Positions 1 to 57,122 of a stretch of 57,122 nucleotides of DNA are shown piece after piece. The DNA comes from an uncultured Eubacteriales bacterium (lineage in GTDB: Bacteria > Acidobacteriota > Aminicenantia > Aminicenantales > Aminicenantaceae). A model generated the notes under the pieces. That model did no database searches. It was not told the DNA's origin and was given only the letters and a program-made list of their open reading frames with translations. How positions within the stretch are numbered: the first letter of the stretch is position 1; each line of letters starts with the position of its first letter. The position numbers and the translations under genes were made by a program. The stretch lies in the NCBI GenBank assembly GCA_964540205.1, contig CAZIMJ010000142.1, positions 1 to 57,122 on the forward strand, given 5' to 3'.

Positions 1-113
1 GCCGATTGCTGGAGATCTCCTATTTAAGAAGATGGTGATGTGCCTTGGATTGAGGTCAAACATTTGGAATAGTAGCCAGGTTAATTTATAAATTTATTGC
101 GAAAAATGATGAT

Positions 114-533
114 TTACTTAAATTCCACAACATCCGCACGAATGAAGAGCTTGACTTCCGTGTAGAGTATTAAGTTCAGAATATCGGTATCATAATGAAC
201 ATTCACTAATGCAATTTTTTTGTCTTCTCTATGGCCATGATCTTTTTCGAAATTTTCCCAAAGATTCGCTAGGGCCTCCTGGTAGAGCATACCTGTTCCG
301 CTTACCCTAGCTATCGCCAAGGTGCTCACTTGTGCTCCAGGTCCAGCACTTAAACCAAGAATATACCCGGCTCTTGAACTTCCTGTTATATTGGTTGCGA
401 CGATGTTGTAATTGGCTTCGGATAGACTAACATCTGTCACATTTGCTGATAGAAACATACCTGAATTTAAACATCCTGTAAAACTGACTATCAGCAAAAT
501 GAGTACAACAGCTAAAAAAAGTGTTCGTTTCAT
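114..533 (-). CDS. hypothetical lipoprotein
   Basis: Internal ATG at 533 (MKRTLFLAVVLILLIVSFTGC...) gives a signal peptide with a Cys lipobox. A GGAGGA lies a few nt upstream. The longer ORF-track start at 608 has no such support. No family recognised. Confidence 0.55.
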   Translation of the reverse strand: MKRTLFLAVVLILLIVSFTGCLNSGMFLSANVTDVSLSEANYNIVATNITGSSRAGYILGLSAGPGAQVSTLAIARVSGTGMLYQEALANLWENFEKDHGHREDKKIALVNVHYDTDILNLILYTEVKLFIRADVVEFK

Positions 534-857
534 GATATCCTCCAGAATCGAGCTTTTTCCCTTCAGGTCATAATTGCCACATAAATTTTTCTGCAAAAAA
601 TGTACCAATTGAAGCTTTGGGGAGTATTACCGGATAAAATGACTTTTGTGTGTCCTCCAGAAATAACAGATGTCCACCATAGGAACCAAATTGGGGCAAA
701 CACAATCTGAATCGCCTTGCCTCAACTTATCAAGATGCAAGAGATTTCTATTTTTTCTTCTCAACAGTCAAATCTCCAGAAACATCAGATTTTGCAGCTA
801 TTTTCCCTGATAATAATTGTTTCGTTTCAGCTAAATTCGGACCACTCATGATGTTTC

Positions 858-1250
858 TTAAGCGATAGTGAGGTTATGGACAGCCAGAGCTTTGACGCCA
901 GCTTCGTAAGCGGCGCACGCCTGCTGGACGGCTCCAGGACCGAAATCGACCAAATAAGACTTTCCGTTGACGATGATGGCAATACAGGCGCCGAACCGTC
1001 GAGGATCGTTATTGGGAGTCCCTGTTCCCAGAATGACAACCTGCGTGTCTTTCGACCTTGGTATAAGCTTTGTTCCTGCACTCCCATGATCGGGTGCGAT
1101 GCAGGATAAACCGGCAAAAAGAGTGAGTAAGACAAAAAAGATATAAAATAGTGCCCGGTGCTGGTTCAAAGAATATATCCCTCTTCCGCTCATCATTTTA
1201 TATACAACGGGCTTTTTGTCAATATGGTGCACCAAGATAAAGGTTTTCAA
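858..1250 (-). pseudogene. MBL-fold metallo-hydrolase, N-terminal fragment only (truncated)
   Basis: VVILGTGTPNNDPRRFGACIAIIVNGKSYLVDFGPG is the typical first beta-strand region of RNase Z/MBL-fold proteins. The ORF stops (..AVHNLTIA*) where the HxHxDH motif is expected, and no such motif follows in any frame. Confidence 0.45.
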
Positions 1251-1317
1251 GACTGCGAAAATTCTGTATATATTTTTTTTGCCGCCGCAGAGAATTATTT
1301 GGTGTGTGTCGAGAGAA

Positions 1318-2373
1318 TTAGAGGATGAGCATGCAGTCCCCGTAGCTGTAGAATCTGTATTTTTTATGGATGGCCTCTGTGTAGGCCTTTTTCAGGAAAT
1401 CCAATCCAGTAAAGGCTGAGACCAGCATGAGCAGAGTGGATTGGGGGAGGTGAAAGTTGGTGAGAAGTTTGTCGATAACTTTAAATGAGTAGTCGGGATG
1501 GATGAAGAGATCGGTTATTTGAGGTCCCGTTTTTACACCATCTTTTGTAAAGGCGCTTTCCAGAGTGCGCACAGATGTGGTTCCCACGGCGACCACTGGT
1601 CTTTTCTCTTTCTTGGCATTGTTTATGGTTTCCGCAGCATTTTCACTGATCGTATACCTTTCTTCGAGCATTTGGTGGTCTTCCACATGTTTGGCACGAA
1701 CAGGTTGAAAAGTGGCCAGGCCCACGTCCAGGGTGATTTCTGCCACTTTGACACCATTCGCTTTGATGGTGTCCAACATGGTGGGAGTGAAATGGAGGCC
1801 GGCTGTTGGAGCCGCAATCGAACCTTCTTTCTGAGCAAAGACAGTCTGATATCTGTCTAGATCTAAGGACCGAATATCCGTTTGAGATTTTTTGCGCTTG
1901 ATGTAAGGGGGGAGAGGAGCATACCCAATGCTCTTAAGTTCAGAAATGACATCCTTCCGATCAAAACGGATATGTCTTCGACCTTCCGTTTCTTCTCTGA
2001 TCACCTCGCCTTGGAATCTAGGTGATAAGCGGATAGAATCACCCGTTTTTACTTTTTTTGCGGGACGGCAGAGAACTTCCCAGACACCCTTCTTGATTTC
2101 TTTGAGGAAAAGAAATTCGATATTTGCATCTTTTTTTCTGCCCCAGGCTCTAGCAGGAATGACCTTCGAATTGTTCAATACAAGAACATCTCCTTTGTTA
2201 AGGTAATCTTGAAAATGCTGGAATTGAGAATGGATGATTTTGTCCTTATTGCGGTCCAAAACCATCATCCGGGATTGGTCTCTTTTTTCGAGCGGACCTT
2301 GGGCGATGAGCTCTTTCGGAAGGTCGTAATCAAAATCTGAGACTAACAAGGGATTAATCACGCAGGAGATCAT
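1318..2373 (-). CDS. queA: S-adenosylmethionine:tRNA ribosyltransferase-isomerase
   Basis: SDFDYDLPKELIAQ N-terminus, IAAPTAGLHFT and VGTTSVRTLES motifs, about 350 aa. Start is ambiguous (ATG 2373, GTG 2361 or TTG 2349). The track extension to 2553 overlaps the upstream AOR gene. Confidence 0.9.
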   Translation of the reverse strand: MISCVINPLLVSDFDYDLPKELIAQGPLEKRDQSRMMVLDRNKDKIIHSQFQHFQDYLNKGDVLVLNNSKVIPARAWGRKKDANIEFLFLKEIKKGVWEVLCRPAKKVKTGDSIRLSPRFQGEVIREETEGRRHIRFDRKDVISELKSIGYAPLPPYIKRKKSQTDIRSLDLDRYQTVFAQKEGSIAAPTAGLHFTPTMLDTIKANGVKVAEITLDVGLATFQPVRAKHVEDHQMLEERYTISENAAETINNAKKEKRPVVAVGTTSVRTLESAFTKDGVKTGPQITDLFIHPDYSFKVIDKLLTNFHLPQSTLLMLVSAFTGLDFLKKAYTEAIHKKYRFYSYGDCMLIL

Positions 2374-4129
2374 ACTCTTTGAGGATTTGTTCTGTAGGCT
2401 CACCTTTTTCAGTCCATCCACGGATAACATAGTATTGTTGGATAAGATCTTTAAAAAATTCCTTATCCAAGACCTTGCCTCGCATAAAGCCAGCGCAAGA
2501 TGTTTCTTTAAAGAACCGTTCCGGAAGAATGTCATCTTTATGGGTGCGTCCATTTCTCAAGTTGTATCGTCTTGCCAGATGGGTCAGTCTTGTCCCCACT
2601 TCCAACAGAGATTCTGCCGTATGATTAGATCCTGTGGCTGCATTCAACACAGGCACCAATTCCTCAAGACCGCTGGGTACAAAATCGCACACGATCATAG
2701 AGTTGCGAATGTTTATCGTGTCGAGTCCGGATGCGACCGACTGAGGGATGTCCTCGATCGTGAAATCAGGCCCCATCTCGAGTTCATTGAGCCATAAGCG
2801 CGTATGGCTGCCAAAGTCTGCAACAGAGAGCGTGAAGCCCATTGACAGGGAACCCAAGGGATTGACGCCGGACATCTCCATCCCGAAAATATTGATGGCA
2901 AATTCTTCGCTTCCTTGACCGATCTTTTGGGCGGCAATTCTGGTTCCATCAGCAAAAATTTGTCCCACATCCTGACGGTATGCCATTCTCTTCAGTAATT
3001 CTCTTTGGGCTTCTGCATTTCCCCATGTGAGTTCGATTCCGTGCCAATCGTCCAGAAGTCCTTTTTCATAACACTCCATCGCGAAAGAACAAGTAACTCC
3101 CGCACTGATCGTATCGATCCCGAGGTCGTCACAGATCACATTGGACAGGGCTAAGTCTTTGCAGTCTGAGATTTCACATCCGGAGCCGAGGAAGGCGGAT
3201 GTCTCGTATTCGGGGCCTTCGATTTCGTGACCATTCCATGTGGCGACCTTCGAGCAGCGGATGCCACAGTTAAAGCAGCCCACATCCTTCCAGTTGAGCT
3301 CTTCGCGGCATGTCTCTGAGGAGATGCCTTCGAATTTGTCAAAAACACCCTTCTGGAAGTTTTTTGTGGGCAGGAATTCATACTCCTGGGCTTGTCGAAT
3401 CCATTTCATGGTTCCTTTCTGGCGGCGATAGATAACGCCCTCGTTGGTTAGGATATCTCGTGTGAGCTGTTTGTTCAGCTCCATGAATTTGTCCTCGTCT
3501 GCATACTTGATGGGATTGTTTCCATCGACCACGAGAGCTTTTAGATTTTTCGAGCCCATCACAGCACCCGTTCCTCCCCTGCCATATTGCCTGTACTTGT
3601 CCACACCAATGCAGGCGATCTTGACCAGGTTCTCTCCCGCAGGACCGATACAGGCAACCCTGGGATCAACTCCGGGATGAGATTTGAGCAATGAATCGTT
3701 TGTGTGAAAAATGCCTTTGCCCCAGAGAGCGGATGCATCCCGGATATCCACGCCCTCATGGGTGATAAAGAGGTAAACAGGTTTTTCAGATTTTCCGGTG
3801 ATAAAAACGCAGTCATATCCGGCTGTTTTCAGTCGGGGGCCAAAACTCCCACCACAGTGGGAATCGTGTATGGATCCCGTTAGGGGGGACTTCATCACCA
3901 CACATGTACGTGCGCTTGTCTGGACTTTTGTCCCGGTGAAAGGACCGTTTGCAAATATTAGAGGGTTTTCTGGACCGAGAGGATCCGGATTCGGCGCATA
4001 CTTTTCCAACAGCGCAAACCCTATCCCTTTGCCACCGATATAATTTTCAAGCAGTGATTGATCTACGGGTTTGATTTCGCTTTTGCCGGTTGATAAGTCT
4101 ATGTTTAGACACGTTCCTGTGTATGCCAC
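2354..4129 (-). CDS. aor: aldehyde:ferredoxin oxidoreductase family (tungstopterin enzyme)
   Basis: 591 aa. N-terminal MAYTG..LNIDLSTGK..YIGGKGIGFALL and the central CFNCGIRC cluster-binding region are typical of the AOR family. GTG start follows AGGAGGA. Confidence 0.9.
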   Translation of the reverse strand: MAYTGTCLNIDLSTGKSEIKPVDQSLLENYIGGKGIGFALLEKYAPNPDPLGPENPLIFANGPFTGTKVQTSARTCVVMKSPLTGSIHDSHCGGSFGPRLKTAGYDCVFITGKSEKPVYLFITHEGVDIRDASALWGKGIFHTNDSLLKSHPGVDPRVACIGPAGENLVKIACIGVDKYRQYGRGGTGAVMGSKNLKALVVDGNNPIKYADEDKFMELNKQLTRDILTNEGVIYRRQKGTMKWIRQAQEYEFLPTKNFQKGVFDKFEGISSETCREELNWKDVGCFNCGIRCSKVATWNGHEIEGPEYETSAFLGSGCEISDCKDLALSNVICDDLGIDTISAGVTCSFAMECYEKGLLDDWHGIELTWGNAEAQRELLKRMAYRQDVGQIFADGTRIAAQKIGQGSEEFAINIFGMEMSGVNPLGSLSMGFTLSVADFGSHTRLWLNELEMGPDFTIEDIPQSVASGLDTINIRNSMIVCDFVPSGLEELVPVLNAATGSNHTAESLLEVGTRLTHLARRYNLRNGRTHKDDILPERFFKETSCAGFMRGKVLDKEFFKDLIQQYYVIRGWTEKGEPTEQILKEYDLLRD

Positions 4130-4233
4130 TCGGTCCTCCTTGTTTTAAATAGTTTTCACCGAACCATCTGAGCCATCATTTTTTTTCAAACCGCTTCTTT
4201 TGTCAAGTGTGTTTGGCTAGACGTTTTTAAAGA

Positions 4234-4464
4234 TTATCCGCCGCTCACAGGAGGGAAAAAAACGACGGTATCGCCATCAGATAAAAAAGCATCACGGGGT
4301 GCAATTTTCCCGTTAACGAATATTAGCTTGATATATTTGGCAGGAAGTTTGAGCTCAGCGATCAGGTCTTTCAGGCGGGATCCATCCTTAATGGTGAGTT
4401 TTCCTCCTTTGAGGTTTTTCCCATATTTTGCAGAGGGGCCAAGGAGTTCGACTTGAATTTCCAT
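4234..4464 (-). CDS. MoaD/ThiS-family sulfur carrier protein
   Basis: 76 aa, ubiquitin-like length, ends in ...PPVSGG (C-terminal Gly-Gly). Sits next to the AOR gene. Confidence 0.8.
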   Translation of the reverse strand: MEIQVELLGPSAKYGKNLKGGKLTIKDGSRLKDLIAELKLPAKYIKLIFVNGKIAPRDAFLSDGDTVVFFPPVSGG

Positions 4465-4564
4465 TCTTGATTTTATCGATTGACCTGGATCAATAAGATA
4501 CTGTATTGGCTTTGATTATGTTCTTTTCGTAGTTCACGTGAGCACTTTTCAGGACTGTGTATGC

Positions 4565-5593
4565 TTACTTTATTTTAAAGAGGTCACCCTGCGGAGTAGA
4601 TGACCCGGGGGAATAACCGAGGTGTTCCAGTGCTTTGGGAGTGATCTTGCGGCCGCGGGTGGTACGCTCCAGAAATCCGATCCTCATAAGAAATGGCTCA
4701 TAGATGCTCTCGATGGTGTCCTTCTCTTCGTCGATAGCTGCGGAGATGGTGTTGATCCCAACCGGTCCTCCGCTGAAGTTTTCGATGATGGTCGTGAGGA
4801 TCTTCCTGTCCACCTCATCCAATCCCAGAACATCCACTTCCATCATGTCCAGGGCTTTTGTTGCCTCCTCGCCTGTGATCTTGCCTTCGGCTTTGACATC
4901 GGCATAATCCCTGACTCTCCTTAGTAGTCTGTTGGCCACTCGGGGAGTTCCGCGCGAGCGGAGAGCGATCTGGTGAGCTCCCATATCGTTGACATCCACA
5001 TCGAGAATGGAAGCAGACCTTTTGATGATCTTTTCGAGATCCTCCACACCATAGTAATCCAGGCGGTGGATGATGCCGAATCGGCTCCTTAAAGGAGCCG
5101 TGATACGACCGGCCCGGGTGGTTGCCCCAGCGAGGGTAAATTTTTTGAGCTGCAGTTTGTGGCTTCTTGCACTCGGGCCCTGTCCGATGAGGATGTCCAG
5201 CCTGAAGTCTTCCATGGCGGAATAGAGGATCTCCTCAACAGACGGGTGCAACCGATGGATCTCGTCGATGAAGAGAACTTCTTTGTGTTGCAAGTTGGTG
5301 AGGATCGCCGAGAGATCCCCGATCCTTTCGATCACCGGCCCGGATGTGGGTTTGATTCCGACTCCCATCTCCTTGGCGATGAGGAATGCTAAGCTTGTTT
5401 TTCCCAATCCTGGAGGGCCGTAGAGCAACACATGGTCTAGGTGTTCGTCTCTTTTTTTTGCGGCTTCAATAAAGATGTTCAGATTGGACTTGATGGTTTC
5501 CTGCCCGATAAATTCTTCAAAAGTCCTGGGCCTGAGATTGTCCTCGTACAGCAGGTCCTCTTTGGTCCGTACAGGACTCAGCACCGCGTCCAT
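4565..5593 (-). CDS. ruvB: Holliday junction branch migration DNA helicase RuvB
   Basis: Walker [18 protein letters not shown], and a full-length RuvB-like sequence. ATG at 5593 is preferred (AAGGTG upstream) over the TTG at 5611 used by the ORF track. Confidence 0.95.
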
Positions 5594-5728
5594 TTGTGCA
5601 CCTTTAGTCAATGATCCATCACTCCAATCGAGACATTCATTCTTGATTACCTAGTCTATCGAGTCTGTCAATAATTTTCAAGATAATAGTCAGGCATTCT
5701 TTCCCTTTTCTTTTCGATAGTGTGAGGA

Positions 5729-6316
5729 TTAGAGTTTGGCGAGCTGTTTGAGGCTTTCTCTGAGAAGCGTTTCGAAGTCCGCCTCTACTGTATGTGCTTT
5801 TAAGGTTTCATCAACGATTCTTTCGATCTCTTTTCTTTTAAAACCCATATTCATCAGTGCGGAAATCAGATCTTCCCTCTCTTGGAATCCCTCTATCTGA
5901 AGGATTTTTTCTTTTTCGATCAGTTTTTCCTGGAGCTCCATAGCGATACGCATGGCTGTTTTTGTTCCGATTCCGGGGATCAATGAGATACGGGCTACAT
6001 CACTCCGCCTGATCGCATCTTCGAGGTCTGAGGCCTCGATCCCGGAGAGGATGTTCAGGGCGATCTTTGGCCCAATGCCCGAGATCCCGATGAGTTTTAA
6101 AAAAATTTCCTTTTCATCCTCAGAAGAAAATCCATAAAGGGAGAGAGAATTGTCGGTCATATGCGTGTAGATACGCAGCTCTGTATGATCACCGATATTA
6201 CCAAGTGTCAAATATGTGGAAAGGGGAATCATTGCTCTGTAACACACGCCATTGATGTCGAGAATGGCCTGATTGGGTGATTTCTGGAATAGCATCCCTT
6301 TAAGATATGCAATCAT
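5729..6316 (-). CDS. ruvA: Holliday junction DNA helicase subunit RuvA
   Basis: MIAYLKG..., twin helix-hairpin-helix GISGIGPK / IPGIGTKTA, 195 aa, AGGAGA RBS. Confidence 0.95.
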   Translation of the reverse strand: MIAYLKGMLFQKSPNQAILDINGVCYRAMIPLSTYLTLGNIGDHTELRIYTHMTDNSLSLYGFSSEDEKEIFLKLIGISGIGPKIALNILSGIEASDLEDAIRRSDVARISLIPGIGTKTAMRIAMELQEKLIEKEKILQIEGFQEREDLISALMNMGFKRKEIERIVDETLKAHTVEADFETLLRESLKQLAKL

Positions 6317-6395
6317 CTCTTTCTCCTGAATAATTCAGATCCAGAGGGATGATAACGCACAACACTATAAAGTTCAATATCAATGACAGGATAGT

Positions 6396-6887
6396 CTATT
6401 CAGATAATAGGGAATGGAAGGACCGGGTATTGATGTGGCAGAAGGCAACGGCAAGGGCGTCGGCTGCGTCTGTCTCTAGCTTGTCGTCTTCAATGCCCAG
6501 CAGCGCCTTGACCATCGTTATCATCTGGTTTTTATCCGCCTGTCCGTAACCGGTCACGGCCTTCTTGACTTCAAGAGGGGAGTATTCAAACAGTGGCTTT
6601 TCTTGGGCGGCGATGGCGACCAGAGCCGCTCCTCTAACCTGGCCTAGCGTGATGGCGGTCCTTATGTTCTGGGCATAAAAGGGATTTTCGATGGCCACCT
6701 CATCGGGTCTGTGTGTTTTGATCAGATCCTCCAAACGACTTCGAATAGTATTTAATTTGTCATGGAAGGGTAAACTTTGCGACGCTTTAATGCAGCCATA
6801 ACTCAGGACAGAATAGTTGTTATCAGAATATTCGATGATTCCAAAGCCCGTGGATTTAACGCTGGGGTCGATGCCTAGAACGATCAT
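6396..6887 (-). CDS. ruvC: crossover junction endodeoxyribonuclease RuvC
   Basis: MIVLGIDPS...GFGII N-terminus and DAADALAVA catalytic C-terminal motif, 163 aa. Confidence 0.95.
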   Translation of the reverse strand: MIVLGIDPSVKSTGFGIIEYSDNNYSVLSYGCIKASQSLPFHDKLNTIRSRLEDLIKTHRPDEVAIENPFYAQNIRTAITLGQVRGAALVAIAAQEKPLFEYSPLEVKKAVTGYGQADKNQMITMVKALLGIEDDKLETDAADALAVAFCHINTRSFHSLLSE

Positions 6888-6983
6888 CTATGTTTAAAAG
6901 TGATAAATAAAAAACGACAAGCTAAAGGCTATGAATGAAAGTTAACAGGTTAAAAATTTGGATTGGAATATCGCATACTTGGA

Positions 6984-7733
6984 TCAATTGGAGTATTCCG
7001 CGATCTCTTCTTCGTCGATGTCAAAATTCGCCCACACATCCTGCACATCATCATGATCTTCCAGCTCCTCCATGAGGCGCAGCAGCTGTTGGGCTTGTTT
7101 GCCCTCGAGTTTCACGTAATTTTGAGGAATGTATCCTAAGTTGGAGGCTGCGATCTCGATGTTGTTTTCCTGAAGTGCGTTGACGACAGCTTCGAAATCA
7201 TCCGGTGCTGTAATGATTTCGTAGTTGCTTCCGTCTTCTCTTAAATCTTCTGCACCGGCTTCAAGAATCAGATCCAGCAGTTTGTCTTCGGATGCTTTGG
7301 CTTTTTCCACAACGATATAGCCCTTCCGGTTGAACATCCAAGCGACACAACCCGACTCGCCCATGTTCCCCCCATTTTTGGTAAAGATGTGCCGGACCTC
7401 AGACACAGTTCTGTTTTTATTGTCACTTAATGTTTCTACCAAAATTGCCACGCCGCCAGCTCCATAACCCTCGTAGGAGAATTCCTCGTATGTCGTGCCC
7501 TCGAGTTGTCCCGTGCCCTTCATGATGGCTCTTTTGATGTTGTCGGCCGGCATGTTTACGCCTTTGGCGTCTGCAATGGCCTTCCTGAGCCGGGGATTTG
7601 TGTCTGGCTCACCCCCACCGATCCGTGCAGCCACAACTAGTTCACCGATGATCTTGGTGAACATCTTGCCTCTTTTGGCATCTTGGGCGGCTTTTTTGTG
7701 CTTAATAGAATGCCATTTTGAATGCCCTGACAT
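6984..7733 (-). CDS. yebC: YebC/PmpR family DNA-binding transcriptional regulator
   Basis: MSGHSKWHSIKHKKAAQDAKRGK signature N-terminus, 249 aa. Conserved position next to ruvCAB. Confidence 0.95.
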   Translation of the reverse strand: MSGHSKWHSIKHKKAAQDAKRGKMFTKIIGELVVAARIGGGEPDTNPRLRKAIADAKGVNMPADNIKRAIMKGTGQLEGTTYEEFSYEGYGAGGVAILVETLSDNKNRTVSEVRHIFTKNGGNMGESGCVAWMFNRKGYIVVEKAKASEDKLLDLILEAGAEDLREDGSNYEIITAPDDFEAVVNALQENNIEIAASNLGYIPQNYVKLEGKQAQQLLRLMEELEDHDDVQDVWANFDIDEEEIAEYSN

Positions 7734-7875
7734 GTCATCTCCTCATGCTATGATTCGCGTGTTCAAGAAAATTCTAACATATACACCAAAATATTAAAAG
7801 CAAGGTCCGACGGCGGAAGTATTTGTTGACAATTCCGATATATAGAGTGTATATCATGTATGTAAGGAGGGAGAA

Positions 7876-8079
7876 ATGAAAAAAAATATGGGTGCGGCAG
7901 ATCGAATCATCCGGACGATTCTTGCGATTGTTGTGGCTATCCTTTATTTCACAGATCAGATTACCGGTACTGCAGCGATCATCCTTGGGGTTCTCGCGAT
8001 CATATTCTTGTTGACCAGCTTCGCCGGATTCTGTCCGCTTTATGTACCGTTTAAGCTCTCTACACGAAAAAAAGAGTAG
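7876..8079 (+). CDS. DUF2892 (YgaP-like) small membrane protein
   Basis: 67 aa. DRIIRTILAIVV...FAGFCPLY is typical of DUF2892. AGGAGGGAG RBS. Confidence 0.75.
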   Translation: MKKNMGAADRIIRTILAIVVAILYFTDQITGTAAIILGVLAIIFLLTSFAGFCPLYVPFKLSTRKKE

Positions 8080-8138
8080 ACACTCTAATCGGCTAATTAT
8101 TGTTCGCATTTTCTTTCTTGGCCTCCAGTGTTCATCCC

Positions 8139-8168
8139 TTGATATACTATAGGGGGGTATGGTATAAT
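8139..8168 (+). promoter_or_regulatory. candidate sigma70 promoter with embedded CsoR-type operator
   Basis: TTGATA (8139-8144), N18, TATAAT (8163-8168). The spacer holds the G-tract pseudo-palindrome ATACTATAGGGGGGTAT (8144-8160). Lies 77 nt upstream of csoR. Confidence 0.5.
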
Positions 8169-8244
8169 GAGAAAAAATGATTCAAACTCTGTGGAGAAGA
8201 GTTAAGAAAAACAGGAGCTAACGGCTAATAATTTGGAGGTAAAG

Positions 8245-8526
8245 ATGGCAAAACAAATAACATCTCATAGTGAAGATATTCCGCGATTGAAGAGGATCGA
8301 GGGTCAGATCCGTGGGATCCAGAAGATGATCGAAAATGAGCGCTACTGCATCGATATTCTCACTCAGCTGTCCTCCGTTCAAGGAGCCATCAAAAGCGTG
8401 GAGGAAAACATCCTGGATAGGCATCTTAAGGGCTGCGTTCAACGCTCCTTCTCTAAGGAAAATAAAGCAGACAAGACTGAGAAGATCGCAGAAGTCATCG
8501 ATATTCTCAAGAAATTCCGGAAATAA
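8245..8526 (+). CDS. csoR: CsoR/RcnR-family metal-sensing transcriptional repressor
   Basis: RLKRIEGQIRGIQKMIENERYCIDILTQLSSVQGAIKSV..HLKGCV is the DUF156 fold with conserved Cys/His/Cys. ATG 8245 follows GGAGG; the track start at 8233 is a TTG. Confidence 0.85.
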   Translation: MAKQITSHSEDIPRLKRIEGQIRGIQKMIENERYCIDILTQLSSVQGAIKSVEENILDRHLKGCVQRSFSKENKADKTEKIAEVIDILKKFRK

Positions 8527-8540
8527 ATGGAGGAATCATA

Positions 8541-8927
8541 ATGAGCTATTATTTCGGCAAAAAATTCCAGAGAACTTTTGACGAGATTTATGACAGAACT
8601 CTGGCTTCTCTTAAAAGAGAGGGATTTGGGGTTCTTACGGAAATCGATGTTCAAGCGACGCTAAAGAAAAAATTAGATGTCGATTTCAGACAATACAAGA
8701 TTCTGGGAGCTTGCAATCCGCCTTTTGCATACAAAGCGCTTCAAGCAGAAGACAAGATCGGCACAATGCTTCCCTGTAATGTCATCATCCAGGAGTTGGG
8801 TAAGGGTGAAGTGGAAGTAACGGCAATTGACCCCATTGCATCCATGCAAGCTATAGAGAATGAGGCTTTGATGCTGATAGAGCAACAGGTCCAGAAAAAA
8901 ATGATGGATGTGGTGGATAACGTATAA
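8541..8927 (+). CDS. DUF302 domain-containing protein
   Basis: FGVLTEIDVQATLKKKL...YKILGACNP...MLPCNVIIQE matches the DUF302 pattern. Lies between csoR and copA. Confidence 0.8.
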   Translation: MSYYFGKKFQRTFDEIYDRTLASLKREGFGVLTEIDVQATLKKKLDVDFRQYKILGACNPPFAYKALQAEDKIGTMLPCNVIIQELGKGEVEVTAIDPIASMQAIENEALMLIEQQVQKKMMDVVDNV

Positions 8928-8989
8928 CCTTGATTATGAATTAGTTGTAACTTTAAAGAATCCCTGAACATAGTCTATGGAGGATCGAA

Positions 8990-11686
8990 ATGGCAGAAGA
9001 CGTTATTTGTGGAATGGATGTCAACGAAAATGAGGCTGCGGGTGTGTCTGAGTATAGAGGCAAAAAATATTATTTTTGCTCGACAATGTGCAAAACAAAA
9101 TTCGATGCGAATCCAGAGCTTTACATTCAATCGGATGAAAGTAGTGATGATGATGCTGCTTCAGGAGATGATGTCAAAGAAGATGATGAAGGCGAATTAT
9201 CGCCGAAGACGGAAAGAGGGCCAGAGCCGAAGATCGATCTGTCATCATCCTTGGACAGGATCGACCTTCCGATTGTAGGGATGAGGTGTGCGGCCTGTGC
9301 ATCCACCATCGAGAAGGGGCTATCAAGCCTTGAAGGTGTCGAGAATGCAAACGTAAATCTGGCGACAAATAAGGCCACGATTTTTTACCACTCCAGGTTT
9401 CTCAATCCCGAAGATTTTATCGATTCCGTGAAGCAGAGCGGGTACGATGTGGGGACAGCTTCGGTGGAGATTCCCATCCAGGGCATTCAGTGTGCCTCCT
9501 GTGTCCAATCGATCGAGAAAACACTCCTAAGAACGAAAGGGATCACTAAAGCTGTTGTGAATCTGGCTACATCGAAGGCTAGAGTAGAGTACCTCCCCTC
9601 TGAGATCGGTCTCGCGGAGATCAAGAAAGCGATCGAGGACTCCGGATACAAAGTACTGGATCTTCCCAAGGACGAAGATATTGAAGACGTAGAAACGAAA
9701 GTCAGGCTAAAAGAATACCGTAATATAAAAAGAAGATTTTTTATTGGCGTACTCCTTGCAGTCGTAATATTTATTGGGAGCATGCCCCATCTGTTTCCGT
9801 GGGCGCCTGATTTTCTGAACAATTTTTTCCTGCTTTGGCTGTTGGCTACACCCGTTCAATTCGGGATCGGATGGCAATTTTATAAAGGAGCCTGGGGCGC
9901 ATTCAAACACAGAAATGCTGACATGAACACACTTATTGCAGTCGGGACTTCGGCTGCGTATGTGTACAGTGTTGTCGCAACCCTCTTTCCAAGTTTTTTT
10001 GATTCCGGTGGAATAAGACCTCAAGTTTATTTCGACACTTCGGCCATGATCATTATTCTTATCCTTTTTGGAAGGCTACTCGAAGCAAGGGCCAAAGCTC
10101 GCACATCAGACTCAATAAAAAAGCTTATGGGGCTTCAACCCAAAACTGCCCGAGTGAAAAGGAATGGGAAAGAAGTCGATGTCCCAATAAAAGATGTTGT
10201 GGTTGGAGACGAAATACTCGTCAGGCCGGGTGAAAGGATTCCTGTTGACGGTGTCGTCCTCGAGGGGAGGTCCACAGTGGATGAATCGATGATCAGTGGA
10301 GAGAGCAAGCCAGTGAAGAAAGAGCCGGGAGCAGAGGTCATCGGAGCCACTATAAATAAAACAGGAAGCTTTCGATTTAGAGCAACACGGGTAGGAAAGG
10401 AGACAGCTCTAGCTCAGATCATCCAGCTCGTTCAAGATGCTCAGGGCTCTAAGGCTCCGATCCAGAGGTTGGCTGATGTTATTGCCGGCTATTTCGTGCC
10501 CATCGTGATATCGATAGCCATAGCTACATTTATTGTCTGGTTCAACTTCGGACCAGAACCGGCATTGACCTTCTCCCTCCTTAATTTTGTGTCTGTGATG
10601 ATAATCGCCTGTCCATGTGCGTTGGGATTGGCCACTCCCACAGCTGTTATGGTCGGCACGGGCAAGGGGGCAGAAAACGGCGTGTTGATAAAAGGGGGGG
10701 AGAGCCTTGAGACGGCTCACAAGATCGACACCATAGTTTTCGACAAAACAGGGACTTTAACCAAGGGAGAACCTGAGGTCGTGGAAATCTTTACATTGGA
10801 CCCTTTCACAGAGGCAGATGTCTTGGCGTTTGCAGCCAGTGCTGAGAAGGCTTCAGAGCATCCTCTCGGTGAGGCCATTGTAAAAATGGCGGAGGAACGG
10901 GATATTCCGTTACAGAATCCCGAACAATTCGAAGCCATCGAAGGGCGTGGCATCACAGCGCATGTCTCAGGGGAAGATGTTCTAGTTGGAAATGCAGAGC
11001 TCATGAAAAGCCAGAACATAGAATGTAATAGCTTGATGGATGAAGCAGAAGAAGCTGCTCAAGAAGGAAAGACTCCTGTTTGTGTGGCTGTGAACGGAAA
11101 AGCTGCGGGGCTGCTTGCCATCACCGACCCCCTCAAGGATGATTCTGTAGAGGCTGTGGCCAAACTCAAGAAGATGGGTTTGGAAGTGGCCATGCTCACT
11201 GGGGATAATCGCAAAACAGCAGAAGCCGTCGCGCGAAAAGCAGGGATCGAAAAAGTTTTTTCTGAAGTTCTTCCACAGGATAAGGTGGAAGAGATCAAGA
11301 AGCTTCAAGCTGAGGGAAAAAAAGTTGCCATGGTGGGCGATGGGATTAATGATGCCCCGGCTCTTGTGCAGGCCGATGTGGGAATAGCCATAGGCTCTGG
11401 AACGGATGTGGCTATGGAAGCTTCGGATATCACGCTTATCAAGGAAAATTTGATTGGAGTTGTTTCTGCTGTGGAACTCAGTAAAAAGACCGTGAGAACG
11501 ATCAAGCAGAATCTGTTTTGGGCGTTTATCTACAACACGATAGGCATCCCGATCGCGGCCGGCATACTCTATCCATTTTTCGGAATTTTACTCAGTCCTA
11601 TAGTGGCTTCTGCGGCGATGGCTTTTAGCTCAGTGTCTGTTGTATCCAATTCGCTGCGGTTGAAGCGAGTCAAACTTTATGGTTAA
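8990..11686 (+). CDS. copA: copper-translocating P1B-type ATPase with an N-terminal YHS/TRASH domain and two HMA domains
   Basis: CGMDV...[12 protein letters not shown] (TRASH); [12 protein letters not shown] and [12 protein letters not shown] (HMA); CPC in the TM helix; DKTGTLT; GDGINDAP. Confidence 0.95.
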
Positions 11687-11716
11687 ACCGGGTAAATAAA
11701 AGAGCGAGGAAATAAA

Positions 11717-11809
11717 ATGACAGGAAAATTGATCGTTACGATCGTTGGAATTTTACTCATAATTTTTGTGAATTGGTACTTTTTGTTTGGAAATAAAAAA
11801 ACAATGTAG
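11717..11809 (+). CDS. unannotated 30-aa single-TM peptide downstream of copA (hypothetical)
   Basis: ATG 11717 is preceded by GAGGA at 7-nt spacing. Product is MTGKLIVTIVGILLIIFVNWYFLFGNKKTM, one hydrophobic helix. It falls below the ORF-track length cutoff. Confidence 0.4.
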   Translation: MTGKLIVTIVGILLIIFVNWYFLFGNKKTM

Positions 11810-11832
11810 GGTCGGCTCCCCGAGCGGACCGA
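11805..11832 (+). repeat. stop-codon-overlapping hairpin repeat, copy A
   Basis: TGTAGGGTCGGCTCCCCGAGCGGACCGA. Stem 11810-11818 / 11822-11830 (8 of 9 bp), loop CCC. A 28-nt homologue lies at 17950-17977. Confidence 0.6.
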
Positions 11833-11874
11833 TAAACAATACGAATGTTCGTAAAGAACAAAAAGGTGAGAACA

Positions 11875-13146
11875 ATGAAAGCGAAGATTACACTAATCTT
11901 AGTTATCCTAATGACAATAGGTTCAGGATTATCGTTTCCTCAAGAAAAGCCAGATGAAGCAGAAGTCGTCCTGGCTGATTTAATCAAGGAAGCGCTGGAG
12001 AATAATCCTCAGGTCAAAGCCACCCATGAGGAATGGCAGGCCTCCCTGGAGCAAATCTCTCAGGCCAAGGCATTCCCCGATCCGATGTTAAGCTTTGCTC
12101 ATTTTGGCCAGAGTATTGAGACAAGGCTAGGCCCTCAGCGGAACAAGATCTCTCTCTCTCAAAAGATCCCCTTCTTCGGAAAGCTTTCTATCAAAGAGAA
12201 CATCGCTAGAGAGAATTCTTCGATATTTGAAGTCCAGCAAACAAGAGTTTCGGCTGACCTTATCCTTCAGGTGAAAGAGGCCTTTTTTTCCCTGTATTGG
12301 TTTGAAAAGGCGATCGACCTCAGAAACCAAGAAAAGGATGTTCTGGGGCGTTTAGCAAAAATCGCGCTAAAAAAGTATGAGACCGGCCTCGCCAGTCAGC
12401 AGGATGTTCTCAAAGCTCACCTCGAGATTTCTCGGTTATCTGAGAGGATTTTGACGCTGAAACAGGGAAAAAAGGCGATCGAAGCCAAACTCAATGCACT
12501 CTTGAACAGACCCACGGCTTCAACTTTTGGGCGGATTGGGGAAGTTAGAGATCCGCATTTGATACTCAGTCTGTCAGAACTCTATGAATTGGCCAGGGAT
12601 GGTCGACCCGAGCTCAAACAGGCACAACACTTCATCATAAAGAGTGAAAAGAGTATCGAGTTGGCGAAAAAAAACAACTGGCCTGATTTCACGCTAATGT
12701 TCGAGTACTTTGATATCGGTGTGGGTGCAACCTCGCATCCCGAAGACGGACGCAATGCCTGGTTGGGGGCTATAGGAATTAACATTCCCATCTGGAGAGG
12801 AAAATATAAGTCCGCAGAGGCCGAAGCGGCCATCAGATTGACAGCGAGTCAAAAGCGATTCGAGGATGTAAAGAATGACACAGCCGCACGAGTCAATGAG
12901 TACTATCAAGAGATCAAGACGTACGAAGACCAGCTTGCCCTGTATAAACACTCTTTGATTCCTCAAGCAGAACAGACATTAAAAGCTTCGGAGGTTGGAT
13001 ACATTTCCGGTAAGGTTGATTTTCTCAACCTGCTTGAAAGCGAAAGAATGATCCTTCAGATAAAGACAGGCTATTTTAAGAACCTGAGCGATTCCAGGAA
13101 AAGTTTGGCTCGGCTGGAAAGGCTTGTCGGACAGGATCTAACCTGA
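11875..13146 (+). CDS. TolC-family outer membrane efflux protein (CusC-like)
   Basis: Signal peptide MKAKITLILVILMTIGSG. Length and coiled-coil/beta repeats fit outer membrane factor proteins. Immediately upstream of the cusB/cusA-like genes. ATG 11875 follows AAGGTGAG. Confidence 0.85.
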   Translation: MKAKITLILVILMTIGSGLSFPQEKPDEAEVVLADLIKEALENNPQVKATHEEWQASLEQISQAKAFPDPMLSFAHFGQSIETRLGPQRNKISLSQKIPFFGKLSIKENIARENSSIFEVQQTRVSADLILQVKEAFFSLYWFEKAIDLRNQEKDVLGRLAKIALKKYETGLASQQDVLKAHLEISRLSERILTLKQGKKAIEAKLNALLNRPTASTFGRIGEVRDPHLILSLSELYELARDGRPELKQAQHFIIKSEKSIELAKKNNWPDFTLMFEYFDIGVGATSHPEDGRNAWLGAIGINIPIWRGKYKSAEAEAAIRLTASQKRFEDVKNDTAARVNEYYQEIKTYEDQLALYKHSLIPQAEQTLKASEVGYISGKVDFLNLLESERMILQIKTGYFKNLSDSRKSLARLERLVGQDLT

Positions 13147-13207
13147 ACTATTCATAAAACAGGTGAATCAATATAAATTACAACTCTGATTTAAAGGAGG
13201 TTACAGA

Positions 13208-14740
13208 ATGAGAACACATCGAAATATTTTGATCATTACACTGGGATTGCTTTTTATTGGGGGCAGCTTCTCAATTTTTTCCTGCAAGAAGGCAGAGCAT
13301 GTCCAGGAGGATACAGCTATGGCCAAACAGCAAGAGGCTGCGGAAAAGGAGATCCTATACTATACCTGTGGCATGCATCCCAGCGTGCGTGTTAAACCTG
13401 AGGATTATGAGGCTGGAAACAACAAGTGCCCGATATGCAACATGGATCTAGTTCCGGTGTATAAGGAGGATGATACTGCCAAAGACAAAACCGCAACAGA
13501 GCATGAAGAACATGGCCAGGCAGGGATCGAGGCTCAATTAAAGCTGAGTGCAAGAGCACAAACTTTGGCACAGGTGAAAACGGAAAACATCGAATTTCGA
13601 CATCTCATGAAGGAGATCTCGACCGTTGGTCAAATGGATTATGATGAACGAAATGTGGCATATGTTGCAGCCTGGATTCCAGGCCGGATCGATAAGCTCT
13701 TCGTTAATTTCACGGGAGATCAAGTCAAAAAGAGTGATCCTCTTATCCAAATTTATAGTCCGAATCTTGTGACGACCCAGGAGGAATATCTCCTGGCCTT
13801 AGAAACATTGGAACGCGTCAAAGAAAGCCCGGATCCTCAAACGATAAAAGGAGCAGAGTCGCTGGTCGAATCCGCAAGGCAGAGGCTTCTTCTCTGGGGA
13901 ATCAGTGAAACACGGGTCGATGAACTGAGATCGAATAGGAGAGCAAGCACTCATGTGATCATTCCTGCTCCCATCGGGGGGACTGTTATTCATAAGAATG
14001 CCTTTGAAGGAAAGTATGTAAAAGAAGGGGAGAATCTCTATCAGATTGCTGATCTTTCACATCTCTGGATGCAAGCGGATATCTATGAGAGCGATCTGGC
14101 AAGAATCCAATTGGGACAGTCTGTGATCATCCATACGCAGGCTTATCCTGATGAGGTATTCAAGGGAACAATTGCTTTTCTCGACCCTTATTTGGACCCA
14201 AAAACACGTACAGTCAAGGTCCGCGTTGATGTGCCCAATCCAGGATCTCGGCTTAAGCCGGGAATGTTTGTTGATGCTTACATCAGCGTTTTTATCCATG
14301 AAGGGATTAGGGCGACAGACAACGTGATCTATACCTGCCCCATGCATCCAGAAATTATCACGGAGAATCCAGGGGATTGTCCCATCTGTGGGATGGAACT
14401 TATTCAGAAAGAGCAAGCACCCGCAGGGACCGTTCTTGCGATCCCCAAGAGTGCAGTTCTGGATACGGGGGTGAGGAAAGTTGTCTACATAGAAAAGGAG
14501 GTGGGGGTGTATATCCCCCGGGAAGTTGAGATCGGGCCCGAAGCTACAGGCGTTGTCGATGGTCAAAAGCAGAGATTTTATAGTGTTCTCGCCGGCTTGA
14601 CAGAGGGAATGAAGGTTGTCACTCATGCGAACTTTCTGATCGATTCTCAGAGCCAGATATCGGGTCAAGCGGAGGCTGTCTACAGCGGGGCTCTGAAGAG
14701 GGGAGAGGAGAAAAAACCTCCCTCTAAACACATCCATTGA
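13208..14740 (+). CDS. cusB: efflux RND periplasmic adaptor (CusB-like) carrying two HMBD metal-binding modules
   Basis: Membrane-fusion protein core (PAPIGGTVI..., LWMQADIYE). YYTCGMHPSV..CPICNMDL near the N-terminus and YTCPMHPEI..CPICGMEL inserted near the C-terminus. Confidence 0.9.
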   Translation: MRTHRNILIITLGLLFIGGSFSIFSCKKAEHVQEDTAMAKQQEAAEKEILYYTCGMHPSVRVKPEDYEAGNNKCPICNMDLVPVYKEDDTAKDKTATEHEEHGQAGIEAQLKLSARAQTLAQVKTENIEFRHLMKEISTVGQMDYDERNVAYVAAWIPGRIDKLFVNFTGDQVKKSDPLIQIYSPNLVTTQEEYLLALETLERVKESPDPQTIKGAESLVESARQRLLLWGISETRVDELRSNRRASTHVIIPAPIGGTVIHKNAFEGKYVKEGENLYQIADLSHLWMQADIYESDLARIQLGQSVIIHTQAYPDEVFKGTIAFLDPYLDPKTRTVKVRVDVPNPGSRLKPGMFVDAYISVFIHEGIRATDNVIYTCPMHPEIITENPGDCPICGMELIQKEQAPAGTVLAIPKSAVLDTGVRKVVYIEKEVGVYIPREVEIGPEATGVVDGQKQRFYSVLAGLTEGMKVVTHANFLIDSQSQISGQAEAVYSGALKRGEEKKPPSKHIH

Positions 14741-14801
14741 GATGGGCGATCCAAACAATTCCGTGTTTGTTTGGGATTAATATTGTATTCAGGAGAAGCC
14801 G

Positions 14802-17800
14802 ATGATCGATAAAATTATAGAATATTCTCTAAAGAATAAGTTTCTCATACTGGCCGCGTTTGTTCTGTTGATCGGATGGGGATACTGGGCCTTGGATAAC
14901 ACTCCCATAGATGCGATACCCGATATTGGTGAAAACCAGCAGATCGTGTATGTGGACTGGCCGGGAAGGAGTCCGAAAGATATCGAAGACCAGGTGGTCT
15001 ATCCTCTTTCCGTCAGATTGATGGGTATTCCAGGGGCAAAGGTGATCCGTACGAATTCAATGTTCTCCTTCGGGATGATCAATGTCATTTTTGAAGAGGG
15101 CGTTGATTTTTACTGGTCCAGGACACGAATCCTGGAACGATTGAATCTGGCCCAACAGGACATGCCAGAAGGAGTCATCCCGCAGTTGGGTCCCGATGCG
15201 ACCGCCCTCGGTCAGATATTCTGGTATACGGTGGAAAATGGCTATTATTGCCCCGATCACCCCAAGGAGAGGTATTCGGATCCCGGTTTATGTCCGGAGG
15301 ATGGGCAGGACCTCATCCTTTCTGATTACAATCTGGGTGAATTACGGTCGATACAGGATTGGTATGTCCGGTATCAATTGACTTCAGCCAGAGGGGTTTC
15401 TGAAGCTGCGTCGGTGGGCGGTTTTGTAAAGCAGTACCAGATCGATGTCGACCCGAATAAGCTGCTGGCTTACGGTGTAAATCTCCATTCTCTTTTTTCC
15501 GCTGTCCGTGACAGCAACATCGATGTGGGAGCCAAAGTCATCGAGGAAGGTGGGATGGAATTTATTGTCCGGGGTGTGGGTTTTATTAAATCCATAGAGG
15601 ATATCGAAAACATTGTCATTGGAGCTCACAACGGTGTCCCTGTGTATGTGAAGCACATAGGAAATGTGACCGTTGGCCCGGAATTTCGTAGAAATGGCCT
15701 GGATAAGGAAGGGGCCGAGGTAACTGGTGGTGTTATTTTGATGCGGTATGGGGAAAATACTCTAAGAGTGATCGAGGCAGTCAAAGCCAAGATCGCAGAA
15801 ATCACCCCCGGTCTGCCTCCCGGCGTTCAAATTGTTCCGTTTTATGACCGGACTGAACTCATCAATCGTGCGACCGATAATTTGAAAGAAACGTTGATCC
15901 AGGAAATTATTGTCGCCGTCATTGTCATCCTGATATTTCTCGCTCATTTCCGCAGCAGCATAATCGTCTCCATCATCCTTCCTGTGGGCGTGTTGATCTC
16001 TTTTCTCGTCATGTACTACTTGAAAATTCCTTCGAATATCATGTCCCTTGGAGGGATCGCCATCGCTATCGGGGTCATGGTGGATGCGGGAATTGTGATG
16101 ACAGAGAACATATCGCGGCATCTGGCTGAGTCTGAGGAACGGAAGCTGGAAACAGTGATCGCTGCCTCTAAGGAGGTCGGTTCAGCCATCTTTTTTGCCA
16201 TACTGATCATCGTGATCGCTTTTATTCCTGTTTTTTCACTGAAGGGGCAAGCCGGTAAATTGTTTTCTCCTCTGGCGTTCACAAAAACATTTGCCATGCT
16301 GGGTTCGGCGCTCCTTGCCATAACGCTCATCCCAGTTCTCAGCGCACTTTTGCTGAGAGGAAAGATCAGGTCACCTGAGAGAAATATCGTAAGCCGGTTA
16401 TTGATCCGCCTTTATGAACCTGTGCTCCGGTTTTCTTTGAAGCACAAGATCGTCGTTTTCCTGATCGCGCTTCTGATCCTCGCCAGTGCTTTTGTTCCTC
16501 TTCGGTCCATCAAGAGTGAATTCATGCCCCCATTGAATGAGGGAGATCTGTTGTTCATGCCTGTTCTCTTGCCCGGCGCATCCCTCACACAAGTGATGGA
16601 AGTGATGAAGAAACAGGATGTGATCCTGCAGTCCTTTCCCGAGGTCGAGCTTGTCGTTGGAAAATTGGGAAGAGCAGAGACGCCCACCGATCCTGCTCCG
16701 GTGGGCATGATTGAAACCATAGTGAAATTGAAACCGGAAAAACTCTGGAGAGAGGGAATGACCCGGCAGAAACTGATCAACGCAATGGATAAGGCACTTA
16801 AAATCCCCGGGGTGAGTAACATATGGACACAGCCTATCCGAAACCGCATTGACATGCTGGCCACTGGTATCCAAACACCCGTGGGAGTTAAGGTATTCGG
16901 GGAAGATTTGAAGATCATCGAGAATATCGGGATCCAGGTCGAAAATATCGTTAGAGATATTCCGGGTGCAAGAAATCCATATGCGGAGAGAATCGGTAAC
17001 AAACCCTATATTGAGATAGAAATCGATAGAGAGAAAGCGGCCCGTTATGGCGTGAGAGTTGCAGATATTCAACATCTTATTATGACAGCCATCGGTGGTA
17101 TGAATATCACAACCACGGTTGAAGGGAGGGAACGATATCCGATCCGTGTCCGTTATCCTCGAGAACAAAGGGACAGCTTAGACAGCTTAGAAAGGGTATC
17201 TGTCCCGACGCCCAGTGGTGCGCAAGTTCCACTCAGTCAGGTCGCCTCTGTCAAGAAGGTGGAAGGACCGGCAAAAATTTCCGGTGAAAACACGCTTCCT
17301 TACGTGCGTGTGTTCATCGATGTAAACACCGATGAGGTGGGTGTTGTCGATTTTGTCCGACAGGCCCAGAGGATCGTTAGCGAGAAGATCGATCTGCCTT
17401 CGGGTTATTACATTTCGTGGAGTGGACAGTATGAGTATGAGATACAGGCAAGGAACCGTTTGATGGTGGTTGTTCCCATCTGTGTCTTTGTCATCTTTCT
17501 CCTGCTCTACATCAAATTCAATCGATTTTCCGCGGCTCTGCTTCTCATCCTGTCTTTGCCCTTTGCCTTTGTGGGGGGGATTTGGCTTCAGTATTTCCTT
17601 GGATTTAAGTTCAGCACAGCTGTTTGGGTGGGATATATCGCTCTGTTCGGTGTCGCCGTAGAGGATGGAGTTGTGATGGTGGATTTTTTAATCAAGTCTG
17701 TGAAAAAAGGGAGCCGCACCGCAGAAGACATCGTACAGGCTGGGTTGTTGAGAGTACGGCCTATTGTAATGACAACGGCGACGACGATATTGGCCCTTAT

Positions 17801-17954
17801 TCCCATCTTACTGAGCACTGGAGCAGGCTCCGAGATTATGAAACCCATCGCGACACCCACTGTGGGCGGCATGGTCACCGCAACACTATTGAACTTGATC
17901 CTCGTCCCCGTTTTGTTTGCATGGACCACGAAAACATCCAACTCTAATGTGTAG
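14802..17954 (+). CDS. cusA: CusA/CzcA-family heavy-metal efflux RND permease
   Basis: 1050 aa, 12-TM RND architecture, CusA-like N-terminus (IIEYSLKNKFLIL..), conserved GGIAIAIGVMVDAGIVM. Confidence 0.95.
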   Translation: MIDKIIEYSLKNKFLILAAFVLLIGWGYWALDNTPIDAIPDIGENQQIVYVDWPGRSPKDIEDQVVYPLSVRLMGIPGAKVIRTNSMFSFGMINVIFEEGVDFYWSRTRILERLNLAQQDMPEGVIPQLGPDATALGQIFWYTVENGYYCPDHPKERYSDPGLCPEDGQDLILSDYNLGELRSIQDWYVRYQLTSARGVSEAASVGGFVKQYQIDVDPNKLLAYGVNLHSLFSAVRDSNIDVGAKVIEEGGMEFIVRGVGFIKSIEDIENIVIGAHNGVPVYVKHIGNVTVGPEFRRNGLDKEGAEVTGGVILMRYGENTLRVIEAVKAKIAEITPGLPPGVQIVPFYDRTELINRATDNLKETLIQEIIVAVIVILIFLAHFRSSIIVSIILPVGVLISFLVMYYLKIPSNIMSLGGIAIAIGVMVDAGIVMTENISRHLAESEERKLETVIAASKEVGSAIFFAILIIVIAFIPVFSLKGQAGKLFSPLAFTKTFAMLGSALLAITLIPVLSALLLRGKIRSPERNIVSRLLIRLYEPVLRFSLKHKIVVFLIALLILASAFVPLRSIKSEFMPPLNEGDLLFMPVLLPGASLTQVMEVMKKQDVILQSFPEVELVVGKLGRAETPTDPAPVGMIETIVKLKPEKLWREGMTRQKLINAMDKALKIPGVSNIWTQPIRNRIDMLATGIQTPVGVKVFGEDLKIIENIGIQVENIVRDIPGARNPYAERIGNKPYIEIEIDREKAARYGVRVADIQHLIMTAIGGMNITTTVEGRERYPIRVRYPREQRDSLDSLERVSVPTPSGAQVPLSQVASVKKVEGPAKISGENTLPYVRVFIDVNTDEVGVVDFVRQAQRIVSEKIDLPSGYYISWSGQYEYEIQARNRLMVVVPICVFVIFLLLYIKFNRFSAALLLILSLPFAFVGGIWLQYFLGFKFSTAVWVGYIALFGVAVEDGVVMVDFLIKSVKKGSRTAEDIVQAGLLRVRPIVMTTATTILALIPILLSTGAGSEIMKPIATPTVGGMVTATLLNLILVPVLFAWTTKTSNSNV

Positions 17955-17977
17955 GGTCCATTCCCCGAATGGACCGA
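17950..17977 (+). repeat. stop-codon-overlapping hairpin repeat, copy B
   Basis: TGTAGGGTCCATTCCCCGAATGGACCGA. Perfect 9-bp stem 17955-17963 / 17967-17975, loop CCC. The cusA TAG stop sits at the same offset as the stop in copy A. Confidence 0.6.
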
Positions 17978-18071
17978 GGGCTGATGTCAAGGTGGTGTCT
18001 CTTCGATGTTGTGGAGTGATAGTTGCTTAGATGTCGCTAGATCCTTCTATTCTTAAGATCATCAGATGCGA

Positions 18072-18626
18072 TCAATACACATCTACTCGAATGAGCTGGA
18101 ATTTTCCATCCAGAATATTGTGGAGCTTTCCATCCTCGTCGAGCAGTTTTCCATAGAACGTCCCTTTGACGAGTGAGTCTGGAGGGCCGAATTCATCAAT
18201 GGTGATAGAGAAATTCAGAATATCCTCTCCACTATCAAGGCTCGCAAGAAAATTCTTTATAGCTTTTTTTGACTTTTCATCCTCCTGAATCAACAAACAC
18301 CAGGACACATATACGGGGATGACATCTGATGACTGGTCCTGAATTGTTCCGATAAAAGTTTCACCCTGTTTAAAAAGCTCGAGCGTGATTCCACTCTCAC
18401 AATTTTGATACCTCGGGAAATGATCCGCGCCTAAATCGGCTTTGAATGCTTTAGTGCCCTCAATGTGGATGTACTGCTCATCGGGGTGAAACTCTAACTT
18501 AACATCCGTGAGATGAAATTCTGTACTGTCAACCTTGTAAGAAATAAATTCTTCAACTTGTGCACGAATCATTTGAGGGATACAAAGAAACATAAAAAAC
18601 AAAAAGATAAAGAGTCCTTTTTTCAT
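18072..18626 (-). CDS. hypothetical secreted protein
   Basis: Signal peptide MKKGLFIFLFFMFLCIPQMIRAQ and a GGAGAGGAA RBS. No family recognised. Confidence 0.6.
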   Translation of the reverse strand: MKKGLFIFLFFMFLCIPQMIRAQVEEFISYKVDSTEFHLTDVKLEFHPDEQYIHIEGTKAFKADLGADHFPRYQNCESGITLELFKQGETFIGTIQDQSSDVIPVYVSWCLLIQEDEKSKKAIKNFLASLDSGEDILNFSITIDEFGPPDSLVKGTFYGKLLDEDGKLHNILDGKFQLIRVDVY

Positions 18627-18768
18627 TTCCTCTCCTTTTTGCTGAATAACTGATTCTGTTAGATATTACTTCACATTTCTTTTTCAATCAAATAATAATT
18701 GACAAATACTACCAATATTATAAAATATATAGAGAATATTAATTTTTGATAAACTAAAGGAGATATTT

Positions 18769-19410
18769 ATGTCAAAAAAAACATTACTACTGGTTATATT
18801 TCTTGTCTTTTCAGTGGCTCTAGTAATGGCTGCTGTGGACAAAAAAACTGGTGATGAATCCCTTAAGTGTCCGGTGAGCGGTAAAGAATTCACGAAATCC
18901 GATGCTACGCCCGAATACGAGTATGAGGGAAAGACCTATTACTTCTGCTGTGAAGGCTGCAAAGATGCATTCATCAAGAATCCAGCAAAGTATATCGAGA
19001 AAGATGTGGATATAGAACATGCCCACGATGCGGAACATGCACATGCAGCAGAACAAGCATATGCAGAGCACGCGGACCATGACCATCAATTACATGCAGA
19101 GGAAGACGGAATGGTTGTCGATCCTGTCTGTGGGATGAAGATCAATAAAGAAGACGCTAAGTTTACTCACGTCCATAATGACAAGACATATTATTTCTGC
19201 ATGGAGGAATGCAGGGATAAGTTTGTAAAAGCTCCCGGGAATTATATTAGGGCTGATGAGGGTATCGTAACCTGCCCGGTGAGCGGTGAATCTTTTAAAA
19301 AATCGGAATTCACCGAGTCTATCGATTATGAGGGAAAGGCCTATTATTTCTGTTGTGCGGGCTGCAAAGATAAGTTCGAAAAGAATCCTGAGAAGTACGC
19401 AAAGAAGTAG
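18769..19410 (+). CDS. secreted protein with three YHS/TRASH domains and a His-rich linker
   Basis: Signal peptide, then three copies of C(P)xxG...YYFC..(C)...F..P..Y. The linker is HAHDAEHAHAAEQAYAEHADHDHQLHAEE. Confidence 0.85.
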   Translation: MSKKTLLLVIFLVFSVALVMAAVDKKTGDESLKCPVSGKEFTKSDATPEYEYEGKTYYFCCEGCKDAFIKNPAKYIEKDVDIEHAHDAEHAHAAEQAYAEHADHDHQLHAEEDGMVVDPVCGMKINKEDAKFTHVHNDKTYYFCMEECRDKFVKAPGNYIRADEGIVTCPVSGESFKKSEFTESIDYEGKAYYFCCAGCKDKFEKNPEKYAKK

Positions 19411-19427
19411 TTATACTTTTTTTTACT

Positions 19428-20408
19428 CTATATAATCCCTTTGTCTTTCAACCAGGCATCGTTGTAGATCGAGCTTAGATAGCGATTGGCTGAATCTGGA
19501 AAAATTGTTACGATTCTAGCATCCTGCTGAATTTCCCGAGCTAACTTCAGACATCCCCACAAGGCGGCTCCACTCGAGCCTCCGGCCAGGATGGCCTCCT
19601 TATTGGCCAGTTCTCTGGTCATCTCGAATGCCTGTTTGTCTGTGATTCGATAAATATCATCTATCAGGCTGAAATCAACGCAACCGATGAGAAACTCATC
19701 CCCCAAACCTTCAAGAAGATATGGCGAGGGTTTTACAAGTTCTTTGGAATGAAAGTAATCATAAAAAACTGAACCTTCCGGATCGATTCCGATAACTTTG
19801 ACGCTGGGATCTTTTTCTTTGAGATATTTTGCCACGCCACAGATCGTTCCTCCTGTGCCCATACCCGCGAGGAAATAGTCAATTTTTCCATCCATTTGTT
19901 GCCAGATTTCAGGACCTGTGGTCGTGGTATGGGTCTCGTTATTTTCGCGGTTATTGTGCTGATCGAGATAATAGCTATTGGGCGTTTCTTTGGCGATTTG
20001 TGGTGCTTTGTTGTTATAACTGCCGGGGGATTCTGGGGGAAGTGTGCTGTCGACCATGATGAGTTCTGCATTTAACGCCTTGAGAAATTTTATTTTTTCA
20101 GAACTTAGACTGTCCCTTACTACGATCTTTAATGTGTAGCCTTTAATGGCGCAAACCATTGCCAATGCTAGGGCGGTGTTTCCCGAAGAGTTATCCACAA
20201 TTGTGTCTCCGGGCTTTATCCTGCCTTCTTTCTCAGCCTTTTCGATCATGTGTTTGGCGATCCGATCCTTTATGCTCCCCATAGGATTCAAAAATTCGAG
20301 TTTGGCAAAAATATCTGCTTGGACCTCTTTTGTTGTATGACTTAGCTTGATCAGTGGAGTGTTGCCTATGCCTTCCAGGATATTATGAAAATATACTTCT
20401 CGTGACAT
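19428..20408 (-). CDS. PLP-dependent cysteine synthase / cystathionine beta-synthase family protein
   Basis: GNTPLIKL..., NPMGSIKDR (PLP lysine), SSGNTALALA, GMGTGGTICG motifs. Confidence 0.85.
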   Translation of the reverse strand: MSREVYFHNILEGIGNTPLIKLSHTTKEVQADIFAKLEFLNPMGSIKDRIAKHMIEKAEKEGRIKPGDTIVDNSSGNTALALAMVCAIKGYTLKIVVRDSLSSEKIKFLKALNAELIMVDSTLPPESPGSYNNKAPQIAKETPNSYYLDQHNNRENNETHTTTTGPEIWQQMDGKIDYFLAGMGTGGTICGVAKYLKEKDPSVKVIGIDPEGSVFYDYFHSKELVKPSPYLLEGLGDEFLIGCVDFSLIDDIYRITDKQAFEMTRELANKEAILAGGSSGAALWGCLKLAREIQQDARIVTIFPDSANRYLSSIYNDAWLKDKGII

Positions 20409-20576
20409 GTCGTTATATCCTTTTCTGTGAAGATGATATTTTTTTATTCAGCGTACCTTAATTAAAAGGGAAATTATATAGCAGCGTAAGTATGGGAAGT
20501 CAATGCCAATAAATGACATGTTGATAATTTGGCTTTTGGAGATAGTTTGAATCTGGTATCTTATGGGGGAAAGAAA

Positions 20577-21671
20577 ATGAATCCAAAAAGAGTTGTTGTG
20601 GCGATGAGCGGAGGGGTGGATTCTTCCGTTGCGGCAGGGTTGCTCAAGGACCAGGGCTATGAAGTGATAGGTGTTACGATGAACTTATTCCCGCTGCCCA
20701 AAGAGTACTGCCTGGATAGAGATCTAAAAAACTGCTGCGGCCGTGGAGCAATCGAGCATGCCAACCGAGTGGCTTCAAAATTAGGGATCTCGCACTATGT
20801 TCTCAACCTCAAGGATTCTTTTGAAGATCTGGTTGTCTCTGATTTTCTCGAGGAGTATTCTCGAGGACGCACTCCCAATCCATGCATCCGCTGTAACCAG
20901 TTCATAAAATTCGATGTGCTGATGGAAAGGGCCGGGAAGATCGGAGCTTCTTGTATTGCGACCGGACATCACGCGCAGATCATCCAGGATCTTCGATCAG
21001 GACATTTCTATCTCAAAAAAGGGATGGATAAAGAGAAAGACCAATCTTATTTTCTCTACACCATGACTCAAGATCAGCTGTCTCACACCCTATTTCCTGT
21101 AGGTCTCTTCACCAAGTCAGAGATCAGAAAAAGGGCACGAGAGTGGGGCCTTCCTGTGGCAGAGAGGCCAGAAAGCCAGGAAATTTGTTTCATTCCAGAT
21201 AACGATTACGCCGGTTTTCTTAAAAAAAGGATGCCCAAGACATTCCGTCCAGGGCCGATCGTCGATTCAAAGGGCAAAGTCCTGGGTCATCACAGTGGAA
21301 TCATCCATTTTACTGTGGGACAGCGCAGAGGCCTGGGAATTGCAGCCCCTCACCCTCTTTATGTTCTTGAGATCAACACCTCAAAGAATGAAATTGTGGT
21401 CGGACCCAATGATTGTCTCTATAAAAAGGATCTGCTCGCTGATCAAATCAATTGGATATCCGGAGATAAAATTGTTTCTCCAGTTCAAGCCAAAGCCAGG
21501 ATCCGCTATAAGCATAAAGAGGCCGAGGCTCTTTTAGTTCCTTTGGATTCTGAAAAAATTCGCGTGGAATTTAAAAAGTCTCAGAGAGCAATAACTCCCG
21601 GCCAGGCGGTGGTTTTTTATGAGGGGGATGTGGTTCTGGGCGGTGGCACGATTTCGTCCAGTGAGTATTGA
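20577..21671 (+). CDS. mnmA: tRNA 2-thiouridine(34) synthase MnmA
   Basis: VVVAMSGGVDSSVAA PP-loop, NPCIRCN, ATGHHA, DQSYFL motifs. ATG 20577 is preferred to the TTG at 20529. Confidence 0.95.
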   Translation: MNPKRVVVAMSGGVDSSVAAGLLKDQGYEVIGVTMNLFPLPKEYCLDRDLKNCCGRGAIEHANRVASKLGISHYVLNLKDSFEDLVVSDFLEEYSRGRTPNPCIRCNQFIKFDVLMERAGKIGASCIATGHHAQIIQDLRSGHFYLKKGMDKEKDQSYFLYTMTQDQLSHTLFPVGLFTKSEIRKRAREWGLPVAERPESQEICFIPDNDYAGFLKKRMPKTFRPGPIVDSKGKVLGHHSGIIHFTVGQRRGLGIAAPHPLYVLEINTSKNEIVVGPNDCLYKKDLLADQINWISGDKIVSPVQAKARIRYKHKEAEALLVPLDSEKIRVEFKKSQRAITPGQAVVFYEGDVVLGGGTISSSEY

Positions 21672-21739
21672 GTCGTAAACCGTAAACAAGTCACATCAAA
21701 ACCCAAAATTATTCGCTGGGAAGACATGTGCGCATTTTT

Positions 21740-22743
21740 CTACAGGAGAAGTGTGATCATGAGGATGCTGCAGCCGGCTACCACAAGAGAGCCAATAAAA
21801 CCGACAGACAATTAAAGGCTTTATTCCGACTGTTTTGAATGTACTGAAGACAGTGTTGAGTCCGATCCCCGCCAAACCCAAAAGGATGAGGAATCTTCCC
21901 GCACTGTTGAAAGCTTTGACTCCTTCAGCTGTAAAATACCCCAGAGTGTTTATTCCTGCCATGATGAAATAGCCGAAGAGAAACCAGGGGAAGGCTTTGG
22001 CAATGTTGATGTGAGTTCCCTAGGATTTCTTGCTCGACAATACGTACCGCGTGTACAACACAGCGATTAAGAATGCCAGCAGGACCATAAAACAATTCCG
22101 GACGAGTTTAACGGCAGTGGCAGTTTTCCCGGCGAGGTCGGAAAAGATAAATCCTGCACCGACAACTTGGGGTGTAGAGTGCTGTCCCGGCAAAGACACC
22201 AAAGCTGACATCTGTTACTCCTAAAAGCTGTGCGATCTTCGGGTAAAATATGATGGCGATGAGCCCCCAGAGAGCGATCGTTCCAATAGCATAGCTGGTC
22301 TCTTCCTCTTTGGCTTTGATGAGTGGGGCTGTGACAGCTATGGCAGAACCCCCGCAGATCGTAGTTCCTACGGAAAGTAGAACAGAAAGAGCTGTTGGGA
22401 GTTTAAAGACTTTTCCAAGAAAATAGATGACAAAAAAGCTGACGGCCATCGTTACGACAATGATGCCAAGCATATGGAGTCCTTGGGAAGAAAAGTTTTT
22501 AAAGTTCAGTGATGACCCGATGAGGACGATCCCAAGGATCAAGATTTTTTCAAATGCTTTTATTCCAGGAAGGCATATTTTGGGCACAAGACCAAGGTTT
22601 TGCAGCAAGATACCCAAGATGATAGCGATGACTACAGCTTCGATGGCGTGTTTACAGCCCACCTCTACCAGTTTAGAGAGAGAGGTGGCAATCCGAGCCA
22701 CAACGAGCATCAGGATCTAGCCAGGAAGAAATTCCTTTTCCAT
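21740..22743 (-). pseudogene. YeiH/UPF0324-family membrane transporter, disrupted by two in-frame TAG codons and two frameshifts
   Basis: Three ORF-track pieces (22108-22710, 22020-22211, 21696-21962) align colinearly to the YeiH family. In-frame TAGs lie at 22719-22717 and 22022-22020. A -1 shift near 22190 breaks GTA/HSTPQVVGAG. A +1 shift near 21805 is needed to restore the C-terminus VGFIGSLVVAGCSILMITLLL*. Confidence 0.75.
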
Positions 22744-22998
22744 ACTATCCCCTCTGCATTTTCATTCGGAACTCTAACTTTTTAAAAACAAGCGCCTATT
22801 TTATCAGTCGGCTGCCCCATCTGTTAATGTTAATAGAGCATTAGATCCCCCACCAGACGTCGGAAAATTAGGAGTATTGGAGGAACGGATCGCCCGAACG
22901 GTCAGTTGCGAGAACCAGTGAACTTGTCAATTGATTGCGAAAGATGTATTTTTAGAGAACCGAGTGCAGCAACTTTTAAAAGAAATGAGAAGAAAAAC

Positions 22999-23877
22999 AT
23001 GAAATATGGTTGTTCATCCGAGGTCGGTGAGATCAAGTGCCTTTTGCTGAAACATCCCAGGGAGGCCTTTATCAAGCAGGAGAGCATAGAGGAGCAATGG
23101 ATGGACCTCAATTACATGGGCCGTCCTGATTTTGAAAAAGCAGTTCAAGAGTACGAAAATTTCGTGGCTCTACTCCAAGAATTTGTTCCTGAGATTCATT
23201 TTTTGCCCCAAAACGCAAACACTGGCCTGGATTCCATCTACGTCCACGATCCGCTAATGATAACGGAGCGGGGGGGCATCTTGTGCCGGATGGGGAAGGG
23301 AGAACGAGAGGGAGAGCCTTCAGCCGTAGGAGAATTCCTCAAAGATCTCAACATTCCGATTCTGGGTGCGATTACCGATCCTGGAAAACTTGAAGGTGGG
23401 GATGTGGTCCAATTTGATCAGCAGACTCTAGCCGTAGGGCAGGGATACCGGACCAACGCCGAGGGAATCCGGCAGCTCAGAGAGCTCACCAGAGATTTTA
23501 TCAAAGAATTGATGGTTGTTCCCCTCCCGCATTGGAACGGTCCCCAGGATGTCCTTCATCTCATGTCTTTTATCAGCCCGGTGGACCGAAATCACGCTCT
23601 GGTCTATTCGCGGTTGATGCCCGTGCCTTTCCGGGAATGGCTGCTTCACAGGGGCATGACACTCATCGAAGTGCCGGATGTAGAGTTTGAGATGATGGCC
23701 TGTAATGTGCTGGCTATTTCACCTCGGAAATGTCTTATGCTTGCAGGAAATCCACGCACAAAACAACTCCTCGAGGAAACCGGAGTGGAAGTCTGGGAAT
23801 ATTCCGGGGACGAGATCTCGAGGAAAGGTGCAGGCGGTCCCACATGCCTTACTCGCCCTCTCTTTCGTACAGGCTGA
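22999..23877 (+). CDS. amidinotransferase-superfamily protein (dimethylarginine dimethylaminohydrolase / arginine deiminase-like)
   Basis: About 293 aa from ATG 22999. The C-terminal GGPTCLTRPL carries the catalytic-Cys context of this superfamily. The internal GGD(V) region is consistent with it. Confidence 0.65.
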   Translation: MKYGCSSEVGEIKCLLLKHPREAFIKQESIEEQWMDLNYMGRPDFEKAVQEYENFVALLQEFVPEIHFLPQNANTGLDSIYVHDPLMITERGGILCRMGKGEREGEPSAVGEFLKDLNIPILGAITDPGKLEGGDVVQFDQQTLAVGQGYRTNAEGIRQLRELTRDFIKELMVVPLPHWNGPQDVLHLMSFISPVDRNHALVYSRLMPVPFREWLLHRGMTLIEVPDVEFEMMACNVLAISPRKCLMLAGNPRTKQLLEETGVEVWEYSGDEISRKGAGGPTCLTRPLFRTG

Positions 23878-23905
23878 ACTCTTCGGCTAAATCTCTTTCG
23901 CAGAA

Positions 23906-24199
23906 TTAAGATTTATCGATGGATTTTAGCTTTGAGAGCACTGAGGCATCTTTGTCGAGCCTGTGGTCGACTTGGAGATCGATATGTATTCTTTGCACGC
24001 CCATATCCACTAACACTCTATGGGTTTTCTCCACGAGTTCAAATAGAGTTCTCAGGTCTGGTGCCTCGATTGTCGTCGCCATGCCGCCCGTGTAACTCTT
24101 CAGGCCAGAGTTTTCGATCACTCTTACGACTTCCTTGACATACCGACTGACCGATACACCTTCACTCGTGGGGAAAATTGCCAATTCACTGATGATCAT
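23906..24199 (-). CDS. MTH1187/YkoF-family (DUF77) thiamine-binding-like protein
   Basis: 97 aa. MIISELAIFPTSEG.SVS.YV...I..SGL.....M.T.IE matches the DUF77 pattern. Confidence 0.8.
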   Translation of the reverse strand: MIISELAIFPTSEGVSVSRYVKEVVRVIENSGLKSYTGGMATTIEAPDLRTLFELVEKTHRVLVDMGVQRIHIDLQVDHRLDKDASVLSKLKSIDKS

Positions 24200-24264
24200 T
24201 TTTCACCTCGCCTTGATTCTAACAATGAATTCTATCAACACTCCTTTTTTTAATCAACGATCTG

Positions 24265-26352
24265 TTACGTGCCTGAACATCTGTTCCAGCCACAGTTCGG
24301 ACATGTCGGGCACTTCTCATCCGGGAGACTGGCGCCACAGATCTTACACATCACGGTGAAAAAATCTTTGGCATTTGTTTTTGTCTTGCCGATGTGCCGT
24401 TCCATCACTTTGGCGATCGCATCCGGAATAGATTGAACCAACCCACCCTCTGTAAAGATCGGCTCAGATCCTCCGATCCCTTTGAGTTGACTGATGACAT
24501 CTTTGGGTTCGACGCCGCTCCTCAACGCTAGCGATATAAGCCTTCCCAGGGCCTCAGCATCGGCCATAGTGGAGTACCCGCTTTTGCCGATGGAGGTGAA
24601 GACTTCAAAAGGCTTCTGATTGAAATAGGAGATGGTGACATATAAGTTCCCGAAGCCGGTTTTGATCTTATCAGTGACTGATGGAATGGAATTCGGCCTC
24701 TCCTTAGGATGAAGTTGTTCTGTGGGAAGGTTGAGGACCTGTTCGGTGCGGCTTCCATCTCTGTAGATGGTGATCCCATTGGTATTCAGCTCATGAGCCA
24801 GAAGATAGGCGTTGTTGACATCCTGTTTTGTTGCGCTGTTCGGAAAATTTATGGTCTTGGACACGGAATTGTCCACATGTTTTTGGAATGCGGCCTGCAT
24901 CTTGATATGCCATTCCGGTGTGATGTCGTGGGCAGTCCTGAAATAAGCGGGCAAGGGCTCATCAGGATTTTTTGCCTTCCACTCTGCATACAGAGGATGG
25001 ATATCTTTGAGCTCGCCGTCGATGATCTTTGATGTGAATTCAAAGGCGAATACGGGCTCGATACTGGACGAACACCCAGCGATGCGCGATATCGTTCCTG
25101 TAGGAGCGATGGTTATAACCGTGGCATTTCGCATCGTTTTTCCCTTGAAGACCGAGTGCTCGATGTTCGGGAAATTGCCTCGCGATTCTGCCAGTTTTCT
25201 GGATTCAGCCTGTGAATTTTTTCTCAAGAATGAAGCGATTTTTTCCGCAAGTTTAATGGCTTTTACCGAATCATACCTGATCTCCATCTTGATCAGAAGG
25301 TCTGCCCAGCCCATGACACCCAAGCCGATGCGCCTGTTTCCCTTGGTCGTCTGTTCGATTTCCGGTAGGGGATACCTGTTGACTTCGATCACGTTGTCCA
25401 GAAATCGGACTGCGATCTGTATGACTTTTTTAAACCTCTCCCAGTCGAATCGATCCTTTTTGTTCGGGGCGAAAAAGTTCGATAGATTCAGAGATCCCAG
25501 GTTGCATGATTCATACGCATGAAGCGGTTGTTCACCGCAGGGATTTGTCGCACGGATCGGTCCGAGCCCGGAAGTGGGGTTGTGCTCATTGATTTTATCT
25601 ATAAAAACTAGACCGGGGTCGCCCACTGCCCACGCCGATTCCACGATTTTGTCGAAGACCTTGCCGGCTTTTTTCTTCCCCACCTTTTTCTTAAGGAAGG
25701 GATCGTAGATGCTGTATGAGCCATCCTCCTTTAGCGCATCCATAAACGCCTCCGTGACCGCAACAGAGATGTTGAAATTGTTGATCGTCCGGCCATCCTT
25801 TTTTAGCAGAATGAATTCTTCGATGTCGGGATGATCGACGCGCAGGATCCCCATGTTTGCGCCTCTGCGTGTGCCGCCCTGTTTGACAGCTTCGGTCGCG
25901 GCATCGAGGACTTTGAGGAAAGAAATGGGGCCGGAGGCGATTCCCTGCGTTTTGCGGACAAAACTCCCTGCAGGACGGAGGAGGCTGAAGTCGAATCCTG
26001 TACCCCCTCCTTCTTTATGGACCAGTGCTGTGTTTTTAACGGTTTGGAAGATGGAATCCATGGAATCTTCGATCGGAAGGACAAAGCAGGCGCTCAGACA
26101 CATGTCTCTGCCAGAGCCGGTGAGAGTGGGGCTGTTGGGCATAAAGTCCCGGTCCATCATTAGTTTAAAAAATCTGTTTTCCCACTTTTTCTGTTCGCTC
26201 GTTGTCTCTTCGGCTGAAGCGATGTGCCGAGCTACTCTAGAGAACAGATCCGATGGTGATTCGTCCAAAAATTCTCCGTCTTCACTCTTCATGAAGTAGC
26301 GTGCCTTCAGGATTCGCATCGCATTTTGAGAAAAACCATTCCCCTCTGACAT
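24265..26352 (-). CDS. nrdJ: adenosylcobalamin-dependent (class II) ribonucleotide reductase
   Basis: 695 aa. NPCGEQPL active-site loop and TIAPTGTIS are NrdJ-like. C-terminal CxxC...CxxC zinc ribbon (CKICG..CPTCPNCG). Confidence 0.9.
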   Translation of the reverse strand: MSEGNGFSQNAMRILKARYFMKSEDGEFLDESPSDLFSRVARHIASAEETTSEQKKWENRFFKLMMDRDFMPNSPTLTGSGRDMCLSACFVLPIEDSMDSIFQTVKNTALVHKEGGGTGFDFSLLRPAGSFVRKTQGIASGPISFLKVLDAATEAVKQGGTRRGANMGILRVDHPDIEEFILLKKDGRTINNFNISVAVTEAFMDALKEDGSYSIYDPFLKKKVGKKKAGKVFDKIVESAWAVGDPGLVFIDKINEHNPTSGLGPIRATNPCGEQPLHAYESCNLGSLNLSNFFAPNKKDRFDWERFKKVIQIAVRFLDNVIEVNRYPLPEIEQTTKGNRRIGLGVMGWADLLIKMEIRYDSVKAIKLAEKIASFLRKNSQAESRKLAESRGNFPNIEHSVFKGKTMRNATVITIAPTGTISRIAGCSSSIEPVFAFEFTSKIIDGELKDIHPLYAEWKAKNPDEPLPAYFRTAHDITPEWHIKMQAAFQKHVDNSVSKTINFPNSATKQDVNNAYLLAHELNTNGITIYRDGSRTEQVLNLPTEQLHPKERPNSIPSVTDKIKTGFGNLYVTISYFNQKPFEVFTSIGKSGYSTMADAEALGRLISLALRSGVEPKDVISQLKGIGGSEPIFTEGGLVQSIPDAIAKVMERHIGKTKTNAKDFFTVMCKICGASLPDEKCPTCPNCGWNRCSGT

Positions 26353-26399
26353 GATTACACCTCTATGCTGGGAGTCGTACAGGATGTTGTAGCATAAAG

Positions 26400-26428
26400 A
26401 ATATAAACTGCCACATGGTGTATGTCAA
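26400..26428 (-). promoter_or_regulatory. candidate sigma70 promoter of nrdJ
   Basis: Minus strand reads TTGACA (26428-26423), N17, TATATT (26405-26400), about 48 nt upstream of the ATG. Confidence 0.4.
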
Positions 26429-26533
26429 GACATATTTAGGGAATTTATAGGAATTATCAAAAAACCGAAAAGAGTAAGGAGTCAGGGACAAAAATATTAG
26501 GCTTAGGAAATGAAATTTTGATGCCTGGAAAAA

Positions 26534-26678
26534 CCTGGATTATTCATAAAAAATGTCGATTATAAATGAAAATCGAATAAGAAACAGAGTACCCAAATGA
26601 GTATTCCTAAAAACAATGTAAAAATCTGAGAATACGTCTGTCATGATAAGTATCGACATTTTTTATGAATAATTCAGG
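26534..26678. mobile_element. 145-bp MITE-like element with 27-bp terminal inverted repeats
   Basis: CCTGGATTATTCATAAAAAATGTCGAT (26534-26560) against the reverse complement of ATCGACATTTTTTATGAATAATTCAGG (26652-26678) gives 26/27 matches. AT-rich non-coding core. A related copy lies at 52004-52256. Confidence 0.5.
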
Positions 26679-26836
26679 CTAAGACGATCGGTTTTGGATT
26701 CTATTGTTTAGAAGGTAGAGGGTGTTTGATCTTTTCCCAAGAGGCGATAAAATTAAAATGTTCGTCAGTGTGGCAGGTTAAGCATTTTTCCTTAATAGCA
26801 TCCTGTGATGTGTATCATAATCATAAAAACATTCTT

Positions 26837-28120
26837 TTAGCATTCCAAGCGGCGGTCAGATTTTGATAGCTTATCTTTAAGAACTCGAAATCCCAGTTTG
26901 ATAAAAAGCTTAAAGCTTTTTGTCTCCGACCATATCTTTTGATACGTTTGCTGTCCAGAGACGATGTTGAAGAGGGCTTTTTTTAACGTCGGCTCGTTTT
27001 CGGCTGAGGCGAGAACGCTGTCCAGGAATCCATATTTGGATGACTTGTTTGATAAAAATCTTAACGTCTTCCCATACGGAATGTCACACGTTAAATCAGA
27101 ACAGCTATTCATGTAGGCATTTAAGCCTTCTTTTGACATTCCATGGCTAATAATGACCTTAGCGGCATTCATCCCGGTTTTCACAGCGGAATTGATTCCT
27201 TTGCCCTTAAGAGGTCTTATCAAACCTGCCGAATCGCCAACCATCACATAACGATCTCTAAAGATTCCTTTAGCAGGAAGGGTGGGAAATTTCCCCTTAA
27301 AATAATAGAGTTGGAGTTTTATGTGTTCAAAATTTTGCGGTAGCGTCTTCTTCACACAAGGAAGGTCCAGGAATGAATCCATCATGGCGGCGTCAACAGT
27401 ATTCCCCGCAATATTTATGGAAAGATGGTTTTCTTTGGGAGTGATGGCACCGAATTCAACATGAGGAAGAGACTTTGGAAGAAACGCATGGATATAGCTT
27501 CCAAATTTCTGCATCTCTGATTCACCCGGGTGTATTTTCGTCACGATTGAGGACAGAAATTTTGGCTGGTGATAAGGCGTTAATCTTTCAAAAGTCTTGG
27601 CCATCCCATCATCCAGACCGAACGCACCCACAACAACATCCGCCTTGATGTTGTTGCTCTCGCTGTATACCATTACGCCATCTGCATCAAAGTCCAAATC
27701 AGTTACGCGCGCTTGGATTGTCTCTATGCCCAATTCCTTCACTTTCTTGAAGAGATAGTTGTCGAATTCGACTCTTCGGCATGAGTATGAAGGCTCATGC
27801 TCTCCTTCGAGCTTCAGGGAATATTTTCCTGTATGAACAAAGTATCCGTTGATCTTTTTATTTATGATGTCCCATGGAAAAGGGACGCCCAGATCTTTCT
27901 CTAAAATATTTTCAATGGGCGGAGAGAGCACACCCATACACTGGTTGTAATAGCTCTTTTTTTCGAATCTTTTCCCCTCATAGACGATAATTCGAGGATT
28001 GATCCCCTTTTCTTGAGACAATTTTTTGAGTTTGATGGCACAGCTGGCACCGGCAGGCCCACCTCCGATGATGACGATGGTACTCTTGTCGTTTATCTCT
28101 GTAAGCGCTGATTCTGTCAT
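26837..28120 (-). CDS. FAD-dependent oxidoreductase, geranylgeranyl-reductase-like
   Basis: IVIIGGGPAGASCA dinucleotide-binding motif at the N-terminus and a VGDSAG-type second FAD motif, 427 aa. Confidence 0.8.
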   Translation of the reverse strand: MTESALTEINDKSTIVIIGGGPAGASCAIKLKKLSQEKGINPRIIVYEGKRFEKKSYYNQCMGVLSPPIENILEKDLGVPFPWDIINKKINGYFVHTGKYSLKLEGEHEPSYSCRRVEFDNYLFKKVKELGIETIQARVTDLDFDADGVMVYSESNNIKADVVVGAFGLDDGMAKTFERLTPYHQPKFLSSIVTKIHPGESEMQKFGSYIHAFLPKSLPHVEFGAITPKENHLSINIAGNTVDAAMMDSFLDLPCVKKTLPQNFEHIKLQLYYFKGKFPTLPAKGIFRDRYVMVGDSAGLIRPLKGKGINSAVKTGMNAAKVIISHGMSKEGLNAYMNSCSDLTCDIPYGKTLRFLSNKSSKYGFLDSVLASAENEPTLKKALFNIVSGQQTYQKIWSETKSFKLFIKLGFRVLKDKLSKSDRRLEC

Positions 28121-28220
28121 AGGTAGATTCTTGGATTCAACTGAGCTATCATTATTAAATTAGTATCACATCCTATTGTCGGTACATCCTTATGATAGTA
28201 TATCCTATTGATGAATTTTT

Positions 28221-29033
28221 CTACGGGATCTGAATCTTTGCACCTTCCTGCAACTGTTTTTCCTCTAATGAGTATAGCGCATCTAGCAATCCGACCTGAA
28301 AGCTTCCGGGAGCTGAAGCCTTTGAGGCTGCCTTTTCACCGGCAAGGCCAAAGTATGCCAGCGCTGTCGTCGTTGCTGTGAGAGGATTGTCATCCACAGC
28401 CAGGAACGCGCCGATGACAACCGTCGCTGTGCAGCCCGTTCCCGTGACAAAACCCATTAGTTCATGACCATTCGCAACGCGATGGATCTCTTTTCCATCT
28501 GTGACCAAATCCACGGCGCCGGTTATTGCCAAGGTTGTGTTCAACTCTCTCGAGAGTGTGAGTGCGGCATCGGCAGCATCATCGACGCCGTGAATGGAAT
28601 CAACTCCTTTTGTCCGTGAGCCTTCATGGGCGAGGGAAAGCACTTCAGAGGCATTTCCGCGGACCACACTGATGGAGAGTTCATCGATGAGTCGCTTAGC
28701 AGAATCTGTGCGTAGTTTGGTGGCTCCTGAACCCACCGGGTCCAATACTATCGGAGTGTTCAGTTCGTTTGCACGTTTCCCTGCTTTGAGCATCGAGTCG
28801 ATCCAATATGGTGTGAGAGTTCCGATATTGAGCACGAGAGCGCCTGCAAAGGATACCATTTCTTCCACTTCCTCTTGGGCATGGGCCATAACAGGGGAGG
28901 CTCCACAGGCGAGCAGTGCGTTGGCTGTGTAATTCATGACTACATAATTCGTGATGTTATGGATCAACGGTTTTTTCTCCCGAAGGCGCTTCAGGTTTTC
29001 TGCGGCTTTGTGTGCGAGCTTTTGGTCAAACAC
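28221..29033 (-). CDS. thiM: hydroxyethylthiazole kinase
   Basis: PLIHNITNYVVMNYTANALLACGASPVMA and VTGTGC motifs. GTG start after GGAGGA. Confidence 0.9.
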   Translation of the reverse strand: MFDQKLAHKAAENLKRLREKKPLIHNITNYVVMNYTANALLACGASPVMAHAQEEVEEMVSFAGALVLNIGTLTPYWIDSMLKAGKRANELNTPIVLDPVGSGATKLRTDSAKRLIDELSISVVRGNASEVLSLAHEGSRTKGVDSIHGVDDAADAALTLSRELNTTLAITGAVDLVTDGKEIHRVANGHELMGFVTGTGCTATVVIGAFLAVDDNPLTATTTALAYFGLAGEKAASKASAPGSFQVGLLDALYSLEEKQLQEGAKIQIP

Positions 29034-29043
29034 TTGTTCCTCC

Positions 29044-30069
29044 TTAAGTCTTAAAGTGATCCCAGCCCGAAGGTGTGACGGGCCGTTTACTCCCGTCCGG
29101 GAGTACTAATTGAATCTTCTCCTTGGCCTCTGTGATTCGGCCGATCTCACTAGCAGAGACATCGCTGATCGATGCAACAAGAGAACGGATTTTCGGAACA
29201 CTCTCAGCCGAACAGGTCAAGATCAATTCATAATCATCGCTGTCACTCATGACCAAATCATATGGATCAAGTTCCATTTGTCCAGCTTCCTGAATGAGTG
29301 CTTTACTGAGGGGTAGCTGTTTTTGAATGATTTTAGCTCCTACTCTGCTCTTTTCACAAATATGTCCCAGGTCTGCCAGGAGACCATCGCTCGTGTCGAT
29401 CATGGCCTTGGCATAACCAGAATGTGCAATGGCGTGTCCCTCTCGTGCCCGGTGTTTTGGGGTGTTGTACGCTTGAACAAGGGGATGGTTTTGTACATCT
29501 TGTGGCGACTGGGAACTCTGCAAGATTTGAAGCCCTGCAAGAGCTTGTCCCGGATACCCTGTGACCAGGATCGCATCTCCAATTTCAGCAGAGGAACGTA
29601 GCATCAACTTGCCCTGCTCTACTTCCCCCACCAATGTGATGTCTATAAAATTGGCACCCTCGGTCTTTGTAATGTTGCCCCCGATGATCGAGGCCTTTAA
29701 GGGATTTAACTCCTGGAAAAATCCGCGATACATGGATTCCACATCTGCGATAAGGGTGTCCTCTCTCAGACCTAATGACACAAGTGCGTACAGGGGCAGG
29801 CCGCCCATGGCGCCGATGTCGCTGATGTTCACAGCCATAGCACGCCGTCCCAGATCCACTGAATTGATGCGATCAGACAGATAATGGCGGCCCTCTACCA
29901 GACAATCGCACGTGACCAACACTTCATATCCTTCACGAGGTTTAATAGCAGCGGCATCGTCTCCAATTCCAATAGTGACTCCAGGAGTTTCGATGCCTTC
30001 CTCTCGGATTAATGTGTGAAAGCGGTCGATAAGCCCGAATTCTCCGATATCTGACAAAGTTTTAGGCAT
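29044..30069 (-). CDS. thiL: thiamine-monophosphate kinase
   Basis: GEFGLIDR, GIGDDAA, AIR-synthase-like fold, MIDTSDGL motif. Confidence 0.9.
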   Translation of the reverse strand: MPKTLSDIGEFGLIDRFHTLIREEGIETPGVTIGIGDDAAAIKPREGYEVLVTCDCLVEGRHYLSDRINSVDLGRRAMAVNISDIGAMGGLPLYALVSLGLREDTLIADVESMYRGFFQELNPLKASIIGGNITKTEGANFIDITLVGEVEQGKLMLRSSAEIGDAILVTGYPGQALAGLQILQSSQSPQDVQNHPLVQAYNTPKHRAREGHAIAHSGYAKAMIDTSDGLLADLGHICEKSRVGAKIIQKQLPLSKALIQEAGQMELDPYDLVMSDSDDYELILTCSAESVPKIRSLVASISDVSASEIGRITEAKEKIQLVLPDGSKRPVTPSGWDHFKT

Positions 30070-30102
30070 CGTTATCTTCTTTTTTCCCGTGTGGATATTA
30101 TC

Positions 30103-30732
30103 TCACATTTCACCCTTGAGTGCTCGGAAGAGTTCACGCGTAGCCTGTTCGGGATCTTGTTGACAGCACACGGCCGAGATGACAGCTATCCCGTGTGCTC
30201 CCGCTCGTATAACCTCGGGAGTGTTATCCTTGTTCACACCGCCAATGGCAATGAGAGGGAGGGGGACTTTGTCGATGACCTCTTTCATGAGATCGATCCC
30301 GGCAACAGGGCCTGCATCCGCTTTGGATGTGGTCGGGTAAACTGGGCCGAATCCAACATAGTCTGCGCCTTCATCCAAGCATTTCCAGGCTTCTTCCAGT
30401 GTGACGGCTGATCCTCCGATGATCTTGTTTGCTCTGAGCATTTCACGGGCCAAGGGGATGGGGAAATCATCCTGGCCAAGGTGGACGCCATCGGAATCCG
30501 AAGCTATAGCGACATCCAAGCGGTCGTTCACAATGAAAGTTACACCGGCACTCGTACAAAGATGTTTTAAATCTCGAGCCATCTCTATCATTTTGCGGGT
30601 CGATCCCTCCTTCTGTCGAAACTGGATCGTATCCGCTCCTCCTGCAATGGCCATCCGTGCCAGTTCAACATGGGAGAAGCGATCCTGCAGTTCTGTATCT
30701 GTGATGACATGTAAGCGTCCGATTTTCCTCAT
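30103..30732 (-). CDS. thiE: thiamine-phosphate synthase
   Basis: LHVITD..., IQFRQK, GVHLGQDD, GFGPVYPT..K, AIGG motifs. ATG 30732 is preferred over the upstream extension. Confidence 0.9.
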   Translation of the reverse strand: MRKIGRLHVITDTELQDRFSHVELARMAIAGGADTIQFRQKEGSTRKMIEMARDLKHLCTSAGVTFIVNDRLDVAIASDSDGVHLGQDDFPIPLAREMLRANKIIGGSAVTLEEAWKCLDEGADYVGFGPVYPTTSKADAGPVAGIDLMKEVIDKVPLPLIAIGGVNKDNTPEVIRAGAHGIAVISAVCCQQDPEQATRELFRALKGEM

Positions 30733-30852
30733 GTTTAATGTCCTGGCACCTCTAAGTATATCAATAAGTTGCGGCAAATCGCATCTGCAAAATAGCACAA
30801 GAATATTTTGATGTCAAAATCGCGAATCTGTGGAGAAAGAAGAAAACAAGAG

Positions 30853-32235
30853 CTAAAGCTTCTTTAGTGGTTCGTTCCAATCCCTTATGCTATTTTTTAT
30901 CTTTTTTGTGAGCAAAATGAGTGCATTGAACAGAAGTGAAATCTGCAATCTAAGATCGAGAGAGATCTTGAAAATATCACGGTAGGGAATATTGCCGGTG
31001 AACATATTCCAGAGGATCAGTCTTATTTTTTGCGGAGGACCTGTCTTGCCGCGTTTTTTTGCCAGGGATAAGTGGGATTGTGTGAGTATGGGAACAGAGG
31101 ATATGAAATCATTGATGAAGAACAGAAGACGTCCGTAGGTGTTATCTCGTATGATCAATTTTTTTGCCCGTTTAGAGTAGTGTTTTTTGAATGAGGAAGC
31201 ACTCACTCCGTAAAAAATGGCGGTTTCAGCTGCCAATTTGGCCGTTAAAAAAGCTGATTCGATACCGTTTTTGTAATGTCTCGAGTAGCTCGCATCTCCG
31301 ATCATGACAAATCGATGCGTAAAGGGTTTATTTGCCGGCGATACAGTTATTTTTGGATAACAAGAACAATGGGGCTTGAATGCGGGGATTTTTCCCTGTA
31401 TGTCTTTGAGATTGAGGAATTCTTGGAATATGTCTTTTGTGGCATCTTTTTTCCCAATCACTGTGACTGTAATGAAGTCTTCCTTGGGGGTCACTGTAGC
31501 ATAACGAATGATGTTTTTTTTGGGCATATAAACATGAATAGTGTTGCCGAAGTTTTCTGGGATCTTTTCGCTGCCTATTTTGAGCTCGGCTTGGTATGCA
31601 GCAAGCATAGATGGTGCTCTGTAGCCGAAGCCCATATCTTTAATCCTATTCATCAGGTACGTGTTCACACCAAAGGCTCCTACAACTAAATCTGCCTCAA
31701 CCTCTTGAAGATTTTCTTTTTGCCCGTAGATAATTGTTAAGGGTTGAGATTTGTTTTCGGGCAATTTGATGTCCCATACAGGGGCAGAAATGACCTCTGC
31801 CCCCAAGTCCTGAGCCCACCTTAGGAGAAAGTCGTCGAAGCTTATGATTTCTGGAAATGTCGAATAGCGTGGTCCGTTTCCCCTAAATACGGTTGCAATG
31901 GCATTTTTCTCGTTCTCTGCACAAGAGAGAAGCAGGCTTTCACCGTCCACATGCACAGTGTATCCTTCGATTCTGCTTATGATCCTTTTTTCTGGAAGAT
32001 GAATCCCTTCAACTTTGAGTTTCTGGAATAGACTCTCTGCGAGTACCCCGGTACAGAGATTGCAGCCTTTGGGTCCTTTTTGTAGAAAGTCTTTGCCGTC
32101 AAAAATGGTTATGGATATGTGTATTCCTTTTTGACTTGCGAATTTGTAGATGAAATGAGAAAAAAAAGATCCCGCTGGTCCACCGCCAATGATAACGACC
32201 CGGTCGCCGTCCTTGAGTTTTAAACCCTCTTTCAT
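30853..32235 (-). CDS. FAD-dependent oxidoreductase, paralogue of 26837-28120
   Basis: VVIIGGGPAGSFFS motif and a similar overall layout. ATG 32235 (MKEGLKL..) is preferred because the upstream 21 codons are low-complexity. Confidence 0.75.
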   Translation of the reverse strand: MKEGLKLKDGDRVVIIGGGPAGSFFSHFIYKFASQKGIHISITIFDGKDFLQKGPKGCNLCTGVLAESLFQKLKVEGIHLPEKRIISRIEGYTVHVDGESLLLSCAENEKNAIATVFRGNGPRYSTFPEIISFDDFLLRWAQDLGAEVISAPVWDIKLPENKSQPLTIIYGQKENLQEVEADLVVGAFGVNTYLMNRIKDMGFGYRAPSMLAAYQAELKIGSEKIPENFGNTIHVYMPKKNIIRYATVTPKEDFITVTVIGKKDATKDIFQEFLNLKDIQGKIPAFKPHCSCYPKITVSPANKPFTHRFVMIGDASYSRHYKNGIESAFLTAKLAAETAIFYGVSASSFKKHYSKRAKKLIIRDNTYGRLLFFINDFISSVPILTQSHLSLAKKRGKTGPPQKIRLILWNMFTGNIPYRDIFKISLDLRLQISLLFNALILLTKKIKNSIRDWNEPLKKL

Positions 32236-32393
32236 AAGTCGTATTATACTACTTATTATATAATATATATAGATGAAGTAATCAATGTGCTGCTTCAATC
32301 CGCTTGATAAAAGAATTGTGTTATCGGATTTTTTGCGGATTAAAATTGACTTTGATGTTAGGCAAAGAGAGGAAATTGAGGAGAAGGCCGTAA

Positions 32394-35171
32394 CTACTTA
32401 TAACCGAAAAGCATACTATAAATGATTAACAGGATCAGCGAAATTCCGATAAAGAGGAAGATATAACCAAATATCCTCACCAGCGTCATTTTTTTGGGGG
32501 ATATTTCCTTGAGGACAACGTCTTTCTTCAACTGCCCCGATTCTTTCAAGTATTTGTATTCTTCAGGACGATCTTCTTTGTATTCATCGAGGGGGACCAA
32601 ACCTGTAAAAATGACAGGATCGAGGGGGAAGGATTCTGGACGCAGATGGGTATTGAAGAAATGGATTGTGAAGATAAAGCCCACAGCAAGTAGGGCTTCG
32701 TCGCTATGGATGATCATGGCGACATTGATGAACCAACCGGGCAGGAGCTTTGTAAAGAATTCCGGGAACCACAGGATCAATCCGGAAAATCCGATGACTC
32801 CCACTCCCCAGAAAACAGCCATGTAATCGAATTTCTCCCAGTAGGTCCAGCGCCCATATGCAGGTCGGGGACCCATACCTAGAAACCACTTGATCGAGCC
32901 GATAAAGTCTTTGAGATCTTTTTTGTTGAACCAGAGAGCTCTGCCCCCGAAGATCAACTGACGGACAGTTGTCCTTGTTTTGATCTTTAATCTGATCATG
33001 GAGTATATATGCGCGAAAAAATATCCGAAGGTGATTGCGGCAGAAAATCTGTGAATGCGCCCGGCCGCCTCTACTCCGCCAAACATATCGGCAAGAAACC
33101 TGGCCCAGGGCATGCTGGCAAACTTGAGCATCATTCCTGTCAGCGCCAATCCCATAAAACTCAGGATCACGAAGATGTGCATGATTCGCTGGTCTGTCGT
33201 GAACCGTTGGATGTAATACCTCTTGTGGATCTTTTCTGCGTTTCTTTTTTCTTTGAGGTGTTTGTAAGATCGAGGCATCCAGAGCAGAGTATGAATACCG
33301 AAAAAAGTGAATACGGAGATAAGCAATCCGGTCATGGCCCAGAAAGTAAAATACAGAATGGGATATTTCGCTTTATCGTGATGAGTGGCATGTGTCAGGT
33401 AGCCTGTGAATCGCCGATTGGCGTCAGAATGGCATTTCTGGCAGGTTTCGACCACTCTGTTGAATCCCACATGGGAATCAGGGTCGTCCACTTTAAGAAT
33501 GTCGTGTGCGCCGTGGCAATCTGAACACTTGGCTGTCTTCAGATAGCCAAGTGTGTAAGCTTTCCCGTGGATGGTTTCTGTGTAGGACTCTGACAGCTCC
33601 TCGTGACACGACCCGCATTGGTGGGTGACTTCGGACATAAACTGATCCATGTGGATGTCTTTGATCTGGTGTGCGGAGTGGCAGTCTTCACAGTTGGGAA
33701 GCTTCTCATTTAATTTGGAGATGGTTGAACTGTGAATGCTGTTCACAAAATCCTGGTAGATGCCTTCGTGGCAAGTCGCACAAGTCGAGGGAAGATTTTT
33801 GTGGTTAACGGATGATCGTTCATCCTCATGGTTCAAGATGAAGTGTGTACTGTGGCAGTCTGAACATACCGCGCTGGGTAAAAGACCTTTTTTTATCAAA
33901 CCTTGCCCATGTACGCTATTGGAATAATCGACGACAACTGTACCTTGATGGGTCTTTATAGTGGCCGGATGATCCAGCTTGCCATGGCAAGCTCCACACA
34001 ACTCAGGGATTTTTGACCGGTATGTTTTTGCCTGATCATTCAGATGGGATATAATAGTGTGTTTTCCGTGACAGTCTGTGCAGTAAGGAGAATCAGGGTC
34101 CTTCTCGAAATAGGCTTCTCCATGACCACTCTCAAAATAATCTTCAGCGATCTGGGCATGACAATTGGAACAATCGACCCGGCCTGCTGTTTCACAGGGA
34201 CGGTGTTTTTGCGGGCTGATATCTGCATGACATTTGACACAGGGGATGTTTTTGTGTGCAGAATCCTGGATGTCTTCTTTTTTGACTGTAAGAGAGATTT
34301 GTTGGCCTTCCACAGTCTTAAAAACATCGGGTTTCTCATGACACGTCAGACACTCCCGGTCGGAAGTCCTGATGACCAGATTTGTTCGTCTTATGGTATG
34401 AGGCTGATGGCAATCGGTACAGGCGGGTATGGCCCCTGGCTCTTGTTCCCAAAGTTCACCCTTGATGATCTTTATGTGAACTTCTTCAATCCGGGCATGG
34501 CATTTGGTGCATGTGTTGGCGATATTGCGAGCGGAGACTGTAGAACGAGAAATTGTATGTGGGAGGACGAGATGGTTGCCATGGCAATCATTGCAGGTGG
34601 CGGTCACGATGAGCCCTCGTTTGAAAAGGCCTTCCCCGTGGATACTCTGGGAATAATTACTTAAAATGTCGTGTTCTGGGATGTTGTATACTCGAGCAAC
34701 AGGAGCTCCCTCCCTGTGGCATTTTCCGCAGAGTACTGGGATATTCATTTTATAGGTGCGCGATCTCACATCGGAGGGAGGCAGGATACAGTGTTCTCCA
34801 TGACATTCTGCGCAGGTCGGTGCGTAGGGTGCACCTCGTCTTAAAGCATTTCCATGGATTCCCGCATTGAATTCTTCATCGGCCACGTCATGGCAGATCC
34901 CGCAGTTGACTCTTTCTAGTTGTTCCGGATGAGGAAAATCCTCGACATCTGCATTCTGGTGGCAGCCGATACAATCCGAGTCTTTGTGGACCGAGCCTGC
35001 AAATCTTTGGAAATCCACGTACAAGGAGACCGTGCGTCCTCTTCTCTCAGTCGTCAGTTCTCGATCGGAGTGGCAAGTTTCGCAATCTTCGTTACTCTGA
35101 GATCGAGCAATGCAAGGAACAAGAAAGAGGCCCAATAAGACAACGAAGAATATTTTTTTTATCGTCATCAA
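32394..35171 (-). CDS. 19-heme c-type cytochrome fused to a C-terminal membrane b-type cytochrome domain (HydC/FdnI-like; CbcL-like architecture)
   Basis: Signal peptide and 19 CXXCH motifs in residues 30-590. Next come about 330 aa with multiple TM helices and conserved His residues (RFTTDQRIMH..., IIHSDEALLAVGFIFTIHFFNTH). Confidence 0.85.
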   Translation of the reverse strand: MMTIKKIFFVVLLGLFLVPCIARSQSNEDCETCHSDRELTTERRGRTVSLYVDFQRFAGSVHKDSDCIGCHQNADVEDFPHPEQLERVNCGICHDVADEEFNAGIHGNALRRGAPYAPTCAECHGEHCILPPSDVRSRTYKMNIPVLCGKCHREGAPVARVYNIPEHDILSNYSQSIHGEGLFKRGLIVTATCNDCHGNHLVLPHTISRSTVSARNIANTCTKCHARIEEVHIKIIKGELWEQEPGAIPACTDCHQPHTIRRTNLVIRTSDRECLTCHEKPDVFKTVEGQQISLTVKKEDIQDSAHKNIPCVKCHADISPQKHRPCETAGRVDCSNCHAQIAEDYFESGHGEAYFEKDPDSPYCTDCHGKHTIISHLNDQAKTYRSKIPELCGACHGKLDHPATIKTHQGTVVVDYSNSVHGQGLIKKGLLPSAVCSDCHSTHFILNHEDERSSVNHKNLPSTCATCHEGIYQDFVNSIHSSTISKLNEKLPNCEDCHSAHQIKDIHMDQFMSEVTHQCGSCHEELSESYTETIHGKAYTLGYLKTAKCSDCHGAHDILKVDDPDSHVGFNRVVETCQKCHSDANRRFTGYLTHATHHDKAKYPILYFTFWAMTGLLISVFTFFGIHTLLWMPRSYKHLKEKRNAEKIHKRYYIQRFTTDQRIMHIFVILSFMGLALTGMMLKFASMPWARFLADMFGGVEAAGRIHRFSAAITFGYFFAHIYSMIRLKIKTRTTVRQLIFGGRALWFNKKDLKDFIGSIKWFLGMGPRPAYGRWTYWEKFDYMAVFWGVGVIGFSGLILWFPEFFTKLLPGWFINVAMIIHSDEALLAVGFIFTIHFFNTHLRPESFPLDPVIFTGLVPLDEYKEDRPEEYKYLKESGQLKKDVVLKEISPKKMTLVRIFGYIFLFIGISLILLIIYSMLFGYK

Positions 35172-35285
35172 TGAAGCTCGTTCGGCATTTCTGTCAGGAT
35201 TTCCCCCGTGTTTTTTGAGCGCCTTGCAGAACAGTAATTTACCTTTAATCCAATCCTAAATAACAAATATTAATAAATTCAGATT

Positions 35286-35804
35286 TTACTGCTTTTCTGG
35301 CCTAGGATGCTTGACTTTTGCCCAGGCGGCGTCAAAATCGAAGGGTTTATCATGAGCATTTTCATGACAGGAAAGGCACTGTGTTTTTATAGCATCAGGC
35401 GAACCGTATTCTGTCAAACCGTTCTTCACAGCTTCGGCATGGTCTTTCATGATGCTCATCTTTTTGAATGCACTTCCAGGGCCATGACAGACCTCACATG
35501 ACACTCCCTCTTCTTTTAACTCGGGTGCCTTTTCCGCAAGTGGGCTATGGCATTTCAAGCATTTCGGATTGTCGGGAGCATCTGCTGCGAGCGCTTTGGC
35601 ATCATCAGATGTCAGTGCGGAGAATGATTTAGAATGTTTCCTGGCTTCCCATAAGGGAAACTGCTGGCCTTGTTTTTCACTCTTGTGACACATTTTGCAT
35701 TTCGCTGCACCCACATAAGTGAAATCCTGTGTAAAAAGCGTAAAAGGAATGATGATTATCAAAACTGCTGTTAAATAGATTAGCTTCTTCACCTCATCCT
35801 CCAT
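35286..35804 (-). CDS. periplasmic tetraheme c-type cytochrome
   Basis: CKMCH, CLKCH, CEVCH and CLSCH motifs plus a signal peptide (KKLIYLTAVLIIII). Start is ambiguous: ATG 35804, or GTG 35792, which has a GGAGGA 4 nt upstream. The track TTG at 35828 lies at or upstream of the predicted sigma54 transcription start. Confidence 0.8.
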   Translation of the reverse strand: MEDEVKKLIYLTAVLIIIIPFTLFTQDFTYVGAAKCKMCHKSEKQGQQFPLWEARKHSKSFSALTSDDAKALAADAPDNPKCLKCHSPLAEKAPELKEEGVSCEVCHGPGSAFKKMSIMKDHAEAVKNGLTEYGSPDAIKTQCLSCHENAHDKPFDFDAAWAKVKHPRPEKQ

Positions 35805-35835
35805 TCTCAAGATAGAATTATAACTCAAATATTAT

Positions 35836-35851
35836 AGCAAGATGTATGCCA
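35836..35851 (-). promoter_or_regulatory. sigma54 (-24/-12) promoter
   Basis: Minus strand reads TGGCAT-ACATC-TTGCT, with GG and GC at canonical spacing. Lies about 30-45 nt upstream of the tetraheme gene start. Confidence 0.6.
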
Positions 35852-35934
35852 AGATAAAGAGAAAATTATTATGTTGTAATCAAAGAAGTTATAAAGAATA
35901 ACGCAAAAGTTATCAGAAGAATAAAAACACTAAT

Positions 35935-35970
35935 TGGGTGATATGACCCACACCAGGGGGAATTCACCCA
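35935..35970. promoter_or_regulatory. candidate enhancer (UAS) for a sigma54 activator
   Basis: TGGGTGATATGACCCA (15/16 identical to the palindrome at 47368), then 13 nt, then the half-site TCACCCA. Lies 85-120 bp upstream of the sigma54 promoter. Confidence 0.5.
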
Positions 35971-35988
35971 GAAAATTTAAGCAGAGAT

Positions 35989-38007
35989 TCAGAGGGATTC
36001 GTTTTCTGTTTCTTTTCCTATGGAGTCCACATTTTTTATCAAATTTGTCAAGGCCTCTTCCATATACATATAATTATGGATTCCTGAGCTACCGTCAAGC
36101 TTGATATTCTGAAGTGTGCATTCGGTTTCCCGCAGTGTCTTCTTCTCTTGTTCGCTCAGCTTCAGCTTTTTCTTTTCCTTTAGGAGTGACATCAGAGATG
36201 CGGACAGATCCTTCACGGATTGTTGCCATTCTGTGAACATGTCAGCATAATCCTCATCATGGCAGTCCAGGCACTTATTTTTATCGGACCTGAATATGTT
36301 GTTCTGATCATTAAAATGACAATCTGTACATTCTGCACCCGCTTCGAACATGATGTCTCCGGGGACTTCTTTTTCGTTGAGGATCCCACCCTGATAGAAA
36401 GTTTTCTGCAATTGATGACAACTCGTACAGTCTTTCTTAAGGTCTTTATGGTGACAGGACGCACAGCCCTTCTTTGTGGCGATGAGCTCGCCATGCGTGC
36501 GGACGTTTGAATGGCAGGTGTCACACTGGATGTTCTGTTCGATGAGGTGTTTTTTGTGTGGGAAATTTAGACCATAGACATATGCATTGATTTCCTCGAT
36601 CCCTTGATGGTAGTTGGAACACTGAGTGGGGATGTTTTTAGCTGGAGCTTCAAACGTTGGAGGTTTATAACGAGATTCAATGACATTCAGCGCCTCAAGC
36701 ATCTTATTGTAAGCAGCAAAAAGCAGTTCTTGGGAATAGGCGAAATTGTGGACACTCTTACCCTTGTCCACAATTTCGATATTGAATAGCGCTTCTTCCA
36801 TGAGGGATTCCGCATTCCTCTTGTTTGTGTGTCTTGATCCTTTGACGATCTGCAATGTGGAATTGTAGACAGACCTGATTTGGATTAGTTTTTTTGCGGT
36901 TGAGGTTTCCCAATCCCTGAGGATGAGAGAAAAACCTTTGGCATGGCAGGATTCACAGGATTCCGCCTCGGAAACAAATGTTTCTCCCTTGATGCCGTCG
37001 CCTTTGGCTTCCTCATGAAAGATGTGACAGCCTTTGCAGCTCAGTCCTTTTTCAAGCATGATGTTGGGCATGGGGTGAGAAACGCCCTTGCCACCTTCTC
37101 CGATATACAGCATTTTTTGAGCTTTATGAAAATCCGTATGACAGGATTGGCAATTGGCGATAGATTCAATATCCTTGATGATCTTGTGCTGGATTTCCAT
37201 GTGGCATTGGTTGCATTCGATTTTATTCTGAAAAATGTGTGTGTCGTGCATCAGGTCAGTATCCTCGTATTGCTCAAGCCTATCTTGCTCCCAGTGGCAC
37301 TTGTAACAGTTTTCTCTAGGAACTTCTCCATCACCAAGGACAGTGTTGGCGTGGCATTTGTCACAGGTGAAACCGTTATCGAAAACAAGAGAGTGATTGA
37401 ATCGTGTGTCTTCATTGTTGACAAGGGTGTCTTTTGTATGGCAATGGGAACAATCATCTATCTGGGGATAGTGCTCGCTTTTTTTGAAATGGCAGATGAA
37501 GCAGGTGCTTTCAGTGACCGTGATGTGCTCTCCCTGAACGATCTGGGAGTGGCAGCTTGTGCACTGGAGGCGTTTCCCCCTTTTTAGATCTTCGAAATGG
37601 ATTTTGTGGTCGAAGACAACCTTTTTGAATTTGACTCGGCCTTCAAGTAACCTTCTATCGTGACATCCTTCTGTCAAGCAACTCTCATCGCGGATCTCTG
37701 CCCATGGTTTAGATTTGACGTAAAGCTTAGTCCAGTAGCGACCCACCATGACGAGTCCCTCGATCTTTTTTCTCAACACGGACCGGATTCCTCCGGATGG
37801 TGGATAATGGCACGCACTGCATTCGAATTCACTGTGCGAAGATGTTTCCCAACTTTCGAAAAAAGGCTTCATAAAATGGCATGAGGCACAAAAACCCGAA
37901 TGAGACGTGAATTCCACGGCTGTAACAAACAGAACTAGAACAAATAAAGCGATACTGCCAAAAATGATAAGTCTCTTTTTTCTTTTTTTATGTTTCTTTT
38001 CTTTCAT
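35989..38007 (-). CDS. membrane-anchored multiheme cytochrome (16 CXXCH + 1 CX4CH) with a NapC/NirT/NrfH-like N-terminus
   Basis: ATG 38007 after GAGGA gives MKEKKHKKRKKRLIIFGSIALFVLVLFV (TM anchor). CASCH...CSACH follows, as in NapC/NrfH quinol dehydrogenases, then 14 further CXXCH motifs. The track extension to 38292 overlaps ccsA. Confidence 0.85.
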   Translation of the reverse strand: MKEKKHKKRKKRLIIFGSIALFVLVLFVTAVEFTSHSGFCASCHFMKPFFESWETSSHSEFECSACHYPPSGGIRSVLRKKIEGLVMVGRYWTKLYVKSKPWAEIRDESCLTEGCHDRRLLEGRVKFKKVVFDHKIHFEDLKRGKRLQCTSCHSQIVQGEHITVTESTCFICHFKKSEHYPQIDDCSHCHTKDTLVNNEDTRFNHSLVFDNGFTCDKCHANTVLGDGEVPRENCYKCHWEQDRLEQYEDTDLMHDTHIFQNKIECNQCHMEIQHKIIKDIESIANCQSCHTDFHKAQKMLYIGEGGKGVSHPMPNIMLEKGLSCKGCHIFHEEAKGDGIKGETFVSEAESCESCHAKGFSLILRDWETSTAKKLIQIRSVYNSTLQIVKGSRHTNKRNAESLMEEALFNIEIVDKGKSVHNFAYSQELLFAAYNKMLEALNVIESRYKPPTFEAPAKNIPTQCSNYHQGIEEINAYVYGLNFPHKKHLIEQNIQCDTCHSNVRTHGELIATKKGCASCHHKDLKKDCTSCHQLQKTFYQGGILNEKEVPGDIMFEAGAECTDCHFNDQNNIFRSDKNKCLDCHDEDYADMFTEWQQSVKDLSASLMSLLKEKKKLKLSEQEKKTLRETECTLQNIKLDGSSGIHNYMYMEEALTNLIKNVDSIGKETENESL

Positions 38008-38138
38008 CGCTTTTTCCTCGTGGATATTCAGCCGCGTATTATAGTCGATCTGCCTGAGTTTGGATCTCTTCGTTATCCTGTTATCTTCTCTATTTCTTAA
38101 TCGAACTCTTTTATTACAGAGTCGCTCTGGCACGGAGA

Positions 38139-38957
38139 TCAAGTGTAGCTGTGGAGTCCGGCTAGCAGATAATTCACGCCGAAGTAAGTGAAGAGTGCAG
38201 CAAGAAATCCGATTACGGCGATGAGTGCGGACCGGCGCCCCTTCCAACCCATCACGACCCGTGTGTGTAAATACAGAGCAAAAACGAACCAAGTGATCAG
38301 ACTCCAGGTCTCTTTAGGGTCCCAACTCCAGTAACTTCCCCAGGCTTTATAAGCCCAGACCATACCGAAAACGAGTCCTCCAAGTGTAAAAAGCGGGAAT
38401 CCGATGGCGATGGTTCTATAACTGATGGAATCGAGTTTTTCAGCTGTCAGAGAAGATTTTGCAGCCATTCCCTTTTTCTCTTTAGAATCTGCCACTAGAT
38501 ACATAATGCTTGTGATAAATCCTACAGCGAAAAAAGCCTCACCGAGAAGAGTGACAGAAACATGAAGCCACAGCCAATAACTCTGGAGTGCAGGGACAAG
38601 TGGTGTGGCTTCTTTGGGCATGAGTGGCGAGGAGGCCAGTGCCATCAGCCCGATCACAATAAGCATAAAATACGGACCGGCATTTTTTATTTTAAACTTC
38701 CCTTCGATAAGAACATAGGCAAAGATGGCGGACCATGCGAGGAAAGAGAGGGATTCATACATGTTTGTAAAGGGCGCATGTCCGCTTTCAATTGTTCTTA
38801 AAATCAGAGCCGCCGTATGAACGATGAGACCCGCAAATGCAAAGGTGTATCCTGATTTGGCGAGGTTATCTTTTTTCGAAAAGAGGTAGGTAAAATAAAA
38901 GAATGCAGCCACGATGCAGAGGATAAACGCTATAAGAAATAGAGTGGATTCGTTCAT
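38139..38957 (-). CDS. ccsA: cytochrome c biogenesis protein CcsA/ResC (system II heme handling)
   Basis: WGSYWSWDPKETWSLITW tryptophan-rich (WWD) motif, multi-TM, 272 aa. 4-nt overlap with the resB-like gene. Confidence 0.9.
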   Translation of the reverse strand: MNESTLFLIAFILCIVAAFFYFTYLFSKKDNLAKSGYTFAFAGLIVHTAALILRTIESGHAPFTNMYESLSFLAWSAIFAYVLIEGKFKIKNAGPYFMLIVIGLMALASSPLMPKEATPLVPALQSYWLWLHVSVTLLGEAFFAVGFITSIMYLVADSKEKKGMAAKSSLTAEKLDSISYRTIAIGFPLFTLGGLVFGMVWAYKAWGSYWSWDPKETWSLITWFVFALYLHTRVVMGWKGRRSALIAVIGFLAALFTYFGVNYLLAGLHSYT

Positions 38958-40306
38958 TGTGATCTCCTTATGGACTCCATGATTTTGTCAAACTCCGATT
39001 GGAAATCCTCGCGGTTTTTAGCGGCTATCCCGCCGGTTGTGAGATCCGTTTTATTCTGACTTTCTTCAAGGATGATTTTGATCTCTCGAGTGGGCCAGAA
39101 AAAAGCTACAAATAGGCCAACCATAAGAAGGGTACAGCCCACCCAGATAAAGTTGACTCCGGGGTCCTTGGACATCTGAATACCAGAGTATTGGGCGGCT
39201 CGCAAGTCTTTAAATTCAAAGGATAGATCGGTTTCTATGGCTGAATGCATGCGCCCGAAGTCAGGGAACTTGGCAAAGATCCAACTTGAGAATACTTTCT
39301 CTTCCTCTCGCCAGCCTTCGATATAGGCTGCAGGATTATTTGGCTCGAGCGAGCGGGTGGCGATCTCGTTGTTCTCACCGATGATGAAATCCGGAACAAA
39401 ATTGATGACAGCTATTTCGATGTTCTCCTCACCGATCTGCGCTTTTTCTCCCACTCCGAGCTCAAACTTTTTCAAGAAGGCGGGGTCATTTTTCTTTTTG
39501 GCCCAGATCTCTAGTGTAGGATTCTCCCAATCCCATCCATAACTGCTCTGGTAGAAGACAAATCCTTTATGGGAGAGTGGGTGATTGACCTCGATGGTTT
39601 TAGATAAAACATCCGAGCCGTTTTCTATAACTGTGAGGGTGCTTTTCCAGTCCCGGACACTCCCGTTTGGATGATACTCTGTGACAAACTTATCCAGCCG
39701 GAGTTCAAAATCTGCTTGGGGGACAGGAATGGTTTTCCCCTCGGAAATATTCAGATTGGTCCGGAATCCGCTCATTCCACTGATAATCCCACCGATGATA
39801 ATTATGAGAAGGCCGAGATGAACGATATCTGAGCCGAAAAGTCCGAGTACTCGCTTCCGTGCGAGTAAGAACGCCGTGTTTTCGTTTTGATCTGTTTTAA
39901 GACGGAAATGTTTGGATGAAAGCATTTTTTGGACATCAGGTATTGTCTTTTCTAGATTCTGATTCTTTTTGAAACTGGCTGTTGTTTTCAGAGAGAGCAG
40001 CTTCTTTTTCTCTGTCTCAAACTTTGGTTGGAATGCCTTTCTCAATTTTGGAGAGAGGCGGGTGAGTGTGCAAACAAGGATATTCACTGCAAAGAGAAAG
40101 AGCAGAGAGATGAACCACCAGGATTGATAAAGTTTGGTGAACTCTAGCCTGATGAGAAAATTAGCAATATCTCCGTATCGGTCCAAATATTCTCCCGGGC
40201 TGCGCTGCTGAGGGATCAATGTGCCCAGAATGGAAGCTATGGTGATAAAGATCAAAAGAAAAATGGCGAGTTTAACAGAACTGAAAAAATTGAAAAATGA
40301 TTTCAT
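38954..40306 (-). CDS. ccsB: cytochrome c biogenesis protein ResB/CcsB
   Basis: N-terminus FFSSVKLAIFLLIFITIASILGTLIPQ, a large periplasmic domain and C-terminal TM helices, 450 aa. Confidence 0.9.
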   Translation of the reverse strand: MKSFFNFFSSVKLAIFLLIFITIASILGTLIPQQRSPGEYLDRYGDIANFLIRLEFTKLYQSWWFISLLFLFAVNILVCTLTRLSPKLRKAFQPKFETEKKKLLSLKTTASFKKNQNLEKTIPDVQKMLSSKHFRLKTDQNENTAFLLARKRVLGLFGSDIVHLGLLIIIIGGIISGMSGFRTNLNISEGKTIPVPQADFELRLDKFVTEYHPNGSVRDWKSTLTVIENGSDVLSKTIEVNHPLSHKGFVFYQSSYGWDWENPTLEIWAKKKNDPAFLKKFELGVGEKAQIGEENIEIAVINFVPDFIIGENNEIATRSLEPNNPAAYIEGWREEEKVFSSWIFAKFPDFGRMHSAIETDLSFEFKDLRAAQYSGIQMSKDPGVNFIWVGCTLLMVGLFVAFFWPTREIKIILEESQNKTDLTTGGIAAKNREDFQSEFDKIMESIRRSQ

Positions 40307-40522
40307 TGGACCCTGCTTATATCAGAGATAAGGATTAGTAGGAATAATATAGAATAAGTTGCCTTATGGCAACAACGTAACAATTTTTCCTTGTTCTCTT
40401 CTAAGTTATAGTATCTTTATAGTTAAAGACTCCATATTATATCATATCTATGAAAATAGTAGGTTTAACTTTTTACCTGTTCGTGCTGTTTGACTCCGAA
40501 TCTTCTGATCTTGGCTCGAAAT

Positions 40523-41767
40523 CTAGTGATCTTCTCCGTGTGCAGCTCGAAGCACCTTGGCTTCATGTTTGATCTCCGCAAGTGACCGCTGCATCTCGCT
40601 CCAGCCATACCAGAGGGCATAATCCGGATTGGCATGGAATGTCCCCTGGAAGGTTCTCATTCTGTGTTCAAGAAACATTACGAAGAGTTTCTGTTCGACC
40701 AGGGTGGGAGCATCATGGAAGGTAAGGAGATCCGGGAATGGGTAAGCATAACTTTCAGGTTTCTTCAAGGTTCCACCTTTATACAGACCAGCAACTATCT
40801 GGATGGCTTCGGCCATCAACCGGTCGGCTTCCTTGATCATCTGATCGCCTTTTTCCAGTTCAGATTTGGCAAAGTTCAGAGAATGGCAGTCATTACATGT
40901 CTTCAGCATTTTGTCACGCTCTGTCTGCCAGTCTTCTTGAGTTAGGCGGGCAACATTGGCAGCTTTGACCACATCGAGTCTTGCGGTAGGATTCCCCTCC
41001 GGATCGAGAACTCCCAATCCCCGGAGGATCGTGGCACGGTCTGCTGCCCACTGTTTGTCTTCGGGCATGGGTAGCCGGACCGCAAGAAATCCCCAGGCCG
41101 TGAGCACGGCATGATTGCCTTCCTGCATGTGGCAAGTCTGGCAGGTGGGAGCAGCGACAGTTTCAGGGAGTGTTTTATTCTGCTTGAGCAGGTAGCGGAC
41201 GCCATGTTTTGAGCCGGAGTACATTTCCCACTGGGGGTGGTCAAAACCCATGTGGCAAGTCTGGCAGGCTTGAGGTTGTTTGGCCTCTTGAACAGAAAAT
41301 ATATGACGTGTATGACAGGCATCGCAGGAGGCGACACCGAATCCTGCGCCTGTCTTCTTCAATTCTTGAATTTCTTCCTCGGTCTTCAATCCGATCTTAT
41401 GGCAGGCGCCGCAGCCCTTCATCCCTTCCATCAATGCCATCGGTTGCCAGTGTGCTGTGGGCATGGCCTTCATTGCTGCCCATGCGGCGGCGTGCTTTCC
41501 CGCTTTGAACTCTGCGACCTGTTCATCATGACATTCGGCGCATGTGTCTGGTGTAGGGATCCGGACTTTGTCCACGTCATAGGGATCTTTGTGCTGATCC
41601 CCGTGACATACCGAGCAGTCCACATCATTCTGGCTGTGTTTGCTTAACTGCCAATCCGATACAATGTTGGGAGTGACTTTGGTGTGACAGGTCACACACT
41701 CTTTAGCAAAGGCACCCGCACTAAACATAAAAACAGCTAAAAAAATAAAAACGATTTTAGCCTTCAA
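40523..41767 (-). CDS. octaheme c-type cytochrome, hydroxylamine-oxidoreductase (HAO)-like family
   Basis: 8 CXXCH motifs. CDACHTRHIFS...CQTCHMGFDHPQWEMYSGSKHG resembles the HAO/octaheme family core as I recall it. Signal peptide present. TTG start after GGGAGG. Confidence 0.7.
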   Translation of the reverse strand: MKAKIVFIFLAVFMFSAGAFAKECVTCHTKVTPNIVSDWQLSKHSQNDVDCSVCHGDQHKDPYDVDKVRIPTPDTCAECHDEQVAEFKAGKHAAAWAAMKAMPTAHWQPMALMEGMKGCGACHKIGLKTEEEIQELKKTGAGFGVASCDACHTRHIFSVQEAKQPQACQTCHMGFDHPQWEMYSGSKHGVRYLLKQNKTLPETVAAPTCQTCHMQEGNHAVLTAWGFLAVRLPMPEDKQWAADRATILRGLGVLDPEGNPTARLDVVKAANVARLTQEDWQTERDKMLKTCNDCHSLNFAKSELEKGDQMIKEADRLMAEAIQIVAGLYKGGTLKKPESYAYPFPDLLTFHDAPTLVEQKLFVMFLEHRMRTFQGTFHANPDYALWYGWSEMQRSLAEIKHEAKVLRAAHGEDH

Positions 41768-41818
41768 TTTGTACCTCCCTCCTCAGAGATATAAAATCGC
41801 AAGATCATTAGATTATAA

Positions 41819-41847
41819 ATTCTATAGAAGTAGTAAGGTCTTTTCAA
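41819..41847 (-). promoter_or_regulatory. candidate sigma70 promoter of the HAO-like gene
   Basis: Minus strand reads TTGAAA (41847-41842), N17, TAGAAT (41824-41819), about 50 nt upstream of the TTG start. Confidence 0.35.
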
Positions 41848-41857
41848 GAAAAAAGAT

Positions 41858-41894
41858 AAAAAAAAGGGCAGCATTTTCGGATGCTGCCCTTTTT
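41858..41894 (-). terminator. rho-independent terminator ending the porin-cytochrome operon
   Basis: GGGCAGCAT-tttcgg-ATGCTGCCC is a 9-bp GC-rich stem. It is flanked by A8 on the plus strand (U8 on the minus transcript) and T5. Lies 27 nt downstream of the 41921 stop. Confidence 0.8.
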
Positions 41895-41920
41895 GTAACT
41901 AGCCTATCGGGTGCTTCATC

Positions 41921-44068
41921 TTAGCGCCATTTGTATGGGCTAACATCTCCTCCGAGGTGTCCGATTGAATCCACGAGCAATTGAGAAATGTACTTGGAAT
42001 TATGGATGAATCCATGGGATTCTTTCTTGCTGACTTGGTAGTTGTAAGCCGCTCTAAGCAGTTTTGCATCGAAACTAAGGTAAAGATTCGGATAGATGGC
42101 TTCACCCGGGTCTACTATTCCATTTCCGTTGCGGTCGTTGAAGAAGTACGGATAGGCAAGACTATCGTAGACAATGGGTGCACCGATCACAGTTGCCGCG
42201 TAGACCTGGATTTGAGCGTAAAGGGCTTCTTCGAGGATTTTGATTTCAGATTCGATGGATTCGGTAATGTCTCCATTGCCGTTGTAATCAGGCGTGGGAG
42301 CAGGACGAATACCACTGAACTTGAACTTGGCGGGATCTGCACCAGGATTCGGCTGAGAGACATCCTGTCCGTGGCAGTAGACACAGTCTTCGGGATTGGG
42401 TTTGTGTACGTTGTGGAGTTCACCTGTATAGTCATAAGGTTTATGCTCGCTCTGTGTCCCCATGTGGCACTCGACACATGTGTCGAACTGGCCGTTGTGG
42501 TTGTGCCAAAGTTTCTGTCCTATGTATTGTTTACCCTTGAACTCGTATCCGCCGTGAACTTCGGACCCAAACAGGACGGCTGCTGTGGGATAGTAGTGGA
42601 TATTGATGAATGTGTAGGGGCCACCTGGTTTGGCAGCGATTGCTTGGTCGATTGTTTTTTTCGATTCACGTCCCTGATGACAGTTCAGACAGAGGTTGCT
42701 ACTATCGCCCATGTCCTCACTCACTCCGGATGGGAACTCGACAGCACTAAATTGCAGCACAGCTGGAGGAGAGGTATGACAGGTCACACAGAGCATTCCA
42801 TTGGAGAGTTCTGCAGGCATGTTTTCACCAAATTCAAGAAGATCTCGAAGGCCGACGGTGCTGTGGCATTTGGCACAACTGCCCGGAATTTCTCCATCTT
42901 CATCCCAGTGTCTCCAGGCCTCGGCTGAACCGTCAAAATGGCCCTCGTCGGTCCTGTGCATTTCACTAATGTCCACAGGATTTTTAAGCTTTTTGTTCAA
43001 ATCCGCGGTGGAATCATAGAGAAGCTCTATAATGTATTTCCCACCGTGAGCATAGGCGTTCGGGTCTTTCTGAGCGACCTGATAGTTGTAGCAAGCCTTG
43101 AGAAGACGACCTGTAAAAAAGGTGTATCTGTTGCCGAAGTTCGCTTCATCTGGATCAGCGACACCGTTTCCGTTTGTGTCATTGAAAAAATAGGGGTAGG
43201 TATGGGAATCGTAGACAATGGGATTACCAGTGACCGTACTTCCATATTTCTGGATAGCTCTGTAGAGTCTGCTTTTGAATGGTTCGATCTCGTAGTAGAT
43301 GCCTTCTTCCATATCCCCATCACCATCATAGTCAACGAATGAGCCGTAATAGCGGATATCTTTGGGATCTCTGACTCCGGTATGACAGGTTTGGCATGGC
43401 CCACTGATGTCTACTTCTAATGAATGTGAATTGTGGCAGGTGATGCAGGCGTTATAACCCGGGATGTGAGCGAATCGAGCATCGTATGTGATTCCGTCAT
43501 ACTCGTATCCTGCATGGACAACGCTTCCAAATTGGTCGGCAGCTGCCGCATAATAGTGGATGTTAAGGAATCCAATATCGGCGCTCACGGTATCGTCATC
43601 TGCAACATTTGCGTCTTCGATTTCCTCATCCACTGTTATTTTCGACTCTCTTCCCTGATGGCACTCCATACATAGGGCTTCTGGGCCTATTCCCTCCACC
43701 GTTACTCCCGATGGAAATGTCACATCTGTGTGGTTATGCACGATTCCTCGCTCTGGGTCTGAATGGCAGGCTTCACATTCTATTCCTTGCGGGAGTGGTT
43801 GACTGCCCGTGCTCCCGGATTGCAAAAACGATACTATTCCTGTGGGCGTGTGGCATTTAGCACAGTCTGCCTCAACCTCCCCGTCTTCGTCCCAATGCCT
43901 AAAAGCTTCGGCATCGGCGTCCGCATGTCCTGATGTACTCCATAGCTTTTCTGCGTGTGTTTTTTTCGACTGGATACCCACTTGGTCGTCGGATTTTGCT
44001 GTGAGCGAGAAAAAAGCGGCCAAAAAGACTACCAACAGGATGCTTAGAATTTGTGGTTTCTTTATCAT
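41921..44068 (-). CDS. secreted decaheme cytochrome built from two tandem pentaheme modules
   Basis: Signal peptide and 10 CXXCH motifs. Residues about 40-370 and 375-715 are clearly homologous (for example AFRHWDEDGE..CAKCH / AWRHWDEDGE..CAKCH; YPYFFNDTNGNGV.DP / YPYFFNDRNGNGIVDP). Confidence 0.85.
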   Translation of the reverse strand: MIKKPQILSILLVVFLAAFFSLTAKSDDQVGIQSKKTHAEKLWSTSGHADADAEAFRHWDEDGEVEADCAKCHTPTGIVSFLQSGSTGSQPLPQGIECEACHSDPERGIVHNHTDVTFPSGVTVEGIGPEALCMECHQGRESKITVDEEIEDANVADDDTVSADIGFLNIHYYAAAADQFGSVVHAGYEYDGITYDARFAHIPGYNACITCHNSHSLEVDISGPCQTCHTGVRDPKDIRYYGSFVDYDGDGDMEEGIYYEIEPFKSRLYRAIQKYGSTVTGNPIVYDSHTYPYFFNDTNGNGVADPDEANFGNRYTFFTGRLLKACYNYQVAQKDPNAYAHGGKYIIELLYDSTADLNKKLKNPVDISEMHRTDEGHFDGSAEAWRHWDEDGEIPGSCAKCHSTVGLRDLLEFGENMPAELSNGMLCVTCHTSPPAVLQFSAVEFPSGVSEDMGDSSNLCLNCHQGRESKKTIDQAIAAKPGGPYTFINIHYYPTAAVLFGSEVHGGYEFKGKQYIGQKLWHNHNGQFDTCVECHMGTQSEHKPYDYTGELHNVHKPNPEDCVYCHGQDVSQPNPGADPAKFKFSGIRPAPTPDYNGNGDITESIESEIKILEEALYAQIQVYAATVIGAPIVYDSLAYPYFFNDRNGNGIVDPGEAIYPNLYLSFDAKLLRAAYNYQVSKKESHGFIHNSKYISQLLVDSIGHLGGDVSPYKWR

Positions 44069-44079
44069 GGGTTCCTCCT

Positions 44080-45951
44080 CTATTTATCCCAACTATAGCC
44101 AAATGATATCTCGAAGATATTGACCTTGTAGTCATTGAATCCGGATATCGGTTCTTTGTAATCCACAACCCGGTAGGCCAGCTCTGCAGCCAATCCCATA
44201 AGGAATTCGTACTCAATGTAGGCTTTGAACGTGGTGCGCTTGATCTCCCAGAAACCGGTGTTTTTGTAGAAATTGGCGTAGGCACCGAAGCCCCACTGTT
44301 CATTCAGGTCCCAATCGAGGTAGAAATCCCAGAGAGTGGATTTGCCTTCGTACATGATTTCCCACATGAACGCGCCACCCGGTCCACTCCAATCTGGTGG
44401 ATATTCAACACTCCGGTCGCCCTTGTGCTCCACGTCGATAAGAGCATATCCGGCAAAAGCTTTGATCTTTTCAGTATGATATCCGGCTCGAAGGTTGAGC
44501 ATGTTTTTACTCGATTCCCAGAGCTCATCATAGAGATCATTCTTGGATTTTTGAAAGGTCATTGCTGCAGAGCCGTAGAACTCTTGCAGGCGCACTTTTG
44601 CTGTGGTTCTAAATCGATTATAGGTCATGGGGGAGGTCAGCGTATAGGGATTGTCGTAGGACCCATATTGATGGTCGAATGTTAGATTGAAGATCCGGGA
44701 AGGCGTCCACTGCAGGTTGCCGAAGATCCCATTCCTCGTTGTATCGGTTTCATAGTCTACAGTCTCCAACTCCTCGCTTTTCAACTTTCTCTTCTCGTTC
44801 CTGTATCCGAATGTCAGGCCAAATTTTGATGAGAACTGATACTGAAGTCCGGCTTCGATTCCAAGGGTGTTAAATTTGGGTTCAGTGGTTTTTGTCTCGC
44901 CATCGACGGTCATGGAGCCTTCCTGTTTGAAGTCGTGTGAGCGGACAGCTCCGATCACAGCCAGCTTGTGTGTCACGAGGTATGTGAAGTCTAATTCGTA
45001 GAGTCCGATCTTGCGCTCGAATTTTCCAGTACCACTCATACTGTAATCGAAGGGTCTTCCCAGGTAATTGACGCCATCTGTTTCCTCTGAGTAATGAAGG
45101 TCCATATCCAGGTCGCTGATCTGAGCGATTCCTTTGATCAAGAGACTATCGATCGGCTTGGTGTTGAGTTTGAATGTGTGTGTGAGAGATTTGAGATCAT
45201 AGGGTTGGTCCATGTAGAAATAGCTCAACGAAGAAGGATACCCTGCCCCAGCTCCACCATCGGCTGCGCCAGGAAGGAAGTAACTATTGGTATTTTCGTA
45301 CTCCCGGACTTTTGCCTCATAGACAAGAGAGAGGCGTGAAAAGTGAACATCCACACCTACGGCGATCTCATCAGATTTTTCCTCGATGGGCTTATCGAAC
45401 TCGAATTCGATCCTGTTGATGTCGAGTGTTGTAACACTCATTCCTTTCTTTGTGAATCCGAAATACGAAGCAAAAAGCTGAACATTCTTTGATGCCTCTA
45501 ATGAGAACATCGCGCTGTCCATCGTCCTGTCGAAATCAAAGGTGTGGTAATCGTAGAGGTGGCCGTTGAACTGAGTCTGGTCTGCGTAAAAATAGGCAGA
45601 TTTTCTCCGTTCCCACTTGAATTTATAGCTTCCGTATTTCTGGACGGTGAGATCGAACGACTGGAAAGGTTCGATCCCTAGATTGCGGACGCTGATATCC
45701 AGACGGTCGAAGAATGTCTTGAGGGTTTCTTCCGGCGTGTAACTGAGGTTGAATGAGTGTAGATACGCTCCTGAGCCGAGGTTGATATCTTCTTTGTACT
45801 TTGTGTAAGCTCCGCTGGTGTCGACGAACCGGTAACCGAACTTGAAGTCTCCTTTGAACTTTTTCGCTTCCTCTTGAGCGGAGAGAGAAAATGTCATTGA
45901 TAGGACAAAGACAAACAATAAAACGGGCAATATAATTTTTATTCTTCTCAA
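44080..45951 (-). CDS. putative outer-membrane beta-barrel protein (MtrB/PioB-like position in a porin-cytochrome operon)
   Basis: Signal peptide MRRIKIILPVLLFVFVLSMTFSLSAQ. 623 aa of alternating aromatic/polar beta-strand-like segments with no Cys or heme motifs. Sits between two decaheme genes. Confidence 0.65.
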   Translation of the reverse strand: MRRIKIILPVLLFVFVLSMTFSLSAQEEAKKFKGDFKFGYRFVDTSGAYTKYKEDINLGSGAYLHSFNLSYTPEETLKTFFDRLDISVRNLGIEPFQSFDLTVQKYGSYKFKWERRKSAYFYADQTQFNGHLYDYHTFDFDRTMDSAMFSLEASKNVQLFASYFGFTKKGMSVTTLDINRIEFEFDKPIEEKSDEIAVGVDVHFSRLSLVYEAKVREYENTNSYFLPGAADGGAGAGYPSSLSYFYMDQPYDLKSLTHTFKLNTKPIDSLLIKGIAQISDLDMDLHYSEETDGVNYLGRPFDYSMSGTGKFERKIGLYELDFTYLVTHKLAVIGAVRSHDFKQEGSMTVDGETKTTEPKFNTLGIEAGLQYQFSSKFGLTFGYRNEKRKLKSEELETVDYETDTTRNGIFGNLQWTPSRIFNLTFDHQYGSYDNPYTLTSPMTYNRFRTTAKVRLQEFYGSAAMTFQKSKNDLYDELWESSKNMLNLRAGYHTEKIKAFAGYALIDVEHKGDRSVEYPPDWSGPGGAFMWEIMYEGKSTLWDFYLDWDLNEQWGFGAYANFYKNTGFWEIKRTTFKAYIEYEFLMGLAAELAYRVVDYKEPISGFNDYKVNIFEISFGYSWDK

Positions 45952-45960
45952 TTTTCTCTC

Positions 45961-46818
45961 CTATTTCAAAAAGATCTTGCTCAGATTGGAACCGTGAATG
46001 GTTGCGTGACAGCTCGTACAATTTGTCGAGTAGGAATCGAAGCGTTCGTGCCAGGCAGGTGCTGCCCCATGACAACTGAAGCAGAGGTCCGCAATGCTGT
46101 GGAATGTGAGCATGTGCCTGTTGGGGCTTCCGTGGACATCATGGCATGCGGAGCAACCTTCGATCCTCGATGCGCCGTGTTCATGAAGGTAAGGGCCTTC
46201 CTTATCTGTGTGGCATTTGAAGCAGGATTCGTGCTTGAAGCCTCCTAAGCGCTCTCGTGTGGCTGGAACATGAGGATCATGACAGTCCGAGCAGTCCATG
46301 ATTCCTTCCTGGAGTCTGTGGCGTTCGTTTAACTGGAACTCGGAAAAAACTTCCTGATGACAGATATAACAAGTTTTTGTCGCGCCAAGCTTTAGGAGAG
46401 AAGGATTTGTCTCTTCCGCGTGCATGACATGGCAAGAGGTACAGTCCATGGAAGCTTTTCCATGGGGGCTTGCAAAGTAAGCGGAATTGGACTTGGCATG
46501 ACATGTCAGGCATTTGTCAGTTTTCGCGTTCGGAACATCTGTGGATTTAAAAGCAAAGATGTTTGCTCCCCCTCCTTCTTCGAAGTGCGTCTCAGCATCG
46601 CCGTGGCAAGCCGTGCAGCTGTTATTAACAGCATGAGGCTTGGACATGAATGCTTTGGCCAAGTCTTCATGACAATCGGCGCAAGTGTCGATATCCGCTT
46701 CTTGAACAACAGGTTTGGCAGCGGATAGATACCCTGCAACGACCAGCGCTAAGCCAATGAGCACGATCATCTGGAGGGAGGGCCATGTTTTCTGTTTTGT
46801 GAATTTTGTGTGCAACAA
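45961..46818 (-). CDS. periplasmic decaheme c-type cytochrome, MtrA/DmsE-like
   Basis: 285 aa with 10 CXXCH motifs (about one heme per 28 aa) and a signal peptide. Immediately upstream of the beta-barrel gene. Confidence 0.85.
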   Translation of the reverse strand: MLHTKFTKQKTWPSLQMIVLIGLALVVAGYLSAAKPVVQEADIDTCADCHEDLAKAFMSKPHAVNNSCTACHGDAETHFEEGGGANIFAFKSTDVPNAKTDKCLTCHAKSNSAYFASPHGKASMDCTSCHVMHAEETNPSLLKLGATKTCYICHQEVFSEFQLNERHRLQEGIMDCSDCHDPHVPATRERLGGFKHESCFKCHTDKEGPYLHEHGASRIEGCSACHDVHGSPNRHMLTFHSIADLCFSCHGAAPAWHERFDSYSTNCTSCHATIHGSNLSKIFLK

Positions 46819-46828
46819 AGACCTCCTA

Positions 46829-47209
46829 TTAGTAGGTTTTTCCCTTATTTTTTTTATCCTCTATCCCTTGAGATAGAGCCCTGATTTGCCCTGAATCGAA
46901 GGGTTTCTCGATGATGGCATTTACTGAAATGCCTTCGATTTGGGACTCGATCTGCTTTTGAGATTGGGCGGACAGGATGATTATTTGTGTTTCTGGATGA
47001 GACTTCTTCAGTTTTTTCAGCATGTCAATGCAGTTCTCATCTTCAATTTCAAAATCAACAAAGATCAACTGGTACGAAACTTTTTCTGTTTGGCTAAAAG
47101 CGTCGTTTATGTTGGAAACAACATCTACGTAATGGCCTTCCTGGGCAAGTATTTCCTTTAAAGACCATCGGATAAGCTTGTCATCGTCAATTACGAGTAC
47201 TTTTAGCAT
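46829..47209 (-). CDS. single-domain response regulator (CheY-like receiver)
   Basis: MLKVLVIDDD..., phospho-acceptor context LIFVDFEI, ILSA, EKPF. No output domain. ATG 47209 follows AAGGTG. Confidence 0.9.
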   Translation of the reverse strand: MLKVLVIDDDKLIRWSLKEILAQEGHYVDVVSNINDAFSQTEKVSYQLIFVDFEIEDENCIDMLKKLKKSHPETQIIILSAQSQKQIESQIEGISVNAIIEKPFDSGQIRALSQGIEDKKNKGKTY

Positions 47210-47238
47210 AAACACACCTTTATTCTAAGTCTCTATTT

Positions 47239-47254
47239 AGCAATAGTTGTGCCA
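47239..47254 (-). promoter_or_regulatory. sigma54 (-24/-12) promoter
   Basis: Minus strand reads TGGCAC-AACTA-TTGCT, a perfect match to TGGCAC-N5-TTGCW. Lies about 30 nt upstream of the receiver gene ATG. Confidence 0.65.
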
Positions 47255-47347
47255 AGATGGAGAATTCGGGCGTATTAATGTATGTCATTGAAAATAATGA
47301 GTTTGTAATTTGATTTTTTGAGTGGATAAAATTTGCAGAAATAATTA

Positions 47348-47383
47348 TGGGTGAAATACACCAAAAGTGGGTGATATCACCCA
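47348..47383. promoter_or_regulatory. candidate enhancer (UAS) for a sigma54 activator
   Basis: Half-site TGGGTGA, then 13 nt, then the perfect 16-bp palindrome TGGGTGATATCACCCA. Lies about 95-130 bp upstream of the sigma54 promoter. The same architecture occurs at 35935-35970. Confidence 0.55.
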
Positions 47384-47389
47384 CTTTTT
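47363..47389 (-). terminator. possible bidirectional intrinsic terminator (overlaps the palindromic UAS)
   Basis: AAAA-GTGGGTGATATCACCCAC-TTTTT lies about 55 nt downstream of the stop of the sigma54 activator gene. This is an alternative or additional reading of the same palindrome. Confidence 0.4.
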
Positions 47390-47440
47390 CACTTGATCGG
47401 ATGTGCTGATTGTTGGGAGAACAGCGAGGAAATAGAGGTA

Positions 47441-48832
47441 TCATTCAGGCAGGTTAATATCTTTAGAAGTGATGTTCCATTTTTTTGTCTTGTAACGCAT
47501 GGCATCTCGTGTGATGCCCAATGTTTTTGCGGCTTTTGATTTATTCCCATGAGCTTTGTTCAGAGCCCTGATCAAGAGGTATTTTTCGGCATCAGCTAAG
47601 GTCATTGCCCTTCCAAGAGCTTGTTTCTTTGGCTGAGCCGGGTATGAAGAAGGCCTTCTGTCTGAATGGAAGGGGAGGTGTTTAGCCGTGATATAAGGCC
47701 CCTGTTCAAAGATCATGGCTCTCTCTATGGCATTTTTCAACTCTCGGACGTTTCCCGGCCAGTCGTAATCCAGGAATAGCTTTTGGGCCTCTTTGTCAAG
47801 GCCTTGGATGTTTTTCCTGAATCTGATGTTCTCTTGTCGGACAAAAAAACCGCCAAGCGGAAGAATATCGGTTTTCCTTTCCCGCAAGGGAGGGATGTAA
47901 ATGGGGCAAACGTTGAGCCTATAGTAGAGGTCGTGCCGGAACTTTTCCTCTCCAGTCGCTGTTTCAAGGTCTTGGTTTGTGGTGGCGACCACGCGGATAT
48001 CGACTTCGATGTCTTTGAGTCCGCCAACCCGCTTGAATGACTGTGTCTCTAAAAATCGCAACAACTTTGCCTGTAGAGGAAGACTCATTGTCCCGATCTC
48101 GTCAAGAAGGAGTGTTCCTTTATGTGCGAGTTCGACCAGACCCTTTTTCTGTTGTTTGGCATCGGTAAATGCACCTTTTTCGTAGCCGAATAATTCGCTC
48201 TCCAGAAGATTCTCGGGAATGGCAGAACAGTTTATAGCCTGATATGACGCTGCTTTCCTTCGGCTGAGATAGTGAATGGCCTGTGCCAAAAGGTCTTTTC
48301 CGGTTCCGCTCTCACCCTGCAAAAGCACAATTTTGGCCTCGCTCTGGGCGACTATCTGGGTGATCTCAAGAATCTTTTTCATCGTCTTGGATTCAGTGAC
48401 AATAGAAGACAGGTCGAACTGCTTTTGTTCTTTTTCTTTGTAGTATGCGACTTCTTTTTTAAGAGATGCTGTTTCCAGAGCATTGTTCACTGCGCTCTGT
48501 AGTTTGAGGTCGTTGATCGGCTTTGCGATAAAATCATACGCTCCACGGCGCATAGCTGTCACCGCATCGTCGATAGAACCATAAGCTGTGATCATAATCA
48601 CCGGGATTCCTGGCCACTGGCCCTTTATCTCCTCAAGGAACTCTGTCCCTTTCTGATCCGGAAGATTGACATCAAGAACCACCAGGTCAGGGGATTCTCT
48701 CTCTAATATTTGTCTCCCCAACTCACAGGTTTCAGCCTCGAGAGTTTCCAAGTTCCATTCGGAAAACTTTTGAATCAGACTCCATCGGATGAGTTTCTCA
48801 TCGTCGATAATAAGGATCCTCTTTCTGCTCAT
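47441..48832 (-). CDS. sigma54-dependent response regulator (NtrC family enhancer-binding protein)
   Basis: Receiver domain (ILIIDDE, VVLDVNLPD), AAA+ domain (GESGTGKDLLA, ESELFGYEKGAFTDA) and a C-terminal Fis-type HTH (AAKTLGITRDAMRYK). ATG 48832 is preferred to GTG 48838. Confidence 0.95.
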   Translation of the reverse strand: MSRKRILIIDDEKLIRWSLIQKFSEWNLETLEAETCELGRQILERESPDLVVLDVNLPDQKGTEFLEEIKGQWPGIPVIMITAYGSIDDAVTAMRRGAYDFIAKPINDLKLQSAVNNALETASLKKEVAYYKEKEQKQFDLSSIVTESKTMKKILEITQIVAQSEAKIVLLQGESGTGKDLLAQAIHYLSRRKAASYQAINCSAIPENLLESELFGYEKGAFTDAKQQKKGLVELAHKGTLLLDEIGTMSLPLQAKLLRFLETQSFKRVGGLKDIEVDIRVVATTNQDLETATGEEKFRHDLYYRLNVCPIYIPPLRERKTDILPLGGFFVRQENIRFRKNIQGLDKEAQKLFLDYDWPGNVRELKNAIERAMIFEQGPYITAKHLPFHSDRRPSSYPAQPKKQALGRAMTLADAEKYLLIRALNKAHGNKSKAAKTLGITRDAMRYKTKKWNITSKDINLPE

Positions 48833-48834
48833 GG

Positions 48835-50325
48835 TCACTCAGCCCGATTGATAAGAGAAAGGCGAATGGTGAAGACCGTTCCCTTTCCCTCTTCACTTTG
48901 GACATCTATAGAGCCCTTGTGGGCCTCGATGGTCTTTTTGCAGATGGAAAGCCCCAGTCCCGTTCCACGTCTTCGTGTCGTGAAAAAGGGATCAAACACT
49001 TGGGTGAGATGTTCGGCCTTAATTCCTTTTCCATCGTCCCTAATGGCGATTTCCAGCCATCGATCTTTTTGTTGATTCAGGTCGATCGAAATTTCCCCTT
49101 TCTCTTCTATCGCCGCGATACTATTTATCAAAAGATTCAGAATGACTTCCTGGATCTTGTTTTCATCACATAGTATTTGAATCTCTTCTTTGGATTTTTC
49201 CATATGGAACTTGATGTCCTTTTGTTGCGTTTGGGATTGAGCGAAAGTGACAGCTCTTTGGATACATTCGTTTGGATTGACGGGTTTCAAGTTGATTTCT
49301 CTTGGCCGTGCATAGCTCAACAGGTCTTGGACGATGTTGTAAATACGGTCTATCTGTTGCAGGATCTCCGTAAAGATCTCCTTTTGTGGGTCGGCGGGAT
49401 CCGTCCTTTGGTTGATGACTTCTAAGGCTCCTTTAATGCCGGCAATAGGATTTTTTATCTCATGAGCGAGCCCTGCCGCCAGCTCCCCCATCGATGCGAG
49501 GTGCCCCGCCTTTTCCAATTCTCTGCCGTGCAATTCTTCGATTTGTTGCTTTGCCAGTCTAAGATTTGAGACCATGATGTTAAAGCTCTGGGTGAGATCC
49601 CCGATGTCATCATTTTTTAAGGGTCTAAGCTGAACGTGGAGGTTGCCCCCTTGAACTTGATTCATCTTATTCTTTAATTGGGATAGGGGTCGGTTTATGA
49701 TTTTTTCAAAAAGGCGCAGAGTGATAAAGATCAGTACCCCTAGTGCAAGGAAACTTATGATAACAGATCTGAGTTGGGTTTTGTAAATGAACGCAGCCAT
49801 AGGTATTTCCTCAAGATCCATTTCAAGCAGGGCGATTATTCTCTTATCGGATGAATGGCATGCATAACATTCCTCTTTGTTTTGGATGGTGTAAAAAGTT
49901 TGATTTGTGGAAATGTGGTTAATCTTTGGAATAATCGCTTGATCCACACCTGAATAGAGCTCATTTACTTTCTGGATTCGATTTTCTGAGATGTAGTTAC
50001 CAACTTCATCGAAATCTGAAGATTCTAATATTTTCCCTTTGAAGTCGATGATGCGAAGGCTTTTAATTTTATTCGAATCAGCCAGACGCTGCAAAGCGTA
50101 GCCCACATCATTTGGCTTTCCCTCTTGCATTCGATGGGTGACGCTGTATTCTATCATCGAGCCTACAAGTTCTGCCTTCTCTTGACTTAATGTATTGATG
50201 ATGTTTTTTTGTGTGGATAGATAGAGGTACGTCAAAAGGGCGCCCGCCGATATTCCGATGACCACAATGTGAAGGACGATCTTGTTTTTTAAATTCCAAT
50301 CTTTGAGTCGCAGATTTATTTTCAT
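48835..50325 (-). CDS. sensor histidine kinase with a periplasmic CXXCH (c-heme) sensor domain, HAMP, HisKA and HATPase
   Basis: Two TM helices flank a periplasmic domain of about 140 aa that contains CYACH (49869-49855). HAMP region, H-box GLAHEIKNP, and N/G boxes (RRRGTGLGLSI). Confidence 0.9.
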   Translation of the reverse strand: MKINLRLKDWNLKNKIVLHIVVIGISAGALLTYLYLSTQKNIINTLSQEKAELVGSMIEYSVTHRMQEGKPNDVGYALQRLADSNKIKSLRIIDFKGKILESSDFDEVGNYISENRIQKVNELYSGVDQAIIPKINHISTNQTFYTIQNKEECYACHSSDKRIIALLEMDLEEIPMAAFIYKTQLRSVIISFLALGVLIFITLRLFEKIINRPLSQLKNKMNQVQGGNLHVQLRPLKNDDIGDLTQSFNIMVSNLRLAKQQIEELHGRELEKAGHLASMGELAAGLAHEIKNPIAGIKGALEVINQRTDPADPQKEIFTEILQQIDRIYNIVQDLLSYARPREINLKPVNPNECIQRAVTFAQSQTQQKDIKFHMEKSKEEIQILCDENKIQEVILNLLINSIAAIEEKGEISIDLNQQKDRWLEIAIRDDGKGIKAEHLTQVFDPFFTTRRRGTGLGLSICKKTIEAHKGSIDVQSEEGKGTVFTIRLSLINRAE

Positions 50326-50338
50326 TACCTTCTTCAGT

Positions 50339-51373
50339 TTAAAATTGCAAAATAAATTCTGTTCCCGGCTCCCTCCGCATCTCTATTTCTCCATCGAGCT
50401 GATCGACCAAATTCATAACTATTTGCATTCCGAGAGTGGTTGCATTACGGAAATCTATGGTTTCGGGAAATCCTATCCCATTGTCTTTAAAATGCAGGAT
50501 TTGACTTCCGCATGCCGCTTTACCCAGACTTATAACAATCTCTCCTTTCAAGTCATCAGGAAATGCATGCTTCAGGGCATTGGATAACAATTCATTGATT
50601 ATCAAAGTACAGGGGATGGCTTTGTCCAAGACAAGATTTACATCCTGGATTTCCCTTTGGACTCGAATGTTTTTTATACCTTCACAATACAGAGAAAAAG
50701 AATAGCTGATCAATTTCTCTAGTGGATTTGAAATATTAATTCGCAATAAGCTCGGGGAGTTATACAATCTCCTCTTGATGAAGTCTATGGTTTTTATTCG
50801 GTTTTTTGCTGCCTGTATGTCTGCCTCAATCGTTTCTTTTTCGAGTTTCTCATGTAATAATTCCAGAATCCGGGAAAAGACCTCGTGGTCAAATCTTGCT
50901 TGGCGTTTAATTTCATCACGGATAATTTCATTCTCTCTGTACGTGGACATGATGAGTTCTTCGGCCAGCTTTCGCTCATGAATATCCCTGACGACACTCA
51001 GGATGATCTTATGATCTTTGTAGTTTATGTAGCGGGCACTCACCTCTACTGGCATGACAGTCCCGTCTTTCCTCCGGTCGGCTGACTCGAATATCGCCAC
51101 CCCATCCTTCTTCAGTTGGCCGACTCTTTCCCTAACTTTTTCGGAGAATTCTGGTGCTACCAAATCCTTCAGGGACATCTTGAGCAGATCTTGTTTCTTG
51201 AATCCCAGACGTTTGTACATCGTCTGATTGACATCAAATATGTGACCTTCGGTGTCATGAATGATAATTCCATCATTGGTACTCTCAAAGATCATCCTGT
51301 ATAAATTTTCGGATTCAAGGAGGATTTTTAATTCTTTTATGAGGCGTTCATTAGGCTTGTCTGTGTCTTTCAT
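50339..51373 (-). CDS. cytoplasmic PAS-domain sensor kinase (HisKA_2/HATPase-like) with a divergent H-box
   Basis: PAS domain (ENLYRMIFESTNDGIIIHD...), then FDHEVFSRIL in place of the usual HHRVKNNL, then an ATPase domain (INELLSNALKHAF, DNGIGF). Confidence 0.75.
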   Translation of the reverse strand: MKDTDKPNERLIKELKILLESENLYRMIFESTNDGIIIHDTEGHIFDVNQTMYKRLGFKKQDLLKMSLKDLVAPEFSEKVRERVGQLKKDGVAIFESADRRKDGTVMPVEVSARYINYKDHKIILSVVRDIHERKLAEELIMSTYRENEIIRDEIKRQARFDHEVFSRILELLHEKLEKETIEADIQAAKNRIKTIDFIKRRLYNSPSLLRINISNPLEKLISYSFSLYCEGIKNIRVQREIQDVNLVLDKAIPCTLIINELLSNALKHAFPDDLKGEIVISLGKAACGSQILHFKDNGIGFPETIDFRNATTLGMQIVMNLVDQLDGEIEMRREPGTEFILQF

Positions 51374-51477
51374 TGTATTAATTCAGTTCCCCTTTACCCT
51401 TTCATAATATTCCCATGCAAAAAAATCCGCTTTAATAATTGCTGATTATGAGAAGTGGATAAATAAAAAATCTGGTA

Positions 51478-51915
51478 TTATTTTTTGCTTTTTTTCTTTT
51501 TATCCTCACGATCTGTGAGGTCTTGAAGAGTCAAGCTCTCGAAATAATCTTGCAGCATTGAGCTTGCTTCTTTCCAGACTTCGTGTGTAGCGCAAACATC
51601 TACACGGTCGCAGTAATCGTCATCTTCTACACAATCCACAAGACTCATTGTGCCTTCGAGGGAATTGAGGATGTCGCTGAGTTGGATCTGAGAAGGGTGG
51701 CGGGCCAGGATGTAGCCTCCACCTGCACCCCGGATGCTCTTGACGAGCTTGTTGATCTTGAGAGGTATGATGATCTGCTCCAAGTAGCGGATGGAGATTT
51801 CTTCTGAATCCGAGACGTTTTTGAGAATAATGGCGTCGTTGCCGTTGTTATAATTATGGGCGAGATTCAGCATCAAACGTGTGCCGTATCTGCCTTTGGT
51901 CGAAAGTCTGATCAT
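51478..51915 (-). CDS. Rrf2-family transcriptional regulator (IscR/NsrR-like, three-Cys cluster motif)
   Basis: MIRLSTKGRYGTRLMLNLA wHTH N-terminus, GGGYILAR, and C-x6-C-x5-C (CVEDDDYCDRVDVC). Confidence 0.9.
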   Translation of the reverse strand: MIRLSTKGRYGTRLMLNLAHNYNNGNDAIILKNVSDSEEISIRYLEQIIIPLKINKLVKSIRGAGGGYILARHPSQIQLSDILNSLEGTMSLVDCVEDDDYCDRVDVCATHEVWKEASSMLQDYFESLTLQDLTDREDKKKKSKK

Positions 51916-52003
51916 TTGACTCTCCTTTTCGACTATAATTTATAGAGGATTACTCAGTATTATGCTACAAAAAATACTCCCTGATTTCAACACAAATTTA
52001 AAG

Positions 52004-52256
52004 CCTGAGTTATTCACGAGTTGAGGTTGCTGTAGATGAGAGGCGCAAAGGATGCAGCTGTGGTTGTCCACCGCAAATCTTTTGCAACGAAGCAGATACA
52101 GTGAGATCAGCTCGCCCAGAGGGTAAAAAATGTCGATAATGAATAATGAGGACATGAAAAACGGAGTTATCAGAGTGATTTGATTGATGAATAAAGTAAA
52201 TGATTGATAATGCTTTTGTTGTAACAAGTATCGACATTTTTTATGAATAATTCAGG
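52004..52256. repeat. second, rearranged copy of the MITE-like element
   Basis: The right end 52226-52256 is 31/31 identical to 26648-26678. The inner left TIR TAAAAAATGTCGATA (52124-52138) forms a perfect 15-bp inverted repeat with 52229-52243. The outer left TIR CCTGAGTTATTCA (52004-52016, 12/13) is displaced by a 107-nt GC-richer insert. Confidence 0.45.
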
Positions 52257-52307
52257 ATAGATATTCTAGTGTTTGTTTCTCTATTGTTTTTTGCTACAAT
52301 TCAGGAC

Positions 52308-53213
52308 ATGAAAAATATAACTTGGGGATTGTTTCTTTTAATTTTAGTAGGAGGATTGGGATCTATGTGCACGAGTTCAAAAAATGGAGATACAGATCTG
52401 GGTACTTTGTTGCCCAAGGAAATAAACGGATGGAGTGTTTCTGGAGAGGATAAGCTCTTTGATACGGAGACGATCTTCGACTACATAAACGGTGCTGGAG
52501 AAGTATACCGGGCATACAATTTTAAGTCACTCTTGGCCAGACAGTTCTCCAGAGAAGGTCAGCCGAATATCATCGCCGACCTATTCGATATGGGTTCTGC
52601 CAAGGATGCTTACGGTATTTTTACTCATAGTCTTGAGGAGGAAGATGCTGAGATCGGTCAAGGAGCCACCTACATGGAAGGCTTGCTTTCTTTCTGGAAA
52701 GATCGCTTTTTTGTGTCCTTGTATGCGGAAGAAGAGACTCCTGAAGCCAAGGAGGCTCTGTTTTCATTTGCGAAAAAAGTTGCATCATCGATAAGTGAAG
52801 GGGGGCAAATTCCTGACATCGTTTCTCTCTTTCCGCCTGAAAATCTGGACAGGACAAAGATCCGTTATTTCCACAGTTACATCATCCTCAATTATCATTT
52901 CTTCATGGCGGATGAAAATATCCTCTACCTGGATCAGGAGACAGATGCAGCCCTTGGCCTGTATGAACAAAATGGGGAGAGGTCTTACCTTCTCCTCGTT
53001 CGTTATCTCAATGAGGAGAAGGCCAAAGAGGCCTTTGATAATTTCTTAGAGGTTTACATGCCGGATGCGGGAGAATCGAACATTGTCAGGACTGAGGACG
53101 GCCAATGGACTGCCACTCGACTAAACGGTGATTTGCTGAGTGTGATTTTTAATGCGCACTCCGAATCTCATGCAAAAGAGATTCTCGACAGTGTTGAGAA
53201 CAGGCTCCCGTAG
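52308..53213 (+). CDS. hypothetical secreted protein / possible lipoprotein
   Basis: ATG 52308 gives MKNITWGLFLLILVGGLGSMCTSS, a signal peptide with an atypical lipobox. No family recognised. Confidence 0.6.
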   Translation: MKNITWGLFLLILVGGLGSMCTSSKNGDTDLGTLLPKEINGWSVSGEDKLFDTETIFDYINGAGEVYRAYNFKSLLARQFSREGQPNIIADLFDMGSAKDAYGIFTHSLEEEDAEIGQGATYMEGLLSFWKDRFFVSLYAEEETPEAKEALFSFAKKVASSISEGGQIPDIVSLFPPENLDRTKIRYFHSYIILNYHFFMADENILYLDQETDAALGLYEQNGERSYLLLVRYLNEEKAKEAFDNFLEVYMPDAGESNIVRTEDGQWTATRLNGDLLSVIFNAHSESHAKEILDSVENRLP

Positions 53214-53261
53214 TAAAACATCCCTAACTCTGTGATATCAAGAATGCTCTATAGCGTTGTT

Positions 53262-53321
53262 GAGTGATCAGATTGTGTGGTGGAGAAAACCGTGTTTTCG
53301 CAATCACCAATCTGATCATTC
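53262..53321. repeat. 60-nt imperfect palindrome / compound hairpin
   Basis: A 14-bp outer stem (53262-53275 with 53308-53321, one G-T pair), a GTG/CAC middle stem, and an inner GAAAAC-cgt-GTTTTC hairpin. No following T-run. Confidence 0.5.
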
Positions 53322-53396
53322 GAGACGGCTATCATCACGGAAATAAGGATGCGTTAGTTTAAATGCTTTGCTCGATCTAAATATTAAGGAGGGATC

Positions 53397-54290
53397 ATTA
53401 AAAAAAGAATAATCACTCGGCGGGATTTTTTGCGTGTTACGGCTCTATCCCCTTTAGCCGGGGCATTTGCTTCGAGCCTCAAGTTCTCAGGCGGTCAGTC
53501 GCCATCACCACAAGCGAAAGTGATTCTTATCAGGGACGAAAACGCTCTTGTTGCTTTCAAAAAACCCGATGCCAAAGTTGTTCAGCGGATGCTCGATGAA
53601 GCGTTATCGACATTGCTGGCAGAAAAGGAACCGATTCAAGCGTGGAAGCAGGTGATTAATCCTTCGGATATTGTTGGGATCAAGTCGAATGCCATGAATT
53701 ATCTCCCTACGACTGCGGAGGTGGAGCAGATTATTAAAAGACGCGTTCTTGATGCAGGAATTCCGGAGGAAAACATCGGTATAGATGACAGAGGCGTGAG
53801 AGGAAATCCTATCTTTCAAAAGGCAACGGCTATCATCAATGTCCGCCCAGCGAGAACCCATCATTGGTCAGGGATCGGTGGCTGTATCAAAAATCCCATC
53901 ATGTACTCCTCCCGTCCGAGCGATTATCATCCGGACTCCTGTGCAGACCTTGCAACTCTCTGGGATCATTTCGACCTCCGAAAAAGAGTTAAGCTGAACA
54001 TTCTCCTCATGCTGAATCCCCAATTTCACACAGTCGGCCCCCACAGCTATGCCAATAAATATGTCTGGGAGTACAAGGGTATCCTCGTCAGTCAAGACCC
54101 TGTGGCAGTGGATGCGGTCGGTTTGCGAATTATCCAGGCGAGGCGGCTCGAGTATTTCGGGGAAGACAAACCTCTTCAGACTCCTGCCAAACATATCCGA
54201 CTTGCTGACACGCGGCATCACTTGGGTGTCAGCGACCCGAACAACATCGAACTGATCAAGCTCGGTTGGACAGACAAAATCCTTATTTAA
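53397..54290 (+). CDS. Tat-exported DUF362 domain protein (probable ATT start)
   Basis: DUF362-like body. A consensus twin-arginine motif TRRDFLRV is encoded upstream of the first canonical start (TTG 53430). In that frame only ATC, ATT or ATA codons follow the stop at 53385. ATT 53397 lies 4 nt after AAGGAGGG. Confidence 0.7.
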   Translation: MKKRIITRRDFLRVTALSPLAGAFASSLKFSGGQSPSPQAKVILIRDENALVAFKKPDAKVVQRMLDEALSTLLAEKEPIQAWKQVINPSDIVGIKSNAMNYLPTTAEVEQIIKRRVLDAGIPEENIGIDDRGVRGNPIFQKATAIINVRPARTHHWSGIGGCIKNPIMYSSRPSDYHPDSCADLATLWDHFDLRKRVKLNILLMLNPQFHTVGPHSYANKYVWEYKGILVSQDPVAVDAVGLRIIQARRLEYFGEDKPLQTPAKHIRLADTRHHLGVSDPNNIELIKLGWTDKILI

Positions 54291-54308
54291 TCTCCTGAAT
54301 AATTCAGG

Positions 54309-55562
54309 TTATTTGGAGAGGGAGGGTCGCTTTCTCTTTAAGGTTTCGATATTAAAATCTTCAAAAATAATGGCAATGGCGATCTTTGTGATAAAGGTGA
54401 AGATTAAAAATCCAATGGCAAAGATACCCATCGAGACCTTAAGTTCAACCAGGGACGGCCGGTAACCGTAGATCTGTCCCAATGAATCCGGCGTGAATCC
54501 GGGGATGAGGAGAGCGATTCCCTTTTCGATATAAACACCGAACCAGATCAATATGGCCCCGATATTCAATGTGACCACGTTTTTACGGGTGGCAGGGATC
54601 AAGAAGAGCAGGAAGGCGATGAAACTGATGAAAAGTGAAGCCCATCCGTACGTCACGATATCGCGGTTTTCACCCACTCCTTTAAACAGATACTTGAGAT
54701 GAACCAGGTGTTCCGTGTCGGAATAGACCTCTTTGAACACCTCGGCAAAGAAAAAGAAGAGATTGATAAACATGGCATAGGCCATGAGTTCTGCGATCTT
54801 CCAGATGGCCTCATCCTTGATCTCAAAGGTCGTGGTTTTTTTTAGGATCTGAAATAGGATAATAAGAACCGCAGGTCCGGAACAGAACGCAGAGGCCAAA
54901 AATTTTGGGGCGAGCAGGGCGCTATTCCAATATGGCCGGCCGGCAAATCCGTTGTAAAGAAAGGCAGTGACGGTGTGAATGCCTATGGCCACAGGAATGG
55001 AAAACAGTATCAGTGGTGTTAACAAGCGTCTGTTGTACTCCCGTTTATAGAATAGAGTGTAGATCAGGTAACCGACGATGATAAGATTCAGGAAGAAATA
55101 TAGTGTGAGAACTACAGAATCCCAGGCTAGGAGTGATGACGGAACGTTCAGTTTGCCGATCAAAGGAATCATGTGCCACAATCGCAGGGGATTGCCCACA
55201 TCGACGATGACAAACAGGATACACATGATCACGGCACTGATAGCGAGGAGCTCCCCGAATATGACCACTTCTTTGAGGGGCTTCCAGTTGTAGATATAGG
55301 CCGGAATAACCAGCATGATTGCTGCTGCCGCAACGCCAACAAGAAAAGTGAAATTTCCGATATAAAAAGCCCACGAAACTGGATCTCTCATATTGGTAAC
55401 CAGCAATCCCTGTTTCAGCTGCTCAATATATCCCGTACTGCCAACAATGATGAGTGTAAAGAGAAAGGCCAGCCAGAGATAATACCGCTTGCTTCCTCGG
55501 ATAAGAATCTGAAAACTTTCTTTGATAAACCGGATAAAATTCAACCTGTCACCCCATACCAA
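54309..55562 (-). CDS. NrfD/PsrC-family integral membrane quinone-interacting subunit
   Basis: 417 aa, about 10 TM helices, NrfD-like N-terminus (..GSKRYYLWLAFLF..., PVSWAFYIGNFTFLVG). TTG start 3 nt after the upstream stop. Confidence 0.85.
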   Translation of the reverse strand: MVWGDRLNFIRFIKESFQILIRGSKRYYLWLAFLFTLIIVGSTGYIEQLKQGLLVTNMRDPVSWAFYIGNFTFLVGVAAAAIMLVIPAYIYNWKPLKEVVIFGELLAISAVIMCILFVIVDVGNPLRLWHMIPLIGKLNVPSSLLAWDSVVLTLYFFLNLIIVGYLIYTLFYKREYNRRLLTPLILFSIPVAIGIHTVTAFLYNGFAGRPYWNSALLAPKFLASAFCSGPAVLIILFQILKKTTTFEIKDEAIWKIAELMAYAMFINLFFFFAEVFKEVYSDTEHLVHLKYLFKGVGENRDIVTYGWASLFISFIAFLLFLIPATRKNVVTLNIGAILIWFGVYIEKGIALLIPGFTPDSLGQIYGYRPSLVELKVSMGIFAIGFLIFTFITKIAIAIIFEDFNIETLKRKRPSLSK

Positions 55563-55565
55563 TGA

Positions 55566-56477
55566 TCATGTCCCGTAAAAATAGTAGAATTTTGGTTGAG
55601 TGTTGAGTTCCTCTTTGAGGATAAGAACCCTCTTGTTTTCAAGAATGTACCGAATTTCACTGTCCTTGTCTAAAAGATTCCCGAATTTTCTGGCTCCTAC
55701 AGGACAAACTTCAACACACGCAGGGTAACGTCCTTCTCGAACTCGCTGAATACAGAAGGTGCATTTCTCCACAGCCCCTTTGTAGCGTGGTCGGTTACCA
55801 AGATAGTGAGTTTTGGGATTGACGTTTTCGGCGTTCAGTTTCACTTTTCCCCAATTGTAATGACGGGCTCCATAAGGGCATGCGGCCATGCAGCAGCGGC
55901 AGCCGATACACCAGTCGTAATCCACAACTACAATTCCATCAGTGGTGGTCCAGGTAGCGCCGACTGGGCAGCTCTTGACACAGGGAGGATTCTGACACTG
56001 CTGACATTGCACGGGCAGGTAAAAATGCCCTTCTTGGGGCACTTCTTCGTGGTCGTAATACAGATCGGCGTGCAAAAAATCGATACCCTTCTCTTTTTCC
56101 ATCTCCAGGACTTGGATCCAGTGCATCTGGGGCTCCTGTGTTTGATTGTTCTCTTCCATACAAGCGTAAACACACTGGCGGCAGCCGATACATGTAGAAA
56201 TATCGAGGGCATAACCAAAGAATGTCTGAGGTATGGCTTCTTTAGCCGATACGGAAAACTTTTTGCCATATTCTTTGGTATATTTCTCTTCAAGACGTTG
56301 AATGACTTTGGCGATCTCATCCTTGGACATCGATCTGAAATTGTTCTGCAGGAATTCCTCTCGATCCTCCTTGGTGCATGCGATGAATGCCGCAGTCGCA
56401 GAGGTGACCGCCGTGGCTTTTAAGAATGTTCTCCTTTTTAACTTTTGGGGCGAAAGGATGTTTTTGAATATACTCAT
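55566..56477 (-). CDS. Tat-exported 4Fe-4S ferredoxin-type subunit (NrfC/PsrB/HybA-like)
   Basis: Twin-arginine signal KRRTFLKATAV. Multiple CxxCxxCxxxCP clusters (CIGCRQCVYAC, CQQCQNPPCVKSCP, CIGCRCCMAACP, CTFC...CVEVCP). Confidence 0.9.
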   Translation of the reverse strand: MSIFKNILSPQKLKRRTFLKATAVTSATAAFIACTKEDREEFLQNNFRSMSKDEIAKVIQRLEEKYTKEYGKKFSVSAKEAIPQTFFGYALDISTCIGCRQCVYACMEENNQTQEPQMHWIQVLEMEKEKGIDFLHADLYYDHEEVPQEGHFYLPVQCQQCQNPPCVKSCPVGATWTTTDGIVVVDYDWCIGCRCCMAACPYGARHYNWGKVKLNAENVNPKTHYLGNRPRYKGAVEKCTFCIQRVREGRYPACVEVCPVGARKFGNLLDKDSEIRYILENKRVLILKEELNTQPKFYYFYGT

Positions 56478-57028
56478 TTGATTGTTCCCGGTCTTTTTGG
56501 TGGGGGTTCCGGTTTCATTTTCTTAAATTTCGGGGAATGAGGATCATGGCAATGGGCACACAAAAGGTACTCCTTCTGTCCGTTCCAGCTGCCGGTTCTC
56601 CTGCCGTGGATACCCGCTCTCCAATCCCTCAGCTTGGGGCCATGGCACTGGCCGCAAAGCTTATAAGATTCTTTGAAATCGATCAATTGACCGCTGGCTG
56701 AGTGCAGCATGTCTCGATTATTGGCGTCATGACAATCCATGCACCACCTGTTCTCTTCATCGTGCTTAAGGATGATATCCTCATGGAATTCTTTCAGCTC
56801 TCTTCTCTGGAGGTTAATATCCATGTCAGCATGGCATCCCGAGCAGGGGAAAATATCCTCGCTGAAAGGAGGGGGAGGGAGCTGGATATCCATCTGTTCT
56901 TTCCCCACAGAATGCTGAGTTTTTCCTTCGGAGTCAGATGTTTGGGTGCTGGTCACAAGCAGAGGAAAAAAAAGCAAACAAATAAGTGCCGAAGTGAGAA
57001 AAATCCATTTAAATCCGAATGTTCTCAT
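56474..57028 (-). CDS. membrane-anchored or periplasmic tetraheme c-type cytochrome
   Basis: CSGCH, CMDCH, CGQCH and CAHCH motifs with an N-terminal hydrophobic segment. ATGA overlap with the downstream FeS subunit gene. Confidence 0.8.
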   Translation of the reverse strand: MRTFGFKWIFLTSALICLLFFPLLVTSTQTSDSEGKTQHSVGKEQMDIQLPPPPFSEDIFPCSGCHADMDINLQRRELKEFHEDIILKHDEENRWCMDCHDANNRDMLHSASGQLIDFKESYKLCGQCHGPKLRDWRAGIHGRRTGSWNGQKEYLLCAHCHDPHSPKFKKMKPEPPPKRPGTIK

Positions 57029-57122
57029 TTCCGAAGTCCGAATAAAATCATACCAATTTTCTCGAAATAGTAAGTTTTATTATAAACAGATATTTCCCAC
57101 AAATGTCAACCTATTAATATTA

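Follow-up and report, generated by a model that had tools for sequence, protein, structure and literature searches.

The described systems closest to the locus reported here are the outer-membrane conduits MtrCAB of Shewanella (PDB 6r2q) and MtoAB/PioAB of Fe(II)-oxidising bacteria, in which an MtrA-type decaheme cytochrome adjoins an MtrB-fold barrel. Such conduits are known to lie together with quinol oxidoreductases: Rhodoferax ferrireducens carries two cymA genes, mtrH and mtrABC in one cluster (Zhong and Shi 2018, PMC6295460), and mtoAB(D)-cymA/mtoC clusters, including mtoABD-cymA operons, are known from Sideroxydans and Dechloromonas (Shi et al. 2012; PMC6295460). The CbcL/MtrH homologues carry 3-23 hemes (PMC6295460). 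In Thermoanaerobaculia, clusters of multiheme and beta-barrel genes, whose synteny extends over MAGs and an isolate that reduces Fe/Mn, have been proposed to serve metal reduction (Flieder et al., bioRxiv 10.1101/2020.10.01.322446).

The locus occupies positions 32394-51373 of a stretch of 57,122 nucleotides (the window) and is a heme-packed stretch of respiratory genes from an uncultured sediment bacterium of the Aminicenantes, which GTDB places in Acidobacteriota; the named homologues of its proteins belong to Candidatus Aminicenantes. According to the ORF list, all 13 of its genes lie on the minus strand, as the first-pass annotation had stated, and the run continues on both sides, from 24265 to 51915: downstream it takes in ribonucleotide reductase, thiM, thiL and thiE, and on the upstream side an Rrf2 regulator. 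The earlier heme tally was reproduced exactly, protein by protein: 19, 4, 16 (plus one CX4CH), 8, 10 and 10 CXXCH motifs, and one in a 496-aa kinase, for a total of 68 CXXCH and one CX4CH. When these proteins were shuffled 1000 times with their composition preserved, chance CXXCH motifs averaged 0.42 and never exceeded 3, and the number of heme motifs was unchanged in all recovered orthologues of five of the proteins (53 MtrA-like, 43 outer decahemes, 18 HAO-like, 9 c554-like, 11 kinases). Part types were assigned by Pfam, NCBIfam and PDB searches, and all those named in the first pass were found.

The core of the locus is, as far as sequence and structural models can tell, a Shewanella-type (MtrA/MtrB) electron channel across the outer membrane. 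The periplasmic MtrA/DmsE-like decaheme cytochrome (45961-46818; 10 CXXCH) matches the MtrA chain of PDB 6r2q (E 7e-24), whereas its score against TIGR03508 (169.8 bits, E 8e-50; cut-off 192.2) places it below the NCBIfam threshold of the curated DmsE family. It adjoins an MtrB/PioB-like outer-membrane beta-barrel (44080-45951), of which the AlphaFold2 model is all-beta (pLDDT 78.5) and finds MtrB itself as its top structural match in Foldseek (6r2q_B, E 1.2e-15, TM 0.60). The Pfam search gave no direct MtrB_PioB match for the window porin; PF11854 was found in 3 of the 24 members of its family, and one homologue carries the NCBI name MtrB/PioB family. As in MtrCAB, a further 10-heme protein is co-transcribed (41921-44068), and it is a candidate outer partner of the conduit. 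It is not MtrC, however, but a tandem duplication of a pentaheme module of about 340 aa (repeat identity 41%, E 7e-79), and its gene stands last, in the order A-B-outer cytochrome instead of C-A-B. A PDB sequence search with this protein returned no match, Foldseek gave a weak, non-significant match to OcwA (E 0.41), and MtrC is matched neither in sequence nor in fold. The protein has a plain signal peptide without lipobox and its model is mediocre (pLDDT 67), so that an extracellular position can be proposed only tentatively.

Two membrane proteins of different types may connect this conduit to the quinol pool, much as in the Rhodoferax ferrireducens cluster, which likewise unites a conduit, periplasmic carriers and both NapC/NirT-type and CbcL/MtrH-type quinol oxidoreductases in one locus. 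The first (35989-38007) is a membrane-anchored NapC/NirT/NrfH-type quinol dehydrogenase module with a long multiheme extension (PF03264, 33.4 bits against a cut-off of 24.1; NrfH of PDB 2j7a, E 6e-8). It has a single N-terminal TM helix, unlike ImcH with its three TM helices and seven hemes (PMC6295460). The listed open reading frame, 35989-38292, overlaps ccsA, and translation almost certainly begins at the ATG at 38007, which yields 672 aa, as annotated in relatives. All 16 orthologues counted have 17 CXXCH and one CX4CH; the window copy has 16 and one, a TAC (Tyr) codon at 36610-36612 producing CSNYH where 17 of 17 aligned orthologues have the Cys of CxxCH. The second (32394-35171; 925 aa) fuses a periplasmic domain of 19 CXXCH to a C-terminal FdnI/HydC-like membrane cytochrome b domain (PF01292, 29.0 bits against a cut-off of 30.1; TIGR01583, E 4e-8), with five or six hydrophobic segments past residue 600. 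It is likened by domain architecture to Geobacter CbcL, which has 9 c-hemes rather than 19 beside its HydC/FdnI-like b domain. Upstream of it lies a gene for a periplasmic cytochrome c554-like tetraheme (35286-35828; PF13435, 45.8 bits; NF043010, E 2e-8) with four CXXCH in 9 of 9 orthologues; its start is likely the ATG at 35804 rather than the TTG at 35828, since the latter is only a few bases from a promoter -12 element.

Between these modules and the conduit lies an octaheme protein of the HAO family (40523-41767; PF13447), with eight CXXCH and a best PDB match to 6h5l (E 7e-32); 4n4j and 1fgj are matched too. The catalytic Asp-His pair (D176/H177) is invariant, and the position of the cross-link tyrosine is occupied by Leu, although two invariant Tyr at two residues to either side leave some ambiguity. 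As the Asp-His pair is retained and the cross-link tyrosine is not, the protein is most likely a periplasmic reductase of nitrite, NO or hydroxylamine rather than merely a wire; the first pass had treated it as a mere heme carrier. A nitrite-reducing HAO without the cross-link has been reported (Ferousi et al. 2021). In its eight CXXCH, conserved distal Asp-His and missing cross-link Tyr the window protein resembles that enzyme, Kuenenia Kustc0458 (PDB 6h5l) and epsilon-proteobacterial Hao, but with its 414 aa it is shorter than these reductive HAO-like octahemes, its heme 1 directly follows the signal peptide, and in the genome it accompanies an outer-membrane conduit and not anammox or nitrification genes. 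Next to it are the system II cytochrome c biogenesis genes for ResB/Ccs1 (38954-40306; PF05140, 285.6 bits) and a CcsA/ResC-type heme-handling protein (38139-38957; TIGR03144, 278.6 bits, cut-off 187.6; PF01578), the latter 70-94% identical in relatives. The first-pass annotation had called this pair dedicated. The two genes are linked to the conduit in 17 of 32 species, and the label is unsupported because in the other 15 the conduit has no adjacent ccs genes and yet has multiheme cytochromes to mature.

The regulatory genes lie at the upstream end. The NtrC-type sigma-54 activator (47441-48838; receiver, AAA+ sigma-54 interaction domain and Fis-type HTH; PF00158, 220.8 bits, PF00072, PF02954) adjoins a HAMP-HisKA-HATPase membrane sensor kinase (48835-50325), as assigned by Pfam, whose only CXXCH, at residue 153, falls in a periplasmic loop between TM segments 16-34 and 188-206, and 11 of 11 orthologues have exactly one such motif. 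Gene adjacency suggests that kinase and activator are a pair. A second histidine kinase (50339-51373; PAS, HisKA_2 and HATPase by Pfam) is present, as had been noted; it is cytoplasmic, no hydrophobic segment being found anywhere in the protein, which leaves one membrane sensor of the two, and it occurs in just 2 of 33 species loci and in the near-identical L001. The inventory had missed the Rrf2-family regulator just outside the locus (51478-51915; PF02082, 115.6 bits). Its C-x6-C-x5-C pattern of Fe-S ligands is retained in 33 of 33 orthologues. Of 33 species loci, 21 have this gene (61-77% identity) on the upstream side of the conduit, so that its linkage is more frequent than that of the kinases.

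The two matched sigma-54 promoters that had been proposed stand up well, both being intergenic and on the minus strand, as required by the genes they face. Promoter 1 (47239-47254), a perfect -24/-12 element, TGGCACAACTATTGCT, precedes an operon whose first gene encodes a receiver-only response regulator, RR128 (46829-47215; PF00072, 73.1 bits; in 13 of 45 species loci), followed by the mtrA, porin and 10-heme genes; promoter 2 (35836-35851), TGGCATACATCTTGCT, precedes the c554-like and 19-heme/b-type genes. Both are preceded by a matched palindrome, TGGGT(G/C)ATATCACCCA, as a putative upstream activator site: site 1 (47368-47383; TGGGTGATATCACCCA) lies some 115 nt ahead of promoter 1, and site 2 (35935-35950; TGGGTCATATCACCCA) some 85 nt ahead of promoter 2. 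The number of palindrome matches was reached in 0 of 100 shuffles. Promoters and palindromes are conserved across species: promoter 1 has an equally placed counterpart in the related loci L001, L002, L004, L006, L008, L012, L013, L016, L018-L020, L023 and L034, site 1 is conserved in relatives, and site 2 is found also in L001 and L004. The sigma-54 two-component set is present in about 10 of 38 loci, and site 1 co-occurs with the activator gene (9/11 versus 3/28, Fisher p = 4.7e-5). The locus is not a single operon: a strong intrinsic terminator (41861-41894, minus strand; 14-bp stem and T-run) closes the sigma-54 conduit operon after the 10-heme gene, and the HAO-like gene (site 41847-41819) and the resB gene have sigma-70-like promoters of their own. 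The HAO-like, ResB/CcsA and NapC-type genes are separate transcription units, and the locus is split into at least five.

The idea that the locus is inherited as a unit did not survive comparison across 54 species-level genomes, in which only the MtrA-like/porin/10-heme trio is constant. Essentially every one of the 54 loci has the trio, with 9-11 nt between genes (MtrA-like in 49/49, 10-heme in 39/41), and each other gene is a swappable module, with relatives bearing Rieske/cytochrome b or ACIII-like modules instead. The locus is an assembly of exchangeable modules round this trio. It is possible, if in our judgement somewhat doubtful, that there is no single system here at all, only a chromosomal neighbourhood of independent respiratory modules that come and go: the conduit trio; a NapC-type and HAO-like N-oxide reductase, comparable to NrfH/epsilon-Hao or to the Hao-c554-cM552 set; general system II maturation genes; and a free-standing CbcL-type protein. 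Consistent with this are the modular presence and absence of genes (the NapC-type gene is linked in 12 of 30 loci), the number of transcription units, the conduits without adjacent ccs genes, and the finding here of homologues of all three Nitrosomonas Hao/c554/NapC-type components. The 19-heme gene, moreover, adjoins the conduit only in relatives at least 75% identical, and its relatives at 66% identity or less have unrelated gene contexts. Against this, relatives with a porin of 89-92% identity retain the full arrangement, every gene included, and the conduit operon shares one activator site and promoter type with the c554/19-heme operon, 11 kb distant; at least these two modules would therefore be co-regulated.

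The direction of electron flow cannot be read from sequence, as MtrAB-type conduits run both ways. An inward conduit of the MtoAB/PioAB kind, with Fe(II), reduced minerals, electrodes or partner cells as electron donors, delivering the electrons to the HAO-like reductase or, with the CbcL- or NapC-type proteins reversed, to the quinone pool, appears unlikely to us. MtrA, MtoA and PioA homologues give no direction, CymA and CbcL/MtoC homologues are known in reducers and oxidisers alike, and Aminicenantia MAGs, scored as iron reducers with FeGenie, have been flagged in such surveys for Fe oxidation too (PMC12740246). In 14 of 37 species the gene of the HAO-like enzyme, which has the reductive-type active site, comes directly after those of the conduit, and it is very strongly constrained (74-93% identity versus 43-57% for the porin). 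However, it is missing from most conduit loci and is transcribed as a unit of its own, not belonging to the visible sigma-54 regulon; an extra 10-heme outer partner is typical of reducers, and known oxidisers lack MtrC-type partners; and reconstructions of Aminicenantes generally show anaerobic organotrophs or fermenters in need of electron sinks. That the locus is a horizontally acquired, mobile genomic island is highly improbable, for although gene content is patchy among relatives and one homologous locus was binned as Deferrimicrobium and another as Pseudomonadota, the trio follows the Aminicenantes lineage with identity graded from 41 to 93%, and the region bears no mark of an island, with GC content of 0.41-0.49 inside against 0.41-0.50 outside, no tRNA genes, no integrase, transposase or repeat signatures, and housekeeping flanks (thiE/L/M, ribonucleotide reductase, ruvABC).

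No characterised cluster matches the locus gene for gene, which agrees with the earlier impression of an unrecognised combination, but two types of quinol oxidoreductase beside a conduit have their precedent in Rhodoferax ferrireducens. From that cluster and those of Sideroxydans and Dechloromonas the window locus differs in lineage (Aminicenantes, not Proteobacteria), in heme number (17-18 in the NapC-type protein where theirs have 4, and 19 in the CbcL-type) and in interleaving an HAO-family enzyme, ccsBA and a sigma-54/heme-sensor two-component set. The Thermoanaerobaculia clusters are alike by description, being acidobacterial and combining periplasmic and extracellular multihemes with a barrel, but are described without regulators, HAO-like enzyme or quinol modules. 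The locus is an uncharacterised version of a known conduit system, not a new type and not indivisible.

We consider it reasonably probable that this is an extracellular-electron-transfer neighbourhood in which exchangeable modules surround a constant trio. The complete membrane-to-surface pathway under dedicated control claimed in the first pass holds to the extent that the parts could form such a path and that the sigma-54 control is conserved; it does not hold as a unit or operon. The membrane kinase, through its periplasmic c-type heme, may sense periplasmic redox state or a heme ligand and phosphorylate the NtrC-type activator, which would bind the palindrome TGGGTnATATnACCCA upstream of both sigma-54 promoters and turn on the RR128-mtrA-porin-10-heme and c554-19-heme/b operons, with the Fe-S Rrf2 regulator as a second, more ancestral control. 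Judging by the homology of the parts, electrons would leave the quinol pool through two unrelated membrane proteins, a NapC/NrfH-type anchor whose periplasmic extension holds 17-18 hemes and a CbcL/MtrH-type 19-heme cytochrome fused to an FdnI-like cytochrome b, and the same quinol dehydrogenases may supply the HAO-like reductase. The long heme domains of both proteins and the c554-like tetraheme would carry electrons across the periplasm to the MtrA-like decaheme housed within the MtrB-like barrel, which would pass them to the lineage-specific 10-heme protein, with its two pentaheme modules, on the outer side, and this protein may in turn reduce acceptors outside the cell, for example Fe(III)/Mn(IV) minerals, humics or partner cells.

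The genes between 32394 and 51373 form an unbroken minus-strand series in the ORF listing, and an independent recount of heme-binding motifs returned exactly the values of the first-pass annotation, which had described a single-strand heme island: 19 CXXCH in the 925-aa protein, 4 in the 180-aa protein, 16 plus one CX4CH in the NapC-type protein, 8 in the 414-aa protein, 10 each in the 715-aa and 285-aa proteins and 1 in the 496-aa kinase. Together these make 68 CXXCH motifs, against a mean of 0.42 and a maximum of 3 in residue shuffles of the same proteins. The numbers are the same in all recovered orthologues, with the NapC-type protein as the sole exception, and this constancy leads us to regard the proteins as genuine multiheme cytochromes. 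In the exceptional case, all 16 orthologues counted carry 17 CXXCH plus one CX4CH. At a position where 17 of 17 aligned orthologues have CxxCH, a single TGC to TAC change (36610-36612) gives CSNYH in the window copy. Either this is a sequencing or assembly error, or the copy is missing one thioether or heme.

Two gene starts call for correction. The 767-aa ORF of the NapC-type protein (35989-38292) overlaps ccsA, and the calls in relatives begin at the equivalent of the ATG at 38007, which gives 672 aa; the start should be placed there and not at 38292. In the c554-like gene, the listed TTG at 35828 almost touches a sigma-54 promoter, with just a few bases between it and the -12 element, and because of this crowding the ATG at 35804 (MEDEVKK...) is more likely to be the true start. 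The minus-strand run also extends well past the heme genes: downstream it takes in thiE, thiL, thiM and ribonucleotide reductase, and at its upstream end it reaches the gene of an Rrf2 regulator (51478-51915).

At the center of the locus stands a trio of genes, whose identities, like those of the other parts, come from Pfam, NCBIfam and PDB searches. The 10-heme, 285-aa protein (45961-46818) matches the MtrA chain of PDB 6r2q (E 6.9e-24) and the NCBIfam family TIGR03508 (E 7.7e-50); since the latter score, 169.8 bits, falls under the cut-off of 192.2 despite its E-value, the protein is a homologue of the MtrA/DmsE family but a divergent one. Adjacent to it is a large, 623-aa beta-barrel of the MtrB/PioB type (44080-45951), as in the MtrAB, PioAB and MtoAB conduits. 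The window barrel itself has no direct Pfam assignment and no match to PF11854 (MtrB_PioB), a family that matches 3 of 24 members of the barrel family (best E 2.8e-10), and a PDB search with the porin profile gave nothing useful. Its AlphaFold2 model is rated good (pLDDT 78.5), and the top Foldseek match of that model in the PDB is MtrB (6r2q_B, E 1.2e-15, TM 0.60/0.58); the 22-strand TonB receptor barrels trail it by five orders of magnitude.

The third member, the 715-aa 10-heme protein (41921-44068), is a tandem duplication of a pentaheme module of about 340 aa (41% identity, E 7e-79). It is not an MtrC: searches of PDB sequences gave no match at all, and hence none to MtrC, OmcA, MtrF or UndA, Foldseek with a mediocre AlphaFold2 model (pLDDT 67) found none of these four and only a non-significant OcwA (E 0.41), PF22113 did not match at E <= 0.01, and the signal peptide lacks a lipobox Cys. 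Each module holds an invariant D-x-N-x-N-G-x-x-D loop that has the look of a calcium site. A one-module, 5-heme, 298-aa version is encoded in a complete Aminicenantes chromosome (locus L008, 11885-12781), and some metagenomic homologues of about 1050-1080 aa probably have three modules (P0193, P0230 and P0236 among the homologues cited).

The two candidate inner-membrane quinol oxidoreductases of the first-pass annotation could both be identified. The 925-aa protein (32394-35171) has its 19 motifs within residues 30-581, followed by a region that matches TIGR01583 (E 4e-8 over residues 654-838) and, just under the cut-off, PF01292 (29.0 bits against 30.1, E 1e-6); with 5-6 hydrophobic segments, it has the predicted architecture of CbcL/MtrH/MtoC proteins, in which a multiheme c domain at the N terminus is joined to a b-type membrane domain, HydC/FdnI-like, at the C terminus. 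The second protein matches PF03264 over residues 14-157 (33.4 bits, cut-off 24.1) and the NrfH chain 2j7a_C (E 5.9e-8), and its single transmembrane helix (residues 13-31) precedes a tetraheme module, so that by sequence it is a NapC/NirT/NrfH (CymA-like) protein. Unlike those quinol dehydrogenases, it carries a long multiheme extension with about 13 extra hemes. Topology and heme count rule out ImcH. The 180-aa tetraheme protein is c554-like on the basis of PF13435.

A further gene and a gene set lie beside the locus. The gene (30853-32298, minus strand), 95 nt downstream of that for the 19-heme protein, encodes 481 aa with a GGGPAGS motif of the FAD type and has no Pfam match at E <= 0.001. 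In the loci L060, L061 and L064, homologues (67-70% identity) follow the 19-heme gene at a distance of a few kb downstream. A third quinone-interacting module (54309-57028, minus strand) stands 3 kb upstream and consists of a 184-aa 4-heme NrfB-like cytochrome, a 303-aa TAT-exported NrfC-like 4Fe-4S protein and a 417-aa NrfD membrane subunit; one close relative of the locus, L001, also has the 4Fe-4S and NrfD genes, and its sequence ends inside the 4Fe-4S gene.

We favor outward extracellular electron transfer as the function of these parts, and think it somewhat probable. The sequence analysis shows the homologies, the conservation of motifs and synteny, the promoters, the enhancer sites and the terminator; as to the direction of flow, the acceptors, the location of the 10-heme protein and the phosphotransfer partners, we infer the following path. 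Quinol would be oxidized by the NapC-type and CbcL-type cytochromes, which would pass electrons to the c554-like carrier and to the long periplasmic heme domains; these would reduce the MtrA-like decaheme housed in the MtrB-like barrel, and from there electrons would reach the 10-heme outer partner and finally Fe(III)/Mn(IV), humics or partner cells. Switching the path on would fall to the heme-sensor kinase and the sigma-54 activator, with the activator binding the palindrome TGGGTnATATnACCCA upstream of sigma-54 promoters, and Rrf2 would modulate it.

The regulatory set bears out the two kinases and two response regulators reported at first pass. One kinase has PAS and HisKA_2 Pfam domains and, with no hydrophobic segment found, is cytoplasmic; the other (48835-50325) is a HAMP/HisKA membrane kinase whose single CXXCH lies between two transmembrane segments and is therefore periplasmic. 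This lone motif is retained in 11 of 11 orthologues, which supports a putative role as a heme-based periplasmic redox or ligand sensor. The NtrC-type activator (47441-48838) has receiver, sigma-54 AAA+ and HTH domains, and the receiver-only regulator (46829-47215) is recognized by PF00072. The two sigma-54 promoters reported at first pass were also upheld. One, a perfect consensus at 47239-47254 on the coding strand, is immediately upstream of the receiver-only regulator gene; the other, at 35836-35851, also on the coding strand, is immediately upstream of the c554-like gene. Matches with up to 2 mismatches occur window-wide at chance level (24 against 25.2 expected), and the two sites are credible only because of their position, strand, paired palindrome and conservation across species.

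Each is preceded by the palindrome TGGGT(G/C)ATATCACCCA, at 47368-47383 and 35935-35950, a number of matches that 0 of 100 shuffles reach. At least 12 other species have the pair of palindrome and promoter in the corresponding place, and it co-occurs with the activator gene, being present at 9 of 11 loci with the gene and 3 of 28 without it (Fisher p = 4.7e-5), a pattern that is the phylogenetic footprint of a small sigma-54 regulon. All the elements of an NtrC-type sigma-54 system (activator, kinase, -24/-12 promoters and upstream enhancer sites) are thus present at the sequence level. A terminator with a 14-bp stem (41861-41894) follows the 10-heme gene and closes the first operon, and the HAO-like gene and resB each have their own sigma-70-like promoter; we therefore predict at least five transcription units, with a visible sigma-54 regulon that appears to comprise only the conduit and the c554/19-heme pair.

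The Rrf2 protein (51478-51915, minus strand) has a C-x6-C-x5-C motif, and its three cysteines are retained in 33 of 33 orthologues. Its linkage to the conduit is wider than that of the two-component set, and for this reason the system should be taken to include it. Divergent from its gene is a DUF6599 and DUF362 pair (52269-54290, plus strand), which also stands beside Rrf2 and the conduit in L001, L003, L012, L015 and L050 and is arranged otherwise in L032 and L033; it may belong to the Rrf2 regulon.

The claim that the island is one unit did not survive comparison with relatives. A search of GTDB species, each represented by a single genome, found 54 loci; gene presence was read from tblastn synteny tables, with loci that have enough flank to judge as denominators. 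The trio is co-conserved, with the MtrA-like decaheme at 49 of 49 loci and the 10-heme protein at 39 of 41. The rest varies by species: Rrf2 is present at 21 of 33 loci, ResB/CcsA at 17 of 32, the NapC-type cytochrome at 12 of 30, the receiver-only regulator at 13 of 45, the sigma-54 activator at 10 of 38, the heme kinase at 9 of 35, the c554-like tetraheme at 8 of 29 and the PAS kinase at 2 of 33. Only L001 and L004, relatives that share 89-92% identity in the porin, show the whole gene-for-gene order. In L003 (18610-21848) the same trio is followed by a multiheme, Rieske and cytochrome b set, and in L015 (14223-21599) by an ACIII/Qrc-like set with a 786-aa molybdopterin-like protein, an FeS protein, NrfD and several multihemes. 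What stands is a real and coherent locus; what was overstated is its unity, with every part dedicated to it.

These exchanges of partners invite the view that the modules are functionally independent neighbors, a possible reading which overlaps with outward transfer and to which we give noticeably less credence. In the metagenome scan, relatives of the 925-aa protein with at most 66% identity lie in unrelated gene contexts; those with at least 75% identity adjoin c554, NapC and ccs genes and, in L128, the conduit as well, and the paired palindromes place the conduit and the c554/19-heme pair under one predicted control. Inward electron uptake, coupled to the HAO-like protein as a reductase, is a further alternative, and we consider it unlikely. 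The region is not a mobile genomic island, as it shows no compositional deviation, has no tRNA gene and is flanked by housekeeping genes only. Elsewhere in the window, 8541-19410 is a copper/silver resistance neighborhood with genes for DUF302, a CopA-type P-type ATPase (YHS and HMA domains), CusC/CusB/CusA-type efflux and a triple-YHS-domain protein.

The 414-aa octaheme (40523-41767) matches PF13447 (107.5 bits) and the HAO, HOX and HDH structures of the PDB (E 1e-23 to 7e-32), the best being Kuenenia 6h5l (E 7e-32), a protein without the cross-link. In the HMMER alignment its D176 and H177, invariant in 21 diverse homologues, fall on D267 and H268 of NeHAO (Nitrosomonas, 1fgj), the catalytic pair, so that the octaheme has the eight c-hemes and distal Asp-His pair of the HAO family. 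At the position of NeHAO Tyr467, the heme cross-linking residue, it has Leu385, nearly invariant among the 21 homologues. The octaheme thus seems to be without the Tyr cross-link (P460) that marks oxidative HAOs, with some doubt in the alignment because invariant Tyr383 and Tyr387 flank Leu385 two residues to either side. HAOs lacking the cross-link are reported to reduce nitrite (Ferousi et al. 2021).

The octaheme is probably an enzyme. It is the most conserved protein of the neighborhood (74-93% identity, against 43-57% for the barrel) and is present at 14 of 37 loci; its best 120 database matches are all at least 79% identical, and metagenomes hold more than 7700 matches. The locus encodes a homologue of each of the three partners known from Nitrosomonas (Hao, c554 and a NapC-type cytochrome), which is compatible with a branch for N-oxide reduction in the periplasm that draws on the same quinol dehydrogenases. 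Beside it are the adjacent resB and ccsA genes, which overlap by 4 nt and encode a system II (CcsBA/ResBC) pair (ResB, PF05140, 285.6 bits; CcsA, TIGR03144, 278.6 bits, over a cut-off of 187.6). The literature searched offers no direct precedent for an HAO-like gene beside a porin-cytochrome cluster. That the conduit has its catalytic end-point, or its entry point, in this octaheme, so that throughout Aminicenantes an outer-membrane channel would be wired directly to a periplasmic nitrogen-oxide or hydroxylamine enzyme under the heme-sensor/sigma-54 switch, strikes us as quite improbable. Were it true, mineral- or partner-derived electrons could drive the reduction of nitrite, NO or hydroxylamine or, in reverse, hydroxylamine-type oxidation could discharge onto Fe(III), and a sediment lineage that ranks among the most abundant of the uncultured ones would possess a module for coupling metals to nitrogen.

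The trio lies outside both MtrCAB proper and the Geobacter Pcc families. It shares the MtrAB-type conduit with MtrCAB of Shewanella, but its third component differs and is no extracellular lipoprotein of the MtrC/OmcA family, and so it is not MtrCAB proper. In the Geobacter Pcc systems (OmaB-OmbB-OmcB / Ext), an 8-heme periplasmic cytochrome, a porin of about 20 strands and a 12-heme lipoprotein take the place of the 10/0/10 hemes seen here, and the NCBIfam Geobacter families match only below threshold (GSU2203, 142 bits against 325; GSU2204, 28 bits against 350). The first-pass annotation did not recognize the combination of parts as a described system, and in this it was right only in part. 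The joining of two quinol oxidoreductases with a conduit is published: Rhodoferax ferrireducens and mto clusters unite conduit, periplasmic carriers, and CymA-type and CbcL/MtrH-type quinol oxidoreductases in one locus, and the known CbcL/MtrH homologues, with 3-23 hemes, come from 15 phyla (PMC6295460). Aminicenantia MAGs have been scored as iron reducers in FeGenie-based surveys (PMC12740246), and a role in metal reduction has been suggested for related clusters of Acidobacteriota (bioRxiv 10.1101/2020.10.01.322446). On an Aminicenantes cluster for extracellular electron transfer, the literature searched holds survey-level mentions only (FeGenie, Lake Towuti, Bothnian Sea). Four features are without description in the searchable literature: this specific Aminicenantes trio, whose outer cytochrome is a duplicated pentaheme, the frequent linkage of the trio to ccsBA and to an HAO of the reductive type, the heme-kinase/sigma-54/palindrome circuit, and the linkage of Rrf2 to the conduit.

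The locus is real, well bounded and biologically coherent, a lineage-specific and modular form of a known type of system, and it leaves the known principles of extracellular electron transfer unchanged. Homologues of the barrel, decaheme and octaheme are nearly all from uncultured organisms, and wherever a name is informative it reads Candidatus Aminicenantes, Aminicenantales or Aminicenantaceae. Many species-representative MAGs with the locus (those of L004, L007, L009, L012 and others) are titled 'uncultured Eubacteriales bacterium', and a homologue bears the label Heimdallarchaeota; such names have the look of placeholders or of mis-binning. Few uncultured bacteria of anoxic sediments are as abundant as Aminicenantes, which are usually called fermenters, and their iron-reducing role has so far been assigned by metagenome surveys. 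The very strong conservation of the HAO-like enzyme next to the conduit poses a specific question, whether metals and nitrogen are coupled here, the conserved heme-sensor/sigma-54/palindrome circuit gives a handle on the signal that induces extracellular electron transfer, and the trio, which includes an outer cytochrome of its own that is not MtrC and is conserved in at least 54 species-level genomes, offers a concrete and testable genetic basis for iron reduction in this lineage.

Follow-up and report, generated by a model that had tools for sequence, protein, structure and literature searches.

A probable internal sigma-54 promoter with its own activating sequence in a multihaem cytochrome cluster related to Candidatus Aminicenantes

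Is the distal gene pair of a long multihaem cytochrome cluster transcribed from a promoter of its own, and if so, what activates it? This question is raised by a 57,122-nt stretch of DNA (hereafter the window), in which a first-pass annotation had read the segment 35836-35970 as a sigma-54 promoter with an upstream enhancer, the second of its kind in the cluster. We refer to this promoter as P2 and to its counterpart at 47239-47383 as P1. MAGs labelled Candidatus Aminicenantes are the closest relatives.

All genes of the cluster lie on the minus strand, and their order of transcription starts with an Rrf2 regulator, a PAS histidine kinase, a HAMP histidine kinase and an NtrC-type activator, followed by P1 and a single-domain response regulator. 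Next come a decahaem cytochrome, a 623-aa outer-membrane barrel, a second decahaem cytochrome, an octahaem cytochrome, ResB and CcsA, and then a 16-haem NrfH/NapC-like protein (35989-38292), P2, and the two genes that we call c180 and c925. Beyond c925 lie a geranylgeranyl-reductase-family flavoprotein and thiamine biosynthesis genes. Together, the two decahaem cytochromes and the intervening barrel look like a porin-cytochrome conduit.

The first gene after P2, c180 (35286-35804, minus strand), encodes a tetrahaem c-type cytochrome with four CXXCH motifs and a Cytochrome_C554 Pfam match. The second gene of the P2 unit, c925 (32394-35171, minus strand), encodes a 19-haem c-type cytochrome (19 CXXCH) fused to a C-terminal FdnI/HydC-like cytochrome-b membrane domain (Ni_hydr_CYTB and TIGR01583 matches), an architecture that is CbcL-like. 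Both genes had been described correctly at first pass. Translation of c180 may begin at ATG 35804 or, more likely, at GTG 35792, which has a GGAGGA ribosome-binding site. The response-regulator gene that opens the P1 operon (46829-47215, minus strand) likely starts at ATG 47209. Public calls of this small response regulator (153 aa) in two related loci, L161:11544-12005 and L163:6945-7406, begin ahead of the sigma-54 promoter; there, translation probably starts at an ATG giving ~126 aa.

Several further observations concern the wider neighbourhood. The longest open reading frame of the 16-haem NrfH-like gene overlaps ccsA (38139-38957) by ~150 bp, and relatives are called at 662-672 aa; its real start probably lies ~300 bp downstream of 38292. 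The 414-aa octahaem cytochrome (40523-41767, minus strand) is 71-90% identical across MAGs labelled as more than 10 phyla (L001-L080), in contexts that are unrelated in most of these MAGs, and L166 and L169, whose clusters are otherwise syntenic, do not have its gene. This gene looks unusually conserved and horizontally mobile. As a synteny probe it was abandoned, since it is spread over many phyla and most of its 80 matches were non-syntenic, with ~10 loci useful. Elsewhere in the window, genes for a CusCBA-like RND efflux system come after that of a P1B ATPase of the copper/silver type, which has YHS and HMA domains (8990-17954, plus strand), an ordinary arrangement. The minus strand at 54309-57028 encodes a module made up of a small cytochrome, a 4Fe-4S protein and an NrfD-like membrane subunit; L161 and L164 keep it upstream of their clusters.

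Promoter and dyad elements of P2 and P1

Read on the minus strand at 35851..35836, the sequence TGGCATACATCTTGCT matches TGGCAY-N5-TTGCW with 0 mismatches (-24 TGGCAT, -12 TTGCT), which bears out the original sigma-54 assignment. Perfect matches to this consensus occur twice in the 57 kb window, compared with 0.16 expected: one at 35836 and one at 47239, each on the minus strand. The orientation of P2 fits its gene: the -12 element ends at 35836, the candidate start codons at 35804 and 35792 are on the same strand together with the GGAGGA ribosome-binding site, and the distance from the -12 element to the ribosome-binding site and start codon is ~20-32 nt. Transcription from P2 is predicted to start at ~35824-35827.

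Upstream of this element, TGGGTGATATGACCCA occupies 35935-35950 and is followed after exactly 13 nt by TCACCCA (35964-35970), all three features lying where the first-pass annotation had put them. Together, these sites lie 84-119 bp upstream of the P2 -24/-12 element. The near-identity of the 16-mer to a palindrome at 47368, also pointed out at first pass, is far from what chance would give: at no more than 1 mismatch, the 16-mer has 2 copies in the window (0.00 expected), each situated ~85-130 bp upstream of P1 or P2. A third, weaker resemblance at 49589 (3 mismatches, within the kinase gene) is at chance level, with 0.25 expected, and was set aside.

P1 (TGGCACAACTATTGCT, 47239-47254, minus strand) precedes the response-regulator and porin-cytochrome operon. 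Its enhancer spans 47348-47383, where TGGGTGA at 47348-47354 is separated by 13 nt from TGGGTGATATCACCCA at 47368-47383. Such arrays had been interpreted as three half-sites that are inverted between the two loci. The sites are indeed present at those coordinates, but on their sequence the dyads are better read as a tandem pair, one strong and one degenerate, than as three half-sites. When both loci are read with their genes, each has two 16-bp dyads spaced 20 bp centre-to-centre: at P2, a strong promoter-proximal dyad (35935-35950, TGGGTCATATCACCCA on the coding strand) and a weak promoter-distal one (35955-35970, TGGGTGAATTCCCCCT on the coding strand), the latter containing the supposed third half-site; at P1, a strong distal dyad (47368-47383) and a weak proximal one (47348-47363). 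In gene direction, P1 thus reads TGGGTGATATCACCCA then TGGTGTATTTCACCCA, and P2 reads TGGGTGAATTCCCCCT then TGGGTCATATCACCCA. The apparent inversion arises because a different dyad has decayed more at each locus; among P1 orthologues, the stronger dyad is distal in some and proximal in others.

The geometry relative to the promoter is likewise shared. The P2 dyad centres lie 93 and 113 bp from the -24 GG, and the proximal centre is 93 bp away at P2 versus 103 bp at P1, a difference of one helical turn. A symmetrised matrix from 32 sites gives the dyad consensus TGGGTGATATCACCCA, in which G2-G4 and A7 and their partners T10 and C13-C15 are nearly invariant. Midway between the P2 enhancer and promoter is an A/T-rich island, AACTTCTTTGATTACAAC (35873-35890, minus strand), whose AAC..TTT..T..C columns are invariant in a 7-sequence alignment. 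This island may be a bend or an IHF-type site. By eye, the P2 spacer gave approximate matches only to the IHF consensus, and we make no claim from them.

The resemblance between P1 and P2 could in principle be the remnant of a segmental duplication, or chance. The two loci do share 36-42 bp, and nothing further was found in favour of such an origin. When we aligned both intergenic regions and 900 bp around each, however, only the dyad array (42 bp, 76% identity, inverted) and 9 bp at the -24 element, ATCTTGGCA, could be matched, while 0.00 copies of the 16-mer are expected by chance and shuffled sequences contain 0 dyad pairs. The shared spacing is therefore not part of a larger duplicated segment, a concern that had accompanied the original proposal. 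We reject segmental duplication and consider this explanation as a whole to have almost no chance of being correct.

The dyads might also act at the RNA level, as a hairpin forming the intrinsic terminator of the upstream 16-haem gene, rather than as protein-binding DNA. A simple scan does pick out 35950-35935 as marginally terminator-like: 5 pairs can form, and a T-run comes 8 nt later. At P1, the strong dyad and the A and T runs beside it (47363-47388) have a predicted hairpin of -16.5 kcal/mol (z = -4.1) followed by UUUU, 58 nt past the activator stop codon; this P1 dyad may double as terminator and binding site. At P2, by contrast, the RNA fold is no better than that of shuffled sequences (z = -1.7), and the site lacks the make-up of a rho-independent terminator. 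Two P2-type orthologues, L114 and L123, are without a T-tract and without a stable fold (z = 0 in L123), and several orthologous dyads are not self-complementary (e.g. TGGGTGATATGCCCCG and TGCGTCATATCCCCCA) but keep the half-site bases and the 20-bp spacing. There was no Rfam match at E <= 1 in the whole window or in the P2 region. The first-pass annotation had pointed to a lack of flanking A/T runs at P2 as an argument for a protein site. This is accurate for the adjacent bases, but a T5 run begins 8 nt past the dyad on the coding strand. Its preference for a protein site over a terminator stem nevertheless agrees with our data, because the terminator hairpin is not conserved, and we regard a purely RNA-level role as highly improbable.

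Conservation of the module across related loci

We compiled ~45 upstream regions of c180 orthologues from a metagenome scan with the tetrahaem protein and from homologue look-ups. The P2 module is kept in six metagenomic loci: L081, L130 and L170 (86-90% protein identity), L171 (80%), L114 (61%) and L123 (57%). In an alignment of 7 P2 regions, conserved columns are confined to the two dyads, the central A/T-rich island and TGGCA...TTGC, and the flanks have diverged. In none of the ~45 regions does the sigma-54 element occur without the dyads, or the dyads without it. Conservation in orthologous loci, which had been suggested as a check on the promoter reading, is thus found in part: the six loci retain the dyads at a spacing of 20-21 bp together with the -24/-12 element, whereas most of the more distant orthologues lack the motif.

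Indeed, most c180 orthologues (L002, L003, L082-L122 with the exception of L114, L172 and L173) are without the module. In L002 (15600-15740), L003 (19230-19310), most of L082-L122 and L173, a TTGACA-N17-TAnnAT promoter follows a conserved TATAGAnAAAATA box, and in L092-L101 and L172 the c180 orthologue follows an ArsR/MarR-like gene. The conserved sigma-70 box of these other orthologues, TATAGATAAAATATTGACA, is absent from the window even at 3 mismatches. Because most c180 orthologues lack the module and have sigma-70-like promoters instead, P2 is neither ancestral nor obligatory for the c180/c925 pair. Judged by these upstream sequences, the sigma-54 wiring of c180 is lineage-specific, and, since other orthologues carry a sigma-70-like promoter or an ArsR/MarR-like neighbour, the promoter type has been swapped at an orthologous position. 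The sigma-54 type occurs in at least two separate lineages in a rough NJ tree of the 168-aa cytochrome, a tree too weak to count independent origins rigorously.

These findings bear on the possibility that c180 in the window is itself transcribed by sigma-70, from a perfect extended -10 element TGCTATAAT, with TGGCAT-N5-TTGCT being incidental and the dyads binding another regulator. TGCTATAAT overlaps the -12 element and is conserved in the window, L081, L130, L170 and L171, and most other c180 orthologues clearly use TTGACA-N17-TAnnAT promoters. However, L114 and L123 keep GG-N10-GC and the dyads but not TATAAT, there is no -35 hexamer 16-18 nt from TGCTATAAT, and a sigma-70 scan reports no -35/-10 pair at that position. 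The perfect co-occurrence of the sigma-54 element with the dyad pair at ~90-105 bp would also be unexpected for a sigma-70 promoter. We consider an exclusively sigma-70-dependent P2 unlikely; a dual sigma-54/sigma-70 promoter is possible.

The association between dyads and sigma-54 promoters extends beyond c180. For this comparison, we combined 160 fetched loci with the window (1.74 Mb of related DNA) and defined a dyad pair by summed mismatches of no more than 7. All seven dyad pairs found (7/7) have a sigma-54 promoter 89-103 bp downstream, in the gene's orientation, and shuffled sequence yields 0 pairs. With further loci added, we count 16 non-redundant modules, in which the dyads are spaced by 20 bp (21 bp in two) and the proximal centre lies 91-107 bp from the -24 GG. 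The modules accordingly show the layout of an enhancer, for which at least 2 inverted-repeat sites ~80-150 bp upstream of the -24 element are expected.

The -24/-12 element of P1 is kept in L003, L010 and L161-L169. In all of these except L168, the complete P1 module lies directly downstream of the activator gene (64-92% activator identity), with a perfect or near-perfect -24/-12 element before the response-regulator gene; L169 has three to four tandem sites. L168 (11392-11780), which encodes a 65% identical activator orthologue, keeps a perfect sigma-54 promoter, and its upstream sites are of the form ATGCCCA-N13-TGGGGCA, not two dyads 20 bp apart.

The reading of 35836-35970 as a sigma-54 promoter with an enhancer is thus supported on three sides, by conservation and by the outcomes for duplication and for termination. 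As far as sequence comparison reaches, the original observation is confirmed as real and its interpretation as essentially right.

The activator, its sensor kinase and a proposed mechanism

The gene immediately upstream of P1 (47441-48838, minus strand) encodes an NtrC-family enhancer-binding protein with Pfam and NCBIfam matches to the full architecture of this family: REC (PF00072), sigma-54 AAA+ (PF00158, 1e-65), PF25601 and a Fis-type HTH (PF02954, HTH_8). Its best PDB matches are Aquifex NtrC4/NtrC1 (4l4u and 1ny5, E = 1e-96). The HTH recognition helix ITRDxxRYKxKK is conserved in orthologues. The sigma-54 contact loop (residues ~219-224) reads GAFTDA, not GAFTGA, and is the same in the L003 and L010 orthologues; GAFTDA has been given as a tolerated, functional loop variant that is compatible with activation (PMC4641369). 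A scan of the ORFs of the window found no other sigma-54 activators. There is no rpoN in the 57 kb window; that the genome encodes it is suggested only by the activator gene together with the conserved -24/-12 elements.

Just upstream, a HAMP histidine kinase (48835-50325, minus strand) is the presumed cognate sensor of the activator, going by gene order. Its periplasmic loop (residues ~38-185) contains a haem-c motif, CXXCH, that is conserved in orthologues of ~50% identity. The sensor domain has weak Pfam matches to Cache_WalK and Mcp40H-20_sensor (E = 0.027) and no PDB sequence match; a homologue search with it gave 2 proteins only, and its AlphaFold model (pLDDT 54) was too poor for use. 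In NCBIfam, activator and kinase reach no equivalog cut-off.

We presume that this activator binds both enhancers, an assignment that rests on adjacency and co-occurrence only. Dyads and activator gene occur together in the window and ~10 orthologous loci; in the window, P2 shares its contig with the activator gene. The dyads could alternatively be operators of a different regulator, such as the Rrf2 protein (51478-51915) or an unlinked factor. All close relatives retain the Rrf2 gene upstream of those for the kinase and the activator, which is in favour of such a role. Yet L002 carries two Rrf2 genes and no kinase, activator or response regulator, and it has sigma-70-like promoters and no dyads. 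The dyads therefore track the activator, not Rrf2. Their placement also speaks against an operator function: they lie ~90-125 bp upstream of the promoter without overlapping it, and they form tandem pairs separated by two helical turns, the classical layout for an enhancer-binding protein. A -24/-12 promoter accompanies every pair. We think it very unlikely that a regulator other than the adjacent activator is the one that uses them.

Overall, we consider it likely that 35836-35970 is a working internal sigma-54 promoter with its own activating sequence, sharing the activator encoded at 47441-48838 with P1 and receiving its input from the HAMP kinase; here the binding, the phosphorylation and the signal are what we infer. 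The proposed sequence of events is as follows. Given the haem-c site in the periplasmic domain of the kinase, the circuit probably reports periplasmic redox state or electron-acceptor state, and the kinase would phosphorylate the NtrC-type activator. Phosphorylated activator dimers would then bind at both dyads, on the same side of the helix, the 20-bp spacing being two helical turns, and assemble an active AAA+ ring. By looping across the A/T-rich spacer, this ring would contact and remodel the closed sigma-54 holoenzyme complex at P2, which would drive c180 and the 19-haem/cytochrome-b fusion gene c925.

The same activator would act at P1 (47239-47383), a module identical to P2 that adjoins the activator's own gene, and P1 would drive the response regulator, the porin-cytochrome conduit, the octahaem cytochrome, the ResB/CcsA haem lyase and the NrfH-like multihaem protein. 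Together, P1 and P2 would co-induce an outer-membrane conduit, the maturation of cytochromes and two inner-membrane cytochromes that are candidate quinol oxidisers, with P2 serving as the internal promoter for the distal pair.

If correct, this arrangement assigns a concrete regulon to a so far uncharacterised NtrC-family activator from a phylum without a cultured model, comprising one binding motif, two promoters and ~twelve genes, among them the porin-cytochrome conduit and the two candidate quinol-oxidising inner-membrane cytochromes. It also points to a periplasmic haem-based sensor as what may turn on extracellular electron transfer in these sediment bacteria, in line with the genetic demonstration for cbcBA in Geobacter. 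Furthermore, the locus offers a clean comparative example of sister lineages that wire the same gene pair either to sigma-54 and an activator or to sigma-70 and a local repressor-type regulator. Our understanding of sigma-54 control as such is unchanged by these findings.

A more speculative proposal goes further: the haem-c kinase and its activator could form a redox-tuned switch for branches of extracellular electron transfer in uncultured Aminicenantes, by analogy with Geobacter BccR, and the inner-membrane module of c180 and c925 could have been recruited more than once through wholesale replacement of a sigma-70 promoter by a sigma-54 promoter and a tandem-dyad enhancer. We put this forward tentatively and hold it to be rather doubtful at present; repeated recruitment, if true, would make this a natural case in which the birth of an enhancer at an orthologous position can be traced.

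Comparison with known systems

The module is of a well-known type. Like classical NtrC enhancers (glnAp2, with its tandem NtrC dyads), it has same-face tandem dyads ~100 bp upstream of a -24/-12 promoter, and its activator has the same architecture. Unlike classical NtrC-type activators, the protein reaches no NCBIfam equivalog cut-off and has the contact loop GAFTDA. To our knowledge, TGGGTGA-TA-TCACCCA matches no published NtrC, ZraR, AtoC, DctD, NifA or LuxO site, and the activator-site motif is not known to have been described before.

The closest functional precedent for the activator and P2 is BccR (GSU0598) of Geobacter sulfurreducens, without which the sigma-54-dependent bc-cytochrome operon cbcBA is not induced when the redox potential is low (bioRxiv 10.1101/2021.04.15.440034). 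In both cases, a REC/AAA+/HTH activator adjoins a sigma-54 promoter, the target is a multihaem c-type plus dihaem cytochrome-b, quinone-oxidoreductase-like module of extracellular electron transfer, and the operon includes a response-regulator gene. The present system differs in belonging to the Aminicenantes phylum, in having an activator that is co-directional with its target (BccR is divergent), and in using one enhancer type at two promoters; its likeness to BccR is one of architecture. It also differs from cbcBA in that the b and c parts are fused here into one 925-aa, 19-haem protein.

A second precedent is DVU3142 of Desulfovibrio vulgaris, which is predicted to control ohcBAC (PMC4641369). 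That case, like ours, is a comparative-genomics prediction in which a sigma-54 promoter and an activator site precede the genes of an octahaem-cytochrome/cytochrome-b membrane complex. DVU3142, however, is a one-component activator divergent from its target, whereas the activator described here is two-component and would serve two promoters.

Follow-up and report, generated by a model that had tools for sequence, protein, structure and literature searches.

Shewanella MtrCAB (6R2Q) places the decahaem cytochrome MtrA beside a barrel of ~26 strands, MtrB, and encodes in the same operon, in the order C-A-B, a third protein with ten haems (2x5), the lipoprotein MtrC, whose non-haem domains are beta-barrels. 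MtoAB of Sideroxydans and PioAB of Rhodopseudomonas palustris consist of an MtrA-family decahaem followed by an MtrB/PioB-family barrel without a CXXC motif; they have no outer multihaem partner and are tied to Fe(II) oxidation or electron uptake. The parts of the Geobacter Pcc are unrelated in sequence to Mtr, with a lipoprotein, OmcB, and a porin of ~20 strands. Their description (PMC4245776) gives the periplasmic protein 8 haems and the outer-membrane cytochrome 12, with a porin-like protein as the third part. In Shewanella DmsEFAB, an MtrAB-type module can reportedly serve a non-cytochrome extracellular partner (PMC9732548), a molybdoenzyme. Within the Acidobacteriota, divergent Mtr-like conduits with low identity to characterised proteins occur in the class Terriglobia, namely EET2 of peat Bryobacterales (bioRxiv 10.64898/2026.05.27.727921) and the Group 5 MtrCAB of Acidobacteriia (PMC8805035); both carry MtrC-like proteins. 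Outside these families, Thermincola potens OcwA (6I5B) is a non-lipidated terminal reductase of the NrfA lineage, with nine haems, at the surface of a Gram-positive cell wall.

Anoxic sediments, aquifers and digesters hold abundant Aminicenantes (OP8). The class Aminicenantia is globally abundant, uncultured and usually described as fermentative, and we know of no cultured electroactive Aminicenantes. The literature on Aminicenantes or Aminicenantia combined with Mtr, porin-cytochrome or multihaem yielded only FeGenie-type calls and no description of the cluster reported here, which lies in a 57,122-nt stretch of Aminicenantia DNA (the window).

A four-gene porin-cytochrome operon

How does the Aminicenantia locus compare? 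Read 5' to 3' on the minus strand, it comprises a receiver gene, a 285-aa decahaem cytochrome, a 623-aa barrel devoid of cysteine and a 715-aa decahaem cytochrome, closed by a strong terminator (Table 1). A Shine-Dalgarno-like sequence precedes each of the four starts. The original prediction had described this gene order with its features, the terminator included, and all of it was found; the gaps, which it had put at 9-11 nt, measure 10, 9 and 11 nt (receiver/285-aa, 285-aa/623-aa and 623-aa/715-aa). The short gaps and the terminator define the operon, and the occurrence of ten CxxCH motifs within 285 aa, together with orthologues in ~70 genomes, rules out chance.

Table 1. Features of the conduit locus and its neighbourhood (aa, amino acids)
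Feature	Position	Strand	Evidence or remark
Sensor histidine kinase, 496 aa	48835-50325	-	Pfam HAMP/HisKA/HATPase_c
NtrC-type sigma-54-dependent response regulator, 465 aa	47441-48838	-	Pfam Response_reg + Sigma54_activat + HTH_8
Two tandem enhancer-like sites	47348-47383	-	TGGGTGATATCACCCA (perfect palindrome) + TGGTGTATTTCACCCA
Sigma-54 -24/-12 promoter, TGGCAC-N5-TTGC	47240-47254	-	TGGCACAACTATTGC; ~25 nt upstream of receiver start
Receiver, stand-alone	46829-47215	-	Pfam Response_reg, E=2.6e-20, 73 bits
MtrA/DmsE-family periplasmic decahaem cytochrome, 285 aa	45961-46818	-	10 CxxCH, Sec signal
Divergent MtrB/PioB-type outer-membrane beta-barrel (predicted), 623 aa	44080-45951	-	No Cys; model + profiles
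Decahaem cytochrome, two tandem pentahaem modules, 715 aa	41921-44068	-	10 CxxCH (5+5), Sec signal, no lipobox
Intrinsic terminator of the four-gene operon	41861-41894	-	14-bp stem, 6 G-C pairs, T-run
Octahaem cytochrome, Multi-haem_cyto/HAO-like, 414 aa	40523-41767	-	Eight CxxCH; PF13447, E=9.6e-31
ResB	38954-40306	-	Pfam ResB, E=1e-84; system II cytochrome c maturation
CcsA	38139-38957	-	Pfam Cytochrom_C_asm, E=1.6e-54; system II cytochrome c maturation
Membrane-anchored NapC/NirT-type 16-haem cytochrome	35989-38007	-	16 CxxCH + one CX4CH; Pfam Cytochrom_NNT
Second enhancer-like site	35935-35950	-	TGGGTCATATCACCCA; ahead of CbcL-like operon
Second sigma-54 promoter	35837-35851	-	TGGCATACATCTTGC; ahead of CbcL-like operon
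Tetrahaem cytochrome	35286-35828	-	Haem motif count
925-aa protein, 19 CxxCH + C-terminal cytochrome-b561/FdnI-like membrane domain	32394-35171	-	CbcL-like architecture

These observations support a porin-cytochrome operon built on MtrAB logic, as had been proposed. The further suggestion of an undescribed class of conduit found no support, since the small decahaem belongs to the MtrA/DmsE lineage and the barrel is a remote MtrB/PioB homologue: the trans-membrane core is of a known kind, and the operon represents a fresh variation on an established system rather than a new class.

The trans-membrane core

The 285-aa protein, which bears a hydrophobic N-terminal signal, is by sequence a clear homologue of MtrA and DmsE, in agreement with the original prediction. 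In a phmmer search its residues 60-278 matched residues 92-324 of MtrA (6R2Q chain A; E=6.9e-24). The best-scoring model is that of the DmsE family, TIGR03508, spanned at profile positions 3-257 of 258 with 169.8 bits; this lies under the curated NCBIfam cut-off of 192.2 bits, which indicates a divergent branch and not a member of the core subfamily. The locus recalls DmsEFAB both in its best-scoring A model and in the joining of an MtrAB-type module to a different partner, which unlike the molybdoenzyme of DmsEFAB is here a multihaem cytochrome.

Is the barrel an MtrB? No similarity to MtrB had been recognised at the outset, and by eye, at ~12% identity, none is apparent; profile and fold say otherwise. 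The AF2 model (pLDDT 82) contains 28 beta elements. Two of these fall short of a membrane span, so that the barrel most simply has 26 strands, beyond the 20 that the proposed conduit had to exceed. Its top Foldseek match in the PDB, by a wide margin, is MtrB (6r2q_B, E=1.5e-16, TM 0.64/0.61), followed by 22-strand TonB-dependent receptors (E about 1e-10, TM 0.40-0.53). MtrB is also the only PDB match of a broad barrel family profile built from 48 sequences, and the alignment runs nearly end to end (A3 profile 89-634 on 6r2q_B 98-694, E=3.9e-14); the profile restricted to Aminicenantes barrels (A1) has no PDB sequence match. Orthologues 52-57% identical to the barrel score 30-40 bits on PF11854 (MtrB_PioB, cut-off 23), colinear over positions 2-398, and one of them is already named 'MtrB/PioB family outer membrane beta-barrel protein' by NCBI. 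The window barrel itself has no PF11854 match, even at E<=1. Its most distant relatives mostly have no MtrB_PioB match in Pfam scans either, so bridging through them works for some members only. On these profiles and this model, the 623-aa protein is a very divergent, remote relative of MtrB/PioB. A weak NCBIfam match to the GSU2204 family (28 bits) led nowhere when followed into the literature, and an exact-sequence look-up of the window barrel returned no record.

The missing CXXC had been listed among the atypical features. The motif is absent, and Shewanella MtrB, whose sequence we inspected, carries it. An N-terminal CXXC is, however, a signature of gammaproteobacterial MtrB; its absence is therefore no argument against membership of the wider MtrB/PioB family, and as an atypical feature it is uninformative. 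The gene for the MtrA-family protein adjoins the barrel gene in 70/70 loci, and the decahaem would be inserted inside the barrel.

Compared with Shewanella MtrCAB, the locus shares an MtrA-homologous decahaem beside a ~26-strand barrel and a third ten-haem protein in the same operon; it differs in its order, A-B-X, in its distant, CXXC-free barrel and in the nature of the third protein. It shares with MtoAB and PioAB the A-then-B order and the families of both components, and distant members of the barrel family are bare two-gene modules as well. Unlike those systems, it co-transcribes a 715-aa decahaem and has neighbours resembling quinol-oxidising modules. With the Geobacter OmaB-OmbB-OmcB/Ext clusters it has in common the three-part logic, a regulator gene at the cluster head and nearby inner-membrane partners, here CbcL-like and NapC/NirT-like. 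Going by the published descriptions, it is set apart from the Geobacter Pcc by 10 + 10 haems, a ~26-strand Mtr-type barrel and the lack of a lipobox; the haem counts, the size of the barrel and the homology of A and B to Mtr led us to reject assignment to the Pcc or PCC3 class. EET2 and the Group 5 clusters resemble it as low-identity, divergent Mtr-like conduits of the same phylum. Unlike them, the Aminicenantia cluster is without MtrC and so could not have shown up in the MtrCAB census, for which all three genes had to be present.

A lipid-free tandem-pentahaem cytochrome

The new and distinctive part of the locus is the non-lipoprotein 715-aa decahaem. It is composed of two pentahaem modules of ~340 aa in tandem, the halves being 41% identical (E=4e-79), and a hydrophobic signal sequence stands at the N-terminus. 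The first cysteine of the protein, C69, lies inside the first haem motif, which leaves no lipobox, and the orthologue consensus lacks one too; the plain signal peptide noted in the original prediction is thus borne out. PF22113 (pentahaem domains II/IV of MtrC/MtrF) has no match in the protein at E<=0.01, and sequence and profile searches against all PDB chains, including MtrC, MtrF, OmcA and UndA, returned nothing significant. In the AF2 model, which is moderate (pLDDT 66), the confident non-haem parts are helical, and each module consists of five haems and then a helical domain, an arrangement also found in NrfA. Without a lipobox or PF22113, and with helical non-haem domains, membership of the MtrC/OmcA/UndA group was rejected. 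By sequence and model, the protein appears to belong to an uncharacterised family unrelated, as far as can be detected, to MtrC/OmcA or to any solved structure.

Foldseek searches with the model gave no significant match. The model resembles only OcwA and nitrite reductases of the NrfA type (E 0.26-10, non-significant), with OcwA the best of them (6I5B, E=0.26, TM 0.22-0.31). OcwA shares the absence of a lipid anchor and differs in haem number and type of cell envelope. In the absence of a significant Foldseek, sequence or profile match, we treat this resemblance as a lead only.

Candidate sigma-54 control

Upstream of the operon lie a kinase gene and, overlapping it by 4 nt, the gene of an NtrC-type regulator. 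The kinase has a single CxxCH (CYACH, residue 153) between two predicted membrane helices, and of the 16 kinase orthologues detected, 14, including every close one, likewise contain just one CxxCH; the kinase is a putative c-haem redox sensor. A -24/-12 element, activator-like sites ahead of it and a bEBP gene next door are all present, the enhancer-like sites sitting ~100-130 nt upstream of the promoter. By these motifs the operon would be sigma-54-dependent and enhancer-activated, with the tandem sites as candidate activator sites. The enhancer-like motif occurs 8 times against 1.55 expected, a number reached in 0/100 shuffles, and orthologous loci have two or three similar tandem sites in the same intergenic region. 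The same sites precede both the conduit and the CbcL-like operons, which implicates the adjacent kinase and regulator. Transcription from the sigma-54 promoter would then be activated by the NtrC-type regulator bound at the two tandem palindromic sites and controlled in turn by the kinase, with the c-haem-binding motif in its periplasmic domain. A generic scan reads a hairpin at 47388-47363 as a terminator, here of the regulator gene; we rejected this as the main reading because the 16-mer is tandem, is conserved across loci and recurs before the second sigma-54 promoter.

The stand-alone receiver, predicted as the first gene of the operon, is real, and its translation (128 aa from a GTG, or 126 aa from the ATG at 47209 used earlier) shows the DD, D54, S82 and K104 positions. 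Only about a third of orthologous loci (~25/70) have one, usually with kinase and regulator. Of 22 loci that have a receiver, 11 show a sigma-54-like element ahead of its gene; among 39 loci that lack the receiver, such an element precedes the operon in 3. The receiver goes with the sigma-54 two-component control module, where it is probably a phosphate sink or feedback element.

Path and direction of electron flow

Where would electrons enter and leave? The NapC/NirT-type 16-haem cytochrome, ~672 aa from Met96 of the listed open reading frame (its L074 orthologue has 672 aa), is a candidate quinol dehydrogenase. The membrane domain of the 925-aa protein scores 29 bits on Ni_hydr_CYTB, just below the 30.1-bit cut-off, and 33.5 bits on TIGR01583. 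Periplasmic carriers encoded next door comprise two tetrahaems and the octahaem, likely a periplasmic carrier in its own transcription unit.

We hold with moderate confidence that the operon is an MtrAB-type trans-outer-membrane electron conduit of Aminicenantes (class Aminicenantia, Acidobacteriota) working as follows. Electrons from the quinol pool would enter through the inner-membrane NapC/NirT-type protein and the CbcL-like fusion of 19 haems with a b-type domain, and the octahaem and tetrahaems would pass them onward. Threaded through the ~26-strand MtrB homologue, the MtrA homologue would make with it an insulated haem wire spanning the outer membrane. Exported free of any lipid anchor, the co-translated 715-aa decahaem would dock on the outer face as an electron-distributing terminal cytochrome, taking the role of MtrC though unrelated to it. 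From there electrons would exit to acceptors that are insoluble or polymeric, for example Fe(III)/Mn(IV) oxides or humic substances. Outward extracellular electron transfer is the most likely function.

With no lipobox, no match to a known surface cytochrome and a model of pLDDT 66, the 715-aa protein could instead be periplasmic, where it would store electrons or ferry them between inner membrane and MtrA-like protein in a two-component conduit like MtoAB or PioAB. We consider this rather unlikely. The plain Sec signal fits it, as does the lack of secretion system genes nearby (type II secretion genes are absent from the window); a triple-module relative without an MtrAB neighbour stands among periplasmic or inner-membrane redox genes, and in Group 5 Acidobacteriia mtrCAB clusters the gene next after mtrB encodes a periplasmic cytochrome (PMC8805035). 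The octahaem and two tetrahaems encoded nearby, however, would already serve as periplasmic carriers, and the 715-aa gene, a mere 11 nt from the barrel gene and so tightly coupled to it, follows it in almost all Aminicenantes loci. The resemblance to the surface cytochrome OcwA, best though non-significant, points outward too, as do, by weak inference, the conserved acidic loops of the family (DxDGDGD / NGNGxxD), which resemble calcium sites. Such sites are commoner in extracellular proteins. A surface location is the one we favour.

Could the same hardware run inwards? Sequence does not fix the direction, since the MtrAB homologues MtoAB and PioAB run in the uptake direction elsewhere. Electrons taken from Fe(II), from reduced minerals or humics, or from a syntrophic partner would then supply the quinone pool or reductases in the periplasm. 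The quinol dehydrogenases next door, however, are NapC/NirT-type and CbcL-like, types that serve outward transfer in Shewanella and Geobacter, and the window holds no hint of autotrophy or of a high-potential acceptor chain, so that we find inward flow decidedly unlikely. Consistent with it are the A-then-B order of mtoAB/pioAB, the resemblance of the most distant barrel relatives to these two-gene modules, the Fe-oxidation matches on record for four Aminicenantia MAGs and the treatment of this conduit family by FeGenie as ambiguous between oxidation and reduction (PMC7005843).

That the 715-aa protein is an extracellular enzyme, its NrfA/OcwA-like modules reducing a soluble substrate outside as DmsEF feeds DmsAB, is very improbable: the non-significant OcwA and NrfA resemblances, the NrfA-like build of each module and the DmsEFAB precedent of a non-cytochrome partner (PMC9732548) are outweighed by ten motifs that are all CxxCH and never CxxCK, by invariant extra histidines sufficient for bis-His ligation of every haem and by structural matches that all fall below significance.

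Returning to the outward conduit, we tentatively propose, at a little under an even chance, that the 715-aa protein is the founding member of a new family of surface cytochromes, secreted, lipid-free and tandem-pentahaem in build, that dock on MtrAB-type conduits, in a pathway switched by a periplasmic c-haem kinase and sigma-54. If so, the family would be a third kind of extracellular MtrAB partner, after MtrC/OmcA and DmsAB, and Aminicenantia would respire minerals or humics as electroactive bacteria with an outer-surface chemistry of their own. As a possible terminal reductase, the uncharacterised family is a good target for structure determination and conduit engineering. The conserved arrangement of haem kinase, sigma-54 promoter and enhancers offers a directly testable regulatory circuit for extracellular respiration.

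Distribution

A synteny survey, suggested with the original prediction, found the three-gene core kept in ~60 of 70 species-level genomes, almost all of them Aminicenantes; this carries the MtrAB module into a deep branch of the Acidobacteriota. Aminicenantia MAGs in ferruginous sediments have been labelled iron reducers by FeGenie (PMC12740246). That label, which now comes from metagenome surveys, would gain a molecular basis from a route that is conserved and apparently runs unbroken from quinol to the cell surface. The most distant relatives of the barrel family, the bare decahaem-and-barrel pairs, occur in MAGs of Thermoanaerobaculia, Polyangiaceae and Pseudomonadales. The core usually adjoins the octahaem, ResB/CcsA and the NapC-like 16-haem protein; in many orthologous loci the octahaem gene follows the 715-aa gene and ResB/CcsA are syntenic.

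The outer-membrane module

The locus is a deep-branching MtrAB module whose partner cytochrome is of a new type and whose sigma-54 control circuit is distinctive. The original prediction had described an operon of receiver, decahaem, barrel and decahaem genes, and the genes, the small intergenic gaps (10, 9 and 11 nt) and the terminator are all as it described; a Shine-Dalgarno-like sequence precedes each of the four starts.

Features of the conduit locus and its surroundings in the window
Feature	Position	Strand	Remarks
Copper-type P1B ATPase (YHS, HMA domains), outer-membrane factor, CusB-like fusion protein, AcrB/CusA-type pump	8990-17954	+	In this gene order
925-aa protein			Downstream of operon, after tetrahaem; 19 CxxCH, C-terminal b561/FdnI-like membrane domain
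Tetrahaem cytochrome			Downstream of operon, ahead of 925-aa gene
Second sigma-54 promoter, TGGCATACATCTTGC	35851-35837	-	Before the tetrahaem/CbcL-like operon
Only other perfect 16-mer copy, TGGGTCATATCACCCA	35950-35935	-	~85 nt upstream of the second sigma-54 element
Membrane-anchored NapC/NirT-type protein, ~672 aa	35989-38292	-	Position as listed ORF; 16 CxxCH and one CX4CH
ResB and CcsA			Downstream of operon
Octahaem, Multi-haem_cyto/HAO type			Downstream of operon
Terminator hairpin	41894-41861	-	14-bp stem, six G-C pairs, T-run
Four close-set operon genes	41921-47215	-	ORF reading
Receiver, 128 aa		-	First gene; Pfam Response_reg E=2.6e-20
285-aa protein		-	Second gene; ten CxxCH
623-aa protein		-	Third gene; zero cysteines
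715-aa protein		-	Fourth gene; ten CxxCH
Sigma-54 -24/-12 element, TGGCACAACTATTGC	47254-47240	-	About 25 nt ahead of receiver gene
Tandem enhancer-like sites, TGGGTGATATCACCCA (perfect palindrome) and TGGTGTATTTCACCCA	within 47240-47383	-	~100-130 nt further upstream of the sigma-54 element
Histidine kinase	48835-50325	-	Single CxxCH (CYACH, residue 153) in predicted periplasmic loop between two membrane helices
Tetrahaem, Tat-signal DsrO-like Fe-S protein, DsrP-type NrfD	54309-57028	-	Window edge

HMM searches, proposed at the outset, recovered the decahaem below cut-off and gave for the barrel on its own only weak generic outer-membrane protein matches in Pfam. The 285-aa protein aligns with positions 3-257 of the 258 in the NCBIfam DmsE-family decahaem model, at 169.8 bits against a curated 192.2, and a search of all PDB chains matched it to one alone, the MtrA subunit (6r2q_A, E=6.9e-24) of the Mtr complex from Shewanella baltica. 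The sequence of the 285-aa protein points unambiguously to a divergent cytochrome of the MtrA/DmsE lineage.

An AlphaFold2 model of the 623-aa barrel, made from 29 homologues, has a mean pLDDT of 82 and 28 beta elements. With two of these (241-248 and 352-356) not long enough to cross the membrane, 26 strands is the simplest reading, in agreement with the large barrel of more than 20 strands that had been anticipated. Among PDB structures, Foldseek placed MtrB first for this model (6r2q_B, E=1.5e-16, TM 0.64/0.61), ahead of 22-strand TonB-dependent receptors (E about 1e-10, TM 0.40-0.53). Orthologues 52-57% identical to the window barrel pass Pfam MtrB_PioB (30-40 bits against a gathering score of 23); they are colinear with the first 400 positions of that profile, and one of them bears the NCBI name 'MtrB/PioB family outer membrane beta-barrel protein'. 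The family comprises 857 clusters at 50% identity in an exhaustive HMM search with its profile. A broad profile built from 48 aligned sequences, the window protein and diverse members 18-57% identical, matched MtrB at E=3.9e-14 (profile 89-634 on MtrB 98-694). Three independent lines, fold, orthologues and family profile, tie the barrel to MtrB, and the statement that it lacks similarity to MtrB is the sole descriptive claim of the original prediction that fails.

Since a narrower barrel-family profile found no match and most of the distant members fail Pfam, the family is a remote sister of canonical MtrB/PioB, outside the core set. The earlier interpretation of the locus as a porin-cytochrome module holds, in MtrAB-type form, while its suggestion of an undescribed class of conduit gives way to these MtrB/PioB and MtrA/DmsE affinities. 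An N-terminal CXXC is a signature of gammaproteobacterial MtrB, and Shewanella MtrB has it; its absence here, correctly noted before for a protein with zero cysteines, is not informative.

The two genes at 44080-46818 (minus strand) also match neighbouring NCBIfam models: the decahaem reaches 142 bits on 'GSU2203 family decahaem' and the barrel 28 bits on 'GSU2204 family CXXCH-containing (seleno)protein'. These scores hint that Geobacter sulfurreducens may have an MtrAB-like pair of its own, as yet uncharacterised.

The partner cytochrome

As predicted, the 715-aa protein has a plain signal: its N-terminus is basic-hydrophobic and, with the first cysteine at C69, it has no lipobox. Its CxxCH motifs lie at 69, 98, 133, 208 and 225 and at 398, 427, 460, 531 and 562, and the two halves are 41% identical to each other (E=4e-79): a pentahaem module of ~340 aa, five haems and then a non-haem domain, has been duplicated in tandem. 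Of 8000 scored candidates for this large family, 5455 have E<=0.001, and its Aminicenantes orthologues are 60-88% identical, a conservation that exceeds the barrel's. Relatives of about 1050-1080 aa (P0193, P0230 and P0236) have a length that would fit a third module. P0193 (1067 aa; 8001-11204 of locus L073) lacks MtrAB-like neighbours; it adjoins haem-sensor-type kinase and NrfD/Fe-S genes.

Neither the single sequence nor a profile retrieved anything significant among all PDB chains, and Pfam gave no MtrC/MtrF domain. The AlphaFold2 model is moderate (pLDDT 66) and produced no significant Foldseek match; its confident regions are helical, whereas MtrC has beta-barrel domains. Membership in the MtrC/OmcA family was rejected on the PDB and Pfam results and the helical model, and PDB sequence and profile searches, Pfam and Foldseek together assigned the protein to no characterised family.

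Distribution

The synteny survey that had been suggested took one genome per species and yielded 70 loci, the best 86-93% identical and nearly all in MAGs of Candidatus Aminicenantes, Aminicenantales or Aminicenantaceae; the window therefore belongs to this lineage. When the gene content of all loci was surveyed by phmmer, the decahaem-barrel pair was present in every one, with the 715-aa decahaem gene directly after the barrel in about 60. Many continue with the octahaem, ResB, CcsA and a 16-17-haem NapC-like protein; about a third have the kinase, sigma-54 regulator and receiver upstream, and one (L074) matches the entire ~17-kb region. An MtrAB-type module is conserved across an important uncultured lineage. 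The most distant barrels, 25-34% identical, belong to Thermoanaerobaculia, Polyangiaceae and Pseudomonadales MAGs.

The census of MtrCAB demanded mtrC, mtrA and mtrB together and, within Acidobacteriota, reported only Acidobacteriia/Bryobacterales (PMC8805035). Mtr-like clusters have been described in peat Bryobacterales and Verrucomicrobiota (2026 preprint, bioRxiv 10.64898/2026.05.27.727921), and a 2025 paper extended Mtr to Desulfobacterota. Neither the Aminicenantia cluster nor the 715-aa cytochrome family is described in these three sources or in any other paper we found.

The public taxon labels of these records are unreliable: L074 (DATKYD010000029.1), with its whole Aminicenantes-type region, is labelled 'Candidatus Heimdallarchaeota archaeon', and the title 'uncultured Eubacteriales' stands on many orthologous MAGs (CAY*/CAZ* records).

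Regulation

In orthologous loci with kinase, regulator and receiver, the intergenic region ahead of the receiver likewise holds two to three enhancer-like sites, together with a conserved TTATTTTCAAT stretch and a TGGCAY-N5-TTGC element. A generic scan had labelled the palindromic site a terminator, a reading set aside for that of an enhancer-like site. With up to three mismatches, the 16-mer occurs eight times in the window against 1.55 expected. Its second perfect copy precedes the operon of the tetrahaem and the 925-aa protein, whose architecture resembles that of Geobacter CbcL. The simplest reading of these sites would be that the conduit and the tetrahaem/CbcL-like operon form one regulon, which would support the conduit and the quinol dehydrogenase acting in one pathway.

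What signal might the circuit read? Of the 16 kinase orthologues detected, 14 retain the CxxCH, and these include every close one; as a candidate c-haem sensor of redox state or gas, the kinase may control extracellular respiration. Such a periplasmic sensor would act through the NtrC-type activator on the outer-membrane conduit and the inner-membrane quinol dehydrogenase. The receiver retains all phospho-acceptor positions and may serve as a phosphate sink or feedback element.

Mechanism

How would electrons cross the envelope? The core is very likely an MtrAB-type wire in a pore. With less assurance, we lean towards the full scheme, in which the 715-aa protein would sit outside as terminal cytochrome and electrons would flow outwards to minerals or humics. 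Location, direction and acceptors are drawn from context: tight coupling to the barrel gene, other periplasmic carriers, quinol-oxidising neighbours, habitat, and the calling of Aminicenantia as iron reducers by FeGenie (PMC12740246).

Six distant loci (L063, L064, L066, L068, L069 and L071) are bare decahaem-barrel pairs without the 715-aa gene, and these pairs of the most distant relatives resemble MtoAB/PioAB. For the window, with its 715-aa gene tightly coupled to the barrel gene, a two-component conduit with a periplasmic 715-aa protein is unlikely. Inward electron uptake, set beside the quinol-oxidising neighbours and the iron-reducer calls, is a little more doubtful still. The best, non-significant Foldseek rows for the 715-aa model are OcwA (E=0.26), a Carboxydothermus S-layer cytochrome and NrfA enzymes, and invariant non-motif histidines in the family suffice for bis-His ligation of all ten haems; an extracellular 715-aa protein with a catalytic role is highly improbable.

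Neighbouring genes

The NapC/NirT-type ORF as listed (767 aa) overlaps ccsA, and translation probably begins at Met96 (38007); its orthologues have 656-695 aa and 17 motifs. At the window edge, where the DsrO-like Fe-S protein scores 178 bits against a cut-off of 200 and the DsrP-type NrfD protein 407 against 350, the genes form another quinone-linked redox module. The remainder of the window holds housekeeping genes and the copper ATPase/CusCBA-type pump genes, an ordinary metal-efflux island. Flanking the conduit region, a DUF6599-DUF362 pair lies at 52269-54290 (plus strand) and recurs in the distant orthologous loci L001 (3820-5675) and L002 (204-1996), next to Rrf2 regulator genes in both.

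Follow-up and report, generated by a model that had tools for sequence, protein, structure and literature searches.

Introduction

In Geobacter sulfurreducens the regulator BccR (GSU0598) has been described together with the sigma-54-dependent multihaem operon cbcBA, which takes part in extracellular electron transfer and whose induction follows falling redox potential (bioRxiv 10.1101/2021.04.15.440034). In Desulfovibrio vulgaris, DVU3142 was predicted by comparative genomics to regulate ohcBAC, an octahaem cytochrome complex (PMC4641369). A kinase, a PAS protein and a sigma-54-type regulator (PcrS, PcrP and PcrR) are encoded beside a respiratory operon with an RpoN motif in Azospira suillum (PMC3884062).

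Our literature searches returned no report of control by sigma-54 and an activator for an outer-membrane porin-cytochrome operon, and nothing relevant on Aminicenantes and sigma-54. Although the Aminicenantes abound in sediments, they are uncultured, and genomes are the sole basis for what has been deduced about their physiology. To our knowledge, little is understood about the timing of outer-membrane conduit building in bacteria other than Shewanella and Geobacter.

Here we analyze a stretch of 57,122 nt from an uncultured Aminicenantes bacterium (the window). A previous interpretation of its letters (the sequence-only reading) had proposed a circuit made of a redox sensor, an enhancer-binding protein and two sigma-54 promoters, and had been aware of no earlier description of such wiring for a conduit of this type. 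The comparative evidence presented below supports the core of that circuit; its novelty, however, had been overstated, as sigma-54 precedents for cytochrome genes exist in BccR-cbcBA, which is described, and in DVU3142-ohcBAC, which is predicted. We consider it highly likely that the region upstream of the conduit genes is a sigma-54-dependent promoter equipped with an enhancer for the adjacent NtrC-type activator. Promoter, enhancer, activator and a haem kinase would probably act together to switch on an outer-membrane cytochrome conduit operon.

Results

The window was compared with ~30 Aminicenantes loci (23 from genomes and 7 from metagenomes; L numbers below), whose activators share 59-92% identity. 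We computed the elements, their conservation, spacing and exclusivity, and the gene context, and we infer the binder, the signal of the kinase and the transcription starts. The features of the window are collected in Table 1.

Table 1. Positions and properties of the features in the window (P1 and P2, predicted promoters; UAS1 and UAS2, candidate enhancers).
Feature	Position	Strand	Remarks
P1, TGGCAC-AACTA-TTGCT	47239..47254	minus	GG 47253-47252, GC 47241-47240; predicted start ~47228
P2, TGGCAT-ACATC-TTGCT	35836..35851	minus	predicted transcription start ~35825
UAS1 proximal dyad, TGGTGTATTTCACCCA (promoter orientation)	47348..47363 (47363..47348)		centre ~-127; matrix score 19.0
UAS1 distal dyad, core TGGGTGATATCACCCA at 47368..47383	47363..47388		centre ~-147 from predicted start
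UAS2, whole	35935..35970		two dyads, centres 20 bp apart
UAS2 proximal dyad, TGGGTCATATCACCCA	35950..35935	promoter orientation	centre ~-117
UAS2 distal dyad, TGGGTGAATTCCCCCT	35970..35955	promoter orientation	centre ~-137
AT-rich block, core TTATTTTCAAT	47287..47297	minus	candidate DNA-bending (IHF/HU-like) site
Receiver-only (CheY-like) response regulator, 126 aa	46829..47209	minus	Pfam Response_reg 2.6e-20; gene 1 of P1 operon
Periplasmic decahaem cytochrome, MtrA/DmsE-like	45961..46818	minus	10 CXXCH; TIGR03508 7.7e-50
Putative outer-membrane beta-barrel (porin), 623 aa, no haem motif	44080..45951	minus	weak OMP_b-brl match, gene order
Second decahaem cytochrome, 715 aa, 10 CXXCH	41921..44068	minus	presumed outer conduit component
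Intrinsic terminator, 14-bp stem and long T-run, strong	41861..41894	minus	after second decahaem gene
P2 operon	32394..35804	minus	two cytochrome genes; Pfam and NCBIfam
4-haem cytochrome, P2 operon	35286..35804	minus	haem-motif count
925-aa fusion of 19-CXXCH cytochrome c and dihaem cytochrome b domain	32394..35171	minus	P2 operon
NtrC-family enhancer-binding response regulator (activator)	47441..48832	minus	receiver, AAA+ sigma-54 interaction domain, Fis-type HTH
Sensor histidine kinase	48835..50325	minus	TM, periplasmic PAS/Cache-like domain with CYACH, TM, HAMP, HisKA, HATPase
Cytoplasmic PAS histidine kinase (HisKA_2), accessory	50339..51373	minus	present in closer relatives only
Rrf2-family regulator	51478..51915		conserved gene, found with those of the kinase and the activator in almost every locus

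The consensus TGGCAY-N5-TTGCW has exactly two matches in the window, P1 and P2, against 0.16 expected by shuffling, and only one of 100 shuffles gave two. P1 agrees with all 11 specified sigma-54 positions and P2 differs solely at position 6 (C/T); the ATG follows the 16-mer element after 29 nt at P1 (gene start 47209) and after 31 nt at P2. The sequence-only reading had given P1 with this same sequence, position and strand, some 30 nt from the ATG, and the second sigma-54 promoter that it had announced near 35935..35970 was found as P2. The 10 bp between the GG and GC doublets, the strand and the gene proximity all fit the sigma-54-dependent class, to which we assign both as predicted promoters. 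Searching the window and the fetched loci with the C-terminus of E. coli RpoN as a probe and with a regular expression for the RpoN box did not reveal an rpoN gene.

Upstream of P1, the 16-bp palindrome that had been noticed at 47368..47383 is present, but it sits within a longer, perfect 26-bp palindrome (AAAAGTGGGTGATATCACCCACTTTT, 47363..47388). A copy of the 16-mer with one mismatch (TGGGTGATATGACCCA) occupies 35935..35950, and when up to three mismatches were allowed the window gave three matches versus 0.25 expected, a number that no shuffle reached. Further copies of TGGGTGA, at 47348..47354 and 35964..35970, each lie 13 nt from the palindrome. This layout had been described as a tripartite enhancer; while the third TGGGTGA and the 13-nt spacing are real, each site consists of two dyads and not of three half-sites, since what had looked like a third half-site belongs to a second 16-bp dyad, a degenerate one of which it is the better preserved half. 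The claim that the same layout, with identical spacing, recurs at 35935..35970 was borne out, though the pair of dyads has opposite orientations at the two sites, so that the stronger one is distal at P1 and proximal at P2. The resulting consensus is TGGGKNAT-ATNMCCCA (16 bp), present twice per site with 20 bp from centre to centre, which implies that both dyads face approximately the same side of the helix. Each promoter of the window has one dyad pair ~100 bp upstream, and the 57 kb hold two pairs in total; the enhancer-promoter distance at P1 is 10 bp, or one helical turn, away from that at P2. Enhancers of sigma-54 promoters are expected to comprise two or more dyads ~80-150 bp upstream, in whole-turn phasing and able to work in either orientation, and by their sequence UAS1 and UAS2 have this makeup as candidate enhancers.

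Between the dyads and the -24 element, the AT-rich block was the sole conserved island in 30 anchored sequences. With at most one mismatch, WATCAANNNNTTR was matched by ~11 of 23 P1 promoter regions, at an offset of -37 to -41 from TGG, and the P1 region of the window had no match at this threshold. As the strict IHF consensus is thus restricted to about half of the promoter regions and absent from the window, we refer to this element only as an AT-rich conserved block.

P1 had been placed in front of a porin-cytochrome operon. The decahaem, putative porin (a weak match) and decahaem genes are there, but the first gene encodes a receiver-only regulator, and it is this gene that comes first after P1 in every orthologous locus. 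Helix alpha-1 of the receiver-only protein (DDDKLIRWSLKEI, KLIRWSL) resembles that of the activator (DDEKLIRWSLIQK). The product of 45961..46818 scored 169.8 bits with TIGR03508, just under the curated cut-off of 192.2. The location of the putative porin gene between two decahaem genes is conserved in orthologous loci, and in two of them (L019 and L023) P1 is followed by a unit of the same four genes as in the window. From its sequence, the terminator behind the second decahaem gene is the most likely end of the P1 operon. As to the P2 operon, its cytochrome c/b fusion is likely located in the inner membrane.

The gene immediately upstream had been taken for an NtrC-type activator with a Fis-type HTH, and all three domains were recovered by Pfam (Response_reg 1.7e-26; Sigma54_activat 1.1e-65, with AAA_lid_14; HTH_8 7e-13). 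A Walker A motif (GESGTGKD) is present, and the best relatives of solved structure are NtrC1 and NtrC4 of Aquifex, ZraR being matched as well. In the loop that contacts sigma-54, GAFTDA stands in place of the canonical GAFTGA, as it does in 118 of 120 homologues; in a survey of Desulfovibrio, GAFTDA is listed among the natural variants expected to be active (PMC4641369).

The sequence-only reading had also recognized a c-haem sensor kinase in the preceding gene. The periplasmic domain of this kinase, which is related to those of GSU0582 and GSU0935, contains one CXXCH (CYACH), and all 24 of the 24 orthologues have kept this motif. PF21563 was matched by nine of 11 kinase orthologues at E<=5 (best, 6.5e-6); the window kinase itself scored 15.2 bits, below the cut-off of 27. 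When a profile of the orthologues was searched against the PDB, GSU0582/GSU0935 (3B47/3B42) came out on top at E ~0.02, in an alignment that takes in the N..C..CH haem site. A fold search with an AlphaFold model (pLDDT 69) returned the WalK/DcuS/CitA/DctB sensors, with 3B42 in fifth place (E=5e-4), and the sensor domain alone gave no match to the PDB by sequence. Its modelled fold and the conserved CXXCH suggest that the periplasmic domain is a sensor of the haem-c PAS/Cache-like type. The core of the kinase is closest to AtoS/ZraS, which are partner kinases of sigma-54 regulators. Judging from the sequence, a redox input to the kinase is plausible; in related haem-c sensor domains NO or other ligands may be sensed too (PMC12889525).

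The -24/-12 element before the receiver gene is kept in at least 30 orthologous loci (23 genome and 7 metagenome loci), and over 30 loci it carries 1.76 bits of information per specified position versus 0.30 bits in the 20 nt upstream. Together with the dyad pair, the AT-rich block and the downstream receiver-decahaem-porin-decahaem genes, it persists while the flanking DNA diverges. Of 23 promoters in which distances were measured, 22 have the dyad pair, and its proximal centre lies 91-106 bp before TGG; the centre spacing is 20 bp in 20/23 orthologous promoters and 19 bp in 2 more, and one locus (L012) has three dyads in 20-bp register. The dyad-pair scan of 442 kb of Aminicenantes DNA gave one site per locus, always at a -24/-12 promoter, and the same scan of 792 kb of loci from other phyla, used as a control, gave zero sites. 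These data bear on the idea that the motifs arose by chance or belong to a dispersed REP-like repeat with no part in transcription control. Such an origin might account for TGGGTGA alone, which shows a mild excess in the window (15 copies versus 7.8 expected), but the full palindrome and the sigma-54 consensus each lie far above the shuffled expectation, the dyad pair occurs solely at sigma-54 promoters, and position and spacing are conserved even though the activators are just 59-92% identical; we give this idea practically no weight. A dispersed REP-like palindrome, which the sequence-only reading had named as the outcome that would speak against it, was looked for by the scan and ruled out on the strength of the control set and the conserved spacing.

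Rearranged loci were informative about another alternative, namely that the palindrome at 47363..47388 is primarily a bidirectional intrinsic terminator of the activator gene and resembles an enhancer only secondarily. On the minus strand it can form a hairpin with an 11-pair stem (5 G-C), a 4-nt loop and TTTT, 53 nt past the activator stop, and the RNA folds at -16.5 kcal/mol in the window and at -11 to -14 kcal/mol in the closest relatives (L003 and L005). Hairpins of the orthologous dyads, however, have energies anywhere between 0 and -18 kcal/mol, and most of them lack a T-run; it is the sequence that is conserved instead, and substitutions break the symmetry and are not compensatory. Nor does a terminator explain why the dyads come paired at a fixed 20-bp spacing. 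Dyads lie upstream of P1 with no preceding activator gene in three loci (L018, L019 and L023), and those at P2 and in L112 stand after unrelated genes. L019 and L023 have the order (dyads, P1)-RR-cytochrome-porin-cytochrome-kinase-activator, and in L018 dyads and TGGCAT-N5-CTGCT precede a receiver gene that is separated from the activator gene by 10 kb. The dyads of rearranged loci therefore remain with the promoter and not with the 3' end of the activator gene, which argues against both a dispersed repeat and a mere terminator. Termination as the main role of the palindrome, rejected after folding all orthologous dyads, seems to us very unlikely, although the distal dyad may have a second role in the window, given its good hairpin and the TTTT directly after the activator gene.

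It is also conceivable that some other regulator uses the dyads as its operators, either the Rrf2-family protein or an enhancer-binding protein from another part of the genome, and that the adjacent activator binds at other sites or does not bind. Rrf2 proteins are dimers that bind palindromes, and in almost all loci the Rrf2 gene is found beside those of the kinase and the activator; since it travels along with them, co-localization alone is not enough to identify the activator as the protein that binds. The location ~100-150 bp upstream, the tandem phasing and the strict association with -24/-12 elements are, on the other hand, enhancer-like and unlike what is expected of a repressor or a sigma-70 activator. 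Moreover, in the 9.6-kb locus L151 a dyad pair and a sigma-54 site lie beside a kinase-activator pair and no Rrf2 homologue was detected, the activator at 47441..48832 is the only sigma-54 activator encoded in the window, and lineages that have the motif in common also show high conservation of its HTH region. The HTH recognition helices of lineages that have the motif were compared with those of lineages that lack it, and this did not discriminate. We regard a different regulator as unlikely, and the dyads as most likely being binding sites for dimers of the adjacent activator.

The proposal of two promoters in one circuit stood in part: the P1 module is conserved, but P2 is confined to close relatives of the window. 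In L080, L081 and L082, P2 is conserved as TGGCACACATTTTGCT and UAS2 is conserved too, even in the diverged intergenic region of L081. Beyond these close relatives P2 was sought and found absent, six loci (L016, L018, L054 and L083-L085) having sigma-70-like promoters of the type TTGACA...TAAAAT. Elsewhere, in L112, the module precedes an operon for a NapC/NirT-like multihaem cytochrome, a Rieske protein and cytochrome b. In L151 the dyad pair, the sigma-54 site and an NrfD-like gene adjoin homologues of the activator (47% identical) and of the haem kinase. Among the matches listed from a metagenome pattern scan, many were chance or unrelated high-G+C matches. Also among those listed, L089 has the motif before a putative glycosyltransferase-like protein and L105 has it with no clear target. 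We make no claim for use of the motif outside Aminicenantes, with the sole exception of L151, which is suggestive.

Discussion

The preferred reading, a sigma-54 promoter served by an enhancer and the adjacent activator, leads to the following model. The predicted c-type haem of the sensor kinase would probably report the periplasmic redox state or a haem ligand. Upon phosphorylation, the DNA-bound activator dimers would assemble into an AAA+ ring, as in the NtrC family, and DNA looping, probably helped by the candidate AT-rich bend site ~40 bp upstream of -24, would bring this ring to the closed complex of sigma-54 holoenzyme at TGGCAC-N5-TTGCT. ATP hydrolysis would then open the promoter, a step that we again take from the NtrC family. 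P1 would drive synthesis of the receiver-only regulator, the MtrA-like decahaem cytochrome, the porin-like protein and the second decahaem cytochrome, and P2 that of the small tetrahaem cytochrome and the cytochrome c/b fusion.

A more far-reaching version, which we put forward tentatively and consider rather doubtful, is that of a self-limiting redox switch for an extracellular electron conduit, combined with a portable and evolving promoter module. The c-haem kinase would monitor how oxidized or reduced the pool of periplasmic cytochromes is, and thereby indirectly the availability of the external acceptor, and would phosphorylate the NtrC-type activator. The receiver-only protein, first product of the induced operon, whose alpha-1 docking helix is like that of the activator, would compete for the kinase as a phosphate sink, so that induction becomes a pulse or a threshold is set. 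The module (two dyads, AT block and -24/-12 element) would have been placed before differing operons for inner-membrane quinol-oxidizing cytochromes. As part of the same tentative version, replacement of sigma-70 promoters by the module in different Aminicenantes lineages would imply a regulon that is actively evolving.

The mechanism is that of textbook NtrC/sigma-54 control, and nothing in it is mechanistically new for sigma-54 biology. The locus nevertheless amounts to a complete and testable regulatory hypothesis, comprising a c-haem kinase, an activator, a 16-bp motif with its position matrix and two promoters. With the dyad motif the regulon can be charted in whichever Aminicenantes genome is at hand, and the window proteins are small enough for tests in vitro that do not involve culturing the organism.

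With NtrC (GlnG)/NtrB at glnAp2, and with NtrC1 and NtrC4 of Aquifex, the window activator has in common its build of receiver, AAA+ and Fis-type HTH domains. The likeness to glnAp2 extends to the tandem dyads ~100-150 bp upstream of GG-N10-GC, their whole-turn phasing and the histidine kinase partner. NtrC recognizes TGCACCA-N3-TGGTGCA, which is unlike the sequence TGGGKNAT-ATNMCCCA found here, and the contact loop of the window activator is GAFTDA. The sensor also differs, being a periplasmic haem domain in place of the PII-controlled cytoplasmic kinase NtrB, and the targets are cytochrome genes and not those of nitrogen assimilation. On the sensor side, the domains of GSU0582 and GSU0935 (3B47, 3B42; PF21563) align with the periplasmic domain of the window kinase, including its putative haem site; they belong to chemotaxis receptors, whereas here the domain would feed a histidine kinase and a sigma-54 activator.

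The Pcr system of A. suillum resembles the window in combining a membrane kinase, PcrS, which has an unusual periplasmic domain, with a PAS protein and a regulator, as the window combines a membrane kinase, a PAS kinase and an activator. It serves perchlorate respiration, however, the accessible text of its report mentions no haem motif in PcrS, and the proteins are alike in domain classes only.

DVU3142 and ohcBAC come nearer in their target, as an enhancer-binding protein adjoins a conserved sigma-54 promoter with a predicted site in front of genes for a multihaem cytochrome, and that prediction and our reading of the window rest on the same kind of evidence, comparative genomics (PMC4641369). 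DVU3142 is nonetheless a one-component regulator, with neither receiver nor kinase, and both its motif and its target complex differ from those found here.

From its description, the BccR-cbcBA system likewise has a receiver/AAA+/HTH regulator adjoining the sigma-54 promoter of a cytochrome operon. The cbcBA operon also holds a response-regulator gene, like the P1 operon, and, like the target of P2, it encodes a cytochrome c/b module. BccR is transcribed divergently from its target, the paper names no cognate kinase, and its accessible text gives no description of the binding site (bioRxiv 10.1101/2021.04.15.440034). As described, the BccR target is an inner-membrane bc-type cytochrome in a different phylum, and here the corresponding target is a predicted outer-membrane porin-cytochrome set.

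Paired dyads and predicted sigma-54 promoters

Both sigma-54-type elements proposed by the sequence-only reading, TGGCAC-AACTA-TTGCT (P1, before the porin-cytochrome operon) and TGGCAT-ACATC-TTGCT (P2), were confirmed by reading both strands, and nothing else in the 57-kb window fits TGGCAY-N5-TTGCW, of which shuffled sequences would give 0.16 on average. This -24/-12 element was kept in 30 loci, with 1.76 bits per specified position vs 0.30 bits across the 20 nt upstream of it; transcription is predicted to start 12 nt downstream of its GC.

The 16-bp palindrome TGGGTGATATCACCCA upstream of P1 and its copy upstream of P2, which carries one mismatch, were likewise present as claimed, each far above chance, and the former extends to a perfect 26-mer. 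A scan of a genome collection supplied 23 orthologous promoter regions, on which an iteratively refined matrix defined the motif as the 16-bp dyad TGGGKNAT|ATNMCCCA. The two best dyads lie 20 bp apart, centre to centre, in 22 of the 23 regions (19 bp in two); measured from the T of TGGCAC, the proximal one is centred 91-106 bp upstream. The extra TGGGTGA copies, described earlier as third half-sites, are real, but the layout is one of two dyads and not tripartite, these copies being the better-kept halves of degenerate second dyads. Relative to the predicted start, the dyads are centred at about -127/-147 at P1 and -117/-137 at P2, so that the two enhancers differ in distance by one helical turn; the two-dyad unit of one site is inverted relative to the other. 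One related locus (L012) has three dyads in the 20-bp register.

The palindrome could also be read as a dispersed, REP-like repeat. However, across 442 kb from Aminicenantes each locus had exactly one dyad pair, apart from the second copy in the window, and always at such a -24/-12 promoter, whereas loci of other phyla, 792 kb in all, had none; this reading was therefore rejected. As a general explanation, a terminator also fails: when every orthologous dyad was folded, the values ranged between 0 and -18 kcal/mol, most of the dyads lack a T-run, their substitutions break the symmetry with no compensation, and they stay with the promoter. The perfect 26-mer of P1 might conceivably have a second role in this genome.

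Between enhancer and promoter the sole other conserved island is T-rich and lies some 40 bp before the -24/-12 element. Approximately 11 of 23 P1 promoter regions have, near this position, a sequence that departs from the IHF consensus by no more than one mismatch; no such match was found in the window itself. When the AT-rich block of P2 (TATAACTTCTTTGATTAC) was compared with the P1 regions of L003 and L011, it resembled P1-type blocks such as TATAACTTCTTTATTTTC in L011, a likeness suggesting that the whole enhancer-promoter module may have been copied rather than built piecemeal.

Organization of the locus

Features of the window, in minus-strand order where a strand is given (genes from Pfam and NCBIfam scans plus haem-motif counts)
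Feature	Coordinates	Strand
Rrf2-family regulator	51478..51915	minus
Cytoplasmic PAS kinase	50339..51373	minus
Membrane kinase (haem kinase), HAMP and periplasmic CYACH	48835..50325	minus
NtrC-type activator: receiver, sigma-54 AAA+, Fis HTH	47441..48832	minus
Enhancer and P1	47239..47388	minus
Perfect 26-mer	47363..47388	
16-bp palindrome	47368..47383	
Degenerate second dyad	47348..47363	
P1 -24/-12 element	47254..47239	minus
Receiver-only regulator, 126 aa	46829..47209	minus
Decahaem cytochrome, DmsE/MtrA family	45961..46818	minus
Porin-like protein, 623 aa	44080..45951	minus
Second decahaem cytochrome	41921..44068	minus
Very strong intrinsic terminator, 14-bp stem and long T-run	41894..41861	minus
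Sigma-70-like promoter	41847..41819	minus
8-CXXCH cytochrome, ResB/CcsA, NapC/NirT-like cytochrome (16 CXXCH)	35989..41767	minus
Enhancer and P2	35836..35970	minus
Degenerate second dyad	35955..35970	
Palindrome copy	35935..35950	
P2 region with AT-rich block	35868..35890	
P2 -24/-12 element	35851..35836	minus
Tetrahaem cytochrome	35286..35804	minus
Cytochrome c/cytochrome b fusion, 925 aa	32394..35171	minus
NrfD-type membrane subunit	54309..55562	
Heavy-metal export cluster	8990..17954	
Aldehyde:ferredoxin oxidoreductase	2354..4129	

The claim that P1 drives a cytochrome operon held in that cytochromes are included, but the first gene encodes a response regulator; from the gene order, P1 would drive a unit of four genes headed by that regulator. 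The terminator after the second decahaem gene and the sigma-70-like promoter just beyond it imply that the operon probably comprises only these four, the cytochrome, ResB and CcsA genes past the terminator probably being separate units. The NapC/NirT-like ORF (35989..38292), 767 aa as listed, shares some 150 nt with the CcsA gene, and homologous proteins are annotated with lengths of 662-672 aa; its listed start is probably over-extended, the true one lying near 38000. The 925-aa fusion joins a 19-CXXCH cytochrome c to a cytochrome b561/FdnI-like membrane domain, a combination resembling Geobacter CbcL-type quinol oxidoreductases; the corresponding region of L084 consists of separate genes. 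The heavy-metal export cluster (a P-type ATPase with YHS and HMA domains, then an outer-membrane factor, a CusB-like adaptor and an AcrB/CusA-like pump) is unrelated to the module described here.

Conservation and apparent regulon turnover

Homologues of the activator, a large family at 64-92% identity, are named Candidatus Aminicenantes. Gene order at the locus is conserved as Rrf2-(PAS kinase)-haem kinase-activator-[enhancer, P1]-receiver-decahaem-porin-decahaem. Two loci, L019 and L023, have the genes for kinase and activator downstream of those for the conduit, and the enhancer and P1 still precede the receiver gene, with a ResB gene transcribed divergently beside them. In L018, a receiver gene 10 kb from the activator gene has the dyads and TGGCAT-N5-CTGCT ahead of it. 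These arrangements imply that the dyads go with the promoter rather than with the activator gene's 3' end.

Almost every locus keeps an Rrf2 gene immediately upstream of the genes for kinase and activator; it is duplicated in L006, L008, L014, L059 and L128, and follows the pair on the opposite strand in L019-L023; its product may constitute a second regulatory layer. The locus is also carried by third-party-annotated MAG records titled 'uncultured Eubacteriales' (L002, L004, L006, L008, L018, L059 and L066), a title that is probably wrong, as their genes are 62-91% identical to, and syntenic with, those of Aminicenantes.

Among contigs around tetrahaem cytochrome homologues, P2 and both dyads were kept in three close relatives (L080-L082), in L081 even though the intergenic DNA has otherwise diverged. 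In lineages with a tetrahaem cytochrome of 57-78% identity, the place of P2 is taken by a sigma-70-like promoter, TTGACA...TAAAAT; the near-consensus form TTGACA-N17-TAAAAT precedes the gene in L016, L018, L054 and L083-L085. The promoter of this gene has turned over between a predicted sigma-70 type and sigma-54 plus enhancer in the close relatives of the window.

A metagenome pattern scan gave, among the matches listed, further P1-type loci and L112, whose operon for a NapC/NirT-like multihaem cytochrome, Rieske protein and cytochrome b has a dyad pair, AT block and TGGCAC-N5-ATGCA ahead of it. Together, P2 in the close relatives and L112 suggest that the inner-membrane electron-transfer operons gained by the regulon vary between lineages. 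High-G+C matches among those listed were not convincingly related. L151, in which a 47%-identical activator and haem-kinase homologue adjoin a dyad pair and a sigma-54 site, the set standing ahead of an NrfD-like gene, is suggestive of a further carrier of the module; the window has an NrfD-type gene elsewhere.

Predicted signalling proteins

The only sigma-54 activator in the window matches structures of Aquifex NtrC1/NtrC4, ZraR and NtrC. In 118 of 120 homologues its sigma-54 contact loop (AAA+ domain, window 48000..48300) reads GAFTDA instead of GAFTGA, a natural variant expected to stay active according to a Desulfovibrio survey (PMC4641369). Used as one of the search patterns, the loop peptide drew in activators of 40-48% identity belonging to Planctomycetota, Vicinamibacterales and other groups.

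The kinase core is closest to AtoS/ZraS. The single CXXCH of its sensor domain is invariant (24/24 orthologues), and Pfam PF21563 matched this domain in 9 of 11. Searched as a profile, it had its top PDB matches in GSU0582/GSU0935, haem-c sensors of Geobacter, and the haem sites coincided in the alignment; its model (pLDDT 69) matched PAS/Cache-type periplasmic sensors, including 3B42. The domain is a putative haem-c sensor, its haem attachment being predicted, and may sense periplasmic redox state or a haem ligand; domains of the related haem-Cache type can serve as sensors of NO (PMC12889525).

The receiver-only protein retains the acidic pocket and the KPF lysine; that of L004 has Glu where the phospho-accepting Asp would be. 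The alpha-1 segment KLIRWSL, common to this P1-made protein and the activator in all lineages, hints that both may dock on a common kinase, and phosphate-sink feedback through such docking is possible.

Comparison with known systems

The module is genuine and well conserved; activator binding, transcription starts and the presence of rpoN in the genome are predictions. Neither for an outer-membrane porin-cytochrome operon nor for Aminicenantes did we find control of this kind described in the literature. The novelty suggested earlier is nevertheless overstated, as cytochrome targets in general have precedents. Geobacter BccR activates the sigma-54-dependent cbcBA operon on falling redox potential (bioRxiv 10.1101/2021.04.15.440034), and DVU3142 is the predicted controller of ohcBAC in Desulfovibrio (PMC4641369). 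Furthermore, RpoN over-expression raises omcB in Geobacter (PMC2725144), and perchlorate respiration is controlled by a kinase/PAS/sigma-54 regulator trio (PMC3884062). Mechanistically, the module would follow standard NtrC/sigma-54 enhancer control and is as such unsurprising; the value of the module lies in providing a handle for regulon mapping and a testable sensing hypothesis.
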